A DNA stretch of 64,000 nucleotides, from positions 4,278,001 to 4,342,000 of the forward strand of contig CATNEN010000005.1 in NCBI GenBank assembly GCA_950097015.1, given 5' to 3'. The translations under genes were made by a program, and so were the position numbers. Positions 1 through 64,000 of this stretch are shown piece after piece. The DNA is from Macrostomum hystrix. Taxonomy: Eukaryota; Animalia; Platyhelminthes. The notes below the pieces were generated by a model that did no database searches, was not told the origin of the DNA, and saw nothing but the letters and a program-made list of their open reading frames with translations. Within the stretch, counting starts at the first letter, position 1. Each line of letters begins with the position of its first letter.

Positions 1-997
1 CATCACTGTTCGCATCTGTGACATTGTCAGAAGGAATTGGCTCTGGAGATGCTGGAAAAATCTATGGTTAAACTGTTAAATACTTTACTTATTTTAGTAT
101 CTATGGTCTAAACTGAATATTAAAATGCTGGTCTTGAAATAAACTGTCTAAAATTAATATTGAGTTGTCTAAATTTAACATCGGGTGTTTTGAAATAGAA
201 TGGGAAAATGTGTATCATTATTATTATTGAGGGGCGCACGCCGATTGGGTGCTGATTTTTTGTTTATTTGATGTTTGAGGCTGAACAATTCGATTTTTAA
301 AAAAGAAGACGATAGGAAAACAGTAGCATGCATAAGATTAATTTTAGGTGAATAAAATATTTGAAAGAAAACTAGTATTTAAAATAAACAAAGGCATTAA
401 AACAAAAATAAAATATTGAAATTTAAAGAGAAAATAAAACTGTGACTGAAATCACTAGACTAATGTAAAAGGTTTTAAAAAATGTAACGGATTTAGTCCG
501 AAAGCAGATTAAACTCAATAGTTAAAGGTGACTTTATTGAACCATAAATAAGTAGATTATAAGATTCCCTTGATTACTCCTTGATTAAAATTGAAATTAG
601 GGAATTTACTAACTTTAAATAACAATTTAGATGCAAGCATGAGACGCACGATTCTAACCAACCTTTAATGACCGTAGCGACAAAAAATATGCCGAATTTT
701 CTGGATAATGTTAAATTATGTTAATAAAGCAATTATCAGGTTTAAAATCAGCATATACAGATTAGGCTATAAAGACAATATGGAAACAAAATTAGTAAAA
801 GTACATATATTAAAAACTTCACGCGACGCATCAAGAGCAGCATATTCGTGTATACTCAACATTACAATTTTTGCTTACAAAACAAAAAATTCGCTTTCAG
901 GAGTAGTAAACGCTAAATAGTAGGTCAATAAATTATAAAATAGCAGGCTGCCTGAATAAAAATGTTTTTAAACAATCGACTCGAATTAGAGTTTGTT

Positions 998-3442
998 TCA
1001 GCGTGCATCAGCCACAATCTCCTGATACAATGTGACCTCACTTACAGGTCGCGAGTTCGAGCACCCAGCTCCATTCGCAGCATCAGCGCCACCATTTCGT
1101 TTGTCCTTTGGCATCATGGACAGGTAGGTACAGCTGATGCCGTCCTGAAATTAGAATTTCAACCTGAATCAGCAGAGAGTTCTTTGGAACAGAGTAAAGT
1201 ACTGCAACGAAAACTCGGCTTACATCACTGTTCGCATCTGTGACATTGTCAGAAGGAATCGGCTCTGGAGATGCTGCCGACAGCTGCTGCAATGGCACTG
1301 CCTCTTCGGATAACTCTGGCTTCACTGACTTTGCTGGAGGTGTCATTGGTGCGGCCCTCTGAAAGTTTAAAAAAATTGTGAGCTGAAGATTCAGAAGAGC
1401 TTTTATACTAGTTATTTAGAGTACCCAGATTAGGACAATCCTACCTTTCTTCGCCAAAAACATATGATGAGAACTGACAAGATGAGGGTGCAAGCAATGC
1501 TCAGTCCAAGGAAATTAATATAAATCGATCTTTTATACTCGTTGCCTTCTACAAATTTCGAACGGTGACTTACGAGTACATGTGCGTGGCTAGTGAGTGA
1601 AGCAAATCTGTACCTTTTGTTTTTGAGGAGTTCACACTCGCGTTCTCATAGATTTCAAAGTGTGAACTCGGAAAAGAAATCGTCTTAATCACACTAGACG
1701 GCAGCCAGGAAACATTCGCTTGAGCTGCAGTGCATTTCAGTGTGACAAGCGTTCCGTTTTCCCCTTGACAGCAGTTGAGGCACTTCCAGTGTGATGTCAA
1801 GGAGTCAAGGGTGGAGCTGATGAAGCTCTTATTCCATGCCTCACTCGACACTGTCAAGTTGTTCCCGAAGCTATCGAATGCACTGCACTGATGCTCTGAT
1901 TTTGGGTCTGAGCTGGAAGATAAGAAGCTGAATGTCACGTGACCTGACGGCTCTTCGCTGCAGCTCGAGTTGTCAACCGTGATTTCCAGTGTCTCTGGTG
2001 GATCTGAAAGTTAAAATGATCGAAGCTTTAAATAAACTGATAAAATATTCTTCATTATTGATCTGAGCAGCTGTACTCACACAGCACTCGCAGGTATTGA
2101 GTGCTCGCGACTTCATCTCCAACACGACAGCTGTAATTCCCAGCATGTGATGGCTGCAGGTTATGAATAAAGTGAGTCCGGTTTTTACTTCCGAGGGTCA
2201 TGTTAACACTTGGACCTGTCAGCCTGATGTGGTCTGAGAAATCAGCTGGACATCGCACATTGCACTGCACGGTAACACTCGAGTTCTGCTCTGCTGAATC
2301 GGGGAACTTCCCGCTTGATGACTGGAACTCGGCTGCAAGTTCAGATCCACGAAGTATTGTTGCTCGATGAGTAATATTTTCCGAATTTATATATACGGTA
2401 TTATTCAGTTCGGAGTAACAAACTTACTTGTCAGAACTGCTCGATTGATCCACATGTTGACAAAGTTCATGCATTGTCTTACTATGATCGTTTCATTGGT
2501 TATATATTTCCTAAGAAGAACGATTCGCACCTGAAATTTTTTAACATTTCAAAATTTAGCCTAAAGGTGACTAATGTAGGCAAATTAAAAGCATAAATGC
2601 TTTAGAAAATATTTTTGCATTCTCTTCAAATTGAAAGCAAATACGCCGTTGCTAGCTGATGTTGCAAGTAATGGTGGACAATGGTGGACATATTTTCATT
2701 ACTTTTAGTTACAGGACTTCAATGCCTCCACAATTACCTTTTGTCTTGTGCAGTTCACAGTCAGAGTCTGTCCTGATGAAACGTTGGTTGGCGTCCTTCC
2801 GCACAGCCTCCAGGTTCCGTTTTCCGCCTTCTGAAACACGGAGTTGATGTTTTTCGAGTTGCAGTGCTCCGAGCCAAAGTTCAGGTCGGCCTGCGATGTC
2901 CACACCTCAATGTCTGCTGCTCGAGCGTTCAAATTGTCTCCGTAGCTCGTATGTTCATTTTTAACTAATGCTAACAAAATTAGGAGAAATTAGGATTTTG
3001 AATGACAGGATTTAAAATAGCAACTAGAAAATCACTGGTCAGAATTAAGTGCTCACTTCTTGCTTTCATGGACACAGAGCTGATGTTCTCAAACTGCTTC
3101 AGTTTTATCACAAACCAATGAAACCCGGCATCAGTGCTTTCGTTGCCCTCCATGGAGTGAAGAAATGGCCAGTTGCCAACTTCATCAGCTGAGCGACTCG
3201 AGAAGCAAGTAGATATACTATTTTCTTGAATAAAGCTGGACGACTGCCACGATTCTTTTATAAGACTTCTTCGGACTTCAAGTTTGCCTGAAGGTCGTTG
3301 TGAAACATGTCATGGTTTTAGCGTTTACAGAAGCTGAACACGCATTTTGGTTTTCTAACTCACAGTTATCCGCGACACATGGACGCAAAACGATGAATCC
3401 GCAGACAGCTAGGCCGATGCAAAAAACTACTCGACTGTCCAT
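998..3442 (-). CDS. Receptor R1: signal peptide + F-lectin/discoidin-like domain + Ig domain + Cys-rich domain + TM + tyrosine-motif tail (about 565 aa, 9 exons)
   Basis: Hand-spliced exons 3442-3364, 3287-3057, 2964-2738, 2530-2428, 2362-2081, 2003-1614, 1548-1445, 1358-1224, 1144-998, all GT-AG with consistent phases. Signal peptide MDSRVVFCIGLAVCGFIVLRPCVA. Motifs WQSSSF, FLHS, GFHWFVIKL, RAADIEVW, FGSEHC. Ig: VTVQC...LQPSHAGNYSC. TM: FLGLSIACTLILSVLIICFW-RRK. Tail: CTYLSM and VTLYQEIVADAR-stop. Confidence 0.85.
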
Positions 3443-5007
3443 GCTAACAATGTAAAACTTATTAACTAGCTCGCAAAATTCACAGTGATGAGTCTTCTAG
3501 GGGACTTGCACTGCTATGGGACAAGTCGCGTAAATTAGCAGAAGTATATTAATATTTATTTTTTTATGAACTCAATTAATAATAATGAAGATGCAAGTTA
3601 AAATCGCAAGTTGCCTAATATACTTGTAGGACAGAATACAAGAGTCCACTTAGCAACAGAACTCTTGCTTCCAATGCTGCAGTACGAACTACGAGAATAT
3701 ATCTGCAGGCTTAGCTTGCTGGTTTACAAGCTATTTTTGATGGAGAGTTGTAAAATTTGATTCAGATTCGTCCAAACAAACCCTACTATTATACTAAACA
3801 TCTTTCTAAATTTGCAACGAAATTAGCAGTTTAGGTTACTTTAACTTTAGCATTTGATTGACTTGTCTACGTCAAACGAAGTGCAACTTCCTGTTACCAT
3901 TGTTGTAGGGCTATCTTGTCTTGTCGATTACACAAAATTTTAACTATTCTAAGAATCTGGTTTTCATAATTTCGGAGTATTTTAGGTCATAAAATTTAAC
4001 AAAGTATCTTAATATATTTATTCGGCTACTGCGTAGCTTCGGACGGTCCACACTCCGGACTAGAAGGTGTTTCGAGATAGTTAAGGTAGCCGGCCCGGCT
4101 ATCTTACTTAAGGTACTTAAGTAAGTCTTTCTATGTGTTTTTAGAAAACTATACGTCCAACTTAATAAAATAGTCAGGAAACTATCAATATTGAAATCAC
4201 GCTTAGTATAGTAAGATCAGAAAAGAATTATTGACACAGCCTCAGGAAAGAATCAATGATCAGATGTATAGAAACATATTTAAGATAGAAAGAAAGAAAG
4301 TAAACCTAGCCCAGTTGCGCCAGAGGTGCAACCAGCAGCAACGTCACGAGATGCTAATTCTCGAGCTTGTGTACAGCAGCTGTCCGTGGACTAGCAAGGC
4401 ACCACAACTCAACCAAGTTTTTAGTACAATTTTACACTTTGGTTTGAGATTCGAGGCCCCAACCTACAAGTAAAAAAATTCGAAGCTCTACCCAAAGAAG
4501 CTCCCTGTAGTGCAAAGCAATCTGTAAGCCTTGCAAATACGCTTAAGAACATTGTATTTGCATGGCTCACATGCTTCGCGTACACGACGAGGCGTCCGTG
4601 GATCGATACGGCCCAGGAATGGGAGGAAGAAGTTCGGCGAGCGTTCGCTGGGGAGCGTGTGCGTGTGGGACAAAGAAACAGCTGCCCCTGTGTCAGCAAT
4701 CTCCCAGCGTTTCTCCCTCTCTCCCCATTCTGTCTCTGTTGTGCGCGCTGCTTGAATTTAAATACACTGGAAGCGAGAGGCAGAGCTACGCTGCCGCTTT
4801 TCATGTGACTCCGGAGTCCACACAGAAACGGGCCTCTGGCCCGTGGAGCGTTTATCTCTCTGTTGCTGTGGCAGAAGGTAACAGGAAGCCAAAACTTTCC
4901 TGTTATACAATCCATCTAGTTTAAATGTAGCTTTTACGAAGTCAAGCTTTAGCTGAAACGAAGCTATTTGAAGAATACGAGGCAGGCAGCTCGTATTAGG
5001 CAGCTTT

Positions 5008-6508
5008 TCAGTTATTTCGGCAAATCTGGCTCATGTAGATACTGCGAGGCAAAGTTCTCGACTTTCCGAAATTATTTCGCTCTTGCTGTCGTTTAGATTT
5101 GTCGTGTTCAATTTCTCCGGTGTTGTTCCACGATTTCTGACGATGGGACTCAGAGAGTTTTATATGTGAGGAATCAGGGACAACTAAAACCCTCGGGACG
5201 CGAAACGAGCCAATTCATGGCAAAAAATCTGAGGGGCTCGCTTACAAGTATTGTTCTATGGCTTTTTCGAGTCTTCTCTGCTATCAAGCAAATTAAAATT
5301 GCTTTAGCTGCGGCCAGCAGTGAAGCTAAGCTGAACTATATCAAGAGAAGCATTTTTTTTCACTTGATGAAATGCCAAGAAATTGCAGCGCTTTTCCGTG
5401 CTCGTCAAATTACAACTCTGAAGCCGTTCGAACACGGATATTTGCGTTTCCCAGAGATCCACAGGAGCGGGAGCGATGTAGAAAGGCGCTGCCAAATATT
5501 CTCCAGGTAAGAAACCAGATCATTTGCTGTCATTACTGCTGCATAATTCCGCTTCAATTCTGCACGCCAGTCTCGTCCAAACAACTTGAAACCCAAAATT
5601 TATTATTTTAGAGAGTGACTGACAATATGGGCGTGTGCGTAAAGCATTAGACTTATCCTGTCTACAGCAGTTTTATTCTGCACTCTCCTACGTGCGCAAC
5701 TCGCGTGCAGAAGCTGTTTTATGTTATTAAGGACTTTTACTTTCCAACTAAGACACAGTTCAGCATGGACAGTGTGTCCCGTCAAATAGCCAACGTTTTT
5801 TTCAAAGGACTAGTAAGACGCTCGTCAAAACTCCCACCAATACCGACGACATCCCATGATAGATAGCTTCGGAAGTTAGATGCTCAGTAGGTGAAGTTCC
5901 AGCGTTTCCTTTATGTACGAGCTACTGACTGTTTGTCAGCTCACTTGTCACACTTGTAACTCTGACAAGTGCTCTATGAAACGGGGCCCTGATAGCAGAG
6001 AAGACTTGAAAAAGCCTTAGAACAATACTTTTAAGCGAGCCCCTCAGATTTTTTGCTATGAATTGGCTCGTTTCGCGTCCCGAGGGTTTTAGTTGTCCCT
6101 GTGAGGAATATTTGTCTTTGTCTTAATTCCAACGCAGACTTTATTTACCTTGCATAATACAAGAATGAGCGCAGCCATAGTGCTCAGAATCGTTCCCAAA
6201 ATGGCAGATGAAGCTGCGTACAGAAAGAAAGACAGAAAATATTTACTAGACATGTTATTTAAGGAGGATAATCCCAATTAGAACAAAATTGGTACCTTCC
6301 CAAACGCCCCGTGGTTGAAGGCAATTAACAGTTTCAATTGTTCCAGCATAAATGTGCCTATTCGTGATACCGCACCGACTCCAAAGATTTCTGCGTTTTA
6401 AAGCAGCTGCGTTTTAAGTTTTAAAGCAGGACAGATTCACAGAATTCGAGGAGTAGCTGGATGACTGCCAAGAGTCGGCGATACTCAATTTCGAAATATT
6501 CAGCGCAC
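5008..6508 (-). pseudogene. Degenerate receptor paralog R6 (lectin exon with premature stop, TM exon, tail exon)
   Basis: Exon 6508-6296 is 213 bp, the same length as exon 2 of R3 and R5. It reads CALNISKLSIADSWQSSSY with an in-frame TAA at 6414-6416. TM exon 6213-6149 (ASSAILGTILSTMAALILVLCK, GT donor). Tail exon 5148-5008. The intervening intron shrinks to 65 bp once the 5175-6101 element and one TSD are removed. No ATG-led signal exon found. Confidence 0.55.
5175..6101 (+). mobile_element. Non-autonomous DNA transposon with about 110-bp TIRs, 8-bp TSD and a THAP-domain remnant (P/Galileo-like or hAT-like)
   Basis: TIRs begin CAGGGACAACTAAAACCCTCGGGACGCGAAACGAGCC at both ends. Perfect TSD TGAGGAAT at 5167-5174 and 6102-6109. 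Internal ORF 5372+ MPRNCSAFPCSSNY...IFAFPRDPQERERC matches the THAP N-terminal pattern, with the conserved Trp replaced by Cys. Confidence 0.85.
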
Positions 6509-9016
6509 CTAAAAATGTTTTACATGGGCGCGCCTGTGAATATTCATAGCTTTGTGACGCTCTCGGTGTGGACCCAGGTGGTGAAATAAATAACGACAAA
6601 CACCGCGAAGATGTGTGTAGCGGTAGCACTCAGACAATGACGGTAACAGTAAGCGATGACAAATATTATTATTGGCGACGTTTGCGGGTATAGGTATACA
6701 GACAAGCTCGTGGCGTTATTAGCGTGGGTAACAGAAGAATAAGGTTGAATCCTTTCTTGCACTGTGGTGGGCAACAATTATAAAGTGAGGATAAAAGAGG
6801 CTGGGATACCGGTGGCTACGGCCGGTAACAGGACAGCACTCCCTGACCCCAGTGGAACACTTAAGCGGAAGCGGAAGACGGCGGAAGGAGAGCTAAAAAC
6901 GGAGGGCGATGGCGGAAGGAAGGAAGGAAGGTGGCCCTCGAGCTCCCAGCCAGACAGATACATAAGGAACGGGCTGGGGGTTGGCGCACAAACAGAAGCT
7001 TAATTTTGACCCGGCATAATTTATGCCTCGCCTTACAATTAGCTCGCGCAAAAATGCTAACTATAACAAGAAATCATCGATCGCAGAGTACATAGAGCTT
7101 CCGGTCGCACCGCACAAATTGAGATGGTTTCGTACTCTAACGTTTGCTTAAAGTAGCCAATCAGACATTTTAACAATTGGTGGAAATGAATATTAAATTG
7201 ACAAAATTCCAACATGGGTTAAAATGGCCCTAGTTAGATCCACATTCAATGAAACGTCACAGCTTTTCCAAAAGACTGACCATAATTTCTTAGGATTACT
7301 TACAGTTGCTTATTAAGAGATAAAATTTGCGATTAGCGATAAATAGCGATACATTTATAGCGATAAATAACTCATTATCGCTTATTCGCCTGGATAAAAG
7401 CCTCAAAAAGCACAATTATTCGATAGATTAGCAGACTGTTCCCTTGAGTTCGAAGCAGATATATTCCTTAACAGCTGAAAATATGGTGCCAGTGGTGATG
7501 CCTGTAATACACAATGGCTGTAGCTACCCACTGCTATTAACAGCTAGTCTTATTATACGTTTTCTAGCAAATTTTCACCGAACTGTTTCCTTTGAGTCCA
7601 ATTGTATACATTGCTAGTCTCTTGAAACTAAATGACAACAATAAACCTGAATTCTATTTTGAAATAATGTTCAAGTGCTATAATACAAACGGAATAGCTA
7701 TAATTATGACAATTTGTTTTGTACATCGTTGATTATCTCATTCATGTACAAAATTACTATTCAGTTTCAAATTTTCACTCACGAAATTGCTTAAAAAACT
7801 ATAAAAACTCTGATTCTTTCGTTTTTATTTCTTGGCTGATTAAATTATGGCATCAAAATTAAAGTGACATTTTCATTATAATGTACAAAGGTGCCCCTTT
7901 CACCCTGGCGTCGCTGCATCTGTTTCAGCCACCCTGATACAGTGATACTATGAACAAGCTCCAAGCAGGGTTGCACAGCTATGCAACCCCTCAGTGGCAC
8001 CCGCTGATGATTGGTAGCTGGTTTGTGCTCCGATTGGCCAACGTCCAAATAAATTTTGAGTACAATTACACTCAAATGGATCCAGCTTGGACACATCAAA
8101 TTCAATGGACTAATATGATTATTATTTAGAGCTGATTCTCATCGACTTTGAGAGACGTTTGGTAGATAAGAAATAAACAAATAAGCAAAGCGGGTGAGTT
8201 TAGTCGAAAAAAGTGTTTGTTGTCTAAACAAAGCTTTATTAATTAATGTTAACGGAAATATTTTCTCTCGTGAAAAATTATAATTTTTAATTCTATATTT
8301 TGTATTTTTGTTAATGTGTGATACCATGATATAATAGTTTTCGATGTATTTATAATCAAGCAAATTTATTTTATTTAAGCGATAGCGACCGAGCTAAATT
8401 TGTTTTACGCAGTTGCATCGCAACGAGCAACAAATTATTTTGTGCAGGAGTATGCACGATAAACAATTGACTGTAAATAATGAAAGCTTTTCCAAACATC
8501 AATAACGAATCATGCAGGCTACACCATATCAACCATGTACAAAATACCAAGTATCAAAATGACGGGAATATTATTTGCAAGAGGGCTTCGTTGGCACTGG
8601 CACATACTATGACATACTAGCACATACAATTTGTTGACAGTAGACCGACAGCCGGCGACAGGGAAAGACAAGCTCCGAAGACTTACGAGTATGTGAATGT
8701 GACTTTGCCGCGAAATCATGGACTTTGGTTCAAGAAGCAACGGATTAGCCTCTGTAACCACACACCCCACCCAAAATAGGATGCCAGTTAGTATTCGCAT
8801 AAAATTTGAAATATTAGATAGAAGGATAAATTATGTAAATTTAAGAACGAAAATGTAAATTCTTTGACTATACTGTGTTAAAGTGGGATTTAGAAAGTAA
8901 ATTTCCAGTTATTTATTCAATACGAAGCTATTTTAAAACTGAACTGCCATGCAGTGTCGCGTTGGATACAAGCGATTCAGGGATACAAACATGACTTAAT
9001 TGCGCAGATCGTCCGT

Positions 9017-11106
9017 TTACTCGAGAGACCCTGCAGCTAGTTCGGATGAAGCTTGTTCTGTCGGCGAGTAGCGTAACCGGCGCTTATTCTGAAATTTACA
9101 AACACATTTAGTTACTTTGCGTAACAGGCAGACTTAGAAGGTTTGGAACTACTGTAGTTGTCTTGCCTTTATCATTGTTATTGTAGCAAAGGCTACTGAG
9201 ATGATAGCTACGGCAGCGAGAATAAGAACTGTGCTTGCCAGCGCAATGGCATGCGATTTATTAGGATACTCTGCAAATTCAAGGGACAATTATCGCGTTG
9301 TTTAGAAAAGAAAGTTTAATAAAAAAGTCTTGAAAAAAAAAACTTTACCATAGAAACAAAATTCGCGATTTAGATGCAGACTTTTAACAATGGACACACT
9401 CCAAAGTTCATGGTCATTTAGACCAGAAGAAGCTGCAGTGCAATTAACGGTTAGGTTGGCTACAGCGCCACAGGTTTTGCATGACCAAAAAGAACGGATT
9501 GAGCTCTGTTTTGAGTCACTTAAGCTGTATTCTTTTCGAATAAGTTCAAGCCCTAAATCAATTGCTCTACAAAAGTGCGTCGGTTCTGGTTCTGCCGCAG
9601 ACGACTCGAAAGCCAGCGTTGGTGACCGTCCGGCGCACAGGTTCATTTGATAATCGATTTTCAATTCGGCAGGCGGAGCTGAAAAAAAATAGTAATATTA
9701 CTTACCGCAGAAGGGCTGTTGGTACTTGAATGGACATTGTCAACTTACATTCAATAACGAGACTTCTGGTGCTGACAGCAACGTCGTCATCAATTCTGCA
9801 AGTGTACTCACCGGCATGCGACTCATTCACATGATTAATCACGTAAACTTGATTAGCGGTTGCTAGTGTCTGATTCCTACTAGGCCGAGTTAGTTTGATT
9901 CGTGACTTATCGATGTTTAAGCATTTCGAAGCGCATCTCAGAGTCACCGTTTCATTCTTTCTGATGATCGATCTGGGTTCGATTTCCACTGGTAAAATGG
10001 TTTGAAAAAAACACATTTAGTTGAGTTAAAGTTACATTTTTACGATGTGTTGTTTTACCCGCCAAGAAATGCTTTGACCAATGCGATGCATTACTTACCA
10101 GATAGTGACACATTCCACAGCATGTCACGAAAGCTCATGTAATGGTCCAGTTTATTCGCTCCTTCGGTAATTGACTTTCGAAAAGCAACCATCTGGGTAT
10201 AGTGTTTCGAATGTATTTTTTTATGTTTGTCTATGCGATGCAAATCATAGTTTAACACAAACCTAATGGCTACATTGTGCATAACTGATTTTGATTCTCT
10301 ACAGCATTCACTTTAAACATGCTATTCCCATCAGCTTATTTGGTGGCTAAATATCACTTGGCTGTCAGACGCGTCCCTTTGTTTGTTATATTGTTAAGTA
10401 ATTAACTTAGCTTCAGATGCTAAACTCACCTTTGTTAAGCCTCCACAATCGACAAAGAACCATCCGCTGTTTCTGTTGCCAGTTTTTCCACAAAATCTCC
10501 ACTTGTACTTGTCACCATCAAATATAGAGCTAATAGTTTTTGACTCGCAAGAATTCGAGCCAAAGTCAACATTCGATTGCGTAATCCAAATTTCGATGTT
10601 CTGCGCATGGCTTGTGTAACTAATATTATCGACCTCTGAGAACAAGGTTTAGACCGATCTGTTTAGCTACAGGCAGTAAATGAATGCAAGTTCAAAGAAG
10701 GCCAGACTTACCTCCATGCGTGATGTACAGCCTGTTTAACCAAATAGTACTTGGGATAAGCATAATCAGCCAGTGATAGCCGTTGTCTGCAGCAGCAAGC
10801 CCAAAGCCTGAGTGGAAATAGAATTGAGTCTCGGGGTTGCCAAGTCCGCAGTACTTTTCACCTGATGAGCTCCTGAAGCTTGACGACTGCCATGTTCTAG
10901 TCAAATTTGATCTCAAAATAGACTTTAAGCCTGAATGAAACGAAGTTAATTTGAGAAAAACCATTTTAACATTTTTCACTGGCGTCTACTCGTAATAAAA
11001 TAGTGAGAAAAATTTACGACTTACATTGCGAAGCATTCGCTTGATGCACACAATGGGTAATAATGGTGAATAAAAGAAGTGCATGCTTTGCTGTTACAAA
11101 AACCAT
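9017..11106 (-). CDS. Receptor R2: signal peptide + lectin-like + Ig + Cys-rich + TM + short basic tail (about 448 aa, 8 exons)
   Basis: Exons 11106-11025, 10930-10712, 10635-10430, 10192-10099, 9988-9749, 9678-9349, 9270-9167, 9088-9017, with consistent phases. Motifs WQSSSF, YFHS, DNGYHWLIM, FGSNSC. Ig: VTLRC...VNESHAGEYTC. The TM exon is 104 bp, as in R1 and R5, and needs a GC donor (AAG/GCAAGA). The last exon is less certain. Confidence 0.8.
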
Positions 11107-12374
11107 AGCGGCTCTGACTGGAAAGAAATTCCTTTTGAAATGAAAGAAAAGCCTTTGAACAGAATGACAGAAATAAATTGTGCAAATCGCTTTTAAATTT
11201 CTAAGCCTTTTAAAGACCTTCCAAATTGTCGCGTGGCACATTATCAATGTAGCACAATGCAAGTGGTGAAATAAACAGTTAAGCATTGAGGCGGTGTTTA
11301 CACTGAGGATAGTCCGGCGCGAAAATTTCTGTCAGAAGATGTAGGCAGAAAATTATATTGGCGAGACTTACTATTACTTCCTTTGCTATGTTTGAATACA
11401 TTATTGTCACTTGTTGATAGAAGTGACAATTTATAAAATTTGACTAAAGTCTGGAACCAGCATAGGCCTGTCGCTTTGTTGCTTTTGCATTGACTAAATA
11501 TCCTAGTCGGATTATGCTTTTAAAATTAAGTTTCGAACTGTTTGGTTTCCTGTTACAAAAGAAAATTTCATTTCCAGGAAGCAAGATTATTTATACCGCA
11601 AAATTCTGCGTTTGTGTCGTGCGCTGAAATAAAATTTTGTATGTATAAATGAATGATCGCGCCGATTAGTAACAGTAGAAAGATCTACGGTTTATATCAA
11701 ATAAAGATTTTTCTGTATCTACAAAAATATTCAGCTAATCGCCTTGAAAACTCGCTTAAACTTATAAACAGGCTAAAATTTTCCGCTCAATCCGATTAAA
11801 CAACTTCCACTTTAAACAATTCGGTTTGGGAGCCATCGTGAAGTATTTGAAATACCCCAGGTCTTTCCCCAGGGGGAAAATAGTGTGGTCTTTGTACTGC
11901 TAAAATAATTTTATTTAAAGCTGGCTTTATATAATTTAATGAACAAAAAAATCAGCAGCTGCTCCAGAAGCTAAGTCTTCGCAATAAGTACAACCTTCCA
12001 GCGATTCGCTTAATTTTAGGACTTCAGACAGCCCCGGGCCAAATGAGACGGCCCCATGGCCAGCCCCCATACTCAGTGACACCATTCTGCGGAAGGTGCA
12101 GCTTCAGCAATTTCGACAGGGAGTATGTTTTTCTTCTTTCGTGAACCCTTTCAGTCACAGAATCAAACAACCTTATTGCTTCGAGGTAGCCAAGTTTGAG
12201 GCTCAACTAGGCCTCTTTTGGGAATACGAAAGAAATGTTTTTCGACTTCTTAATAAGGTAGGCAATCGCTCGTCCTTGCGACTGTAGTGTCGGCATGTTT
12301 ATTTTATAATGCGTATAGTTCTTTTTGAAGTAACTTATTCGCACACGTCAATATTAATGAATTATTAAAATGTA

Positions 12375-13316
12375 TGTTATAGGGTTGTTTGTACATGCGC
12401 GCCCAGCCAGGCCTACGCACGCGATCGGCCGGTCACCCTGCTCTACAGCCAAGGCATCAGACTAACCCCGGTCTGGTGGGCCCAGCCAATAGGAGGGCGG
12501 CTAGTCAAATTGATGCGACCCGACTTAAGTGCGATACCCCGGGCCGGGCCAATCAGCACCCAGTTCGTTAACCGGCAGGGTCGACCTGGCGGAAGAACAA
12601 GCGGCGCGGCCGGCACCCAGGCTTTGATGATGGCTGGGGCGGGCGCTTGACTATATAACTGACTATTGCGTTGTCATTTTGTTCTATCGTCGTGTCTTTT
12701 CGTGTTGTGTCGTGTTGTTTCGTTGCAATCGTTCTTTTCCGCGTTGTTACGCATCCTAGCAATAGATACCGGGACAGGTAAACCGGTCAAACTAGCTAGT
12801 CGAAGAAAACCCCACACTCAATCCCACGTGCTGAGCTCGGCACGTCTGGCCAACTGCTGACGGAGTGTTAGACAGGGATTGGCAAGCACGGAAGTACTCT
12901 CCATATCGCCGACAATCATCGGTGGGACGCCGTCGAATAGGCATTAGGTGTGGCACGATAGAACTATCGTTGTGCCATAGTGCGGAAGTGCTTGCTGGTC
13001 GCCTCGGTTTTAGACTAGGGACTTTGGGTTAGGTTTCGTGTTATTTGTCTTGTTTTGTCATATGGACTTTCTGTTTTGTCTAGGAGTTATTTGTGTTAAT
13101 TGTCATGTTATTTTCGCGAGTCTTGTTATTGTCCAGAGCGTTATCGAGTAGAGTTCGTGTTGTTCTTGTGCTGAGGTTATTGAGATTTTTTGTTAGTAAA
13201 TTACCAGTGCGAATTGTGAATTTAATATTGAATGAAGTACAGTACCTGGAAGGGGACGGAAAGAGCGCTGCCAGGGGAATTAATCATTCATAGCTTTCAC
13301 TTTTTAACTAATTAAC
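12375..13316 (+). mobile_element. Possible solo-LTR-like segment (GC-rich, CCAAT, GC and TATA boxes, GT-rich downstream tract)
   Basis: Starts TGTTAT and has an abrupt GC-rich block. CCAAT near 12487 and 12549, GGGCGG boxes, TATATAA at 12653, and a possible ACA end near 13316. No TSD found. Confidence 0.3.
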
Positions 13317-14197
13317 ACTTGAATATCAGCTGTTTAGCTTGGACTTTTGAATCGTCTTGTCTTCGTTATTTTCGAGTTACGGCAATAGAATCTCTCGCAA
13401 AGAGTAGGACACCCGACCTCATTAAGGAATCTCAACGCAAAGAGAGACCTAAGTCAAAATATCACACGACGAAAAGCCATGAAGCTGTTGTGTTACCTGC
13501 TCTGCATAGCTGTTTAGAGCGGCGAGTTCACATTAAAGTAGAATCTGTTGTCTATGGTTCATACAGTCTGCCTTCGGAGCCTATTAACATAATTTAATGG
13601 CCCCCGACAATCGGATTTCATTTAAAATAACCGCCGAGTAATTTCATTATAGTCTATGGCAAAACCATGTTAAAACGTATCAACCATGACAATCTGAGAA
13701 TTAAATATAATAATGCCCCAGATTCGTTGTCTATGGCTTAGGCCAGTCATCGGACACTGGACACAGTTTTTTTACTCTCCTCAGAAGATTATCTTATACT
13801 TCAGCTAGTACCAGCGAACCGAATGATATTTCAAACCAGGATCTACATAATATCGCTGAAAACTATCAGAGGCTCGGGTTAAGTCAGTTGGCTGATAACA
13901 TAAGATGCGCATTTTAGTTTAGCAAGGTGCATTACAAAACGAATTACATCTGTCGTCACTAACGGTACGCACTATGTGTGTTTATTTTATTAACGGATTT
14001 CGAAAGCGCATAAATGGGCATCAAATCAAACAATTATAGATTGCAGCATGAATAAGCAGGAAAAACTGTCGATTAGTGGTTAAAAACTGTTTAATCAGAA
14101 AAGTTCAAATTTAGAAGTCTTTAATCATTAGTATTATTTTTCAAATGTGACGAAAACAGTATTTTAGGTGATTTGGAATATGTTGATAATTTTTTTT

Positions 14198-15517
14198 CTA
14201 CCGCTGCTTTAAACAGCAAGAAAGTTTGAGCGCCAAGTTTTTCATCTCCAAAAAAATCTGCCGTAGTCCGCTTTGAAATCCTGGGATGAGAAACAATGAC
14301 AGGAAGGGAAGACTGCCGATCGATAGGCAGGAGTACACAAAATATAACTCTGTGAAGAAACGGCTCTCATATTTCATAGAAATGCGCCGAATACGCTTGC
14401 TTTCTCTTTCGAGCAAACACGAGAACACCAGCAATGCACCAGCGGAAACGCGGACAAGCAGGTACCAGAACATTAGTCGCTTAAAATCAGTTGTCTCCTG
14501 AACAACTGGACCAGTTTGATTCATTTCAATCGCAACTTCGTCGGACTCTTCTTCATTATCTCGTTGTCTAGTATAGGCAGCGACAACGTTTGATTCCTTG
14601 ATGGGCCGAAAAATTCTAGAATAGCAGTGACTGCGCTTTGCCTTGTACACGGCTAACAGTAGAAGGCTCAGAACCAATTGAGAGGCAACAGTGTACATCG
14701 ATGAGTAGAACGATACGACTTGCAACGAGGGGCTGCGAAACACATTGAAATATAAGTACAGATAATAAGGAAAACTATTAGCGTCATAAACGTAGCTAAA
14801 CTTTTTGAACGAAGTCGCTGTCCAAAACAAGGAGCCGATGGATACAAGGATGCCAATCGATACGGCTGCTCGATTCAAACTGGCGAATAGAAGGGTGCGC
14901 GAAGTAGATTGGTAATGGTCAACCAGAAACAAACAGGTTAGCAAGTCAAGGGTCACTCTAGCATGGTAGCAGAAGGATACCACTGAAAATAGGAAGTTGG
15001 AAACCAAAGCAGCCAGGATGGCTAGTGGAATATTTGGGACTCTCATCGGCATATCGAATGCAGTTTGCACCAGAAGCGCACTGCCCTCAACTAGTCCGCC
15101 GACGGTAATAAGTCTCAGCAAGAGCAGTTCCACGCTCAGCTCACGGAGATAAATAGCAGGTAACTGATCAGATAGACTTCGCTTCCAGCGAAACCAAACC
15201 GCCAGTGAAAATAGGCTAGCTAGGGCCAGCAGAAATATAAAAAAGGTATGCATGTACTCAACGACGCGAGTGCTTGGCTTAGGTGAACGGTGGGATGAGT
15301 CGATTTGGCTTCCGATGCACATTAGAGGGCCAGTGAAGCTTTCCTCACTGCCAGTTATCCATTTCCAACCGGACAGCAGCTCTTGATCCGGGGAGCATTG
15401 TAGAAAACTCCACTCGAAGATCGTTGAGTTCGCAAAAGTACTTGAATTGCTGTTTCCAAAGAAGTCTACGATTCCAAGGCTTTGGAGATCTCTGATAGCC
15501 GTTTCTTCGTTGCTCAT
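14198..15517 (-). CDS. Intronless orphan seven-transmembrane (GPCR-like) protein, about 439 aa
   Basis: Uninterrupted 441-codon ORF in AT-rich surroundings (first ATG at 15517). Seven hydrophobic segments, N-terminal NxS/T sites (NSS, NST), a long polar loop between TM5 and TM6, and a helix-8-like PGFQSGLRQIF. No canonical DRY or NPxxY. Confidence 0.7.
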   Translation of the reverse strand: MSNEETAIRDLQSLGIVDFFGNSNSSTFANSTIFEWSFLQCSPDQELLSGWKWITGSEESFTGPLMCIGSQIDSSHRSPKPSTRVVEYMHTFFIFLLALASLFSLAVWFRWKRSLSDQLPAIYLRELSVELLLLRLITVGGLVEGSALLVQTAFDMPMRVPNIPLAILAALVSNFLFSVVSFCYHARVTLDLLTCLFLVDHYQSTSRTLLFASLNRAAVSIGILVSIGSLFWTATSFKKFSYVYDANSFPYYLYLYFNVFRSPSLQVVSFYSSMYTVASQLVLSLLLLAVYKAKRSHCYSRIFRPIKESNVVAAYTRQRDNEEESDEVAIEMNQTGPVVQETTDFKRLMFWYLLVRVSAGALLVFSCLLERESKRIRRISMKYESRFFTELYFVYSCLSIGSLPFLSLFLIPGFQSGLRQIFLEMKNLALKLSCCLKQR

Positions 15518-16721
15518 TTCCAATAATTAGCTTGGAAATACTCAATTTTAGCTGGTGTTCGACAGGCACGTGACTTGTTTCAAATTTTGTATTTCAAAGC
15601 TTAAGACTGATGATCGAGGCTATAAACAGAAAGTCTTCGTTTGCGAAAATGCAAGTGCCAAATAATTGAAGGATGTACAGTTCAAGTGAAAGCTAGAACT
15701 GTTGATAATTTCTGCAGCTTGTGCTGCGTACAATATGCTATCAGTTTGCACGATCTTTGCTAATTGGTCCTTTCGCTGGCTTGCCATTGTTTATTTAGCA
15801 GTCAGTAAATCTAGCGAGATAACTGCACTACAGAATGCTAACGCTGGTAGCTTAGTGCAACAGCTGGATGACTCACTCATTTGAAATCTAATGTGATGGA
15901 ATGAATGCTAAGCGTCAGTCAGTAAGTCAGCTGCCAAACTTTGGTTTTAGTTAGAGAATTAGTTCACTACCAAAGACGAAAGTAGACTACTATTACTACT
16001 CTTCTACGAGCTATTACTACCACAAATGCTTTTACTTTAGTTGTACTCAGTTTGTGGATGTATATGTATATCCGGTCCGTTTCATTGTTCCGTATCTCCC
16101 AAAATGTTCAACCAATTGTCATGAAAATGCTGAACTCGGGCTAAAGTTTTCCACACCATCCGATTTAAAAAGACTTCCAGAATCACTCAACATCGGCATC
16201 GGCGAGATATTCAACGATTCTCGTCAGGGGTGTCCTTGTGCAAAAACCACCAATAGAGTGGCAGTGGGCAGTGGCAGTGGCAGTGGGTATTTGAAATACA
16301 CCACTGGTCTTTCCCCAGGGGCGAAAAAGTGAGGTTCTTCGGCTGTGCGAAGGAGAAGGGACCTGAGGGCTCTAGACTTGCGGCGGTTCCGGGTACTGAT
16401 CCGTCTGACCTTGCGTTTTTTAATCCCACCCAGCCTCTCAATCTAGTGCTATTTATATCGATCTCAATAGAGAACAGGGTCGAACTTAGAAATCGGTTTT
16501 GGAAGCACCTAGGCCCGACCGGGAGTGATCTTTTGGTATTCACATCAGGCAAAACTCTCAGTACCTAAGGTCGAAGGAGTTTTGGGCGTCACTTTTTTCA
16601 AACTTTTTGTGGTTCCTAATCTTCCAACAGTAGGTAATTTTCCAAGCTTATCTCACATAAAATAATCAGTCAATAATAATTTCATAGTTGATTACACCTG
16701 CCCCATTTGGGCCAGATGTGC

Positions 16722-16970
16722 ACCCGACAGCACAGCCGCAGCTATTGCGCATCTGAGGCAGCATACAGCTGTCCAGTCCATGGACTGGTGGGACGCCACA
16801 CCCACCCTCAATTAACGCGGCTGATGCTGGTGCCCATTTAACAGCTGGGTTAACTGAAGAAATGCCGAGTTTAATTGTTCTTGCTGAATGACAAAAGTAT
16901 TTCCACTGGAGTCGGGAATCGAACCCCCGACCTTCAAGTCGTGGTTAAGAATCTCTAGCGACTAGGCTAC
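16722..16970 (-). mobile_element. tRNA-derived SINE, family A copy 1
   Basis: Minus strand begins with A-box-like TAGCCTAGTCG and B-box-like GGTTCGATTCC. The body GTCCCACCAGTCCATGGAC is shared with the copies at 18.9, 32.9 and 51.4 kb. Confidence 0.8.
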
Positions 16971-17258
16971 AACACCCGCTAGGTTATATTTATCATTTCT
17001 CAACACTATGTTCAGCAGAAATACGCAATATCACGCCGATTATAGCGCTTCTACGGAATTTTCTAGCCTTTCATCGCATTTTGATGCTTTATTGGATTTA
17101 GTGAAGATCACGGGACTTCTAGGTAAGTTCTGTGGAGTAGATTATAAGACGTAAACATTTACCTGTTGACCAATTACGAGACTGAACATCTGCGAGCTTT
17201 TATATTTTAGCGTGCGCAGTAAAGTAGCTGCACTTCTCTAGCAAAGTCGAACTTCAGA

Positions 17259-20200
17259 ATGGAACCAAGCGTATTTCATTTTTGGACTAAACTTCTATTG
17301 ACGCTGCTGCTCTCGCAACACGCAGCAGCGGATTTGACAACTGAATGTGAGATTATTCGATTGTCTTGTACTATTATTATTATTATTATTATTACTATTA
17401 TTATTATTATTATTATTACTACTATTATTATTATTATTATTATTACTATTATTATTATTATTATTATTACTACTATTATTATTATTATTATAAGCCAACA
17501 GGGCCAAAAGCAGCAAGAGGGAAGACAAGGCGTGCCGACAAAGGCAGCGGACGAACGAGTCCTGCGATAGCGAATATATTTTAGGATTTGGGGCGTCACG
17601 AAGGAAGGAATAACAACGGAATAAAAGCAATACAGAAAAAAAATTTTACGAGCCAGAGCGCTCACGCAGCACGCACTTTGAGCGTGAGCGCACAAATAAA
17701 AGCGGGGCCGACGCCGCCATCCCCCAACCAAACCACCCCACCTGCCGGCCGGCACCCAGCACCCCAACTTGCGGCAGGGATGCACACGCGCGAGCCGCAC
17801 GCACAGACAGGCGGAGGGTCGGCCCAGTCGGCTTAACACGATTACAGAGCCAGTTAAAACCCACCCCGAAATCGCAACCTTATTATTATTACTATCGTTA
17901 TTATTAATATTGTTATTATTATTGTTATTATTACTTTGTGCACGCCGATTGCGTGATAAAAAATAGCAGAAGCATATATATAATTTAGTGTGAAAATAGA
18001 GCAATTTGTTAAAAAGTTTAAATAAAAACAAAAAAAAAGATAATATGAACTTCGTTCTCTACTTCGACTCAACACGTTGGTCATGTTCTATTTTCATAGG
18101 CGTCTTACAGTTCTCTATGTTTGGCAGGCAAGTTTGTGCTTTTCCAGACGAAAGCGGGACATTATGGGACATAATTTGTTAAACAATAACTGCAGGAGGT
18201 CTGTGTGGGCAATGGCACATCATTAGGTGACACTAGACCCGCAGCCAGCGGGGAGGCAATTCTGTCCATTCCGCTGACTCCTGAGCACACACGCATTCAG
18301 ATACTGTACTCAGGCACACGCTCGCTCATTTCTCATCGCCAGGCAGTGTACACTCTCACTGTGCCTTGGAGGTTGGCCCTCAGGGGCGTAAATTGCACGA
18401 CAAGCTCCCAAGCCTTCTTTCCGCGGTTGCACCCAAAATGAATGTGAAATCGCCGCGGAATCGAGATTAAACACAGTGGTGCGAGAGGCAAACGCGTTGA
18501 CCGCTCCGCCACTGATCCCCATTCTAGATTAATATAGAAAATTAACAATTATTATTAGGTTTTTAGAGGCCGAATTAAATAGCTCGTATTTTAACTTTCA
18601 GACATTACAAAGCTTACATACGATCTGTTGTCTATGGTTTGGCGGTCTTCCAGCTTTGTTTTATCTGATGGCAGCCTGGAATGCTCGGTTGCGAAGGCCG
18701 GATCAGTTGTGGCTTTCAAATCGGCAGTTGGGCTGTCTTACGCTGACAATGAGTACCACTGGTTTGTTATGCAGCTCGTCAGGCCCATTTCGCTTCGTGA
18801 GGCACTCATCACAGGTAAGAAGACAATCTTGTGGTTTCGTTAAATGCCAATTTGTGCCATGATAATGAAATAATGCTTACACCTGAACCGAATGGGGTCA
18901 GAGATGCAGCCGACAGCACAGCCGCAGCTTTTGCGCAGTGCATCTGAAGGCTGCGTACGGCTGCTCTGTCCATGGACTGGTGGGACGCCACAGCCACCTT
19001 CAATTACCCCAGCTAATGCTGGTACCCCTTTATAACTAACTGCAAGGCGAGTTGAAGTAATGCAGAGTTTGCCTTGCTAAAGGATAAAAAACTATTTCCA
19101 GTGGAGTCTAGAATCGACTCTCGACCTTCAAGTCGTGAGTCCGAAGCTCTAAACCACTAGGCTATAACCCGTTAGTAGCCTACGGGGGTACAATCGGCAC
19201 AATATGACCTAGTTTTGCGTCCATTGTTACGCAAAACTGGTATCGTTAGTATCGTGTCTGTATGGAGTTCCATTTCACTTTTTGACAACGAAGTCGCATG
19301 GTTAAGCGCAATAAACAGAGTCACCTCCTGGCTGGGGTTCATTCGCCAACCAGACGCACCAAAGCACAAATCCGATAGGGCACTTGAATTGTTGTTGTGT
19401 CAATAAATATTTATCGCAGCAGTATTTTACACAGGAACGAATATTATTTCTAGTTATAATTGAGTGACTTGCAGGACTGCAGACAATGGCTCATTATTTG
19501 GTTAAACAAGACTTGCAGGCAGCGTCAATTCTGCCCATTTTGCTGACTCCTGAGAACACGCTCACACGGGTGTGTAAATCTGCCCTGACTTTCTAACTGT
19601 CAGGCAAAGTACACTCACTGTGCCCTTGAGGTCGGCCGTTAAGGGTGTAAATCGCACGACAAGCCACAAAGCCTTCTCTCCGCGGCCTTCTCTCCTATTT
19701 AGTTCATGGTCATGCCGCGGATTTGAGCTCAGGGACAAATCCCTGAACGCGTAAACCGCTATTCCAACGGTAAGTCCTGATATAAAAAAACTACCGATAA
19801 TCTTTCCGGCAAAGTGTTAAAGGCAGTTAACAGGCAAATAGTAATGCCTGCCTGGAGAATTTCTGGACAAACTTCTTCCGTTGTAGGTGTGCAGGCGTTG
19901 CCAGCCTATTGGATTAAAGGAATCGAACTATGGACCGCACCAGTGGCTGTGAATTTCGGCCCCGAACACTGCAACTCGTCCAGTATTAGGTCTAGGTTCA
20001 TCGCCACAAGGAACCAATGGAGCTTTTGTGCTTCGACGAGCACCTGGGACGATGGAGTCGGAACTGCTAGGTTTCGCTGCATTAAAACTCAGAAGGTACG
20101 GCTCAACAAAAAATATATTAACATCTTTTACCTCATTAATTTGTTATACTAAACCAGTGTCAGTTCAAATTGCAATTTATTGTGTTTCTAGACTCAAACC

Positions 20201-20903
20201 ATATTGCTCAGAAAGTATCTAGCTCACATTGGCGAGGATCGCCGATGCATGGGATTTGAAGCCATTCATTTGGTTAGAGTTTTAGCTAAGCGTAAGTGGC
20301 TCATGAGAATTTAATGCCAGTATTTGTTAACATCATTGCTTTTACTCGTAATTTTCAAATTTCTGACAATTTCAGCACCAGAGCCAGACAGCAACCAGCC
20401 ATTATACTCGAAATCCAGGAGCTGGGTATATGGCATTGTTACCTTCGCTGCGTTGATATTAGCTACTGCCTCTGTTATTACCGCTTGCGTAGCAGTGAAT
20501 AGAAAGGTAAGAATAGAAAGGTACAATATCACTTCATTCAGTGACAGTAGACCCGGCAGTTAGAGGCCCTTAAGTGTAATCCCAAAATTAGTGTAGTTTC
20601 CTTAAATTAGCATCGAGCTCAGGAGCGAGAGGTAAATTCGTAAGACAGATTTTCCATTCACCAAAGTTGAATCTTATTAAACAGGTGCAAAAATAAACGT
20701 ATAAGGTCGCTCTTGGGGACATCAAATTTAGCGAAATGTGTTTTTCCTCAAATCCACAAATCCCACAGAAAAAAACTTGCCCCATGAAGAAGGAAGAATT
20801 TCAAGAATCTCCCTGGTGGGAATCTGAGTTGCAGCCAAGCAGACAACACACCAGAGCGCCTCCGAAATTATTTGAGGACGAAGCTTATTATTCGATCGCT
20901 TAA
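17259..20903 (+). CDS. Receptor R3 (opposite strand): signal peptide + lectin-like domain + TM + tail, no Ig or Cys-rich exon (about 291 aa, 6 exons)
   Basis: Exons 17259-17346, 18602-18814, 19887-20095, 20192-20291, 20376-20506, 20769-20903, all GT-AG with consistent phases. Motifs WRSSSF, DNEYHWFVMQL, IELW...FGPEHC, LLRKY...CMGF. TM: WVYGIVTFAALILATASVITACVAV-NRK. Tail ends EDEAYYSIA-stop. Confidence 0.8.
17370..17935. repeat. (ATT)n microsatellite split by a GC-rich insert of about 390 bp (17493-17880)
   Basis: ATT/ACT triplet runs at 17370-17492 and 17881-17935 flank a GC-rich unique segment in intron 1 of R3. Confidence 0.8.
18189..18513 (-). mobile_element. tRNA-headed SINE, family B copy 1
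   Basis: Reverse complement matches the copies at 22.4, 23.1 and 26.3 kb (head AGTGGC-GAGCGGTCAACGCGTTTGCCTCTCGCACC; body GGGCCAACCTCCAAGGCACAG and CTCAGGAGTCAGCGGAATGGACAGAATTGCCTCC). Confidence 0.8.
18905..19165 (-). mobile_element. tRNA-derived SINE, family A copy 2
   Basis: Head TAGCCTAGTGGTTTAGAGC...GAGTCGATTCTAGACTCCACTGGAAA and the shared family A body. Confidence 0.8.
19512..19768 (-). mobile_element. SINE family B copy 2 (diverged)
   Basis: Contains the reverse complement of CTCAGGAGTCAGCAAAATGGGCAGAATTG and AGAAAGTCAGGGCAGAT. Confidence 0.7.
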
Positions 20904-22010
20904 AGCTGATGGAAATTTGCTTATATTTGCAAAGGATAGGAATAGGATGCTGTAACTTTTTAGAACATTATTTGATACTTAATTGCTTAGCTTTTCTATA
21001 TTTTCATTGCGTTTTGTCACTATTGACTAACTTATTCAATTTTGCACGCTATAAGATGTTTATCTCGTAGCCAACTTTGCTGTACGGTTCGTCAAAATGT
21101 TTAGAAAATGTAAACGAAAGTAAAATTTTAATCCTTTTGATTATCGTAACAAAGCTCTTCTAAAATACTTTACGAGCATAATGCGACCATTACTGTCTTG
21201 TACTATGAAATCAACTTCTATCGCATTGTTAAGTGTTTTAATTAAGCAACCAGCGACAATTTTAACTACGAAGCACAGAAAAATTTTCTTTTTACCTTTT
21301 TAACTGTCAAATTACAAGCTATGACAGTCCGTAAGTTTTTATCTGAGAAAGTAGTTTTTTAGGCTATCACAGCTATTATGGTAGAACGTCAAGTTGCTCA
21401 CTCATTGTGAAGATAAATCGTTTTGTTTAAAACTATTTCAAGTTTTAAGTTTTTTTTTAATAATTGAAAAAACTCTATATTATACATATTATGTCTATGT
21501 ATTACATATTACGACTGAGGGGGTTAGGGTTGAGGGGGTGAGTGGGTCAGCGGCTAATGTCGCTGCCTCACTTTCCAATGGTCGCTGGTTCGTTCCTCCC
21601 TCCAAGTCACGATTATTTCGGGGCTTAGTTGGAGGTTTGCGAAGTAGTGACTTGCGGAGATGCACCTTATTATGCGCAACCAAAGCTAATTTAAAATAGC
21701 TTAACCCCTGCCTACTGCATGCCTGCTTGTTTGTGTTTGTGTTTGTGCGTTGGGTCGGGTGTGAGGCGTTGTATGGGGGGTAGGGCGGGTGTGCACCAAT
21801 GTGTACTCTCGTCCCTACCCTTTAGGCATCTAATTCCTCCCCTGGTTTGTTCTGCTCTGTGCGTGTGCGGACCTGGGGCCTGTGTTCAGGAGTCTAGATG
21901 GCGCGATGGGCGATTCCCGCCTAGTTCGCCGGCCTGGGGGCATGCCGTTCCTGCGTTTGGGCGCCAAGTGCCCCAGGCCCCCTGCAATTAAGTAAGTAAA
22001 GGGGTTGGGG

Positions 22011-22190
22011 TTCAGCGGGGCGCAGCTGCCGACTGAAGAACGCCAGCGGCTGCCACGCCTCACCGATGCGCTGCTCCAGGACCTCCCTGATGGCGGTCTT
22101 CGAGGCGTAGACCATCAGCGCCGTCTAAGCGCCTGCCAGCGCTTCGTACTGTTGAAGGCCTCCGTAAGACCGACTCTCGCCACCGCTTTT
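22011..22190 (-). mobile_element. Degenerate Ty3/Gypsy pol fragment (RT-RNase H junction)
   Basis: Translates as VYASKTAIREVLEQRIGEAWQPLAFFSRQLRPAE, matching the Gypsy RNase H pattern DASxxAIGAVLxQ...PxAFFSRxLxxAE. An upstream EAFNSTK lies in another frame. Confidence 0.75.
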
Positions 22191-22430
22191 TTTCAGGCCA
22201 TCGAGCAGCCATGCAAGGACATGTACACATGTACACATGTACACATGTCAGGACATGTACACATGGTGTACATGTTGCACATTTTAGAGTACCCGACTTT
22301 CCAGCCATGACTAGAGTGGAGCCTGATGATTTAATATTCCGACTTTTTATAGAGGAGTTCAAATCTCAAACCAGGGAAAGCTATTTATGTACCTAATTCC
22401 CTAGAGCTTCAAAACTCAGAAATGAGTTCA

Positions 22431-22696
22431 GAGCGGTGCCAAAGCGGTAACGCGTTTTCTTCTCGCGACAAGGTCCCATAGTTCGATTCCGCAGCGAGGC
22501 CACATTTATTTGGGGCGCAGCCGCGGCGAGAAGGCTTGGGGCTTGTCTGGCAGTGGCAGTATACACTGCCAGATGATCAGAAATTCAGGGCAGATGTAGA
22601 CACCTGTCTGAGTGTGTGCATGAGTGCTAAGGAGTCAGCGGAATGGACAGAATTGCCTCCTCGATGGCTGCATTGTCCACAGCCTTCCTGCAATTA
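22431..22696 (+). mobile_element. SINE family B copy 3
   Basis: Head GCGGTAACGCG...GTTCGATTCCGC, shared body, tail CCTGCAATTATT. Confidence 0.8.
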
Positions 22697-23081
22697 TTGT
22701 AATATTTTTAGCGCTTCAGAACAAGATCAATGGTTAAAATAGTAGCATAGTATTTACGGTCAAATAAAAAGACTGAAAGCATATATATATTTATTTTTCG
22801 CATGGACTGCACGATGGCTAAGGGTTTGAATGATGCATTATTATTTTGAACACGAGCTGAATAATTTAGTGCATTACATGGGTACGTTCGTAGATTGTCA
22901 TACACATTAAAAAAATATATTTTTGCATATTTCTAGGAAAAAGCTGTCTTCATACTTTCAACTTCCGCCGCATGTATAAACAAAACGGGATTGGAGCGGC
23001 TGGGTGTGGGGTAAGTGACGTACAATTCCTGCAAGCGATTGATGGTTTGTGACTGTGTAGCCGGAAAGCACTGGTAGGCTT

Positions 23082-23368
23082 TTGATTCTGCAGCGAGGCC
23101 ACATTTATTTGGGGCGCAGCCGCGGAGAGAAAGCTTGGGTGCAATTTACGTCATAGAGGGCCAACCTCCAAGGCTAAGTGGCAGTGTACACTGCCTGATG
23201 ATGAGAAAGTCAGGGCAGATGTACACACCTGTCTGAGTTCTTGACTGCGTACAGTGCTTGTGCTTGTGGGCTCAGGAGTCAGCGAAATGGGCAGAATGGC
23301 CTCCTCGCTGGCTGCGGGTCTAGTGTCACCATGTCTGATGTGCCATTGCCCGCAGACATCCTGCAATT
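23082..23368 (+). mobile_element. SINE family B copy 4 (5' truncated)
   Basis: Shared body CCAACCTCCAAGGC...GAGAAAGTCAGGGCAGATGTACAC...CTCAGGAGTCAGC and tail CCTGCAATTA. Confidence 0.8.
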
Positions 23369-23791
23369 AATTTAACTATTATTGCACCGTTCGACTATGA
23401 TAAAGGCTGGGCAGTTGTACATGCACGCGCTTAATATATTGCTTTATCGACAATATGATCACTCCATAGAAGTTTAATTTAAATCATGAAAAATGAAGAC
23501 GCCAGTGATAATAAAAGTGAAAAAAGTATCAGTTTTGTCACACTCGAGTCTTTTATAAGCCATGAGGTTATTTTGCCGATCCGTCAGAAATAATCTCAAG
23601 ATATACTGTGAGCTCGCTGTTTGTTTGACTGCTGATGGATGGTTCGTACTTGACGTGCTGTATCACCGTGTCGTAGCAACACTCGCTGTTGTTCGGATTC
23701 TGAAAGTACAGCAATCAACAAGCAATATTTGTTACGTTACATTTTTGTGTCCTTTAGCTAGACACAGCTACATAGCTCGTATATTGCATCT

Positions 23792-25553
23792 TCAATAATA
23801 CAAATTTGTATATACTGGAAGCCTTTCATCTTTGAGTACTTTACTCACCAGAAAATTTGAAGAGCTCCCGTCAATATCCTGTAGGGATTGCTGAGAGTGC
23901 GACAAAGCTTGGGTGCGGATGTCTGGTGGCAGCCAAGGCTTCTGCGGCACCTCTCTATTCAGGACAGTCAGTTGATGGCCAGAATTGGATTCTTCCGTAG
24001 ATCTCTGTAAGCAGATTTTCTGCAGATTTATTAATGGTCGAGTTTGATTAAAAGAAAACGTTATGAAAAAATGATATTGAATATTGATATTTTTGCTTGC
24101 TTGCCTTTCTGCCAAACATCAAGAGACTTGCTGCGAGTACAATAATCACTAAGGCAGCGATGCAAATCGAAGCCAGCACCAATGCTGAAAAAATGAGTTG
24201 CTATGGTAAGTGATGCACAAATTTAGGTAAAATTAAGAACAAACTTAACAACTGAGACTATCTTTAGTTGGAAGTGATTGCTTACAAAAGCCAGTGCTTT
24301 TAGGGCAGCTTCTGTCAACAAAAATAGATTTCTCGATCTTGTAACTAGTTCCGCCATTCACTGTGCATTTGACTGTCATGTTAAGAAAACGGCTGCAGTT
24401 TTCACATAGCCACGAAGATCTCAGCAAGTTTCTATGGAGGTCGCAGGTTGGTCTGTTCTTAATTAGCAACTGAACATTTTCGCCGTTTAAATCGTAGGCT
24501 GTGCAAGCGTGTTCTGAAGTATCTGGTGATTCGAAGAAAAATGTAATATCGTCACTGGGTTGACGTCGGTTGCAAATCCCTTTTTCAGCTTTGATTGTTA
24601 ATTGACTTGTCGAGTCTGCAATAAAATAAATATTTTCATCAAAAAAGCAACCAGGAGACAAGCAGTGTGCATGATATTAACAAACGGAATAAAAAGTCGC
24701 GTACCTGTTATATCAATTTGATTCAACCAAATGTCCACAAAATTCATACACCTATCCGTTTCTTTACTGTTGCCTGCAGTAACATTCTTTCTTAGCAACA
24801 ACATACGAACCTAGAAGAAATGTATCTTTGATAACAGATTATCATTTTAATGTAGACCGATAAATTATAAGAAGTTTTACGCACCTCTTGATCACATTTG
24901 ACCGTCAAGTACCTTTCTTCAATCTTAGAAAACTGAGTTTTTCCACAGTAGTGCCACATTTTTGGGTTATACTGTGAACTTACACTAGCTGAGCAGTGTT
25001 CGGATCCAAAGTTTTGATACAGTTTTGATGAGAACACTTCGATATCGGCTGCTCGATATTGAACGTTGGATTCTGGAAGGTAATTGTCGATAACACCTAC
25101 CTAATCGGGCCAGATGTCGTTCCACCTGTTGTTCTTATTAGTGTAATAACGTAACAAAAAACTCACCAGATCTACTTTTGACTGTCACAGACTTGATTTT
25201 TTCAGTCTTATTAAGTGCTATGATAAACCAGTGGTAACCCTTATCAGCAAATTTATTATTAGTTTCAGAATGGAAAAATTTAAAACTGTTGACATTGTTG
25301 GCTGAATGCGCTTTAAAGCAGGTTTCTTTTTTAGTGTGTGCTAAATACTGCGATGTCTGCCATGAGTCTGCTATATAGTTTGATGTGACGTTTAATCCAC
25401 CTGCAAGGCGCGAAGTTAATTTTTTACTGGTTCAATAAAATATTTTTTGGTCATAAAGCGTTTCAACTCACATTTTCCTTTTTTAAGCTCGCTCAAAATG
25501 GCGCTTCGACATGTGGCAAGCAATGTGCAGAAGATAATTCCAAAGATTTGCAT
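23792..25553 (-). CDS. Receptor R4: signal peptide + lectin-like + Cys-rich + TM + tail, no Ig exon (about 415 aa, 7 exons)
   Basis: Exons 25553-25472, 25400-25167, 25072-24885, 24810-24705, 24615-24286, 24184-24105, 24019-23792. Motifs WQTSQY, FFHS, DKGYHWFII, RAADIEVF, FGSEHC, LLLRK...CMNFVDIW. TM: LVLASICIAALVIIVLAASLLMF-GRK with a GC donor. The tail end (VYTNLYY-stop) may be spliced differently. Confidence 0.78.
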
Positions 25554-26049
25554 GCTACTTCTACGCCTGTTCTATAAAGTTCGAAGCAGTTTGTAATACC
25601 AACCAACTTAAAACTCGTTCAGATATGACTTGACTCTTTATAGCTAGTTAAAAGTTGATGCTGACAGTTGCGCCCACTGCATACGAGTGACTCGCAGATC
25701 AGAACAAGTTTTAGACAGTTTGCAATGCTACCCTAAATGGAAATATATGTATAAATTCGGGGTCTTAGATAAACACCTTTTGATGTGTTGTCCGAACGCC
25801 GTGATTTATTAAAAGCTTTTGAACAGCCAGAAAGGCCAAATTTAGTTGTGTCAGTTTTCATGCGCTGTAGCTAAACAGGGGTTTTATATTAATCAATTTT
25901 ATCATGATTGTAATTCAAGGTTAATCTTTGCTTGTCTAATTTTTTAATTGAATTCCCCTTAAAGGTGGGTAAAAATTCGTTGAAAGCAGCCTATACCTTT
26001 GTCCAAACTTTTTAGATATATTTTAATTTCATTTCTTCGTCTATGGCCA

Positions 26050-27045
26050 AAATTAAAAGTCACCTGGAAGGGTGCCTGCCGCGTGAACAACAGGAATCCT
26101 GTTGAGACGTCTCGGGACAAGGACCCAGTTGTCGAGGCTGTAAAGCAGGACGGTGTCGACCAAAGCCTGAAACAAACGCCGCCCGCAGTCTATCAGTTCG
26201 GGCCTCATACTGCAGGACTATCGGACTCAATAGAGTTCTCGTTGCGGAAGGCTGCCCAGGCAAGCCCGCCGCCACGCCGTAGATATTTGCGAACGTCGGG
26301 CAACGGACTGCTGTGGTAGATAAGCTGCTGGCAACGTACAGTTACGGGGTGAGTGGCAGAGCGGTTGACGCGTTTGCCTCTCGCACCAAGGTCCCTGAGC
26401 TCGATTCCGCGGCATGGCTACATTCATTTGGGGCGCAGCTGCGGAGAAGAAGGCTTGGGTGCAATTTAAACCCATGAGGGCCAACCTCCAAGGCACAGTG
26501 AAAGTGTACACTGCCTGACATTGAGAAAGTCAGGGCAGATGTACACAACTGTGTGAGCGTGTGCCTGCGTACAGTGTGCGTGTATGCTCAGGAGTCTGCG
26601 AAATGCGCAGAATTGCCTCCTCGCAGGCTTGTGGGACCAAAATGATGTGCCGTTGCCTGCAGCACTCCTGCAATTATTACGATATTATTATTAATAAAGT
26701 ACAGTTCCCATCCGAGCCTTAGTTCTGGATCGCGACTCGGATTCCACCGGCGGTAGTGTATTGACCACCAAGCCGACACTCGCTGACAGGTTATCTAGTT
26801 CGAAAGTTGAGAATAAGCAGGGCGATGTCGTCCGCGTAGCCAAGAACGCCAGCAGCCACATTCTTTTAGCCTGACCCCCTCACGTCGCCGCAGCATAATA
26901 CCTTTGTCGTCAGACGGTACAGCACTCCGTTGCAACCGAGTCGAGCACCAAGATAAATAAGAACGGCGCCAGCGTGTCCTCCTGAAACACTCCGGAGAAT
27001 GTTTCGAAGGGTTCGTCCAATATTCCCTCCAAATAGGTATAAGCA
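26050..27045 (-). mobile_element. Degenerate non-LTR retrotransposon (RTE-like) reverse transcriptase fragment, interrupted by a SINE
   Basis: Frameshifted motifs GVFQEDTLAPFLFILVLD, LGYADDIALL (YADD at 26827-26838), GLAWAAF and RLFQALVDTVLLYSLDNW, in the correct order on the minus strand. SINE B5 sits at 26348-26695. Confidence 0.8.
26348..26695 (+). mobile_element. SINE family B copy 5 (near full length, ATT-rich tail)
   Basis: Head GAGTGGCAGAGCGGTTGACGCG...CTCGATTCCGC, full shared body, tail CCTGCAATTATTACGATATTATTATT. Confidence 0.85.
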
Positions 27046-27501
27046 TGCATTTGTTTGTAGTTATTCAGATAAGTTTGTATGCGCATCACTATATGGTATC
27101 ATTTAGAATTGCAGTATTCTATGAAGAACCAAGTATATGTAAGGATATTATTTACTTCAAATGCTATAAATAATTTAATATTATGAAGACATTTAAATTT
27201 TAGCTTTGCAGCATTTTGTTATGCGTGTTTATCTGTTATCAACAACGATTTCGTTCATTCGACAGAATGATATTTGGCAGCATTGAAAGCATCCATTGCT
27301 TCATAAACTTCAGCTCTATTTTTGCACCTGTAGCCGTATATTGCTTATACGAGTAATACACTAGTTTACAAGTAGTTTACAAGTAGTTTACAAGATCCAT
27401 CTATCTACGACATACGTAAATCATGCAAATTTAGAGATGCTTCTGTAGAAATAACTCTACAATTATAGAAAACTTTATAAAGCAGAATTTGACATTTTAA
27501 G

Positions 27502-27693
27502 CATTAAAAGTCCAATTTTCGATTTGGAGACTGTTTTCAACTAATTCAGTGAAAGCAATAGGCTGAAACTAATTTGTCTATTTTAGGTATCTGTCCGATT
27601 GATTTCAAGCTGTTTCGAAATCTGCCAGAAGTGAAAACGACTATCACTGGTTAGCAGTGCAACTGAAGACAGCAACATGGATAATATACCATT
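27502..27693 (+). pseudogene. Degenerate receptor lectin exon fragment R7
   Basis: One frame with several stops reads ...YFRYLSD*FQAVSKSARSENDYHWLAVQLKTATWI, matching the DNGYHWL/DNEYHWF motif of R2 and R3. It is preceded by a plausible acceptor (TTTTAAG at 27501). Confidence 0.55.
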
Positions 27694-27953
27694 AATACCC
27701 ATGCCCACCCACTACCATAGACTATTTTACTAGAAAGTCAAATCGTACGCTGAGCCTTGTTTCTCTCTCCTTTTCACCACTCAGCGGACCTTTATTCTAT
27801 CTACAGTATCTCTCTCTCATTTATTTCTCTCCCTCTTGGTGCGTGATAAGCTATGCCATAGACTAAAACTGCACGAAGTCTGAACAAGTTGATGAGGGAA
27901 AGGAAAACTAAGGCTAGCTCAGAAATTTCTTTCCTTCAAATCTCCACTGAGCC

Positions 27954-28484
27954 ATGATCAACTACGACGGAATAGTGGAAGGCGAGATTGTAGGCTTGTC
28001 CACTGATGAATTGCGCTTCGTCACTGATGAATCGGTCAACCGCTCCGGAGATACTGCGATATCTCAATTCACCGGACTCGTGACTCTCGACGCAAGCTTC
28101 GTCGAGCAGTTTATGCTGGGATTGTCAGATTATCCGGAGTTAAGCGAGAGCGACGTACAAGAGATTTCGAAATTGGAGAATGATTGCGCTGTGCGATCTA
28201 CCGAGAAGCAGACCAGGATCTACTCTGAGAAGGTGAAGGCCTTTCTAGCTGAGCGAGGTTTGTCAACTGACCTCGAGAGCATGCCGCCAAGATACGTGTG
28301 TCACTATCTCCGTTTGTTTTTCTCTACTCTCAAGAAGCCCGATGGCACTGCTTACAGTTGTAGCACACTTGTGTGCATAAGGGCTGCAATTCATCGTTTC
28401 CTACTGGAAAAGCGAGGTATGCCGCTCATTGGAAATCCGGATTTTTTTGAGCTGGATAAAACCTTCAAAGCTGCCGTAACGTGA
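27954..28484 (+). mobile_element. Crypton-like tyrosine recombinase N-terminal fragment (QRICH1/KCTD1/ZMYM DUF3504-associated family), truncated
   Basis: The 176-aa ORF contains YLRLFFSTLKKPDGTAYSCSTLVCIRAAIHRFL...LIGNPDF, the LxxFxxxxRKxDGxxYxxxSLxxIRxAIxRxL pattern that precedes the Crypton catalytic domain. It stops before any catalytic motifs. Confidence 0.65.
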
Positions 28485-29459
28485 GCTTTGTGAGGTTGGT
28501 GAGGTTCATTGGTGAGGTTCTCATATTCTTGCGAAATCTTTTTAGAAGTTTATTAAAGCACAGTTTATTAGCAGAAAAACGTTATGCAATATTGGTTGAT
28601 CTGTGATGTCCCGTGTCTATATAATAATTGGTAATTCTTTATCCGGTACGTGACTCATCAACAGAGCTAAGTAACAACTGAAGTCTGGATTGCATCAGGG
28701 GAAGTTGGATTTCGGCTCTGACCCAGGGACTCCTAAGTACTCGGAACGGGAAACGCATGAATTGCATGAATTGGTCGTTTCCCGTCACAAGTAGTTAGTA
28801 GTTATCTCCGTCTTCGGTGGTCACCTATACATTTATCTAGACGGACTGCTGGACCTTCAAGGGCTACAACAGGAACAATAGGCCACTATGGACACCCTGA
28901 CGCAAATTTCTCAAATTTCACTGATCAAGCCTAAAAATTAGGCGCAGCTCAATTATTTGGACACCATCGCCTAGTCTGCCAGCCAATCAGTCACCACCCA
29001 ACGCTGTTAGGATTCAGGCGCTGCCAAAAAATTGTTCAGGGATTTCTCCACTGTATATAAAACGATTGGCAAAATGACTTGGCTGTCCTACTGTTAATAT
29101 TTAGATGCTCTTAATCCTTCAGTAGGAAATAGCAATTTCGGCTACATAATCAATGTTTCACTTTAGAAGTAGGAAAATCTCCAACTTCAATATCTGATTA
29201 TTTGCATGAGGACATATAAAAACCGATTAAATTGTTGAGGACATTGTTTATTGAAATATCTGAATAAAGACTAGTATTTTCTGCTCAAAAGATTGCGATT
29301 TTATACATGCAATTGATTTACTTCAAAGGCGTTAGAAACTATTAAAACTCTGAATATCAGCTCGTCAAATCGTCAACTCAATATTTTACAGTCACAGTAA
29401 TTACTAGTATAAGAGTATTGTTTGTCCTTAGCTTGTAGGCTGTGGCCATTGGTTTCCAT

Positions 29460-31155
29460 TCAATTAGAGCCATTAGCACCATTACCATCAGCGACAATTT
29501 CTGTATAGAGGGTCCACTCACTCGGTGGTCGCTCCGAATCCAGACTGAGATCACTTTGAGCTGACTTAACAACTTCGTAGCTGCATTCAGCCTGCTGACT
29601 GAGACTTGGATTATAATTTGAATCGCTCAATTGCAGGCAAACCTGAGGCTTAACACTCTGGACTTCAAGTTCGTTGAGCTCCTGAGGAGTTGAAAAACTT
29701 TCTGCTCCTTCGTAAAATTGGCTTGCAGTGTTCTGAAAACCATTTATACATTGTCCTCTCGAGCGCTGAAATGTTTAGACTAATGCTTCGTTTTACTTTG
29801 TCAAAGTTTGTCTATAAAACTTAGAAAATAGAGATTTTACCAGCTTGAAAGTGCAGATGCCGACAGCAACAGCACAAGCAACAGCAGTGAGTATGAGCAG
29901 CATTGGTAAAATTGCTGTTGCACTAAACACAGACTTTTTAGAGGCTTAAATGTTTATAAAATAAACGACTTTACATAAAAATCTTAAATAAGAAATTTAA
30001 AGTTCAAGGACAACAAATGCGAATCTTACGACAAATCAGAGAATTAAAAAATGTTCGATTTGTTACATCATGTGACGCCGTACACGATAATGTCAATGAT
30101 GAATATGTGCCGCTGCAATTTAAGCAAAACCAAACCGACTTCAGTACATTTGCCACTGGATCACAGGTCAGGTCGTCAATCGTATTTTGTTTAAACAAAT
30201 TCATCCGGTAGCCATTCTCGTCTGTGGCGTAGCACTCGTGCTGGGGTGCAGGATTTGAGTCCGAAGATTCGAAACCGAATGTCAGATTAGAAGCTTGCTG
30301 ATCTACGCAGATATTCTCATCAACAGATATTTTCAGCTTTTGCGTCGGATCTGAAATTTATGAATCGTGTTTAAAATTATTTGTTTCCTTATATTATCAT
30401 GTTTTGATAGCATATAGCTTTGCTACTCACTCGATACACTGACAGTGCTAATCCACATGTTGACGAAGCTCATACACTGCTTACGCTCATCGCTAACATT
30501 GCTGACGTTCTTTCTAAGCAGAATCATTGTACTCACGACCGGCTAAGTTAATAGTTATTTGGCTATTCATTAATGACTCAAATTGTAGATCATTGAGCTC
30601 TAAGAGGGCAATCTTTTACCTTTACCTGGTGGCAGTTGACAATCAGTGTTTCGTTGGACTTCACTGTCGGCTTAGTCCTGCCGCACATGCTCCAATTGCT
30701 CATGGTTTCGTAAAACTTTTTGCTAATTGCTGTTGAGTTGCAGTGCTCCGAACCGAATTCATAGTCGTTTTGCGTAGTCCATATTTCAATGTCAGCTGCT
30801 CGACTGTTAAGTACGTCCGTCAGATTATCCTTTTTTTCGTATTCTGAAACATCTAAAAAAATCATGAGAGTTTTTATCATGAAAATTGAAAATATACTTA
30901 AAAGTACTTTAGATCGGAAAAATTGGCATGTTTAATAATTACCTCTATTTTTTATCGATACAGATGCAACTACTTGACTCTGGTTTAACTTGATCACTAA
31001 CCAATGATGTCCATCGTCTAGATATGTACTCCCTTCACCCGAATGGAAGTATCTGTATGTATTTTTCTGACCAAAAGAAGAATTGAAGCAATAGTGAAAA
31101 CGAGTTGACGACTGCCAAGAATGCTTAAACGAGCGGTTGTCGATGCTCAGGCTAC
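29460..31155 (-). CDS. Receptor R5: lectin-like + Cys-rich + TM + tail with ITSM-like motif (first exon unresolved)
   Basis: Exons 31155-30943, 30852-30620, 30542-30431, 30350-30030, 29944-29841 (104 bp TM), 29765-29460, with consistent phases. Motifs WQSST, YFHS, DDGHHWLVIKL, KNRD, RAADIEIW, FGSEHC, ILLRK...CMSFVNMW. Tail has SYEVV and RPPSEWTLYTEIVADG. Confidence 0.78.
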
Positions 31156-32369
31156 CTGAAATAATATTTTCTTCGATCAGTATGTGTAGTACAAACTCAA
31201 GGCCAGAGGTGCGCAGATAAAAACTTTTTTTCTCATTTCCTACAAGTCAGGCACTCCCAAGTTAGTGTAAAGGCACGTGGTAGAATCTCAGAAAGTCAAT
31301 AAGAATTAATATTATTCAATAAGCTGAATTCTATGCGTAATCGCACCCACCCCACCTCTCCTTGGCTTACCGTACAACGTCGGACCAATCAGAGCGTGGT
31401 AGCCTTGCTAATAGTATTTGTATTCCTCTAGCGACCATTTATCTCTCTTTTCACTTCAGATTTGCAACTAGTCAGTATAACAACTGAGCCTCGACCTCAC
31501 TATTAGGTTTATTTAATCGAGTATAGAACCGCAGGGCGTCCTATCTGTCTATTGACCTTTACGTTAAAAGTCAGTAGTATCAATTGGACCAAATTACTAC
31601 TAAACCATCAACGGCTATAGTGCCTCTGGACAATGGGATCAGCACACGGACAACAAGAGTAGACTGCTGCACCACTTGTGTTGTTGTCCATGGATCACGT
31701 TTAGATCATAGATGCATGCTAGGTTTTATTCCTTCTTAGTTTAAAAAGTAAGCAAATTTGAACTTACATTTTCCCATTTCCGCTTCAGCAGTGCATAGCA
31801 GCATGCATACTATCATGGAATAAAAGTTGACAAGTGGCAAATGTTTAGAAATCATTTGAGTTTCTTTAAATGGCAGAGTTAATAGTTTGTAGCGTTTAAT
31901 GGTCTAAAACTTTCTTAAGAATGTCTTTTCTGAATACCTTCGCTCGTGATTTAAGCAAGACACAATCTAAGAAAGGTTTAAATTAGCAATTCATATTTAT
32001 ATGCCCATTGTCAGTTTATGTAACAAGCAAAATGCTGAGCTACAAAGTTGAAGTTAGCGCTATTAACACGCACGGTTTACACGCGCACAAATTTCTTGCT
32101 AATATCATCTTTTCTGATCGTTAAAGTATTAGCTAGGACTGATTTCGATGCTAATAATTGATAGTCTAATTACTGCCAATCCTTCATAGTCCTGAAAAAT
32201 ATGGATTTGTTTATACATTTGCTTGAAGCAACTTTCCTATAGAGATAGATGATGGCCCAAAGCGAGTTTTTGGCTGTTTTAATCACCACCAAATGATCAT
32301 GCAATTTAATAGACTAAACCAGTGCATTGGTGCAAGCCTTTTTGTTAATTATAGTAACAGCTACTACAG

Positions 32370-32787
32370 CAGGGGTCGGCAAACTCCGGCCCGCGGGCCA
32401 GATGCGGCCCTCGAAGCTCCCAAATCCGGCCCGTTGACCCTTCTGACATCTACAGTGTCCTGTTTCATCTCTCTCGTGTCTAATCTCTCCCGTGTCTAAT
32501 CTCTCCCGTGTCTAAATTCTCCCGTGTCTCATCGCTCTCGTATCTAATCTCTCCCGTGTCTCAACTCTCCCGTGTCTAATCTCTCCCGTGTCTCAACTCC
32601 CCTGTGTCTAATCTCTCCCGTGTCTAATCTCTCCCGTGTCTCATCGCTCTCGTATCTAATCTCTCCCGTGTCTAATCTCTTCCGTGTCTAATCTCTTCCC
32701 TAGCTGTCTTTTATACAGTCAATGCGGCCCGCTGTCGTCTTTTAGGCTCTCTCTTTGGCCCGCCAGCAATAAGTTTGCCTACCCCTG
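32370..32787. mobile_element. hAT (Charlie-like) MITE carrying a 16-bp minisatellite
   Basis: TIRs CAGGGGTCGGCAAACT / AGTTTGCCTACCCCTG, subterminal GCGGCCC motifs, degenerate 8-bp TSD TACTACAG / AGCTACAG, and internal TCTAATCTCTCCCGTG repeats. Confidence 0.85.
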
Positions 32788-32899
32788 AGCTACAGCTATC
32801 GTTCAGATAAGATGTTATTTGCTGATTTTATTTCAAAGAAAAATCTAATTTCTTTATATTGGTACATGTACAATACGTGAGACTTCTTGTTGTGACTAC

Positions 32900-33110
32900 A
32901 GAGGGTCGGACTAACGACTTGAAGGTCGGGGTTTCGATTCAAGTCTTTGTGTCCATGACTTTGTGTCCATGAGACAGACACTGGAGTTTACACAGCTGTT
33001 AAATTGAGTACCGGCATTTGAGGGTTGGTTGTAACATCCCATCAGTCCATGGACCTAAACAGTCGTACGCAGCCTTCAAATGCGCCGCGCTATATAGCTG
33101 CGGCTGTCCA
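32900..33110 (+). mobile_element. SINE family A copy 3 (rearranged)
   Basis: CGACTTGAAGGTCGGGGTTTCGATTC head and the body CCCATCAGTCCATGGAC...GTACGCAGCCTTCA. Confidence 0.7.
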
Positions 33111-33139
33111 AAGACCACTTAGCTACTTCAGTAGTACTT

Positions 33140-34860
33140 GCTACTTCTGATAGTCCAGTTCTATCAGATATTCCAGTACAATCTGATAATAATCCAGCAC
33201 TCTCTGATAATCCAGCACTATCTGATAATTCAGCACTCTGATAATCCAGCACTATCTGATAATTCAGCACTATCTGATAATTCAGCAGTGCTATCTCATA
33301 ATTCAACACTCTGATAATCCAGCACTCTCTGATAATCCAACACTATCTGATAATCTAACACTCTCTGATAATCCATCACTCTCTGATAATTCAGCACTAT
33401 CTGATAATTCAGCAGTGCTATCTGATAATTCAACACTCTGATAATCCAGCACTCTCTGATAATCCAACACTCTCTGATAATCTAACACTCTCTGATAATT
33501 CACCACTCTCTGATAATTCACCACTCTCTGATAATTCAGCACTCCCTGATTATCCAGCAATCTCTGATAATCCAGCAATCTCTGATAATCCAACACTTTC
33601 TGATAATCCAACACTCTCATAATCCAGCACTCCCTGATTATCCAGCAATCTCTGATAATCCTAAACTCTCTGATAGTCCTACACTCTGATAATCCAGCAC
33701 TCTCTGATAATCCTACACTCTCTGATAATTCAGCACTCTGATAATCCAGCACTCTCTGATAATCCAACACTCTGATAATCCACCACTCTCTGATAATTCA
33801 GCACTCTCTGACAATCCAGCACTCCCTGATTATCCAGCAATCTCTGATAATCCAGCAATCTCTGATAATCCAACACTCTCTGATAATCCAACACTCTCTG
33901 ATAATCCAGCACTCCCTGATTATCCAGCAATCTCTGATAATCCTACACTCTCTGATAATCCTACACTCTCTGATAATTCAGCACTCTCTGACAATCCAGC
34001 ACTCCCTGATTATCCATCACTCTCTGATAATCCAACAATCTCTGATAATCCAACACTCTCTGATAATCCAACACTCTCAGATAATCCAACACTCTCTGAT
34101 AATCCTACACTCTCTGATTATCCAGCAATCTCTGATAATCCAACACTCTCTGATAATCCTACACTCTGATAATCATACACTCTGATAATCCTACACTCTC
34201 TGATAATCCAGCACTCTCTGATAATCCAGCAATCTCTGATAATCCAACACTCTCTGATAATCCTACACTCTGATAATCCTACACTCTCTGATAATCCTAC
34301 ACTCTCTGATTATCCAGCAATCTCTGATAATCCAACACTCTCTGATAATCCTACACTCTGATAATCCTACACTCTGATAATCCTACACTCTCTGATAATC
34401 CAGCACTCTCTGATAATCCAGCAATCTCTGATAATCCAACACTCTCTGATAATCCTACACTCTGATAATCCTACACTCTCTGATAATCCTACACTCTCTG
34501 ATTATCCAGCAATCTCTGATAATCCAACACTCTCTGATAATCCTACACTCTGATAATCCTACACTCTCTGATAATCCTACACTCTCTGATAATCCAGCAC
34601 TCCCTGATTATCCAGCAATCTCTGATAATCCAACAATCTCTGATAATCCTACACTCTGATAATCCTACACTCTGATAATCCTACACTCTCTGATTATCCA
34701 GCAATCTCTGATAATCCAACACTCTCTGATAATCCTACACTCTCTGATAATCCAACACTCTCTGATAATTCAGCATTCTGACAATCCAGCACTCTCTGAT
34801 AATCCAGCAATCTCTGATAATCCTACACTATCTGATAATCCAGCACTATTTGATAATCCA
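33140..34860. repeat. Minisatellite of about 1.7 kb, 18-bp (and 16-bp) unit ATAATCCAACACTCTCTG
   Basis: Direct tandem repetition. The minus-strand ORFs are QRVLDY repeats. Confidence 0.95.
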
Positions 34861-35888
34861 GTAGCTATAGTGCGCTGTGATTAAAAGAAAGTTAAAGAGA
34901 ATAAAGGCATTTTCCGTTAGGAATTTAATGATTTGTAAGGCAGAAACAGATCTCAACATGTTGTTTAGTTATAGTGTTTTGTTTTATATTACGATTGAAA
35001 AAAGGTAGGCAAAAAAATGTTTAATGAAATCGAACTGGTTATGAGCGTTTAAAGCTTGCGTGATTCAAGATTGAACATGCTAGATTCTTCAAACACGACT
35101 CACTCCCTAGTCTTCTCAATAACTCACTCCTCAGTCTCCTCAATAACTCACTCCCGTCACCTCAGTCATACCTATGTTTTCTTCCCATGTCATATGTCAC
35201 AGTGAGTCCAGGTCTAGGTGCTGTGCTGGCAGGTGAGCAGGCTGAACTGCTGGGCTTCATTATATGCCACCTTGTGAATTGCAGTCTGTTGATTCATCCA
35301 TTTCTGGAGGAAGCAGTTGGAGCCGAAAAGTGACTTGAAGAGCAGCATGGAATCGGAGCCCTGCTTCAACACGGCCAGATGGACTAATGTGTCTTTTAGT
35401 AGAAATTCAAGCGTGGAGTGCTGGACTCATTCATAGCAGCTTGGTGAACTATGGTACATTTGAATACCCCTTTGTGGTAGAAGCAGCAGATGAGTATCAC
35501 CATCAGGGTCAGTGTATGAGGGCTTTGAAGTAGGCCTAGCAAATACGGTTGGGCAACATCCAAGTGACATGATGAGCGAGTGACTTTTCAAATCAAAAAG
35601 GCGGTGGGGTGGTTTTTTAGTCCACCAACTGGTACAGATGCAGCAGGCATTTCTAGTCTCATACTTTAATGGTGGTTCTGAGCTCAAAGGAGGTACGCAG
35701 CAGCATTGTGCTTGGAAATAGAGGCAACTGAAAGTAAAAAAGTTTTTGCTTGTTAGTTTAATATTTATCTATGTAATCTATCTCAGTTTAGTTGAGGGGT
35801 TTGTGCACCCAGCCAGACAACTCACTAAGTTAGGGGGCTGTGTGAAGTTGCACCACTTTTTTGTATCTCTCTAGGCCCCTGTTTACTA

Positions 35889-37701
35889 GGGTAATGTATC
35901 ATCAACCGAACAGTGTATCTTCAAAACTGAACAAGAATTTTGACTCCTTCCTTGGTCTTGTGCAAGACAGAAACAAGCTATTGTGTTTCACAGAACAAAT
36001 AATTTGAAAGTTGAAGAAATTATCTACAAGCTGAGGCATGATGTCCGATGAAGCATTAAGAGGAAAGAAAGATATTGATGTTTCAGTAGAATTTTTTATT
36101 GCAAAAGCATACTTTTTAACAACATTTTTTCTGTATGTACTTTAGATGAAGATTGTATGTGGTTGCTTGCCAATTAAATTACCATAAATGTAGTTATTTA
36201 TAGAACATGAAAAATTCTTTCAAATGACATAATTCATGATAGTTCACTCCTTAAAATAAGATTAAACCACTCACTCAAATTATAAAACCAAACATCAAAT
36301 TCTTTGTTTGGTTTGAAGATACATTAAAATCATTGTTCAGTTTTAGATAAAAGGCAGGAATAACTTTTTTCTATTTGATAAAATAGCAAAAGCAGATACT
36401 TTTTAGAAAGATGTAACTGTTTTCTATAACTTGGCTTTTGATTTATCATGATATCTTAAATAGAAAATCTGTAGCTTAAGTTTGAAGTTAAAAAAATACA
36501 CATTCTTGTTTGGTTGATGATACGGTTGACCGTCATTTCGTCTGCTGCCTTTTTGTCTGCCACCTTTTTGTCTGCCAATATACTATATAGTCATTTCATC
36601 TGCCAATATATATAATATATAAATCGGAATAACTAATTATGTCATCAAGCTTTGCATGGAAGTGTAATGTAAATGACTTATTAATTATAATTTATAATAA
36701 TGCTAGGATTATAGCTAATATGTTTCATATAAATACACAAAGCCAGAAGCAAATATCTCCAACCATTTAGTTTCCTTCCAACTTTCTTTTTTTCGTGTAT
36801 GTAAACTCATAGCAATTTATTCACGGTTTTGTAGAAAATGAAGAAAAACAAAATGTATCAATATAAATAAGAAAACGTACTTAAAACTTGCTTATACTAA
36901 TTAATTTTAGTTCCCTATGATGTGCTGTAGACTGCTGAGCAGCCTCCAGGCAATCTGAGTCAGGCTGTTCTAGGTCTGTGGGAGGGCTAGGGTTGGTAGT
37001 TAGTGTTTCCCGTGCACTGTCACTTCCGCTCGCCACCCCCCTCCTCTCTCGTTCTCTCGTTCCAGCTCTGTCTGCGCACCGAGTCACATTGCACACCATG
37101 GTGCAATCGCTTAAGTTCGGAGGAAGACTGGCATAACAATGCTCAAATGCTCCTACTATAAGTAGAGCACAGTCTGACGAATCCTTGAGATGGTGTTAGT
37201 ACCGCGGTAGCACAACTTCTGTACGAATATGGCACGTTTCTGTCCTCCAGTCTTCATGCGTTTCACATCGATTGTGTTCTTTTGCAATCTTTGTATCTTG
37301 TCTGCTAACATTATTGTGAAGCAAGGCCGTGTGTTGCATTTAGAAGCATAGCACATCGCCAGGCTTTAGAGCAGGGAATCAAAGTAGCAGGAATTACTGC
37401 TAGAGCCTAAATAGCGACCGAGGAAATTAGGTAATCTAGCCTGACTACCGGGTTGCTCCACTGCTACGAAGCATTCAGTGTTGAGGCCGGTATAAATTCT
37501 CTCTCTCGGAATCTAGTTCCTGTCTTGGTTATTTTTACCAATTGTGTGTGCCACGCTACCACAGGTACAACACCTACATAAAAAATACTAAATAAGTGAA
37601 CCAAAATAAACATAAATAAAAAAGTCGTTTTGTCTGCTAAAATTCTTTGGCAGACGAAAAGGCGGCAGAGGAAATGACCGCAGACCGATGATACATTACC
37701 C
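35889..37701. mobile_element. MITE family X copy 1 (TA-flanked, TIR GGGTAATGTATCATCAACC), split by a nested element
   Basis: Near-identical to 37991-38909. The right TIR resumes at 37687-37701 after the insertion. Flanked by TA on both sides. Confidence 0.85.
36524..37686. mobile_element. Nested 1163-bp TIR element with 8-bp TSD (GG-starting termini; MULE- or Merlin-like)
   Basis: TSD GATGATAC at 36516-36523 and 37687-37694. Imperfect TIRs GGTTGACCGTCATTTCGTCTGC / GCAGAGGAAATGACCGCAGACC with subterminal TTTTGTCTGC repeats. Confidence 0.8.
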
Positions 37702-37990
37702 TATAAGTAGGCCTATATGTAGATATGAAAAAAATTGCTTTTACTTTATCTTTTGAACTAAATGTCTTTCTGCCATAGTACCAGTTTAAATATACTTACA
37801 GTTTTAAGAGGGCATAGCATGTAAGCACTTGCAAGCTGACAGCATAATTGTGAACTTAAAATTAGAAGTGAGGAATAATTTTCATTTGTGCCCTTAACTA
37901 TGCAATCCTTATAGAAATAATCTAATGTGGAAATACAAAAATAATAGTAGGGAATCTTGTTTTTGTCAATGCAAGTCAGAGTTTGGGATA

Positions 37991-38909
37991 GGGTAATGTA
38001 TCATCAACCAAACAGTGTATCTTCAAAACTGAACAGGAATTTTGACTTCTTCCTTGGTCTCGTGCAAGACAGAAACAAGCTATTGTGTTTCACAGAACAA
38101 CTAATTTGAAAGTTGAAGAAATTATCTACAAGCTGAGGCATGATGTGCAATGAAGCATTAAGAGGAAAGAAAGATATTGATGTTTCAGTAGAATTTTTTA
38201 TTGCAAAAGCATACTTTTTAACAACATTTTTTCTGTATGTACTTTAGATGAAGATTGTATGTGGTTGCATGCCAATCATACATGCGCAACACCCGGCTGA
38301 CCTGGCCGAACCGGCCAAGCAAGGTAAGTCGCAAAAACCAATCGACCAAGTGCAAAGAAATCAGAGGGGGGACCAAGGGACAAAAAAGGAAGGTGTGAAG
38401 AAAAAGAAAGAAGGGAGAGAAAAAGAAAGCAAATGAGAGCAAACTAAGTCGCAAATAGAGCAATGAAACAAACTAAGTCGTAATTAGAGCAAAAACTAAG
38501 TTGCACGGCTGGCTAAGACTTGGGAGGTTGCGCATGTATGATGCCAATTAAATGACCATAAATGTAGTTATTTATACAGCATGAAAAATGCTTTCGAATT
38601 ACATAATTCATGATAGTTCACTCCTTAAAATAAGATTAAACCACTCACTCAAATTGTAAAACCAAACATCAAATTCTCTGTTTGGTTTGAAGATACATTA
38701 AAATTGTTCAGTTTTAGATAAAAGGCAGGAATAACTTTTTTTCTATTTGATAAAATAGCAAAAGCAGATACTTTTTAGAAAGATGTAACTGTTTTCTATA
38801 ACTTGGATTTAGATTTATCATCATATCTTAAATAGAAAATCTGTAGCTTAGGTTTGAAGTTAAAAAAATACACATTCTTGTTTGGTTGATGATACATTAG
38901 GGCCTACCC
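37991..38909. mobile_element. MITE family X copy 2
   Basis: TIRs GGGTAATGTATCATCAACCAAACA / TGTTTGGTTGATGATACATT..ACCC. Paralog of 35889-37701. Confidence 0.85.
38277..38540. mobile_element. Nested 264-bp MITE with perfect 14-bp TIRs and 8-bp TSD (hAT-like)
   Basis: TIR CATACATGCGCAAC / GTTGCGCATGTATG and TSD ATGCCAAT at 38269-38276 and 38541-38548. The empty site is visible in copy 1 near 36167. Confidence 0.9.
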
Positions 38910-40371
38910 TAATATAATATAAACTAGGCCCCTATAATATCTCTCTGAATAACATCTTTAGAACAATTTACTCTTTACAGTGTGTGAGTCATTTGGTTGA
39001 AATTGTGAAAAGCTGATTGGTTTGAAAAATAATACAGAAAGTGCAAGTGGTTAAAGAGATCAAGTAAAAAGTGAGCAGAATATTTTGTGTTTGATTGGTA
39101 AAAATCCGATTAACTAGTAGTCTTTAAAGGCTGTGTATATCAATTAGTATATAAATGACGAGTAATTTATTAAGATTAGGGCATCGTGTTGGAAAAATAG
39201 TGCCTACCTACTTGCTCTTACGGTTATAACCCTAATTTGCAACAACAATAGGCCTAATTGAATATAAAAATGGAGTGCTAGGCCTATAGGCCCAACTTCC
39301 TGATAGTTTGGTAAATTTAAATTCGTAACGAACGTTACGACAAAGAATCATAGTTTCAAAGGGATATTGCAGAGGATAAAATAAGTAGGCCTAATTAACT
39401 ATATAAAAAGAGCCAATAACATCTTTGAGTAGGCAAGTTTCACCTAAGTAAAAAATGTGCATCTGCAAGGTAAATTATAGTTAAAGCATCTAGCGAACTG
39501 GGGAGGCGAATATTACTGATCCATCCATCCAACCTAGTATTAGGTGCACTAGGAATTAGAATGAATCAGGCCTAGGGTCATTAGGAAAGACATCCATTAA
39601 TATATCCAATATTATAATCCCATACTATCCTATAGGCCTACTATATCCTCTATCCTATATCCTATACTATCTCATATAATTGTAATTACGTTCTTTTAAC
39701 ACTTGTACAAGATGATGCAAAACTAAATTACAGTACATAACGTATAAAAATTACAACGGCCCTATATGTTTCCTTAATTAAATAGGCTTAAAAAGGTAGA
39801 AACTATAGTTTTAATTGTTATATAGAAGTCTTTCGTAGAATCCTGTTTACGTAATATCTTCCTTAGAAATCGCTCCTTGCTCGGCAACACCTGAAGTTGA
39901 TAATCCGTAAGCCTTATATTTTTACCACGATTTTTTGTGATTGACAAAAAAGAATTCTACGATAAATCAATCAGCCTTATTTCTGAAATGAATTTGGGTT
40001 TTGAAAGTAAGTTCTTTTTTTAATATTTTTGTCTGAACAGTGCAGCCCTTGTTTGTGTGTAACATCCCTTTTTATGTAATGGTAGGCCTAATGTGCCTAC
40101 TGTGGTATATGGCCTTCTAATATATATATATAATATAATGTATAACATCTTTAGTGGTCTGATATTTTTTTACCAATACATTTGCAGCAAGAAACTTGCT
40201 ATTCATGCACAATCATACTTGTCATATTGTATCTTATAGATTCCATTTTTACAATACATAAAAATATTCTTCTTTGTTGTCCCACTTAATTCTTCAGTAT
40301 ACTTTACTGCATGGACTCATGCACAGTTTTCTGAATGTTTTTTGCTAGTTTTTTGTCCTTTCAGGACTGAG

Positions 40372-41132
40372 TAGGGGTCAGACAATATGGAATTTTCGAG
40401 ATTTTTTAGATTCAATATTTTTTTAGCAATACAATATGAGATTTGATCAAGATTTCGAGATTTTAGACAATTCGGATTTTGCATACATAAACAAAGTTTC
40501 ATAGACCAAAGAAATTAACAAATATAATCAGGCAGCCAGCCATTTCAGCTCTTTTGATAGCTAAGGACTTTTTTTTATTTATTTTCAAATAGAAATGTCC
40601 ATTATGATATACAAAACATGATGATTGATAATTAGAAAAAATAAAGCACAGATTCTAATGTGGGATTTTACCATGGCAAAAATGCAAAAGTGTATTTGAA
40701 TGTATAAGAGCCATAAGTAGGAAGAATAAAGGAGAAATGCATGTACATTATACATTACACAATACAATGCAAATCAGCAAATGACAAGATTACATTACAA
40801 TTTATTAACATTACTGTTAATATTGTCATTGACATGATCACAAGTCATGACTGATCACAATGGAGTTGGACTGACTGGCAAGCAAATTTAACGATCTGAA
40901 AAGAAGGGAAGGAAAATGTGATTCATATTTTAAATAAATTTATAATCATCCATTTTCTCTTAATTTTGTGATTTTACAAGTGCCTCGAATATAAAATCAA
41001 ATGCAAACATCAATGTTTTTTTATCTCAAATCTCGGCACTTTTTCAAATCCAGATTGAGATCGAGATTCAATTGAAAAAATTGTCAAAATCTCGAATCTC
41101 GATCCCAAGATTGAGATCTCGTCCGACCCCTA
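40372..41132. mobile_element. hAT-like MITE (TAGGG termini)
   Basis: TIRs TAGGGGTCAGAC / GTCCGACCCCTA, 8-bp TSD GGACTGAG / TGACTGAG (7 of 8 match), subterminal CGAGAT/ATCTCG repeats. Confidence 0.8.
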
Positions 41133-43025
41133 TGACTGAGTAAAACTGCACTGTTGCATCTTGATGACTTTGTTTAGTTTGTCCATTGCAAATCTTATAA
41201 GTCGTGAATTTCTTGAATTAGTAACACTAGCTTTTCTTTCATTAAAATTGTAGAGCAGGATATACAGTACAGAAATAAAGCAAACAGAAAACCTATAGTT
41301 TGCATACATATACTTTTGTACCAGTAATGACCTATTTGTTGGTGAGCCTAGTGCTCAATAAACTAATAGAACATTATACTGTTGTATGGCTCTTTTATTC
41401 ATATTAAAACTTGCTTTTTTACACCTTAAATTGATCCTTTGAAATAATTCTTAATTTCCTTTGTCAATGACTTAACTATACTTCATAGACTGGCTATGTA
41501 CTTTTCTTACTTCATATGTATATATTGCTTAGTTTAGCCAGATAGGCTGCATTCTTTCCCTAATATGGTAGCATTTGCATGAGTGTCTGATTGGCAAGAC
41601 ACTTTTTCCTCTGCTTACTTACTCAAAAACTATCTGGCTTTCTGGTTTTTCCCAGTCTTTCTAGGCTTCCAAATGGACTGAATTTGCCCAACTTCGCACA
41701 CAGTGCTATTCCACCAATCAGGATTTACCCTCTGTTCTTTCAGTTATTAAACTATACTGCTTTTTATAATTATCTTCTTCTTTATTCTTTCAAATATTCA
41801 CCAACTTATGTGTGATCATAGACCTGATTTTCTCTCTCTAAATAAGAACAATTAAACACTGAGACTTTTCTACTTTATTCACAACAGAACTGGGCACAGG
41901 GCACCGGTTGAAGTTTTAGAGCTACTTTGCAGTTGTATTTATAGAGAATTTTGGGGTGGGTGACACGATACAGATAAACAAAGGATAAAATTGGGAGGGG
42001 GAAATGCATTTGGCAGGAATTCAAGTTTTAAAAGTTATTCTATGGTCTAAAAAAGACTATGGTCTATTAAAAGCTAATGAAAATAGTCCTTTTTTCTTGC
42101 CTTAATAATGGATCAACACTTAATAACAGATAGACCAATTTCCAACACTAATGTCTAACCTATAGCTAGCCAGCCACATTGTTATTTATATTGTCACTAT
42201 ATAACTTAACTGACTAACTATAGCTCCCTAAGCCTAGGGCTAGGTCAATACTAAATACTTTTCAGCATCAATATAAAGATATATACATTTTAGCCTTGTA
42301 TTCTTAGACATATCCCAAAGCCAGAAGTCAATGCTATAAAATTAAGAGTTATGAGGTAAAAATTGATCTTAAGGAGTGAATGAAATCTGCATCCTATAGA
42401 AATCACAAATCCAGTGTTAAGAGTATGGGATTGGTTTAATGAGTGTAGGCTATGAAGCCTTTGAGTCACTATTGACAATGTTGCACAAATTCATCCTCAC
42501 AGTTAACTTTGCTATCTAAAAGCATAACTTTATAGAAATCATTAAACCAGTTTTAAAAGTCAAATTTGGCCCTTTAACTCTTGTCCAGGAGGTAGAAGTG
42601 AATTGGCATCTTGATTCTACAGCACAGAAACATTATTTAGGAGTTAACGTTATCTTTACTTAAGTTTAAAGAGTATTAGAACTAGAAGCCCTGTTTATGC
42701 TGGAACATTCCAGTGTATATCCCCCTTTTCTCTTATTATTAAAAATGTCTATATTTCTTGTTTGGGAGTTCAGTCCATTAATAATTAAAAATTGAAAAAA
42801 TAAACTATTTTAGGTCTATTTTGCTGATAGCTATAATATTTATTTTCTGACAATTGGGTCATTAGGAATGATAAAGCCATTCATTAATATATCCTATTTG
42901 TGTTTCTAATTAAATTCCTTTAACAGCTGATTAAACAAAATTTACTTTTATGCTAGGCTGAGTATACAGATAATATAAAACTGAAATATAGGTCACTAAA
43001 ACTTAGCTGACCACCTTAACTGTAG

Positions 43026-45102
43026 AATCATGTGCAGAGCTAAAACGAATTCGTGAAGACGGCGTTCGAGACAGCGAGCGAGTTGTTGACCTGTGGTGCG
43101 ACTGCATATCTAGCTACACTAATAGGCTTGGAGATGAGAGTAAGTTGCTTCTTCTATTTTCATTCTTTCCGCTGTATACTTATATGTTTATATTGAGATC
43201 TGGTTCAGTTCGACTATGATTTATTTCAGTCAGGTTGTCATTAAGTTCAGTCAGGTTGTCATTAAGTTCAGTCAGGTTGTCATCAAGTTCAGTCAGGTTG
43301 TCATTAAGTTCAGTCAGGTTGTCATTAAGTTCAGTCAGGTTGTCATTAAGTTCAGTCAGGTTGTCATCAAGTTCAGTCAGGTTGTCATTAAGTTCAGTCA
43401 GGTTGTCATTAAGTTCAGTCAGGTTGTCATTAAGTTCAGTCAGGTTGTCATCAAGTTCAGTCAGTTTGTCATTAAGTTCAGTCAGGTTTGTCATTAAGCT
43501 CAGTCAGGTTGTCATTAAGTTCAGTCAGGTTGTCATTAAGTTCAGTCAGGTTGTCATTAAGTTCAGTCAGGTTGTCATTCACAGGGTGTGAACCCTGTGA
43601 ATAGCATTTTACAGTTTAAATTGTCAATTTCCATATTGCAGAGTGGGCCTTATACGAGCAGGTGTTTATCTCGGCACTGGACTGCGGCAGATTAGAAGCC
43701 GCAGATGCCTGCCTGCTGCAGCTCACTCGGCAGTTTCCAAATAGTCAACGAATTAAACGGTACGAAGCTATGAGACTGGAGGCCGAGGACAGCCTCGAAG
43801 CCGCGGCTGACATCTACAAGCAGATGGCCGAGGCTGACAAATTGGACTCGCTGTCGCGCAAAAGATTAGTGGCCGTACTCAAAGCCAGAGGTCGCAACGC
43901 CGAGGCGATTAAAGAGCTAACTGGATATTTAAAGGTAAATTTGCTTCAAATTTATTCGAAGTTATAGACAAGATAAACAATGAGAGTAACCATTACGCTT
44001 TTAAAACGCCTAGGTATCTAAACAGTGTTGTTGAAAACCTTGTTCGTTCATTCGATAGTGTCATCTCTCCCATGTCTCATCTCGTCCGTGTCTCATCTCA
44101 CCATAGTCTCATATCTCCCGTGTCTCATCTCACCATAGTCTCATATCTCCCGTGTCTTATCTCTCCAGTTTAAGAATATCTCTACTGTGTCTCATCTCTC
44201 ACGTGTCTCTACTCTCCTATGTCTAATCCCTCCCCTGTCTCATCTCTATTGTGTTTCATCTATCCAGTGCTTCATCTCTCCCGTGTCTTATCTCTCCCGT
44301 GTCTCATCTCTCCCATGTCTCACCTGTCCCATGTCTTATCTCTCCCGTGTCTCATCTCTCCCGTGTCTCATCTCTCCCGTGTCTCATCTATCCTGTGTAT
44401 CATATCTACCCCTGTCTAATTTCTCCCGTGTCTCATCTCTCCCGTCTCATCTCTCCCATGTCTAATCTCCCCCGTGTCCCGTGCAAATGTACACACCTGT
44501 GTGTGTCCAGTGTTGGCTTGGGGTCCAGTGTCACCAAATGATGTACCATTGCCTGCAACTTGTTACTATCTTTTTAGGATTTCTGCACCGATTTCGAAGC
44601 CTGGCTGGAACTATCCGAGCTCTACATGAACGAAGGCGATTATAAGAAGGCCGCCTTCTGCATGGAGGAGCTAATATTGAGCAATCCGCATCACCATCTG
44701 TATCATCAGCGCTACGCCGAAATCAAATACACTGACGGCAGTCCTGAGTCTATGGAGCTGGCCAAGAGCTATTTTGCACAGGCTGTTCGCTTGAATCCTA
44801 ACAATATGCGCGCTCTCTACGGCCTCCTATTGGCTGCTGGCAACTGCGCCAACGCCGGCACAAAGTCGTCCGCTTCGTCCACGGCCAAGTCAAGAAAGGA
44901 GAGTGCTAGATTAGCACAATGGGCAGCTGCCAGGATTGCAGAGCGTTACAAAGCTGCGTCTGCTTCTAGTAGGGATGCGAAATCCGCTAGCAGCGATATG
45001 GCCAAACTGGCACTGCAGTTGAGTCTGTGCTGTTCCACTGGCGACGGCGGCTCGCAGCAGCAGCAGCAGCAAACAGGTGCAAGCAGTCCGCCAATGATTT
45101 GA
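43026..45102 (+). CDS. EMC2: ER membrane protein complex subunit 2 (TPR protein, TTC35); first short exon not located
   Basis: Exons about 43026-43139, 43642-43934, 44578-45102 with consistent phases. [75 protein letters not shown] and [12 protein letters not shown] match known EMC2 sequence. Confidence 0.93.
43222..43578. repeat. 21-bp tandem repeat (CATTAAGTTCAGTCAGGTTGT) in an EMC2 intron
   Basis: About 17 near-identical direct copies with no spacers. Confidence 0.95.
44060..44480. repeat. Degenerate 16-bp minisatellite (GTGTCTCATCTCTCCC) in an EMC2 intron
   Basis: Same unit as inside the 32370 MITE and in the 45.2-46.0 kb array. Confidence 0.9.
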
Positions 45103-45204
45103 ATGCTAGATTGATTATTCAAGTCTACTCTATTGATCTTTTATTTATGTACTTGCTGGATACCAGCTTGAAGGTATACAAATGAACCCTGTGTACTTCC
45201 GGTT

Positions 45205-45965
45205 GAGAGGCTACCCCTGTCTTATCTCTTCAGTGTTTCATGCTTTCTCTGCCTCTTATCTCTCCCTCCCCGTCTCATCTCTCCCGCGTCTTATCTCTCC
45301 CGTGTCTCATCTCTCCCGTGTATTATCTCTCCCGCGTCTTATCTCTCCCGTGTCTCATCTCTCCCGTGTATTATCTCTCCCGCGTCTCATCTCTCCATGT
45401 CTCACTTCTCCCGTGTCTCATCCCTCCCGTGTCTCATCTCTCCCGTATCTCATCTCTCCCGCGTCTCATCTCTCCCGCGTCTCATCTCTCCCGCGTCTCA
45501 TCTCTCCCGTGTCTTATCTCTCCCCGTCTTATCTCTCCCGTATCTCATCTCTCCCGCGTCTCATCTCTCCCGCGTCTCATCTCTCCCGCGTCTCATCTCT
45601 CCCGTGTCTTATCTCTCCCCGTCTTATCTCTCCCGTGTCTCATCTCTCCCGCGTCTCATCTCTCCATGTCTCACTTCTCCCGTGTCTCATCCCTCCCGTG
45701 TCTCATCTCTCCCGTATCTCATCTCTCCCGCGTCTCATCTCTCCCGCGTCTCATCTCTCCCGCGTCTCATCTCTCCCGTGTCTTATCTCTCCCGCGTCTC
45801 ATCTCTCCCGTGTCTCATCTCTCCCGCGTCTCATCTCTCCCGCGTCTCATCTCTCCCGCGTCTCATCTCTCCCGCGTCTCATCTCTCCCGTGTCTTATCT
45901 CTCCCCGTCTTATCTCTCCCGTGTCTCATCTCTCCCGTGTCTCATCTCTCCCGTCTCTCATCTCT
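45205..45965. repeat. 16-bp minisatellite downstream of EMC2
   Basis: Tandem GT/CGTCTCATCTCTCCC units, which produce the SRVSSLPRLISPASHL ORFs in three frames. Confidence 0.95.
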
Positions 45966-46346
45966 GCCAAAGTATGGTCGCAACTTACGCTCGTAATTCA
46001 AAGTTTAAACGATCAATCTAGTATCTACAGGGACTTTAAAGACTCGTTTAAACTACTCAGTCTGGATGAAGTAGTTTAGATAGTAAATTCTTTTTATTAT
46101 AAATCGGTTTCTTTCTATTTATGGGATTTTTCAAATGTGTCAATGTTGTACTCTTGTGAATGGATTGGTTGACATTTCTGCTACAAGTCCTACAAGTACA
46201 AGTACTGCTTCAGCAAATTCACCAACTGAATTCACCTCCTCATTGGGTCTTCCCAGGCCGCAATCTGTTTGCTAATCATCGGCATGATGCTTCGCCACGT
46301 TCATCTTTTTGCTTCTATGGCTTTTTTATTACCTGTCATATCCCTT

Positions 46347-46730
46347 CTCTCCCCCTAGTTACTGCACAGTCTACCCCTTGTCTCCCCTCTAGTTACTGTA
46401 CAGTCTACCCCTTGTCTCCCCTCTAGTTACTGTACAGTCTACCCCTTGTCTCCCCTCTAGTTACTGTACAGTCTACCCCTTGTCTGCCCTCTAGTTACTA
46501 TACAGTCTACCCCTTGTCTCCCCTCTAGTTACTGTACAGTCTACCCCTTGTCTCCCCTCTAGTTACTGTACAGTCTACCCCTTGTCTGCCCTCTAGTTAC
46601 TGTACAGTCTACCCCTTGTCTGCCCTCTAGTTACTGTACAGTCTACCCCTTGTCTACCCTCTAGTTACTGTACAGTCTACCCCTTGTCTACCCTCTAGTT
46701 ACTGCACAGTCTACCCCTTGTCTACCCTTT
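46347..46730. repeat. 34-bp tandem repeat (TCTCCCCTCTAGTTACTGTACAGTCTACCCCTTG)
   Basis: About 11 direct copies. Confidence 0.95.
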
Positions 46731-47179
46731 ATCTCCCACACAGCTACCCTCTATCTATCCGTAGCAAGCTATCTAATGCATATTTTTCGATGCACTGCTC
46801 GTAGGTTTGTTTGGCTTTCATAAATTTTGATCGCTAATTAATTTTCAGATTTTTTAAAATCGTCTATTTACTCTTAACATAGTTTTTTCAGTGCTGGTAA
46901 ATAACAAAATGATTTACATCTGGTTGTTTTATTGCTTCATTGTTCTATGGTACTCTGATTGTCATGCTATTAAATCAACTGTTGTGTTTAGTTTTGTTTT
47001 AAATAAGTTCAGCACATGAAAATAAATAAAGATAAAATATGCCCTACCACATTTCTAGATTTTCTGTGTGGCCTGATTGAATCGTGCTACATTTTATGCA
47101 TCACTTTCATTGACAATCTTTCTACTATGAGTAGAGTACGTTTGCAAACTCATGAGCTACAGTAAACTGTTAGAAGGAG

Positions 47180-50100
47180 AGGAGAGTAGGGTGGAGGGAA
47201 GGAGAGTAGGGTGGAGGGAAGGAGAGTAGGGTGGAGGGAAGGAGAGTAGGGTGAAGGAATGGAGAGTGGGGTGAAGGGATGGGGAGTAGGGTGAAGGGAG
47301 GGAGAGTAGGGTGAAGGGATGGAGAGTAGGGTGAAGGGATGGAGAGTAGGGTGGAGAGAAGGAGAGTAGGGTGAAGGAATGGAGAGTAGGGTGGAGGGAA
47401 GGAGAGTAGGGTGAAGGAATGGAGAGTAGTGTGAAGGGATGGAGAGTAGGGTGAAGGGAGGGAGAGTAGGGTGAAGGGAGGGAGAGTAGTGTGAAGGGAA
47501 GGAGAGTAGGGTGAAGGGAAGGTGAGTAGGGTGAAGGGATGGAGAGTAGGGTGAAGGGATGTAGACTAGGGTGAAGGGAGGGAGAGTAGTGTGAAGGGAG
47601 GGATAATAGGGTGGAAGGAAGGAGAGTAGGGTGAAGGAATGGAGAGTAGGGTGGAGGGAAGGAGAGTAGGGTGGAGGGAAGGAGAGTAGGGTGAAGGAAT
47701 GGAGAGTAGGGTGGAGGGAAGGAGAGTAGGGTGGAGGGAAGGAGAGTAGGGTGAAGGGAAGGAGAGTAGTGTGAAGGGATGGAGAGTAGTGTGAAGGGAT
47801 GGAGAGTAGGGTGAAGGGATGGAGAGTAGAGTGAAGGGATGGAGAGTAGGGTGAAGGGAGGGAGAGTAGGGTGAAGGGAGGGAGAGTGGGGTGAAGGAAT
47901 GGAGAGTAGGGTGGAGGGAAGGAGAGTAGGGTGAAGGAATGGAGAGTAGTGTGAAGGGAAGGAGAGTAGTGTGAAGGGAAGGAGAGTAGGGTGAAGGAAT
48001 GGAGAGTAGGGTGGAGGGAAGGAGAGTAGGGTGGAGGGAAGGAGAGTAGGGTGAAGGGAAGGAGAGTAGTGTGAAGGGATGGAGAGTAGTGTGAAGGGAT
48101 GGAGAGTAGGGTGAAGGGATGGAGAGTAGAGTGAAGGGATGGAGAGTAGGGTGAAGGGAGGGAGAGTAGGGTGAAGGGAGGGAGAGTGGGGTGAAGGAAT
48201 GGAGAGTAGGGTGGAGGGAAGGAGAGTAGGGTGAAGGAATGGAGAGTAGGGTGGAGGGAAGGAGAGTAGTGTGAAGGGAAGGAGAGTAGGGTGGAGGGAA
48301 GGAGAGTAGGGTGAAGGGAAGGAGAGTAGGGTGAAGGGATGGAGAGTAGGGTGAAGGGAGGGAGAGTAGGGTGAAGGGAAGGAGAGTAGTGTGAAGGGAA
48401 GGAGAGTAGTGTGAAGGGAGGGATAGTAGGGTGAAGGGAAGGTGAGTAGGGTGAAAAGAAGGAGAGTGGGGTGAAAGAATGGAGAGTAGGGTGAAGGGAA
48501 GGTGAGTAGTGTGAAAAGAAGGAGAGTAGGGTGAAAGAATGGAGAGTAGGGTGAAGGGAGGGATAATAGGGTGAAGGGAAGGAGAGTAGGATGAAGGGAA
48601 GGTGAGTAGTGTGAAAAGAAGGAGAGTAGTGTGAAGGGATGGAGAGTAGGGTGAAGGGATGGAGAGTAGTGTGAAGGGAAGGAGAGTAGTGTGAAGGGAT
48701 GGAGAGTAGGGTGAAGGGATGGAGAGTAGTGTGAAGGGAAGGTGAGTAGGGTGAAGGGAAGGAGAGTAGAGTGAAGGGAAGGTGAGTAGGGTGAAGGGAG
48801 GGAGAGTAGGGTGAAGGGAAGGTGAGTAGTGTGAAAAGAAGGAGAGTAGGGTGAAGGGATGGAGAGTAGTGTGAAGGGAAGGTGAGTAGGGTGAAGGGAA
48901 GGAGAGTAGAGTGAAGGGAAGGTGAGTAGGGTGAAGGGAGGGAGAGTAGGGTGAAGGGAAGGTGAGTAGTGTGAAAAGAAGGAGAGTAGGGTGAAGGGAT
49001 GGAGAGTAGTGTGAAGGGAAGGTGAGTAGGGTGAAGGGAAGGAGAGTAGAGTGAAGGGAAGGTGAGTAGGGTGAAGGGAGGGAGAGTAGGGTGAAGGGAA
49101 GGTGAGTAGTGTGAAAAGAAGGAGAGTAGGGTGAAGGGATGGAGAGTAGTGTGAAGGGAAGGTGAGTAGGGTGAAGGGAAGGAGAGTAGAGTGAAGGGAA
49201 GGTGAGTAGGGTGAAGGGAGGGAGAGTAGGGTGAAGGGAAGGTGAGTAGTGTGAAAAGAAGGAGAGTGGGGTGAAGGGATGGAGAGTAGGGTGAAGGGAT
49301 GGAGAGTAGTGTGAAGGGAAGGTGAGTAGGGTGAAGGGAAGGAGAGTAGAGTGAAGGGAAGGTGAGTAGGGTGAAGGGAGGGAGAGTAGGGTGAAGGGAA
49401 GGTGAGTAGTGTGAAAAGAAGGAGAGTAGGGTGAAGGGAAGGTGAGTAGTGTGAAAAGAAGGAGAGTAGGGTGAAGGGATGGAGAGTAGTGTGAAGGGAA
49501 GGTGAGTAGGGTGAAGGGAAGGAGAGTAGAGTGAAGGGAAGGTGAGTAGGGTGAAGGGAGGGAGAGTAGGGTGAAGGGAAGGTGAGTAGTGTGAAAAGAA
49601 GGAGAGTAGGGTGAAGGGATGGAGAGTAGTGTGAAGGGAAGGTGAGTAGGGTGAAGGGAAGGAGAGTAGAGTGAAGGGAAGGTGAGTAGGGTGAAGGGAG
49701 GGAGAGTAGGGTGAAGGGAAGGTGAGTAGTGTGAAAAGAAGGAGAGTGGGGTGAAGGGATGGAGAGTAGGGTGAAGGGATGGAGAGTAGTGTGAAGGGAA
49801 GGTGAGTAGGGTGAAGGGAAGGAGAGTAGAGTGAAGGGAAGGTGAGTAGGGTGAAGGGAGGGAGAGTAGGGTGAAGGGAAGGTGAGTAGTGTGAAAAGAA
49901 GGAGAGTGGGGTGAAGGGATGGAGAGTAGGGTGAAGGGATGGAGAGTAGTGTGAAGGGAAGGTGAGTAGGGTGAAGGGAAGGAGAGTAGAGTGAAGGGAA
50001 GGTGAGTAGGGTGAAGGGAGGGAGAGTAGGGTGAAGGGAAGGTGAGTAGTGTGAAAAGAAGGAGAGTAGGGTGAAGGGATGGAGAGTAGTGTGAAGGGAA

Positions 50101-50400
50101 GGTGAGTAGGGTGAAGGGAAGGAGAGTAGAGTGAAGGGAAGGTGAGTAGGGTGAAGGGAGGGAGAGTAGGGTGAAGGGAAGGTGAGTAGTGTGAAAAGAA
50201 GGAGAGTGGGGTGAAGGGATGGAGAGTAGGGTGAAGGGATGGAGAGTAGTGTGAAGGGAAGGTGAGTAGGGTGAAGGGAAGGAGAGTAGAGTGAAGGGAA
50301 GGTGAGTAGGGTGAAGGGAGGGAGAGTAGGGTGAAGGGAAGGTGAGTAGTGTGAAAAGAAGGAGAGTGGGGTGAAAGAATGGAGATTATGGTGAAGGTAA
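47180..50400. repeat. Purine-rich 20-bp satellite of about 3.2 kb (GGAGAGTAGGGTGAAGGGAA) with higher-order structure
   Basis: About 160 monomers in exact 20-bp register, a 300-bp block duplication (47701 vs 48001), and 140/160-bp higher-order units from about 48720. Confidence 0.97.
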
Positions 50401-51421
50401 GGGGAGTTGGGTGATGGGAAAATGTTTGGGATAGAGGAAAGATTATTGTTAAGCGAAGGAGAGTGTTACTAAGGGAAGGAGTGTATAGTTATGAAAGGAG
50501 AGAATGGGTCAGGGGTAGAATAGCATGGTAAAAGAATATAAAGTAAAGCAGAAGCGGGCATTGATTCAGAAAGTGTTTGTAGTCAAGTGAAAGCAGTTGT
50601 TTCTACTATGATGAACAGAATCCATATGCTATCTTTATGACGCCGCTTCAAAGAACACACCAGTAGCCAGTAGCCAGTCAGCCAGCCCAGTGAAGCGGGC
50701 TAGCTAAGTCTAATTAATAATTAAGGTCTTATGCAAAATACCTTATGCAAGACCGTTGCAAATCCAACAGACTTCTCCCTACTTATATAGTGGCCATTGG
50801 GACGACTGAGATTTGGGAAGAAAATGTACTTTTCTATTTATAAGCGTTCCATGTTATCAGTGTGCGGCAATCGACAAGTTTTTTCGAGGCATTGCTTATT
50901 GTTATAGAGGAAGAAAATCAGATCGATAAAATAGTTTCGGCATGGGATTACAGAACCTGCAGGTGCTTACAACCGCCTTATCACCTTTGAGAGTTATTTT
51001 TTCACTGCGGAATGCCTTCTCATTATCTTTTATGACCATGTATATTTTATCTGAAAGAGGCGAAATTTCTTGTCAGATCAACCCTCTCTGTCTGTCTTGT
51101 CATCTCTGTCTACATGAGGCTAGTGTGAAGTGTTGATATATATACTTTTTGGCCTACTAGGGATTATCAGAGATAAGCCAAGCATTTGGTCGCTTCCTAT
51201 AGATTCTGTGTCGCTGCTTAGAAGAACAATTTTATATTGAGTATCGATTATTTTTGTAAGAGTTCTGGGAAATCTTGTGGCATTGCGCGTTCTAGCCACG
51301 GAGCTGTGAATATGAGAGCCTAGTGAGGCTACTCCTTGCCAAACAGACATTTTCTAGGCGTCATTTTCGATATTTTTTCATTTGCAGAAGCATGTGTCTC
51401 TCTGCTGTTGCTAATTGATCT

Positions 51422-51640
51422 GTAGGCTGCGTACGGCTGTTCAGTCCATGGACTGGGGGGGACGCCACACCCACTCTCAGTTATCCCAGCTAATGCTGTT
51501 TCCCATTAAACAGCTGGGTGAACTGAAGCAATGCAGATTTATGCGTCTTGCTAAAGGAATCAAATTGTTCCAGTGGAGTCAGGAATCGAACCCCGGCCGG
51601 ACCTTCAAGTCACGAGTCCATCTCTCTAATCAATAGACTA
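51422..51640 (-). mobile_element. SINE family A copy 4
   Basis: Reverse complement has GGGGTTCGATTCCTGACTCCACTGGAA and the family A body. Confidence 0.8.
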
Positions 51641-53718
51641 AAACTCCTTGTTTTAATTATTGGAATTTAAAGAAACACAAAATCATTCTCCAAACATAAA
51701 AAATATTTTTATCAGAAACTTTCCTCGTTTTTGTTAAACCATGCTTTCAGTTAAGTGACTCATTGCGTAGAGTTCAAACAAAAAACTTTTTCTGACTCAA
51801 CATATTTGGACTATTATGGTATCATTTTCTCACTATATTCAGATGCAGTTTTTTAACAAGTAAATGGAGTTTACACGCTGTTAGTACATACATAATTTAT
51901 CTTACATACAAGAGAGAGTTTCAATGCATAAAATAAAATAAGTCTATAAAGTGTTTTTGCCGCGACTAGAATCACTTTGCTAAAAGTACATTTCAGCCTC
52001 TCAACCTAACTGACTGCATTGCCCATACACATCTCTTGTACGCACAGAGGCTGCCTAACCAGTAATTATTGATTGATTTTCTCTTAGCGAGGCTAAATTC
52101 TAATACGCAATTGCACTTTTAGAAAAATGCATGAAAAATAACGGTGACAAATTTTGTCTACAACTTTGTTAGGCCTATCCCAATGTCCATCGGTGCGAAT
52201 TTCTGGCTAACAGCAAATTGGTAAAGGAGTATTTATGTTGAAGCAGCAGTAATTTCTCTTGCTGGCTCTTGTGTTCGAGCTTAACTGTGAGCGACTTTTA
52301 TTCTGAAAAAGAATGATGGAGATTCGACATGCGAGCTATATCGGAATATCCGGGGTCCGGATGGCAGCGTTCTAAGCCGCAGCTGTCATCGCAAGTCTGC
52401 AGTCTTTCTTCCAGTAGGAAAAGAATGAAGAATGTTGCCTCAGCCTTTTCCCCATTTCGAATGCACTAGGCCTGCTGGTGTACCAGTATCACATTTGCAA
52501 TGTGTACCTATGCAGCTACGAGTAGTAGATGGTTGAAGACAGTCCCCCAAGCGAATGGCTACATGAATTTATGCGACAAGGCCATTGTGACCCAAGTTTG
52601 TGAGGCAGGGGGTTGATGTTGAAAGTAATACGGAGAGATAAAGAATTTAGTATTCGCGCAAGATAGGCGCGTTTCAAGAAAAGTGCTTTTTCATTTCCAA
52701 AATCCCAAACCCTTTGAACAAAAGTTCTAAATCTAAGCCACGAATTTCACACAGCAGGGACAAGTTCACACCTAGAGGGACAATATCCCATATCGAGTAC
52801 ACAGAATCTAAAAAGCTATCCTCGGGTTGTTTGTTCATCCTTATTCTTCATCTTTTCACTTTTCTGCCCGCCCTGCTTCGCACTGGATCGAGTGCTATTG
52901 CACAGCTCGTCCGCATCTGTCTGGAAACGAAGCATGGAAGGTCGTCACAGCGAGAAATTTTGACCGCCAGAGCCACCAAACGCGGCATACCGCGGCCGAG
53001 GGGTATAGAAAGAGCCCAGACAGCACGGTAAGAGCGAAGCGAGGAGGCTGCGACTGGGGAGAGGTGAAGAGCTTAGAATTTGATCCCTGGAGATTTGGGA
53101 GGCTGGTCCGCTGTGCCCCAGCGCCGAGCAATGCATGAGTTCCCATATCTTTCTCTGACTTAAATTTCTCGTCTCTCTGGCGACACCCCAATCTCCTAGC
53201 AAGCGGTTCTTCAGTTGCTGATTAAATTAGGCCAATAGTGTGGCTCTGTTGTGAGGCTTGAGCTCTATAGGATCGACGCTTGTCGATATCGGGCTGCTCT
53301 GTAATATCCCAGTTTTCCCGGCAGTTCTCTCGAACGGCATCGAGCAGGACCCATTGGGGACAGCTGGTCTGGAACCTCTCTTTGCCTCTCTTTTTGCATC
53401 TGTTGCTAGTCGGAATATATCAGCATATTTTGTGCTACTCCGTTTTTTGCCAATTTTAGAAGTTGTGGAATCTATTAAAACAGTTTCTGAAAAAACACAA
53501 ATAATCGATTGCACACGGAGCATCATTTCAGTGTGTAGACCCAACACCATCACAACCAACCAAAACGTGCGTCGAGTCGCGAGTCAAAAATCAGTCTATT
53601 GGACAGCCAATCCGGAAGATTCCCGATAAACCAAATATATAGAAGAGAGAGAAACTCGACGGCATCCTTTGATACCTCAGGAGGCGGTCTAAAATTTCTG
53701 CAAGACAGTCTGAGCGAC

Positions 53719-55569
53719 ATGGCTAGTGCGACACCGCCGCCCGACGCACTGTTGGACGACGCTTCAACCGGAGCTGATTCTGCTTCAGCTGCTGCCGCTG
53801 CCGCTGCTGCTGCTGCGGCGCTTCGCTCGCTGGGCCTGCCGTCGCTTCTGCTGCGCCTCCTGCGCTCAATGTCCATCAGGCGGCGTCACCGGCTGCGCTG
53901 GCGAGTGCTGGCCGAGCCAGATGGCAGCGTCGGGCTGCAGCTCGACTGGCCGGCACCAAGCGGCAGCGGCGGCGGCGTGGCGATCTCCAGGCGAAAAAAG
54001 TTTTATCGGAAGAGCGGAAAGCGACAATCTGCCGGCAGAGGGGAGGCGAATTCTCGCTCAGATTTTTCGCATGCTGATGGCGATCTCAGGTGTGTTTTTG
54101 TCGGGAGTTGAGCTCGTTTAACTGGAGTCTACTTCGCTTGCCGGTTCCCCGCTGAGTTCTGTGCACGCGCACTTTTTTATCGTCTCCGAATCATAATTGT
54201 CCCTTTGAACAGTCCGAACCTTCTCAACGCTCAACCTCCACCCCCAACCGCATCATCTAGCCGCTGCAGCACGTCGACTCAAACTCCTTCAGCATGGCTG
54301 GCTCAGCACTGTCGCGGCTGCTGCTGTCTGCAGCTGTCTGGCCTTCCAAATCACTACTACTCCGGGAGTCACTGCGGTCAACAATCGCAGGCCCAATACC
54401 GAACAGAGCGCAGCCGAGAGCCCCAGCTGGAAGCTCAAATGGCTGCTGTGAAACGCAGCAGATCAGTGGAATGCGGACTTCGAGCCTCAATGAGTCCTGA
54501 CGTTGAGTCACCTGAAATGCTTTCTCAACTGCCCCACCTGTCGCACCTGCAGCACCATCCGCCGCCGCCTCCGCCGACCTCCGCAACGCTGTCCTCCTCG
54601 CAAGCGTCCTGCACTTTCGCCAGCTCTGTTTGCTACCGGGAGGCTGCCGTTGCCGCCGCTACCGCCGCGGCCGCAGCAGCGGCAGCCGCCGCCGCTAATG
54701 CAGTATCGTCGGTGACGTCACCGAATCCGCCGCGTCGCTCTGTCACCTTTCACGGGGGATCCAGGGCCTGCCAGCAGCATCATCATCACCACCATCATCA
54801 TCAGCATCAGTACCAGCAGCAGCACCAGTACCAGCACCAGCAGCCGTGCCCGTATCAGCACTTGAGGTGCCCATTCGAAAGTGACTGCGAATTTGCCGAA
54901 CGTGTCGTCCACGCCGGCGGCCGATTTCGCAGCCGGAGCAGCGCCGCCAGCTTTGGCGCCCGCCTGCTGCGTGAAGTTCGCGCTCGGGTTGGCGCTGCCG
55001 CAGCCGCGGGCCGTCGCACCGGAGCCACAGTGGTCAGCGGAAAATACTTTCGCAGCCTCTCCTATTGGTGCGGCAGCGGCGGTGGCGGCGGTGGCGACGG
55101 CGGCGTGGCCGGAGGTGGAGGAGGCGGCAGAGGAAGACGACACCGTGGAGTCATCGGCGCTAGCGATGAAGAGGACGATGCGGATGCGAACGATTTTGGT
55201 CCGCCTCTGAGCTCACTCTCAGACGAAAAACTCGAGCCTGCGAGGCCGCCGCCTCCGTTTCAGCGTCACATGATGTCGCCAACCCCGACTCCGCCGCCGC
55301 CGCCGCCACCAATGTCTAGTCATCGTCGGCACCCGATGATCTCATCGGCTCATAGACCTCGCAGCCTCGACCAGGCTTTCCAGGAGGGCAACCAGCTGAT
55401 GCAACCGATGCAGCAGCCGATGCCTCCGCCGGCACCGTCACAGCAGCAACGACAAAAGGCAAGAACGCTCAACCATTGGGACTTTATCGGCGGTGGTGGA
55501 GGTGACGGAAGCGGCGGCGGAGGCAGCCGCAACGGTGGTGGCAGTGGCGGTCACATGACTTTTGTCTGA
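53719..55569 (+). CDS. Two-exon low-complexity, probably disordered protein (about 575 aa; poly-Ala, His/Gln, Pro and Gly runs), function unknown
   Basis: GC-rich coding-like codon usage. Exon 53719-54089 (CTCAG/GTGTGT) joins 54213-55569 (GAACAG/T) in phase 2. No recognisable domain. Confidence 0.6.
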
Positions 55570-57473
55570 GAATGTGCAGTTACTTCTAACGCGAGCGCCA
55601 TTTGTAAAACTAGCGGTTTTTACGGAAAATGAGTCGAGTTTCAATATTTTCCTACTTTTTTCCTCTTCTTCTTGTTAAAAAAATGGAACGATAAGTATTG
55701 CTTTGCGAGCCTTTTTGTGAGTGATTGCTTTTCGTTTGTTTCTTCGTTAAAAAAATTCTATCTATTTTAAGCAGTAGACATGAGATATCTTTGATACTCG
55801 AACCTTGATGCTTAAGCTAAGCAAGTTTATCTTTAAAGATATTGCACTAATGCAGCCTTCTCATAATGCATAATTTGCCTCAGCTGCACGCGTTGTTATT
55901 TCTCACCGTGGAAGTGATACCTCACACTTAATAATGGGTTAATAAGATTATAAAAAATACACTTTATCTCGCTTATAACCATATATATGAAGCAATATAT
56001 TCCGTCCATTTTGATTTTGTACTTTCGATCAGTTAAAAACTACTTGCAACTGCATCGATCCAGTTCCAACATTCGAATTAGTTCTCCGTTAGGTAATGCT
56101 TGTCACTCAAGAAAAATACTGGCGCGAAACTGTGAAGCAAAAACGAAAAATCTTCTAAGCCTGGTTTCTGCCGACGAACAGAAATTGTAATTTTTCTTCC
56201 CGTAGATATGTCGGTTTGGGGTTTTGCCTACGGTTGAAAGGTCCAATTATCGCCTGTCGCTTCATCCGAGCAATGACCCGATAGACTGACAGACTGGGCA
56301 GACAAGCAGACATCCAGGCTAAAGTGTTAATCATTTTCTGTGTAAAGTGCATCTTTCTGTTGAATGCACTACAATTTGCTGCTGACAGTTCCCAGGAAAG
56401 GGTGCTTGTGTGTTGCGAATGCAAATGCGAGTAGCTTGTGCAGTTATAAGAGCAGTTAGTAGTTAAAATAGCATCCTAATCCGAAACTAAGGTCTGGAGT
56501 TCGAATCCGCTGTACATCTATAGTCCAACTAAGCAAAGGTTTGTGAACTTTTTTTTACCAGGTTGATGTTGATAATAATTGGTATAATAAATTGATTACA
56601 CTTCTTCCAATTACTCCAGCCCCGGTTGTTCCACTGGAATTTCGATTCGAACGCCCGACGTTCAAGGCGTAAATCCGACTGTCTATCTATGCATGTGCAA
56701 AAGCGACTTCAATTATAAATTCGTGCTAATCAACGTTTATTATTTCTTAGTAAATTACTGAATTACTGATGAACTTTAGTCGACAGATTAAAAAAGCAGG
56801 TAGTTTATACTTGTTGCAGAAAACTTTATTGTTCTCAAAAATATGTAAACCATTTTTCAGTTGCTCATACACGCATATAAATATTTTTCAGCAGTTGCGA
56901 TCGCAGCTATAAAAATTGATTAATAAGGATAGAGTATTATTAACTGTCGTTTTGAGAACTTTTTCCCCTAAAATTTAAAACGAAAATAACATTTTTCTTG
57001 TCCAGTCACTGGAGACAAATAGTTGAAGACTGAATAAAGCTCTGAGAATAAAGATGACTAAGTTTAAGGACAGTTATAAAAATTGAAAAAAAGTAAAATG
57101 TAAAGAACAGGACTGAGAAAAATTGAAAATAAAGAGCTAGCCTGACTAGAAGGAGGTATAATAAGTATCATTGGGTTACAACAGATCGTAAATAGCAGAA
57201 GGTAGAATAAACACAGCAGTAAATAAATATGAGTGCACTTTAGATGTCTTCTGTAATTTTCGCTTTGATTTGTAAGATATAACAAAGCAAGTTATTCAAA
57301 TGTTTGATTTTTTTAAGTTCGAAAAAAATGTTTTTTTTTAAGACGCCATCATTTGTCCACTGAGTTACTTAGTCAATGCAATCACTCACCTATTAAATAA
57401 TGAATATCAAGGCAGTGCTTAAAGATTAAACGTTTTTAAGTGCAATAGGAAAATAATAAAGTAAAGTATAGAA

Positions 57474-57588
57474 TAATACCCCCCTGATTTCGTTTCTATG
57501 GCATAGGAACTGCTTCGGACTGCGCCTCGGTGTAGAAACGCGTCCTCAGCCGTTCCTAGGCCATAGACAACGATTTCAGGGGGTATTA
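57474..57588. mobile_element. Palindromic MITE of about 115 bp
   Basis: Arms TAATACCCCCCTGATTTCGTTTCTATGGCATAGGAAC / GTTCCTAGGCCATAGACAACGATTTCAGGGGGTATTA. A similar half-copy lies near 13712. Confidence 0.75.
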
Positions 57589-57598
57589 TAGTATATAT

Positions 57599-57775
57599 TC
57601 AATCCTAAAGCTTGGCCCGGCTCACGAGATTGCACTACTATAACTGTTTACAGCAACTGTGACCATAGACTATATGTTTAATCGGCCTAGGCCGTTAAGT
57701 GACTGGCTTAGGCCAGTTTAATAACAAAAAAATAGAATTAATAGCCAATAGGCCGGGCCAAGCTGGGGATTAAAT
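57599..57775. mobile_element. Small TIR element (AATCC..AGCTTGGCCCGGC / GCCGGGCCAAGCT..GGATT)
   Basis: Imperfect TIRs of about 22 bp, just downstream of the dynein stop codon. Confidence 0.6.
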
Positions 57776-57847
57776 TCAACCAACCACCGAAAAAAAACAA
57801 AAATCAGTAGTATATCGCAGTCAGATCCAGTTCAGCCATCAGTCGAA

Positions 57848-60800
57848 TCACATGACGTCGCAGAGCAGCGCCACTCCACGCATGACCCAATGATCCGCTG
57901 GCAGACTAGTTCGCAGCTTGATGGCGGCCACGTAGGTGAGGTCTGTGCGACGCGGCTTCTTGTAGATCGGGCACAGGTACAGCTTCTCGTCCTTCGTCGG
58001 CCCGTTGATGGCGTAGATGTGCACCACAGGCAGCTGTTCGTTGAGGATCTTCGGCCGGGCCTCCGTCAGGCGGCTGTTTCTGCGGTCCCAGCCGGCGCCC
58101 TCCAGGAACAGGCCGTGAACGTAAACTCCCTCGGCTGGCGGGCTGTGCACATCGGATAGAAGCATTTTGGTGACATCGTTGTGCAGCAGGACGCTGTCCA
58201 GCGCCCAGCCCTTGTGGGCGCGCGTCACCTCCTGGCGCATGGCGGTCAGGAAGCCCTGCGGATTGAAGAAGCCGGTCATCCAGAAGCAGTTGGGTCGGCC
58301 GGAAAACACCCAGGTGTGGAACTGCTGGTTCCGGTTGATCAGCTCCGTGAACCAGAAGCCGAGAGCGGAAGAGTCCCAGGAGATCTTGCTCCACACCTTC
58401 GGTATCTTGGCGTCGTACATGGAGTCCAGTGCGTCGCGCAGGTTCTCGTTCATGATGATGGTGCCGTCGATTGCCAGCTTGAGATCTGTCAGCGTGGTTC
58501 TCACGGCAGAGATGACGCGCTGCATGCGGTCCACCTCCTGCCTGAGGAAGATGTTCATCGGCTGCAGCGGGCCCATCTTTTGCAGTCGCTCACGAACCTC
58601 GAACGGCACATAGTCGCCTGGCAGCTTCTCCAGGAGGTCCTCGGCCTGCTTGTACACCACAGACTCGCGAGTTTCACCCGAGCCGCCACCGGAGTCCTTC
58701 GGCTGAATGCTGAGGATGCAGTCCAGAATGGTCTTAGTGGTGCGGCCCTGGTAGCTGATGTCAGCGTTGGCGTGCAGGCCGAACACCTGCGGCGTGTCAT
58801 AGCCGGGCAGGTTCTGAATATATTCGAAGTACTCGTTGAGCCTGGCAAACTTCGGAATGCTGTAGCCTTTGTAGAACTCAAAAGTTGGCTCGAACATCTT
58901 CTCGGAGAACCAGACCTTGCAGAAGGTGTTGAGCAGAATCTTGTCGAAGTCGTCGGTAACCCTGCCGCCGTACTGGATTTCGCTGAGCATGTACCTGACG
59001 GTGCTCCAGTTTACACCCTTCTTTAGATCCATATCATCAAGGTGGTTCTGCACGAACTGGATGCTCGCATTCAAATCAGCAGTGTTGAACTCGTAGGGAA
59101 TATTCCAACCGATCGGGCCGAACTTTCGACGTTCTTGGACGACTGTGTGCAGGAAGGCAACACCGTAGAGCATCGGGCGCCACTGCGCCATGTTGCTGAT
59201 GTCCAGGAAGTCCTGAGTGAAGCTGGTGAAGGTTCGCTTCAGGCCTGCCTTCACTCCCTGAGGCGGCTCGTTAGTGAACTTGATGGACTGCTGGAGGAAG
59301 GAGATGGGGAATTTCGGGTGTACCTCACATGTGACCCACAGGCTGAAGTCCTCGTGCACCGTTTCCGCCTCCACTAGCTGGTCCATGACTTCCATAAGAT
59401 AGTCTAGAGACAGATGACAGTTCTGCAGCAGAACCCAGCCTCCATTCAGCAGGCAATTAGACATGAGACGCCTGGCGTGAACCTCCTGTCCCTGACCCAT
59501 CGAGATGGCCTTGCACTCCTTCTTGTGCTTCTTGGCCAGCAGTTCAATGCTCGGTGTGGGATCCGAGCCCATCGATAGCAGGCCAACCATTGGGGTTCGT
59601 GGCTCGGATTCCTCCCAGACGACTTCCACATCGAGGATGACACCCTCGGCAAACTTTTCTCCAAGACTGTCGGCGATGTACCGCTTCGCCTGAGAGATGG
59701 TTCGATCCGGGCACCAGGACCTGATGAGCAGAAGGCGTCGGAATGCGTCTAGGTTTGTACTGTACCCATCAGGTATGATTTCTTCCTCCGGGGCTTCTTT
59801 ATCAAACCACTGCTTCCAGGCCTTCTCACTGCGGCTGATCTGGTCCAGGATGCCAGAGAACTGGTGAAGGTTCGACAGCTCGACTAGGTTTAGCCATGTG
59901 GAGTCCAGAATCCACTTGTGTGGCTTTGGTTGCACCACATTCAGGTCCAGAGATGCACCGCCCTTAATAAGGGTCTGGAACTCCTCGTGCTTCACCTTCT
60001 TACCGTGAATGTCAATCTTCAGGGCCAACAACAGAGTGAATGTCATTTTGTCCTCTTCGTATAGTCCACGGACTGCATACTTCCAAACCTCAAAAGTCAT
60101 GTAGTCGATTATATTGGTTATCCGTTTGGTTGTGATTGGCGACTTCGACGACCGCTCCATCGAGAGGTCAAAGAGGCCAAGGAATTGTCTCAATGACGTC
60201 TGGTACATGACATTCACCATGGACATCTCGGTAATCAAGAAGTACAGAATTGAGCCTCTAGATGCTACTGGGCGGTACTCCTCTCGAGCTGATGCAATCT
60301 TAATCTGAGTGTCTTTCGCAGTCTCAATTTTCTGTCTGACATCGGCGGACGTTACTTTGGTTTCTTTAAGAACGCCAATCAGCTCTTCGTCATCAACTAG
60401 TGAGCCCTGAGTGCTAGTCAGTCTGAACAACAGGGTGTCTTCCAGGTTCTTCATAATTTTGTTGTTGTTAGTTACGTCTTCCATCAGTTGAACCCTCTGT
60501 TCTTCGAGCTCTGACTTCTCGGTCTTGATCACACGACCAAGCAGCTGATCCTCCAAGCCTTTCATTGTCACCGTGAAGTCAATGATGCTTGTTTTGGCAT
60601 AAATTTCTGGAGTATAAGCAGGGTTCGGCAGTTTGGTTGTTACAAAAAGGGTGAAACCTTTCAGCACGTCGACTTCCTTGTCACCAACTTTGACCTTCAG
60701 AGTGGACCCCTGTTTGATGAAGTTCTTCTCGAGCACGTTGTCGAGTGCAGGATCTAACTCCTCATTAATATCCTCGATGAGAAGCGGCCGGCCTAGAGAT

Positions 60801-63800
60801 AGGGCATCCTCTAGGTGCTGTCTGAAGTACTTGTGGTTCAGAGAAGTAATCTGAAGTTCCTTAGAAGCCTCGCGGTTCTTGATCCAGATTTTGCCCTGTC
60901 CTTGAGGGTCGATGAGCAGTGGATAACGGCTGGCCTGAGTCACGATGATGCCGTTCTCTGTGCTCAGCTCATCGTTTGGGAGGCCTTGCAGATTCCATTC
61001 CGCAATGGTGGTAGCCTCTACCAGCATCTCGATAAGGTTGAGACTGTCACTGTACGGAATCTTCTTATCCTTCATATTCTTTTGCCAGTTCTTGTTCAGC
61101 AGCAGCCGGAAATCCTGATTGAACGGGCCCGAGTAGGACAGGAAGGCGGTGGCCATGAGGACGTCGCCAACCAGTCTGCCGATTTGAGCCTTGTACTCCT
61201 TGCTCTGGCGAGTCCAGCGCTCTTTCTCGTCTGCCAGGCCGGTGATCAGCTGCTCGGCGGCGCTCATCTTCCTGCGGCAAGCCGCGGCATCGTCCTCCAG
61301 CGCCTGCTTCTTGCGCATCGCCTCCTCGTAGACTGCCCGGACCTTCGCTAGCTCGGCCTCCTTCTCGTCTAACGTCGCTTGGGCGGCGGCCAAGTCTTCG
61401 TTAGCCTTCTTCAGACGAACCTCCTGTTTGGCTAGATTGTCCTTCAGCGGCATAACCTCTTTGTTAATCCAGAAGAACTCCTGCATAGCCTTTGTCCAGG
61501 AGAGCAGGCCAGCTACGTTGCCGCACACCCTTTTGGCTGTCTCCAAGTTGTAGTCTTCCATTTCGATGTACGGCATCAGAAATTCTATGCTCTCTTCGTT
61601 CATTGAGTCCTTGGCGAACTGCGTTAGCATGCTTAAGAAGCCTGTGTTGGACATGAGCTTCAAGGACTCGCTCCAGCTGGGCTTCACGCACGGCCTCTCG
61701 GGGTCTGGCGCCACCATGTCCAGCCGACGTAGGAACAAGATTAGAACGCAGTCCATGATGCGCATGATAAGGTGCGGCGGCTTGCCAAGCTTCCGTACCG
61801 TGGCAATATCAGCCGGCTTGATGGTGTTCAGAGCTTCCTCTGCAGCTTCGAGAGCTGGTTTGGCAGCCTCCAGCTTGCCTTCAGCGATGGCCTTATCCTG
61901 CGCGATCGAGTCCACAATGGCCTGAGCCCGATCTTTGACCACTTGCACTTTGTTCTTGATTTCTTGGGCCGCCTGTTGTTGAACAGCTACCTGCTTCAAA
62001 ACCTCCTCTGCTTCTTTATTAGCCACCTCGAGTTCCTTCTCTTTAACTACGAGCTCTTCGCTGAGAATCTTCACAGACTCTTGAGCCTCCAGCAGTTTCT
62101 CCAGACCGCTGTCCATTCTTCCGGCGAGTCCCTGGAAAAACTGCAGCTTTTCTTCGTAGATCTTCTTGTAGCCCTGCAGGAAGCTGAGGTAGGACTTAGG
62201 CGTCACGTGAGTGCTGCGCCTGTAGCGATTGAAATACTCGGAGCAGCTCTCAGCAACTCCGTCGTGCACAACACCCATGGTTTGGATGAGGTCCTGCTTC
62301 ACGACATCGGAGCAAACCATGGGGAATTTTGACAAGAAGTGATCCGCCACTGCCACCAGGGCATCGCGAGGCCAGCGCTGGAACCAGTCCATGGTGCAGC
62401 CGGAAATTAGTGCTGGGAACTTCAGAGCGCGGCTGCGGAACTTCTCACCGACTGGAGAGAAGCACAGAACCACGTGCAAATTCTGCCGGGTCCTTGAGAG
62501 GAAGTACTCCTGCAGGTTCTCGTTGGTTGGTGGACGCCTCGGGAACTCTTTCTTCATCACGCTGATCAACTCTTGACAGATTTCGTCCATTTCATCGCGC
62601 GGAAACAGGTTGGAGACGACGCCTGAGGCGAGAACATTGTTGAGATACTCAAGGAAGCTCTCATCTTTGATCTCGTTATCGGTGAACACGAACGTGATTC
62701 CCCTGCCCTGCTGACCAGCTGTCCGATAGAGGAACTTCAGATCCTCCATCAGATTTGAAACATTGTAGGATCTTGTGAGTGTGATTTGGAAGGTGTTATA
62801 GCCGGCGATAAACGAGGCTAGCCTGGTCAGCGACTGTTTGCCAGATCCGCCGACGCCGACGAGCAGAGCGTTGCCACGCGGCGTGCTGATGATGCGCGAT
62901 ATCTTCACCAGATGCGTCATGGCGTCCTGGAAGAACACAAGGTCCATACCGGCTCCGCGAATGTTCTCATTGTACTGGCCCATGAAATAGCGAAGGCGCT
63001 CTCCCAGAGACTCAAACGACGGGATCTGAAATGGAAATAGTAAAACGCTTGTACATGGTATGCCTCAATTACGAGTAATGGGTTTCATAAATAAGACTCG
63101 GCTAACTGGACTGTAAAGCTAATACATGACTAATGACAGATTAATGAGACAATTAATAAGACATACCGGCTCGTAGACGCGAGGCATCTCAAAGTCCGTG
63201 TCGTCGGGCTCTTCGCCAGTGGCCTCCGGGGCATCTCTGAAATGCAAAGTGCTTTTTGTATATGTTATCCCAAAGCCTCTTTTCTGTGGATAATTAGAAT
63301 GCCGATTTCCACACTTCCCTGGGGCGAGTTGACATTCAGTAAATTAGACAGCCTTGTTAATTGTGGGATAACTGCTAATGATTCTAATCGCATGATAAAA
63401 TATCATCGCTCCATTGTAATATGCAAGTGAATTGCTGAAGATATTGAAGCCAATCAGCGGCTGAAAGAACGTTTTCAGTAAAAAAGGCTTCAAGAAAATG
63501 AGCTCAGAAGGCTTTCAGCTAAGTCTGCCTTAATGGACAGGATAAGTATAGGCCGAATGATCTGAGAAGATTTCTCTGGGGACATTTCCGGATAAAAAAC
63601 TGGCCTTTCCTTCCGTCTGAAATTCATACCCAAATTTGGTCAATTCTCTGCCGATCGAAGCCTCAATTGTCCTTTAGGCGACCCCATTATACGGGCTAAT
63701 AGAGCTGGGCTGAATGCCATAAATTTTAATCAGCCTATGGATTGAATACTGGATAATGTCCCTTTCTTGCCTGAGAAAGTCCACAAAGAACGTAGTCGGC

Positions 63801-64000
63801 TCCACAAGCCTGCCAACCTCCTCGCCCATGTCCTCGACAATCACGCGGGACATTGTCTTTGTGAACCAGTTGACATCGTCGTAGGTTGTGAATCTGAAAA
63901 ATTTGTGTTCCCAATTTTTAATGAATCTCAGTTTAACTGATTAGAAATAAGGAGAAATGTTTTTTTCAGGTTCCTGTTCCTAACCGGTCAGAGATCACTC
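57848..64000 (-). CDS. DNAH5: Axonemal outer-arm dynein heavy chain (DNAH5/DNAH8 type), C-terminal part; gene continues beyond the window
   Basis: Exons 64000-63985, 63893-63771, 63236-63167, 63025-57848. RVISDRF, FVDFLRDAPE, the AAA4 P-loop [10 protein letters not shown], the stalk coiled coil, [19 protein letters not shown] and the C-terminal [12 protein letters not shown] closely follow DNAH5-type chains. Confidence 0.96.

What the first reader, a model, noticed from the sequence alone, without database searches (positions are those of the whole stretch)
998..31155. Hidden tandem cluster of lectin-Ig receptor genes with tyrosine signalling motifs: candidate polymorphic immune or allorecognition locus
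Seen: five multi-exon genes with consistent splice phases, plus two decayed copies, share one exon plan and the anchor motifs WQSSS, FHS, GYHW, RAADIE, FGSEHC and LLRK..CMxF, while the sequence between anchors differs almost completely. Each has a single TM helix, and R1-R4 have identifiable signal peptides. Known: clustered, highly divergent TM receptor families with Ig domains and phosphotyrosine motifs underlie self/non-self recognition elsewhere (Hydractinia Alr genes, Biomphalaria polymorphic transmembrane clusters). Inference: this is an analogous and, to my knowledge, uncharacterised family built on an F-lectin-like head. I cannot confirm novelty without a search.
Basis: partly seen in the sequence, partly recalled or inferred. 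Interest (0 to 1): 0.92.

Follow-up and report, generated by a model that had tools for sequence, protein, structure and literature searches.

The report
Flatworm lectin-fold/Ig surface receptor gene cluster
A Macrostomum flatworm carries a tandem cluster of five intact genes and two remnants for single-pass surface receptors with a fucose-lectin-shaped head, antibody-like stalk domains and, in three of them, a conserved tyrosine signalling tail; the family is real and I found no paper on it, but nothing here shows it is polymorphic or used for self/non-self recognition.

Summary
Five paralogs lie at 998-31855, with two decayed remnants, and they share one exon plan and one set of intron phases. 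R2 is fully confirmed by spliced RNA contigs. It has 8 exons and encodes 448 aa.

The membrane-proximal domain is an IgC-type fold. Only R1 and R2 also carry a classical Ig exon, and R3 has no Ig domain at all.

R1, R4 and R5 end in a conserved CxYxx[V/M] motif followed 24-33 aa later by TxYxEI, which fits the ITSM consensus. M. lignano relatives share this tail. R2 and R3 have short tails without it.

A profile search of 1.8 billion proteins found only 11 relatives, all uncharacterised M. lignano proteins.

The allorecognition and polymorphism reading is unsupported:
- Paralog divergence is uniform across domains (28-51% identity).
- R2 was identical in four RNA runs.
- M. lignano duplicate copies show purifying selection (dN/dS 0.15-0.31).

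This scan had already found the same family on other DNA of this genome (s1-306091, s1-306092, s1-278211 and others). I rate it a new variant of a known kind, of moderate interest.

The parts
998..3442 (-). R1 gene, 9 predicted coding exons (3364-3442, 3057-3287, 2738-2970, 2428-2530, 2081-2332, 1614-2003, 1445-1548, 1224-1358, 998-1144). Encodes 557 aa: signal peptide, lectin-fold head, Ig, IgC-like domain, TM, and a 96-aa tail with CTYLSM and TLYQEI.
   Evidence: Open frame across all exons and GT-AG introns of 65-207 nt. Profile hits on the head exons at E 1e-11 to 1e-26. The Ig exon matches Pfam Ig_2 at E 3.6e-4, below the cutoff. An RNA-derived run, X2, holds 0.25 of the sampled words.
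6258..6629 (-). Decayed copy 1. A WQSSS-type start of head exon 2 (6417-6629) is followed by the CG..VNC end of head exon 3 (6258-6413); the middle is missing.
   Evidence: Head profile E 0.0018 and 0.014, in the right order and on the right strand.
8389..11106 (-). R2 gene, RNA-verified. Coding exons: 11025-11106, 10712-10930, 10430-10635, 10099-10192, 9749-9988, 9349-9678, 9167-9270, 9017-9088. The 3' UTR runs down to about 8389. Encodes 448 aa: signal peptide, head, Ig, IgC-like domain, TM, and a 24-aa tail without tyrosine signalling motifs.
   Evidence: Spliced contigs of runs X2-X5 show all 7 joints with CT..AC ends (one CT..GC, meaning a GC-AG intron) and no differences from the window. 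Translation. The Ig exon matches Pfam Ig_2 at E 8.3e-7, 29.6 bits, above the cutoff. The exon-6 domain folds as IgC.
18602..20563 (+). R3, the only plus-strand copy. Exons 18602-18814, 19887-20095, 20192-20291, 20376-20563. It has a head with degenerate anchors (WRSSS, FKS, IELW, FGPEHC), then a TM and a short tail. There is no Ig domain, and the first exon was not identified.
   Evidence: Profile hits at E 3e-17, 3e-16 and 3e-6. Junctions are predicted with phases matching R2. The 1072-nt intron holds dispersed repeats. Expression not tested.
23568..25553 (-). R4 gene, 8 predicted exons (25472-25553, 25167-25400, 24885-25096, 24705-24810, 24286-24615, 24105-24184, 23849-23890, 23568-23699). 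Encodes 405 aa: signal peptide, head, IgC-like domain, TM, and a tail with CCYDTV and TVYLEI.
   Evidence: Open frame, with a GC-AG intron at the same position as in R2. Closest to M. lignano P0012 (head 51%, IgC-like 45%, last exon 62% identity).
27603..27692 (+). Decayed copy 2: an isolated fragment of head exon 2 (ENDYHWLAVQL).
   Evidence: Head profile E 4e-4.
29460..31855 (-). R5 gene, 7 predicted exons (31768-31855, 30943-31155, 30626-30852, 30431-30542, 30030-30350, 29841-29944, 29460-29765). Encodes 456 aa: signal peptide, head, IgC-like domain, TM, and a 103-aa tail with CSYEVV and TLYTEI.
Evidence: Open frame and GT-AG introns. Profile hits at E 8e-10 to 1e-24.

Best explanation
Shown: the locus is a tandem cluster of paralogous genes for type-I membrane glycoproteins. 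The family is so far seen only in Macrostomum. Each protein has a signal peptide and a roughly 180-aa N-terminal jelly-roll head of the F-type-lectin / galactose-binding-domain fold, encoded by three exons. One or two Ig-fold domains follow (a classical Ig exon in R1 and R2, plus an IgC-type membrane-proximal domain), then one TM helix and a cytoplasmic tail. Inferred mechanism: the membrane-distal head binds an extracellular ligand, most likely a glycan, and the Ig domains act as a stalk. In R1, R4 and R5 ligand engagement is signalled through two conserved tail tyrosines, CxYxx[V/M] and, 24-33 residues later, a C-terminal TxYxEI that fits the ITSM consensus TxYxx[V/I]. That spacing resembles the ITIM/ITSM pairs that dock tandem-SH2 phosphatases in vertebrate inhibitory receptors (own knowledge). 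R2 and R3 have short tails without these motifs. They also lack the two arginines that align with the sugar-binding Arg79 and Arg86 of eel agglutinin. They would therefore act as non-signalling, decoy or partner-dependent variants. The biological role is unknown. Innate immune or other cell-surface recognition is the most likely class.
Confidence: 0.5

Rival explanations
1. One reading: a highly polymorphic self/non-self (allorecognition) or mate/gamete-recognition locus. Head variants would be maintained by balancing or diversifying selection, analogous to Hydractinia Alr, the Biomphalaria polymorphic TM clusters or oyster F-lectin bindin.
For: Tandem arrangement with gene birth and death, including remnants. 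Very divergent paralogs and no resolvable one-to-one orthology with M. lignano. Restriction to one genus. The head has the highest dN/dS of the three regions in M. lignano copies, at 0.21-0.31 against 0.08-0.19 and 0-0.10. Tyrosine motifs also occur in Alr proteins (PMC9546547).
Against: Divergence is uniform across head and Ig-like domains. dN/dS is well below 1 everywhere, though on small counts. R2 is identical in four RNA runs, which may all come from one laboratory line. Macrostomum is solitary and has no known tissue-fusion allorecognition (own knowledge). No population data were examined.
Confidence: 0.08
2. Cell-adhesion or developmental receptors. Examples are matrix or cell-contact sensing as in discoidin-domain receptors, or planar-polarity and adhesion as in Drosophila Furrowed, which combines lectin-type domains with a TM. 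Under this reading the tyrosine motifs serve endocytosis (YxxPhi sorting) or adaptor binding rather than immune-type signalling.
For: Whole-model structural neighbours include discoidin-domain receptors and IgSF adhesion molecules. F-lectin domains combined with a TM are known in Drosophila CG9095 and furrowed (PMC5712786). YxxV/I also fits the tyrosine-based sorting signal (own knowledge). Selection is purifying.
Against: The family is confined to one genus and highly expanded and divergent, which is unusual for core developmental receptors. The paired tyrosines at fixed spacing, with an exact TxYxx[I] at the C-terminus, look more like immunoreceptor tails.
Confidence: 0.25
3. The copies other than R2 are unexpressed or decaying pseudogenes, and the shared exon plan is only a relic.
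For: Two clear remnants exist. R3 has degenerate anchors and no identified first exon. Only R2 was laid on RNA.
Against: R1, R4 and R5 keep open frames over 7-9 exons with canonical splice sites. They also keep a tail block conserved across species. X2 holds a quarter of the R1 words.
Confidence: 0.05

Closest known systems
F-type lectins (eel agglutinin AAA 1k12, striped bass FBP32 3cqo, streptococcal lectinolysin/fucolectin modules)
   Different: The family lacks the HX24RXDX4(R/K) motif, the Cys82-Cys83 disulfide and the h2DGx cation motif at the homologous site. It is below Pfam thresholds. It is joined to Ig domains and a tyrosine-motif tail, an architecture I did not find described.
Siglecs and other ITIM/ITSM inhibitory receptors (PD-1, SIRP-alpha, PECAM-1)
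   Same: The logic is the same: a membrane-distal recognition head, an Ig stalk, a single TM and two tail tyrosines about 24-33 residues apart, the distal one fitting TxYxx[V/I]. Long-tailed and tail-less paralogs sit side by side, as in paired receptor families.
   Different: The head is a lectin jelly-roll, not a V-set Ig domain. The proximal motif fails the ITIM consensus because it has Cys at -2. The short-tailed members have no charged TM residue. There is no sequence homology.
Hydractinia Alr family in the allorecognition complex (PMC9546547)
   Same: A clustered, divergent, lineage-restricted family of type-I receptors with Ig-fold domains, pseudogenes and ITAM/ITIM-type tail motifs.
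   Different: Alr ectodomains are V-set/I-set Ig plus an Fn3-like fold, with no lectin head. Alr1 and Alr2 are shown to be hyperpolymorphic allodeterminants, and no polymorphism is shown here. The host is colonial, whereas Macrostomum is not.
Discoidin-domain receptors (DDR1/2, C. elegans DDR-A)
   Same: An N-terminal galactose-binding-like jelly-roll on a single-pass receptor. They are the top whole-model neighbours in Swiss-Prot models.
   Different: DDRs carry a kinase domain and no Ig domains, and are conserved one-to-one across animals. TM-scores here are below 0.3.

Membership tests
F-type lectin domain (FTLD) | F-type jelly-roll fold | tested here: met
F-type lectin domain (FTLD) | Significant sequence or profile similarity to FTLDs | tested here: inconclusive
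   The profile against PDB gives three hits, all F-lectins, but at E 0.013-0.16. Pfam F5_F8_type_C matches at E 0.008 and 16.7 bits, below the 28.2 cutoff.
F-type lectin domain (FTLD) | Fucose-binding motif HX24RXDX4(R/K), as defined in PMC5712786 | tested here: not met
   A regular expression allowing 22-28 spacer residues found it in none of 29 family proteins.
F-type lectin domain (FTLD) | Basic triad His52/Arg79/Arg86 | tested here: inconclusive
   In the HMMER alignment the K.R and RAADIE arginines fall on Arg79 and Arg86, and the FHS histidine falls on His47 rather than His52. Both arginines are absent in R2 and R3.
F-type lectin domain (FTLD) | Contiguous-cysteine disulfide (Cys82-Cys83) and cation motif h2DGx | tested here: not met
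   No CC pair occurs in any head. A DG occurs only directly before [F/Y]HW in some members, which is not the homologous place.
F-type lectin domain (FTLD) | Binds fucose | not testable with these tools
   Needs a glycan array or fucose-affinity assay of the recombinant head.
Immunoglobulin superfamily | Ig domain recognised by a profile | tested here: met
   R2 exon 5 matches Pfam Ig_2 at E 8.3e-7 and 29.6 bits, above the cutoff of 27. R1 exon 5 scores 21.1 bits, below the cutoff.
Immunoglobulin superfamily | Ig beta-sandwich fold of the membrane-proximal domain | tested here: met
ITIM/ITSM immunoreceptors | ITIM [I/L/V/S]xYxx[I/V/L], as defined in PMC9546547 | tested here: not met
   The proximal motifs are SCTYLSM, ECCYDTV and ECSYEVV, with Cys at -2.
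ITIM/ITSM immunoreceptors | ITSM TxYxx[V/I] (consensus from own knowledge) | tested here: met
   TLYQEI in R1, TVYLEI in R4 and TLYTEI in R5. Also TVYLEI, TEYLEI and TEYTEI in M. lignano P0004, P0012 and P0009. Absent in R2 and R3.
ITIM/ITSM immunoreceptors | Tyrosine phosphorylation and SH2-phosphatase or adaptor recruitment | not testable with these tools
   Needs biochemistry. The presence of SHP- or Csw-type genes in this genome was not examined.
Polymorphic allorecognition / recognition locus (Alr-like) | High allelic polymorphism or diversifying selection on the ectodomain | tested here: inconclusive
   R2 exons have no differences in four RNA runs, possibly all from one line. M. lignano copies of P0009 give dN/dS of 0.21-0.31 in the head, 0.08-0.19 in the stalk and 0-0.10 in the tail, on 2-6 nonsynonymous changes. 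No population sample was analysed.
Siglec | N-terminal V-set Ig domain that binds sialic acid | tested here: not met
   The N-terminal domain is a jelly-roll lectin fold, not Ig.

The most novel reading that the evidence does not exclude
The many Macrostomum clusters of this family would form a flatworm counterpart of vertebrate paired receptor systems such as KIR, Siglec or SIRP. ITSM-bearing inhibitory members and tail-less members with altered binding sites would sit side by side and diversify under pathogen- or mate-driven selection. This would be an independently evolved, polymorphic lectin-headed recognition system in a genetically tractable flatworm.
Probability: 0.12. Interest if true: 0.8.

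Novelty: new variant of a known kind. Interest (0 to 1): 0.5.

Why it matters
Little is known about the surface receptors that free-living flatworms use to sense microbes, glycans or other cells. This family combines an F-lectin-fold head, Ig-fold stalk domains and an ITSM-type tail. I found that architecture described nowhere. It is expanded into several tandem clusters in one genus. RNAi and transgenesis exist in M. lignano (own knowledge), and clear relatives are present there: BOX15_Mlig021334g1, BOX15_Mlig012130g1 and the BOX15_Mlig034318 copies. Ligand, signalling partner and role are therefore directly testable. If the tail does recruit SH2 phosphatases, ITIM/ITSM-type inhibitory signalling on a lectin-headed receptor would be documented in Platyhelminthes.

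Tried and rejected
1. Word-indexed protein searches with P0001 and with a family alignment returned only 4-5 M. lignano proteins. The exhaustive profile search was more informative.

2. My first dN/dS estimate mapped codons through tblastn alignments. It gave an apparently hyperdivergent head in one M. lignano copy. This was an artefact of alignments running into introns: the annotated proteins differ at only 4 head positions. I replaced it with exact-match CDS mapping.

3. A maximum-likelihood tree of the heads was unresolved, with branch lengths above 1, so no statement on orthology could be made.

4. Three M. lignano loci (L001 with 10 kb on both sides; L002 and L004 with less on one side) each held a single family gene. 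Tandem arrangement there is inferred only from chimeric gene models (P0006, P0007, P0018).

5. Spliced window proteins could not be given to the structure or search tools, so the head model is of the M. lignano relative P0012.

6. Only one stretch could be laid on reads. Junctions of R1, R3, R4 and R5, and any polymorphism, remain untested.

7. The 441-aa neighbouring ORF found no homolog.

8. Literature searches for Macrostomum with lectin/immunoglobulin or ITIM, and for F-type lectin with Platyhelminthes, found nothing relevant.
Full report
**Setting**

The window is animal DNA at about 40% GC. Earlier notes of this scan call the genome a Macrostomum flatworm. That fits what I saw: every relative found in 1.8 billion representative proteins is from Macrostomum lignano. 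The window is not the M. lignano reference itself, because the best relatives are only 40-62% identical.

These are WQSS, FHS, G/N/E-YHW, A-A/Q-D/N-IE-I/V-W, FG-S/P-E/N-H/S-C and LLRK. None of the diagnostic ones occurs in the remaining 32 kb.

tblastn with family proteins and a profile of the head against all stop-free segments both recover five copies. The three head exons of each copy score E 1e-6 to 1e-27. The copies are R1 998-3442(-), R2 8389-11106(-), R3 18602-20563(+), R4 23568-25553(-) and R5 29460-31855(-).

Two remnants are also detected. One is at 6258-6629(-): the start of head exon 2 followed by the end of head exon 3 (E 0.0018 and 0.014). The other is at 27603-27692(+): an ENDYHWLAVQL fragment (E 4e-4).

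**Gene models**

I laid the contigs of four runs (X2-X5) on 5450-11400. These contigs skip introns and are therefore RNA-derived. All seven R2 introns appear as joints with CT..AC ends on the plus strand, which is GT-AG on the minus strand. The exception is the last one, CT..GC, a GC-AG intron. There was not a single base difference from the window.

The spliced R2 message encodes a 448-aa protein from the ATG at 11106 to the stop at 9017-9019. Its intron phases are 1,1,0,1,1,1,0.

Using the same phases, I built open-frame models for the other copies:
- R1: 9 exons, 557 aa.
- R4: 8 exons, 405 aa.
- R5: 7 exons, 456 aa.
- R3: 4 exons, first exon not found.

All their introns are GT-AG and 65-1072 nt long. 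The one exception is a GC-AG intron in R4 at exactly the position of R2's GC-AG intron, just after the TM exon.

The same exon plan is seen in a distant 804-aa M. lignano member, with exon 1 of 26 aa, then 76, 72 and 29 aa for the head.

For R1 the only RNA evidence is that run X2 holds a quarter of the sampled words. R3, R4 and R5 were not tested for expression.

**Domains**

Pfam sees nothing convincing in the head. The best match is F5/8 type C at E 0.008, below threshold, in one M. lignano member. It does recognise the extra exon of R2 as Ig (Ig_2, E 8.3e-7, above cutoff) and that of R1 weakly.

I predicted the structure of P0012, the full-length M. lignano relative of R4, using an alignment of family members and window exons. 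Mean pLDDT is 74, with the head above 90 and the tail disordered.

|---|---|
| Eel fucose-binding agglutinin 1k12 (142 of 158 residues) | 12.8 |
| Striped-bass F-lectin 3cqo | 12.1 |
| Lectinolysin F-lectin domain | 11.8-11.9 |
| Pneumococcal fucose module | 11.3 |
| CBM32 modules and the galactose-oxidase N-domain | 10.5-11.6 |

A profile of the heads matched only three PDB sequences, all F-type lectins, at weak E-values of 0.013-0.16. Language-model neighbours of the head are F5/8-type-C, fucolectin and pentraxin-fusion clusters.

The architecture is therefore:
- R1 and R2: signal peptide, F-lectin-fold head, Ig, IgC-like domain, TM, tail.
- R4 and R5: the same without the classical Ig exon.
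- R3: head, TM and short tail only.

**Is the head an F-type lectin?**

The fold says yes, but the defining sequence features say no. The review PMC5712786 defines the fucose motif as HX24RXDX4(R/K). It also describes a basic triad His52/Arg79/Arg86, a Cys82-Cys83 disulfide and a cation motif h2DGx.

None of 29 family proteins has the fucose motif or adjacent cysteines. A DG occurs only directly before the [F/Y]HW anchor, which is not the homologous site.

In the HMMER alignment to the eel lectin, the arginine of the K.R anchor and the arginine of RAADIE fall on Arg79 and Arg86. The invariant FHS histidine falls on His47 rather than His52. R2 and R3 lack both arginines.

I therefore describe the head as an F-lectin-fold domain of unproven sugar specificity, not as a bona fide F-type lectin.

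**Tails**

R1, R4 and R5 have tails of 59-103 aa. These are unalignable except for two blocks:
- A CxYxx[V/M] motif: SCTYLSM, ECCYDTV and ECSYEVV.
- 24-33 residues later, at the extreme C-terminus, T[V/L]YxEI[V/I][A/S]D.

The second block fits the ITSM consensus TxYxx[V/I] (own knowledge). It is conserved in M. lignano P0004, P0012 and P0009. It is also present in an unannotated last exon downstream of the P0001 gene (L001:12051-12125).

The first block fails the ITIM consensus [I/L/V/S]xYxx[I/V/L] (as given in PMC9546547) because position -2 is Cys.

The spacing of the two tyrosines resembles ITIM-ITSM pairs that engage tandem SH2 phosphatases. This is inference from general knowledge and was not tested.

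R2's tail is 24 aa and verified by RNA, with the 3' UTR contiguous. R3's tail is also short. Neither has these motifs, and neither has a charged TM residue.

**Distribution**

A profile of head exon 2 was scored against 1.84 billion representative proteins. It gave 11 hits at E below 1e-3, the best at 1e-13. All are uncharacterised M. lignano proteins with arbitrary automatic names.

Structure searches of AlphaFold clusters gave one further M. lignano-type entry as the only clear relative.

In M. lignano, the three loci whose flanks I examined each hold one member. However, chimeric gene models there join the tail of one member to the head of the next (P0006, P0007, P0018), which suggests tandem neighbours there too.

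Within this genome the scan has already reported the same family in several other places:
- Followed up: s1-306091, s1-306092 and s1-278211.
- First-reader notes only: s1-332671 and s1-332672, about 0.7 Mb away, and s1-332678, which runs into the left edge of my window.

This cluster is therefore one of many, and it probably continues to the left.

**Polymorphism and selection**

- Among the window's paralogs, the head is 28-51% identical, the IgC-like domain 32-45% and the Ig exon 38%. Divergence is old and uniform, not concentrated in the head.
- R2 shows no variant in four RNA runs, though these may come from one line.
- I compared three syntenic copies of the 804-aa member in the M. lignano assembly, using exact CDS mapping. 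Overall dN/dS is 0.15-0.21, with the head at 0.21-0.31, the stalk at 0.08-0.19 and the TM plus tail at 0-0.10. This is purifying selection, with the head the least constrained, on only 2-6 nonsynonymous changes per region.

An earlier estimate that suggested a hyperdivergent head was an alignment artefact.

No population data were accessible. The allorecognition or polymorphic-locus idea is neither shown nor excluded, and nothing positive supports it.

**Verdict**

The functional part, a polymorphic immune or allorecognition locus, is not supported.

The most likely reading is a genus-restricted, expanded family of lectin-headed IgSF surface receptors, some of which signal through an ITSM-type tail. 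It works like Siglec-type or other ITIM/ITSM receptors but is a member of none of the known families. I found no paper describing it.

Noticed in passing
window 14198-15523 (-): An intronless 441-aa ORF with many hydrophobic segments lies between R2 and R3. It has no Pfam hit and no homolog in the word-indexed search. Its language-model neighbours are rhodopsin-type 7TM receptor clusters at scores of 0.92-0.95. It may be an orphan GPCR, which is a lead only.
   Followed up: partly
window 57848-62983 (-): A single 1711-aa ORF encodes the C-terminal half of a dynein heavy chain. Pfam domains AAA_8, MT stalk, AAA_9, D6, AAA_lid_11 and Dynein_C match at E down to 3e-98.
   Followed up: partly
window 32467-34861 and 43225-50420: Large satellite arrays: an 18-mer repeated about 94 times at 33189-34861, 16-mers at 44061-45965, a 34-mer at 46342-46728, and a 3.2-kb purine-only 20/40-mer array at 47173-50420 with GC skew 1.0.
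   Followed up: no
window 5175-5286 and 5990-6101: A 112-nt inverted repeat, 96% complementary and 703 nt apart, sits next to decayed copy 1. The region is transcribed, and RNA contigs show an opposite-strand joint at 5450/5990. It may be a foldback element.
   Followed up: no
window 22450-22529, 23049-23256, 26368-26576, 18420-18519, 16756-16840, 18948-19032: Dispersed short repeats, some with a tRNA-like GGTTCGATTCC-type box, lie between and inside the receptor genes, including R3's 1-kb intron. They are probably SINE-like elements.
   Followed up: no
window 9089-9166 and 23891-24104: A GC-AG intron sits at the same position, directly after the TM exon, in R2 (seen in RNA) and R4 (predicted). 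R1 and R5 have GT there.
   Followed up: partly
L001:12051-12125 (M. lignano NIVC01003065.1): The annotated M. lignano protein P0001 (BOX15_Mlig021334g1) appears to lack its true last exon. A stretch just downstream matches the TxYxEI tail block of P0012.
   Followed up: partly
P0006, P0007, P0018 (M. lignano UniProt models): These gene models join the tail or TM of one family member to head exons of another. They are probably read-through models of tandem neighbours.
   Followed up: no
window 27954-28484 (+): A 176-aa ORF between R4 and R5 has only a weak QRICH1-domain match (E 0.015). It lies just downstream of decayed copy 2.
   Followed up: no
window 17372-17491: A (TAT)40 microsatellite produces long poly-Ile/Tyr/Asn pseudo-ORFs on both strands.
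   Followed up: no

Follow-up and report, generated by a model that had tools for sequence, protein, structure and literature searches.

The head of the R1 receptor gene of Macrostomum hystrix is, judged from profile matches and a predicted structure, truly homologous to the F-type lectins, though very far diverged from them, and shares their jelly-roll fold. The reading that we favour, and hold to be probable, is that this head would bind a ligand in a pocket built on a pair of arginines and would signal through a tyrosine-motif tail, with binding altered or lost in the neighbouring paralogs R2 and R3. R1 is one of five paralogs (R1, R2, R4 and R5 on the minus strand, R3 on the plus strand) in the window, by which is meant the whole stretch of 64,000 nucleotides that was analysed. 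What does such a head retain of a lectin, and does it retain enough to be called a fucose binder?

R1 has nine exons on the minus strand, and its translation and spliced transcript contigs describe a type-I membrane receptor that runs from a signal peptide through a head of ~190 aa, an Ig domain, an Ig-like domain and a TM helix to a tail ending in TLYQEI. All of its introns are confirmed by spliced transcript contigs (four runs, three studies) with GT..AG joints, those of the head region being 3364/3287, 3057/2970, 2738/2530 and 2428/2332, and the exon phases are consistent throughout the translation. The position given for the head in the first-pass annotation, 2428-3287, is exact: on the minus strand exon 2 begins at 3287 and exon 4 ends at 2428. 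The exons are as follows.

Exon 1, 3364..3442, minus strand: start codon and signal peptide (MDSRVVFCIGLAVCGFIVL...), ending in phase 1 (translation, contig joint 3364/3287).
Exon 2, 3057..3287, minus strand: first half of the head, with WQSS, Cys, FLHS, FHW and SMKAR (translation, joints).
Exon 3, 2738..2970, minus strand: 16-residue loop, RAADIEVW and three conserved Cys (translation, joints).
Exon 4, 2428..2530, minus strand: last strands of the head, VRIVLLRK...CMNFVNMW (translation, joints).
Exon 5, 2081..2332, minus strand: Ig domain (Pfam Ig_3, E 1.4e-5; Ig_2, E 3.6e-5; joints).
Exon 6, 1614..2003, minus strand: predicted membrane-proximal Ig-like sandwich (AF2 model, pLDDT 70, seven strands).
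Exon 7, 1445..1548, minus strand: transmembrane helix (LGLSIACTLILSVLIICFW), then RRK (translation, joints).
Exon 8, 1223-1358, minus strand: part of the cytoplasmic tail (joints, translation).
Exon 9, 998-1143, minus strand: C-terminus of the cytoplasmic tail and stop codon (joints, translation).

The motif order that had been proposed for the head is present in the R1 translation as WQSS, C, FLHS, FHWFVIKL, SMKAR and RAADIEVW, after which come three cysteines (EHC, LCG, NC) and then VRIVLLRK..CMNFVNMW. Within it, the histidine of FLHS is encoded at 3157-3159 and the arginine of SMKAR at 3058-3060, with the donor directly 3' of the Arg codon; this is the equivalent of Arg79 in the eel agglutinin AAA (1K12), and the arginine of RAAD, encoded at 2921-2923, is the equivalent of Arg86. 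The RNA-verified junction of exons 2 and 3 reads R-T-LVKNEHTSYGDNLNA-R, which places 16 residues between the two arginines and leaves no acidic residue at +2 after the first. At the other end of the receptor, the sandwich of exon 6 is without a Pfam match, and in Foldseek it resembles TCR constant and MHC II beta-2 domains weakly (E ~6e-3). The tail (exons 8-9, 998..1358) carries TYLSM and the C-terminal TLYQEI, which fits TxYxx[IV]; the RNA-verified end of exon 9 is ...VTLYQEIVADAR, and by motif match the protein thus has the ITIM/ITSM-type arrangement, a TxYxx[IV] or [SIVL]xYxx[IVL] motif after a single TM helix.

The five paralogs of the window are laid out below.

R1, 2428-3442, minus strand: signal peptide and head, exons 1-4 (translation).
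R2 head, 10430..10934, minus strand: exon 2 at ~10704-10934 and exon 3 at 10430-10633 (translation, predicted splice sites).
R3 head, 18613..20290, plus strand: exon 2 at 18613-18813, exon 3 at ~19886-20095 and exon 4 at 20198-20290.
R4 head, 24706..25413, minus strand: exon 2 at 25168-25413, exon 3 within 24885-25091 and exon 4 at 24706-24810.
R5 head, 30432..31159, minus strand: exon 2 at 30944-31159, exon 3 within 30620-30860 and exon 4 at 30432-30539.

Basic residues are kept in some of these heads and lost in others, as had been described. Direct counting bears out H-X32-R in R1, R4 and R5, with RAAD in all three; the kept residues lie in FFHS, KSRS and RAAD in R4 and in YFHS, IKNR and RAAD in R5. 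The readings KNRD for R5 and R-S-E-X5-R for R4 fit the GT-AG rules but rest on predicted phase-1 acceptors, that of R4 also fitting the homolog P0002 of M. lignano (SRADSIVKGR), and with this predicted splicing the spacing between the arginines in R4 and R5 is 7 to 17 residues. R4 has no visible Ig exon. In R3 all three residues are gone, the sequence reading FKS, ITG and WIKG as claimed, whereas the loss ascribed to R2 holds for both arginines (ITHG, HAQN) but not for the histidine, which is still there (FHSG). The same mosaic extends across 57 paralogs in this genome, 44 of which (77%) keep H, R and R. The second arginine is among the least variable columns of the head, the most variable segments are the loops after QSS and after FHS, and losses of the two arginines are associated (Fisher one-sided p 0.0105 over the 57 paralogs, in a test that ignores phylogeny).

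From these losses the first-pass annotation had inferred a sub-functionalised ligand specificity, with some members binding glycans and others not. The terminal branches of R2 and R3, taken over the whole head, measure 1.9-3.6 changes per site, where the median is 0.05-0.07, and such extreme branches fit relaxed constraint or new function at least as well as sub-functionalisation. The branches also speak for R2 and R3 being decaying or already non-functional copies, which we regard as possible though somewhat unlikely. R3, which has the longest branch in both trees (e2 and e3, with few columns; R2 and R3 are sisters in neither), has no Ig or Ig-like exons ahead of its TM exon, contains a repeat-bearing intron of ~1 kb between exons 2 and 3, and has no signal-peptide exon (exon 1) within 1.8 kb upstream; decayed head fragments also lie nearby, at 6294-6509 and 27612-27683. 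Against decay, the head exons of both copies are open, with good GT-AG sites in conserved phase, both retain their cysteines and the core WQ/RSS, HW, IE.W, FG..C and W..C..T, and R2 has signal peptide, Ig, Ig-like and TM exons.

Beyond this genome, the head profile matches M. lignano proteins, including PAA53557.1 (= P0002), A0A1I8H6B9 and A0A1I8JJS2, at E 1e-36 to 1e-10. These belong to the same family and have the architecture of R1, though as proteins of another species or other paralogs they are 19-53% identical to the window exons. The family is large and appears, so far, to be found only in Macrostomum, and a search of what is published on F-lectin, fucolectin or discoidin in Macrostomum turned up no paper about it.

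The relationship of the head to F-type lectins, as the first-pass annotation had suggested, is supported by sequence profiles and by structure matches alike. A family profile (A5) run against 177,635 PDB sequences returned six matches, all of them F-lectins (3cqo, E 4.8e-4; lectinolysin, 7.6e-4 and 9.4e-4; 2j1r, 0.019; 1k12, 0.027; 2j22, 0.056), and CBM32/discoidin chains in the PDB gave no match. A second profile (A3) run against 1.84 billion proteins found 27 matches, the named ones all from M. lignano except for a turtle cluster named fucolectin-5-like. With hhalign, the full-domain profile aligned to ten canonical FTP domains of the same genome at E 2.9e-4 over QSS..RAxD; exon-only profiles were weak (E 0.012-0.054), so that only the full-domain profile is informative. 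In the PDB an exon 2-only profile had no match, and the sole match of an exon 3-only profile, to designed Kelch repeats, was judged to be noise. At the level of sequence, with profile E-values of 2.9e-4 to 9e-4 against F-lectins, the motif pattern is beyond chance.

Pfam would not have revealed this. In the Pfam search that the first-pass annotation had advised, run here exon by exon, PF00754 and PF22633 stay below their gathering scores (best 16.8 and 14.5 bits, cut-offs ~28; E 0.0076 and 0.013 for PF00754, 0.055 for PF22633), and four open frames of 177-197 aa across exons 2-3 give nothing at E <=0.1, the best being PF00754 at E 0.15 and <=12.7 bits. With the PF22633 model the same genome yields at least 150 canonical domains, none of them in the R1-R5 cluster. 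ESM-Atlas features point to PF22633/PF00754 clusters with a score of 0.95.

A genome scan found no paralog whose entire head lies within a single open frame; at L001, L003, L005 and L006 exons 1-3 are open through an in-frame intron, and at L004 the open frame covers exons 3-4. The fold was modelled on the full-length M. lignano homolog (P0002:20-210), which is not the head of the window and is 19-53% identical to it exon by exon; with the window exons in the alignment, the AF2 model reached pLDDT 86 and pTM 0.85. Superposed by VIA-align, it fits best on the eel agglutinin 1K12 (Z 11.7, 141 residues) and has F-lectins at ranks 1-10 among 188 chains with Z >=8, the margin over CBM32 (Z 9-10) being only ~1.5 Z. 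Foldseek, with 100 matches at E <=1e-3, placed CBM32 above the F-lectins (E 2e-6 to 1e-4 for CBM32/discoidin) and also matched SUN and APC10/Doc1 domains. The galactose-binding-like jelly roll, on which the first-pass annotation had staked its proposal, is thus what the P0002 model shows, in common with CBM32, discoidin and F-lectin structures. The model supports the head as a jelly roll of this type, whose nearest relatives by profile and structure are the F-type lectins.

Could the head nevertheless be a generic module of the discoidin/CBM32 type, used in protein or lipid recognition (for instance self/non-self or mating recognition), its histidine and arginines being structural and making no ligand contact? 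We think this improbable. Like CBM32 and F5/8 type C (discoidin) domains, the head belongs to the galactose-binding-like superfamily, some members of which, FVa-C2 for one, bind lipids or proteins (PMC5712786); the Foldseek ranking and the weak Pfam matches, which favour PF00754, lean the same way, loop hypervariability suits protein recognition also, and the conserved Arg and His could be structural. However, its PDB profile matches are to F-lectins only, the VIA-align top ten are all F-lectins with CBM32 slightly below, the arginines fall exactly at the ligand-binding positions Arg79 and Arg86, and the two tend toward joint loss.

With F-type lectins (AAA 1K12, MsaFBP32 3CQO, lectinolysin 3LEI, SpX-1 2J1R), which provide its best structural and its only PDB sequence matches, the head shares the jelly-roll fold and a collinear series of QSS, Cys, aromatic-aromatic-His, a WW/HW strand, '..V.I.NR' and 'R....E[IV]'. 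The published motifs of the family are HX24RXDX4(R/K) for fucose, h2DGx for Ca and a vicinal Cys pair (PMC5712786). The triad that had been reported as kept in R1, R4 and R5 stands as to its two arginines, which align with Arg79 and Arg86, and falls as to its histidine, which is not the fucose-binding His52. When the family is aligned by HMMER to 1K12 and to lectinolysin, and by hhalign to the canonical FTP domains of the worm's own genome, its His corresponds to AAA His47, which precedes His52 by five residues; aligned to MsaFBP32, this His lies three residues before the canonical one, and in none of these alignments does it fall on His52. That position is N in R1, N in R4 and S in R5, within a hypervariable loop. 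R1, R4 and R5 thus have equivalents of two of the three residues of the basic triad His52/Arg79/Arg86, and H-X32-R together with an altered Arg-Arg spacing departs from the fucose motif, the loop between the arginines being 7-17 residues long in these heads against 6 in F-type lectins. No DG follows the first conserved Cys, where R1 reads SADEVGN, R5 SFGQKN and R4 SANNVN in place of the Ca motif, and the stretch between the arginines, where F-type lectins have the vicinal pair Cys82-Cys83, is free of Cys in all five paralogs and in the M. lignano homologs. Because the histidine was mis-assigned and the motif, Ca site and Cys pair are missing, fucose binding is not to be assumed. It is therefore very unlikely that R1, R4 and R5 work as fucose-binding F-type lectins whose triad is intact, with R2 and R3 as their sub-functionalised non-fucose-binding relatives, even given the homology and fold, the 77% of paralogs that conserve H, R and R, and the precedent of the oyster, in which five F-lectin isoforms have the triad and five do not (PMC5712786), for against these stand a histidine at or near His47, a variable N, N or S at His52, 16 residues between the arginines of RNA-verified R1 with no acidic residue at +2, and the absent Ca motif and Cys pair.

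In the favoured reading of R1 as a divergent lectin homolog with an arginine-pair pocket, the head, which from its alignment keeps arginines at the eel-agglutinin pocket positions with a longer loop between them, would most likely bind its ligand at the F-lectin pocket end. The ligand would probably be a glycan or some other group that is polar or anionic, fucose not being required; the invariant Arg pair would act as the anchor and the surrounding hypervariable loops would set specificity, and by its alignment the His47-position histidine would adjoin residues that form the fucose-methyl pocket. A signal would then pass through the tyrosine-motif tail. R2 and R3, whose heads lack the Arg pair and have evolved very fast along their entire length, have probably ceased to bind ligands of that class, their binding being altered or lost.

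The architecture also invites comparison with other receptors. Lectin-headed immune receptors with ITIM/ITSM tails, such as the Siglecs, bear a V-set Ig lectin head on an Ig stalk. By analogy of function, R1 would resemble them in its lectin-type head on an Ig stalk, single TM helix and TxYxx[IV] tail, and the two systems may be likened in their tandem, fast-diversifying gene clusters and in the loss of an essential binding arginine in some members. Unlike Siglecs, the R1 head has the F-lectin fold and not the V-set Ig fold, and there is no evidence for common descent. The tentative proposal, which we would not put higher than a doubtful possibility, is that R1 and its relatives are Siglec-like, tandemly duplicating receptors for glycan sensing and signalling whose head is an F-lectin and not an Ig V-set domain; the invariant Arg pair would hold the ligand, the hypervariable loops would adjust specificity, and Arg-less members such as R2 and R3 would be non-binding or re-targeted partners.

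F-type lectins are known for binding fucose, as soluble or mosaic proteins. In the receptors described here, which form a large family apparently confined to one genus, a cryptic head of F-lectin fold is joined to Ig domains, a TM helix and a tail with a tyrosine motif, a fusion that sets it apart from F-type lectins. The partner domains listed in the F-lectin reviews consulted, PMC5712786 among them, are CTLD, HTLD, pentraxin, CCP, TM and FA58C, and do not include Ig. Standard annotation misses this family because the head falls below the Pfam threshold and the homologs, none of them annotated as a lectin, are "uncharacterised" or arbitrarily named. The mis-assigned histidine gives no ground for labelling R1-type proteins fucose binders; what is gained is a testable binding-site hypothesis, in which an Arg pair is set among variable loops, and a set of 57 paralogs that form a natural series, some having the pocket residues and others lacking them. 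If the Siglec-like proposal were true, Macrostomum flatworms would have a convergent invertebrate family of immune, allorecognition or mate-recognition receptors.

The receptor gene R1 lies on the minus strand of a window that has around 40% G+C, few long open reading frames and a eukaryotic character. Its exons were predicted first from reading frames and GT-AG sites, and the prediction was checked against contigs from four public runs aligned to 900-3500. They are spliced transcripts, skipping CT..AC intervals on the plus strand (GT..AG on the gene strand) exactly where introns had been predicted; since the exon phases are also consistent across the whole gene, R1 is a real, transcribed receptor gene of about 557 codons.

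Exons of R1
3442-3364, minus: exon 1, start codon and signal peptide
3287-3057, minus: exon 2, head, first part
2970-2738, minus: exon 3, head, second part
2530-2428, minus: exon 4, head, last strands
2332-2081, minus: exon 5, Ig domain (Pfam Ig_3, E 1.4e-5)
2003-1614, minus: exon 6, Ig-like sandwich
1548-1445, minus: exon 7, TM helix
1358-1223, minus: exon 8, tail
1143-998, minus: exon 9, tail and stop codon

Exon 6 gave no match in a Pfam search, and its AF2 model (pLDDT 70) has seven strands with weak matches to TCR-constant and MHC II beta-2 domains. The tail ends in ...TLYQEIVADAR and also contains TYLSM (YxxM). A C-terminal T-x-Y-x-[ED]-I-V is kept between species, as TLYQEIVADA in R1 (exon 9, 998-1143) and as TVYLEIVADA and TEYLDIV in the M. 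lignano homologs P0001 and P0028, respectively.

The feature of the first-pass annotation, 2428-3287 on the minus strand, coincides to the base with the span of exons 2-4 of R1, and the R1 translation bears out its motif order: WQSS, Cys, FLHS, FHWFVIKL and SMKAR, followed beyond a phase-1 intron by a loop segment, RAADIEVW, a set of three Cys and finally VRIVLLRK..CMNFVNMW. Four further head copies were located in the window by tblastn, and exon-by-exon alignment of the five confirms the residues tabulated earlier for the paralogs. R1, R4 and R5 have F-x-H-S at the histidine, KNR, KSR or KAR at the first arginine and RAAD at the second, with H-X32-R true by direct count; R2 keeps its histidine (FHS) and reads ITHG and HAQN at the two arginines, and R3 reads FKS, ITG and WIKG. 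A phase-1 intron follows the first-arginine position within two codons in all five copies. The readings KNRD for R5 and R-S-E-X5-R for R4 rest on predicted acceptors that fit splice rules. In R1 the RNA-verified junction places 16 residues between the arginines. Short decayed fragments that resemble exons 2 and 3 of the head, probably left by additional duplicates, lie between the intact copies at 6294-6509 (minus) and 27612-27683 (plus). The window also carries large minisatellite arrays (32467-34861, 43225-46728 and 47172-50420) with units of 16-18 nt (about 95 copies at 33189-34861), 21 nt and 34 nt; the array at 47172-50420 has a purine-only 20-nt unit repeated around 160 times, hence its GC skew of 1.0.

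To which family does the head belong? The Pfam search proposed in the first-pass annotation gave weak matches exon by exon (PF00754, E 0.0076 and 0.013; PF22633, E 0.055) but showed Pfam to be nearly blind to the head, and open frames reading exons 1-3 through an in-frame intron gave none at E of 0.1 or better (best PF00754, E 0.15). Elsewhere in the 220-Mb assembly PF22633 finds at least 150 canonical single-exon FTP (F-lectin) domains, with C.QSS, AIDGN, SCTHT, WW and NRxDCCxxRL, and it has no match within the receptor cluster of the window. These lie on contigs C1, C2, C3, C7 and C39 (e.g. loci L007-L016), often in tight tandem arrays (C3:4453030-4462596, C1:8455116-8463417), and they form a large expansion of conventional F-lectins, distinct from the receptor family.

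Four independent lines point specifically to F-lectins. Firstly, A5, the full-domain profile of the head, matched six of 177,635 distinct PDB sequences, every one an F-lectin: MsaFBP32 (4.8e-4), lectinolysin (7.6e-4 and 9.4e-4), SpX-1 (0.019), eel agglutinin 1K12 (AAA, 0.027) and SpX-3 (0.056). Secondly, comparing A5 by hhalign with ten canonical FTP domains found in this genome gave E 2.9e-4 across the 66 columns that extend from QSS to RAxD. Thirdly, a search of 1.84 billion proteins with profile A3 returned only 27 matches at E of 0.001 or better, and of the 20 looked up, 18 were Macrostomum lignano proteins that are uncharacterised, one was a metagenome protein (JGI/IMG) carrying just the label 'hypothetical protein', and the remaining one, the one named match outside Macrostomum, was a turtle cluster with members named fucolectin-5-like; within reach of this library the family looks restricted to Macrostomum. 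Finally, residues 20-210 of P0002 (PAA53557.1), a full-length homolog from M. lignano, were modelled with AF2, the window exons serving as rows of the alignment (pLDDT 86, pTM 0.85). In VIA-align, 1K12 was the best match (Z 11.7, 141 residues, rmsd 3.6) and all of ranks 1-10 were F-lectins, with CBM32 and discoidin-type modules next at Z of 10.2 or less. The predicted fold on this homolog is the galactose-binding-like jelly roll that had been anticipated. Foldseek ranked CBM32 first and 1K12 ninth, so that, on this model, the margin for F-lectins within the superfamily is small. ESM-Atlas features likewise point to PF22633/PF00754 clusters.

The F-lectin triad comprises His52, Arg79 and Arg86 within HX24RXDX4(R/K), alongside a Cys82-Cys83 pair and the calcium motif h2DGx (Vasta et al., PMC5712786). 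Aligned by HMMER to 1K12 and to lectinolysin, and by hhalign to the own-genome FTP domains, the head has its first arginine on Arg79 ('TITNR' against 'SVSxKxR') and its RAAD arginine on Arg86 ('ERISGAEI' against 'xRAADIEV'). In the same alignments its histidine falls on His47, within FYHGS and five positions ahead of His52; with MsaFBP32 it falls three residues ahead of the canonical histidine. Counting from the histidine, the tryptophan of HW (which aligns with AAA Trp60) is 13-14 residues away in the family (AAA: 13 from His47, 8 from His52) and the first arginine 33 (AAA: 32 and 27), spacing that agrees with the His47 assignment. The AAA numbering used here is consistent with the 1K12 alignment and with the residues that the review names. 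The claim that R1, R4 and R5 keep the binding triad therefore holds for both arginines but not for the histidine, the His52 position being N, N and S and lying within one of the most variable head stretches among 67 paralogs. The head lacks a DG motif, carries no Cys in the interval between its two arginines, and separates them by a longer loop than the canonical motif does. Since Phe45 and Tyr46 line the fucose-methyl pocket in AAA (PMC5712786), the aromatic-aromatic-His-Ser segment is still at the pocket end.

Genome profile searches gave 78 matches for exon 2 and 65 for exon 3, clustered on C5, C8, C38 and elsewhere; the window itself spans C5:4278001-4342000. In more distant paralog groups (L001-L006; C38, C39, C8) the exon 2/3 intron is in frame and without stops, as is the exon 3/4 intron of L004, and naive ORF calls there read through, adding around 20 spurious residues to the head. 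A further 58 loci were fetched and the three positions scored in the 57 heads having both exons. All three residues are kept in 44; losses affect only the first arginine (5), only the histidine (3), only the second arginine (1), the histidine and first arginine (1), both arginines (2; R2 and locus L031) or all three (1; R3). The two arginine losses are associated (Fisher one-sided p 0.0105, in a test that ignores relatedness), and the second arginine is among the least variable exon 3 columns. Terminal branches are long for R2, R3 and L031, at 1.8-3.6 changes per site against a median of 0.05-0.07 (ML trees of exons 2 and 3; L031 in the exon 2 tree only), so heads without the arginine pair have changed everywhere, beyond the pocket; R2 and R3 are sisters in neither tree. 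Such change is consistent with selection having relaxed or been redirected after the ancestral ligand was lost, and is not by itself a demonstration of the proposed sub-functionalised specificity. The head exons of R2 and R3 are open and in correct phase, with core residues and cysteines kept; R3 lacks Ig exons, and no first exon was located for it. The approximately 1-kb R3 intron between head exons 2 and 3 (18822-19886) holds open frames that recur upstream of R3, for example as strings resembling 'LRGVNCTTSSQAFFPR' (18300-18450 and 19560-19700), which suggests insertion of a dispersed repeat.

The first-pass interpretation is thus partly supported: F-lectin kinship, by homology and by the fold predicted on P0002, and the paralog mosaic hold, unlike the intact fucose triad. 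Residues equivalent to Arg79 and Arg86 are conserved amid hypervariable loops and lost in R2 and R3. The ligand would bind at the F-lectin pocket end with the arginine pair as anchor and the loops setting specificity; it may be a glycan, not demonstrably fucose, and the signal would pass via the TxYxxI tail. By analogy only, these receptors resemble Siglec-type receptors, some of which also lack their essential arginine. The receptor architecture is not listed in the F-lectin reviews consulted (PMC5712786 among them), and the head represents a new divergent variant of the known F-lectin domain.

What the first reader, a model, noticed from the sequence alone, without database searches (positions are those of the whole stretch)
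998..1144. Conserved ITSM-like tail motif shared by R1 and R5
Seen: R1 ends RPVSEVTLYQEIVADAR and R5 has RPPSEWTLYTEIVADG. Both fit TxYxxI, and this is the only conserved block in otherwise unrelated tails. R1 also has YLSM (YxxM) and R5 has YEVV. Known: TxYxxI/V is the ITSM consensus that recruits SH2 proteins such as SHP-2 and SAP, and YxxM binds PI3K p85. Inference: inhibitory or switch-type signalling.
Basis: partly seen in the sequence, partly recalled or inferred. Interest (0 to 1): 0.7.

Follow-up and report, generated by a model that had tools for sequence, protein, structure and literature searches.

The report
Conserved two-tyrosine receptor tail cassette
The shared tail block is real: it is the last exon of a large family of flatworm (Macrostomum) surface receptors and carries two tyrosine-centred motifs laid out like the phosphatase-docking tails of vertebrate inhibitory immune receptors, but many family members have phenylalanine instead of the second tyrosine, so its mode of action is still open.

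Summary
R1 (998-1144, minus strand) and R5 (29460-29594) share RPxSExTLYxEIVAD.

In about 290 kb of this genome I found 16 such tail exons on three contigs. Macrostomum lignano proteins end in the same cassette, so it is a family feature.

The cassette has two motifs, with the two aromatic residues 24-33 residues apart. The proximal motif is ECxYxx[V/L/M], with Cys and Tyr invariant. The distal motif is S[D/E]xTx[Y/F]xEI..D, ending 6-14 residues before the stop. Conserved residues use several synonymous codons, so selection acts on the protein. Canonical splice sites put R1 and R4 in the motif frame.

The layout resembles the Siglec and CEACAM1 ITIM + ITSM tails. The genome encodes an SH2-SH2-phosphatase (SHP type) and SH2 tyrosine kinases.

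Caveats:
- The distal Tyr is Phe in 5 of 16 copies here and in 3 of 5 M. lignano lineages. No other residue replaces it.
- The proximal -2 residue is Cys, which is outside the ITIM consensus.
- YxxM is limited to one subclade.

The scan has already noted this tail type elsewhere in this genome (s1-332696, s1-278231, s1-408116).

The parts
998..1144 (-). R1 terminal exon (48 codons plus TGA at 998-1000) encoding the whole two-motif cassette
   Evidence: Acceptor AG at 1146-1145. The phase-0 donor at 1223 and the 79-nt intron put the exon in the motif frame, whereas the read-through frame stops at 1083. Profile score 75.9 bits.
1115..1132 (-). R1 proximal motif C-T-Y-L-S-M (CxYxx[V/L/M]; Tyr codon 1124-1126)
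   Evidence: Cys and Tyr are invariant in 16 of 16 copies here and in all M. lignano relatives.
1007..1042 (-). R1 distal motif S-E-V-T-L-Y-Q-E-I-V-A-D (TxYxEI; Tyr codon 1025-1027)
   Evidence: Thr is invariant and uses 4 codons; Ile is invariant and uses 3 codons; Glu in 13 of 16; Tyr 11 and Phe 5.
1145..1223 (-). R1 last intron (GTAAGC...TTTCAG, 79 nt)
   Evidence: Read from the sequence.
1224..1358 (-). R1 penultimate cytoplasmic exon (45 codons, no similarity to R5)
1445..1548 (-). R1 transmembrane exon (...INFLGLSIACTLILSVLIICFWRRK)
   Evidence: Basic residues after the hydrophobic span place the tail in the cytoplasm (inference).
23568..23699 (-).
   Evidence: (54.9 bits). All three junctions are phase 0.
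29460..29594 (-). R5 cassette (QAECSYEVV...SEWTLYTEIVADGNGANGSN*; stop 29460-29462). Proximal motif 29568-29585, distal motif 29487-29522.
   Evidence: 49.1 bits.
29595..29642 (-). R5 candidate 48-nt in-frame intron. Spliced or retained, the frame and both motifs are kept.
   Evidence: Read. Untested by RNA.
1..54 (-). Upstream end of a 269-bp decaying copy of R1's 3' end. Its tail exon (...SDVTFYQVIMADGL*) lies just outside the window at C5:4277779-4277922.
   Evidence: 95% identity; 8 nonsynonymous to 1 synonymous change; differences are spread evenly over exon and intron.

Best explanation
The block belongs to a discrete terminal-exon signalling cassette. The cassette is shared by many members of a Macrostomum-specific family of single-pass receptors with a fucolectin-like head, Ig-like domains, a transmembrane span and a cytoplasmic tail.

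It carries two motifs whose aromatic residues lie 24-33 residues apart: a proximal ECxYxx[V/L/M] with an invariant tyrosine, and a distal S[D/E]xTx[Y/F]xEI..D close to the C-terminus.

The most likely mechanism is as follows. After ligand binding, a cytosolic SH2 tyrosine kinase phosphorylates the tyrosines. The two sites together then dock SH2 proteins, most plausibly the tandem-SH2 SHP/Corkscrew-type phosphatase encoded on contig C1. That would give an inhibitory or modulatory signal, as in Siglec, CEACAM1 or PD-1-type ITIM + ITSM tails. Copies with Phe at the distal site would be single-site variants with altered output.

Shown here: the exon, its frame, its conservation within and between species, the layout, and the presence of candidate partners. 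Inferred: phosphorylation, the partner and the sign of the signal.
For: - Both motifs are present in R1, R4 and R5.
- There are 16 cassette exons on contigs C5, C8 and C39, clearly separated from background.
- Conserved residues are encoded by several synonymous codons. The recent pair L012/L013 differs by 2 synonymous and 0 nonsynonymous changes. The dead partial copy next to R1 shows 8 nonsynonymous to 1 synonymous change.
- Canonical phase-0 splice sites give the motif frame in R1 and R4.
- The full-length M. lignano proteins A0A1I8H6B9 and PAA Mlig012084g1 run signal peptide, head, transmembrane span, then ...ECSYLSV...DCTVYLEIVADAN at the C-terminus. The cassette is again the last exon in the genomic record.
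- Layout and wording are close to Siglec-5/-9 (LHYASL ... TEYSEI, 23 residues apart) and mouse CEACAM1 (27 apart) (PMC2722167, PMC7226588, PMC13358205). Copies here read TEYTEI and TEYIEI.
- C1:10615034-10616578 holds SH2-SH2-PTP in one 549-residue open frame. At least 8 SH2 domains lie next to tyrosine-kinase domains.
- Near-identical C8 genes carry different tail exons, as in paired receptor families.
Against: - The distal Tyr is Phe in 5 of 16 copies here and in 3 of 5 M. lignano lineages, with Thr, Glu, Ile and Asp around it still conserved. Only Phe ever replaces it. This points to a need for the aromatic ring rather than the phosphate.
- The proximal -2 residue is an invariant Cys, which is outside the ITIM consensus.
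- Short tyrosine consensus matches are common by chance: 114 in this window.
Confidence: 0.5

Rival explanations
1. The distal motif is a docking or sorting motif that works without phosphorylation. An aromatic residue (Tyr or Phe) and the Ile at +3 insert into hydrophobic pockets of a partner that is not an SH2 domain, or that binds as SAP binds unphosphorylated SLAM. Only the proximal tyrosine, if any, is regulated by phosphorylation.
For: Tyr and Phe interchange in both species while Thr(-2), Glu(+2), Ile(+3) and Asp(+6) stay conserved. None of the other single-nucleotide neighbours of a Tyr codon (His, Asn, Asp, Ser, Cys) is ever seen. Genes with the Phe form look intact and constrained.
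Against: An invariant Thr at -2 with Ile at +3 is the specific signature of SH2-binding switch motifs (PMC2722167, PMC13358205). The motif is always paired, at SHP-like spacing, with an invariant tyrosine. I could name no alternative reader domain from these data.
Confidence: 0.3
2. One or both motifs are YxxPhi endocytic or sorting signals read by clathrin adaptor mu subunits, so they control surface level or trafficking rather than signalling.
For: Both motifs fit Yxx[bulky hydrophobic] (YLSM, YEVV, YQEI, YTEI) and lie in an apparently unstructured tail.
Against: From general knowledge, adaptor binding tolerates Phe poorly. It also does not explain the invariant Cys or Thr at -2, the conserved Glu at +2, or the acidic Ser-Asp stretch in front of the distal motif.
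Confidence: 0.1
3. In R1 or R5 the motif is not translated. The GTAAGT donor at 1045 or the GT at 29642 is used with a far acceptor, or the genes are dead. On this reading the similarity is a relic.
For: A dead partial copy of the R1 tail lies 1.2 kb downstream. R5 lacks the Ig exon that R1 has.
Against: The codons after 1045 are conserved at protein level with synonymous changes across 16 paralogs and in M. lignano. GTAAGT is not conserved (GTCAGT in L003 and L004). The 29642 donor has in-frame acceptors 48 or 51 nt downstream. The neutral copy shows how quickly the motif decays without selection.
Confidence: 0.05

Closest known systems
CD33-related Siglec tails (Siglec-5/-9: proximal ITIM LHYASL, distal ITSM-like TEYSEI) and mouse CEACAM1 (VAYTVL / TVYSEV)
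   Same: A type-I lectin or Ig receptor with two tyrosine motifs 23-27 residues apart (24-33 here). The distal motif is TxYxE[I/V] near the C-terminus; copies here read TEYTEI, TEYIEI, TVYLEI and TLYQEI. Family members with other tails exist alongside (PMC2722167, PMC7226588, PMC13358205).
   Different: No sequence homology. The head is fucolectin-like rather than a sialic-acid-binding V-set domain. The proximal -2 residue is an invariant Cys. The distal Tyr is often Phe. No functional data exist.
SLAM-family ITSM (TxYxx[V/I]) read by SAP/EAT-2
   Same: An exact consensus match with invariant Thr(-2) and Ile(+3).
   Different: From my own knowledge, SAP-type adaptors are known from vertebrates only; none was sought here. 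SLAM tails carry several ITSMs, not a CxY plus TxY pair.
Invertebrate receptor families with ITIM/ITAM-type tails: Hydractinia Alr genes and Botryllus FcoR genes
   Same: Lineage-specific, tandemly clustered, fast-evolving IgSF receptor families. Their tails carry tyrosine motifs, sometimes swapped between near-identical genes or splice forms, and SHP, Syk and Src homologues are present in the genome (PMC9546547, PMC12582321).
   Different: A different phylum and different ectodomains. Here a single conserved two-motif cassette exon is shared across contigs and species, with a Tyr/Phe dimorphism that those papers do not report.

Membership tests
ITSM (immunoreceptor tyrosine-based switch motif) | Sequence TxYxx[V/I] | tested here: met
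   R1 TLYQEI, R5 TLYTEI, R4 TVYLEI. Thr and Ile are invariant in 16 of 16 copies.
ITSM (immunoreceptor tyrosine-based switch motif) | Located in the cytoplasmic tail of a single-pass surface receptor | tested here: met
   A transmembrane exon followed by basic residues lies upstream in R1, R4 and R5. M. lignano P0001 and P0013 are full-length, running signal peptide, head, transmembrane span and tail. Topology is inferred, not measured.
ITSM (immunoreceptor tyrosine-based switch motif) | A phosphorylatable tyrosine kept across relatives | tested here: inconclusive
   Tyr is present in R1, R4 and R5. Family-wide the count is Tyr 11 and Phe 5 here, and Phe in 3 of 5 M. lignano lineages.
ITSM (immunoreceptor tyrosine-based switch motif) | Phosphorylation-dependent binding of SAP/EAT-2, SHP-1/2 or SHIP SH2 domains | not testable with these tools
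   Only the presence of candidates could be checked. An SH2-SH2-PTP open frame lies at C1:10615034-10616578. A SAP-type protein was not sought.
ITIM ([S/I/V/L]xYxx[I/V/L]) | Ser, Ile, Val or Leu at -2 of the proximal tyrosine | tested here: not met
   The -2 residue is Cys in 16 of 16 copies and in all M. lignano relatives. Consensus as given in PMC9546547 and PMC13358205.
ITIM ([S/I/V/L]xYxx[I/V/L]) | Ile, Val or Leu at +3 | tested here: inconclusive
   Val or Leu in 10 of 16 copies (R5 YEVV, R4 YDTV). Met in 6 of 16, including R1 YLSM.
YxxM (PI3K p85 SH2 site) | Met at +3 of a phosphorylated tyrosine, conserved among relatives | tested here: inconclusive
   Present in R1 and in its C5 subclade (YLSM, YFSM, YSVM; 6 of 16). 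Absent from R4, R5, the C8 and C39 copies and M. lignano.
ITAM (Yxx[L/I]x6-9Yxx[L/I]) | Two YxxL/I sites 6-9 residues apart | tested here: not met
   The two aromatic positions are 24-33 residues apart.
Siglec/CEACAM1/PD-1-type tandem ITIM + ITSM tail (by layout, not descent) | A proximal tyrosine motif, then about 20-30 residues later a distal TxYxx[V/I] near the C-terminus | tested here: met
   Spacing is 24-33, and the distal aromatic residue lies 6-14 residues from the stop. Siglec-9 has Y433/Y456 and mouse CEACAM1 has Y454/Y481 (PMC7226588).

The most novel reading that the evidence does not exclude
The cassette is a new kind of bipartite tail module in which the distal TxΦxEI site works as an aromatic docking site. 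In this reading its Tyr and Phe forms, together with the alternative EYENSEYKLE-type tail exon, split one flatworm lectin-Ig family into receptor classes with different signalling on near-identical ectodomains. That would be a paired-receptor system that arose independently of the vertebrate, cnidarian and tunicate ones.
Probability: 0.25. Interest if true: 0.7.

Novelty: new variant of a known kind. Interest (0 to 1): 0.5.

Why it matters
If the cassette recruits an SHP-type phosphatase, a free-living flatworm has built a Siglec-like receptor system from unrelated parts: a lectin head, an Ig stalk and an ITIM/ITSM-like tail, with sister genes carrying other tails. That would add a lophotrochozoan case to the recurring, convergent use of tyrosine-motif signalling in fast-evolving recognition receptors.

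Macrostomum lignano has RNAi and transgenesis (from my own knowledge), so the ligand, the partner and the role (immunity, self/non-self or mate recognition) could be tested directly. The natural Tyr/Phe series amounts to a ready-made mutagenesis panel for asking whether the distal site needs phosphorylation.

Tried and rejected
- Pfam on the tail exon found nothing. The Ig exon gives only weak Ig hits, and P0001 gives a sub-threshold F5/8-type-C hit.
- Own-genome searches with single tails are insensitive: 1-4 hits each. I went through the conserved head exon instead.
The family census is therefore incomplete.
- A word search with an alignment of M. lignano tails added no new members.
- Profile hits P0003 (WHEP-repeat tRNA synthetase...TLYQEIQ...), P0008 and P0009 are repeats and chance matches.
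- The idea that the partial copy of the R1 tail is under diversifying selection was rejected: its differences are spread evenly over exon and intron.
- ITAM and strict ITIM readings were rejected on spacing and on the -2 residue.
- An LC3-interacting-region reading was considered, from my own recall of that consensus only. The invariant Thr at -2 and Val/Leu at -1 fit it poorly.
All searches were exon by exon, by reference.

Full report
**What is there.** The window is intron-bearing eukaryotic DNA, G000 contig C5:4278001-4342000. Its receptor genes' closest relatives in the protein libraries are all from Macrostomum lignano. An earlier scan note (s1-332733) also calls the genome a Macrostomum-type flatworm.

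On the minus strand, 998-1144 translates to DGISCTYLSMMPKDKRNGGADAANGAGCSNSRPVSEVTLYQEIVADAR*. The stretch 29460-29600 translates to ...QQAECSYEVVKSAQSDLSLDSERPPSEWTLYTEIVADGNGANGSN*.

**Gene models.**
- R1: the transmembrane exon is 1445-1548 and ends ...CFWRRK. It is followed by a 45-codon cytoplasmic exon at 1224-1358.
- The R1 donor GT at 1223 is phase 0 and the acceptor AG is at 1146-1145. The 79-nt intron is not a multiple of three. Only the spliced product is in the motif frame; the read-through frame stops at 1083.
That exon reads NPNNSECCYDTVIQHVKYEPSISSQTNSELTVYLEIISDGSAK*. All its junctions are phase 0, and one donor appears to be GC rather than GT.
- R5: the motifs lie in an open frame that continues from the exon starting at 29765. 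The GT at 29642 has acceptors 48 or 51 nt downstream, both in frame. Splicing there or retaining the intron keeps both motifs.
Every search used single exons by reference.

**More than chance, and more than two genes.**
- A six-frame count finds 114 matches to [ST]xYxx[IVL] in the window, so the consensus match alone is worthless.
- The R1 tail finds R5 at E = 0.002.
- The own-genome search found further copies on C5, C8 and C39.
- The conserved head exon has at least 56 matches in the genome.
- In about 290 kb that I could fetch there are 40 head exons and 16 tail exons of this type. A profile scores those 16 at 49-77 bits, against 7.2 bits for the best unrelated segment.
- In the window, R1, R4 and R5 carry the cassette. 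R2 has no detectable one, and R3 is a fragment.

**Anatomy of the cassette.**
- Proximal motif: [E/N/S]-C-x-Y-x-x-[V/L/M]. Cys and Tyr are invariant.
- Distal motif: S-[D/E]-x-T-x-[Y/F]-x-E-I-[V]-[A]-D. Thr and Ile are invariant, Glu is present in 13 of 16 copies, and Asp in 13 of 16.
- The two aromatic positions are 24-33 residues apart. The distal one lies 6-14 residues from the stop.
- The linker and everything upstream are unalignable.

**Selection acts on the protein.**
- Thr is written with all four codons, Ile with three, and Tyr, Glu and Asp with two each.
- The young pair L012/L013 differs by two synonymous and no nonsynonymous changes.
- A 269-bp partial copy of R1's 3' end lies 1.2 kb downstream and runs into window 1-54. 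Its differences are spread evenly over exon and intron, with 8 nonsynonymous to 1 synonymous change, and it has already lost Glu(+2) and Val(+4). It shows what the motif looks like without constraint.
- The GTAAGT at 1045 is GTCAGT in L003 and L004. It is therefore a by-product of the Val-Ser codons, not a conserved donor.

**Other species.** The tail profile, run against 1.8 billion representative proteins, returns nine hits. Six are M. lignano proteins; the other three are repeats or chance matches.
- A0A1I8H6B9 (328 aa) and PAA Mlig012084g1 (339 aa) are full-length. They run signal peptide, head, transmembrane span, then ...EPECSYLSV...DCTVYLEIVADAN at the very C-terminus.
- In the genomic record the cassette is again the last exon.
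- Other M. lignano members end ...ECSYLTV...CTEFIEMVADGD, ...CSYLTV...CTEFLEIVADGD and ...ECSYLTI...CTEFIEILADGE.

**The Tyr/Phe point.** The distal aromatic residue is Tyr in 11 and Phe in 5 of the 16 copies here. The Phe copies fall in two separate groups, on C5 and on C8. It is Phe in three of five M. lignano lineages. No other residue occurs there, although a Tyr codon has five other single-step neighbours. The residues around Phe stay conserved, and the genes concerned look intact. By contrast, the proximal Tyr is never replaced.

It is why I give a phosphorylation-independent docking role a 0.3 chance.

**Comparison with known motifs.**
- ITSM is TxYxx[V/I] and ITIM is [I/V/L/S]xYxx[L/V/I] (PMC13358205, PMC9546547).
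- Siglec-5/-9 carry a proximal LHYASL and a distal TEYSEI (PMC2722167).
- Siglec-9 has Y433/Y456 and mouse CEACAM1 has VAYTVL Y454 / TVYSEV Y481 (PMC7226588). That is a spacing of 23-27, against 24-33 here.
- Several flatworm copies read TEYTEI or TEYIEI, one residue away from the Siglec motif.
- The layout is therefore Siglec-like. The resemblance is convergent, because no homology is detectable and the head is a different lectin.
- The proximal motif fails the strict ITIM consensus because of its invariant Cys at -2.
- YxxM is limited to R1's C5 subclade (6 of 16 copies).
- ITAM spacing is not met.

**Candidate partners exist.**
- C1:10615034-10616578 has SH2, SH2 and a tyrosine-phosphatase domain in one 549-residue open frame. 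A second such arrangement lies on C11.
- At least eight SH2 domains lie next to tyrosine-kinase domains. A tandem-SH2 kinase (Syk/Shark-like) lies on C7.

**Context.**
- The family also has a second conserved tail...EYENSEYKLE.ATG[V/I]Y.., found here on C8 and in M. lignano P0014-16. It also has short-tailed members.
- Two C8 genes are 92-93% identical from their 5' ends to about 50 bp past the transmembrane exon. They then carry different tail exons. This is the pattern of paired receptor families, also described for Hydractinia Alr and Botryllus FcoR genes (PMC9546547, PMC12582321).
- I found no paper on Macrostomum with ITIM, or on transmembrane F-type lectins in flatworms.

**Limits.**
I made no further attempt, so expression and splicing of R1, R4 and R5 rest on sequence logic and on M. 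lignano gene models.
- Earlier scan notes report that the homologous terminal exon at C5:3.505 Mb, and another on a different contig, are spliced into mRNA (s1-332696, s1-278231). I did not verify that.
- About 20 family members on C38 could not be fetched.

**Verdict.** The finding is a real, conserved, family-wide cytoplasmic cassette. It is a new variant of the known kind, tyrosine-motif tails of clustered recognition receptors. An SHP-type docking function is likely but unproven, and the natural Tyr/Phe dimorphism remains unexplained.

Noticed in passing
window 1-54 and C5:4277786-4278054 (L024:9786-10000): A 269-bp, 95% identical copy of window 1008-1276 (part of R1's cytoplasmic exon, the intron and the tail exon) lies 1.2 kb downstream of R1. 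It evolves neutrally and reads ...TFYQVIMADGL*.
   Followed up: yes
window 24105-24115 (minus strand): R4's transmembrane exon appears to end with a GC donor (AAG|GCAAGC) at the position where R1 has AAG|GTAGGA. This is a possible GC-AG intron.
   Followed up: partly
C8:3213826-3213951 (+), C8:3162371-3162532 (-); M. lignano P0014-P0016: The same receptor family has a second conserved tail class with three tyrosines: ...EYENSEYKLE.ATG[V/I]Y... at the C-terminus. It includes a YxN site.
   Followed up: partly
C8:3210547-3213291 versus C8:3219656-3222399 (L025, L022, L026): Two neighbouring genes are 92-93% identical up to about 50 bp past the transmembrane exon and then unrelated. One has the EYENSEY-type tail exon and the other has the CxY...TxYxEI exon. 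This is a paired-receptor-like arrangement.
   Followed up: partly
about C8:3222770-3224500 and C8:3226300-3227750 (L022, L026): The C8 cassette exon at 3224509-3224703 sits between two long arrays of a 37-bp satellite. The tail at C8:3208814 has a similar left flank, so the exon may have moved together with the satellite.
   Followed up: no
C5:3514111-3514833 and C5:3559014-3559658 (L038, L040): Some family members have a stalk and transmembrane open frame that stops right after the membrane span (...AVILSKVNIMLRN*). These are short-tailed paralogs.
   Followed up: no
window 47173-50515, also 33146-34861 and 44058-45968: Long tandem-repeat arrays. The 48-50 kb stretch has a GC skew of 1.0, meaning no C on the plus strand.
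   Followed up: no
G000 C1:10615034-10616578 (-) and C7:10945907-10952488 (-): There is an SH2-SH2-tyrosine phosphatase in one 549-residue open frame (SHP/Corkscrew type). There is also a tandem-SH2 plus tyrosine-kinase locus (Syk/Shark type).
   Followed up: partly
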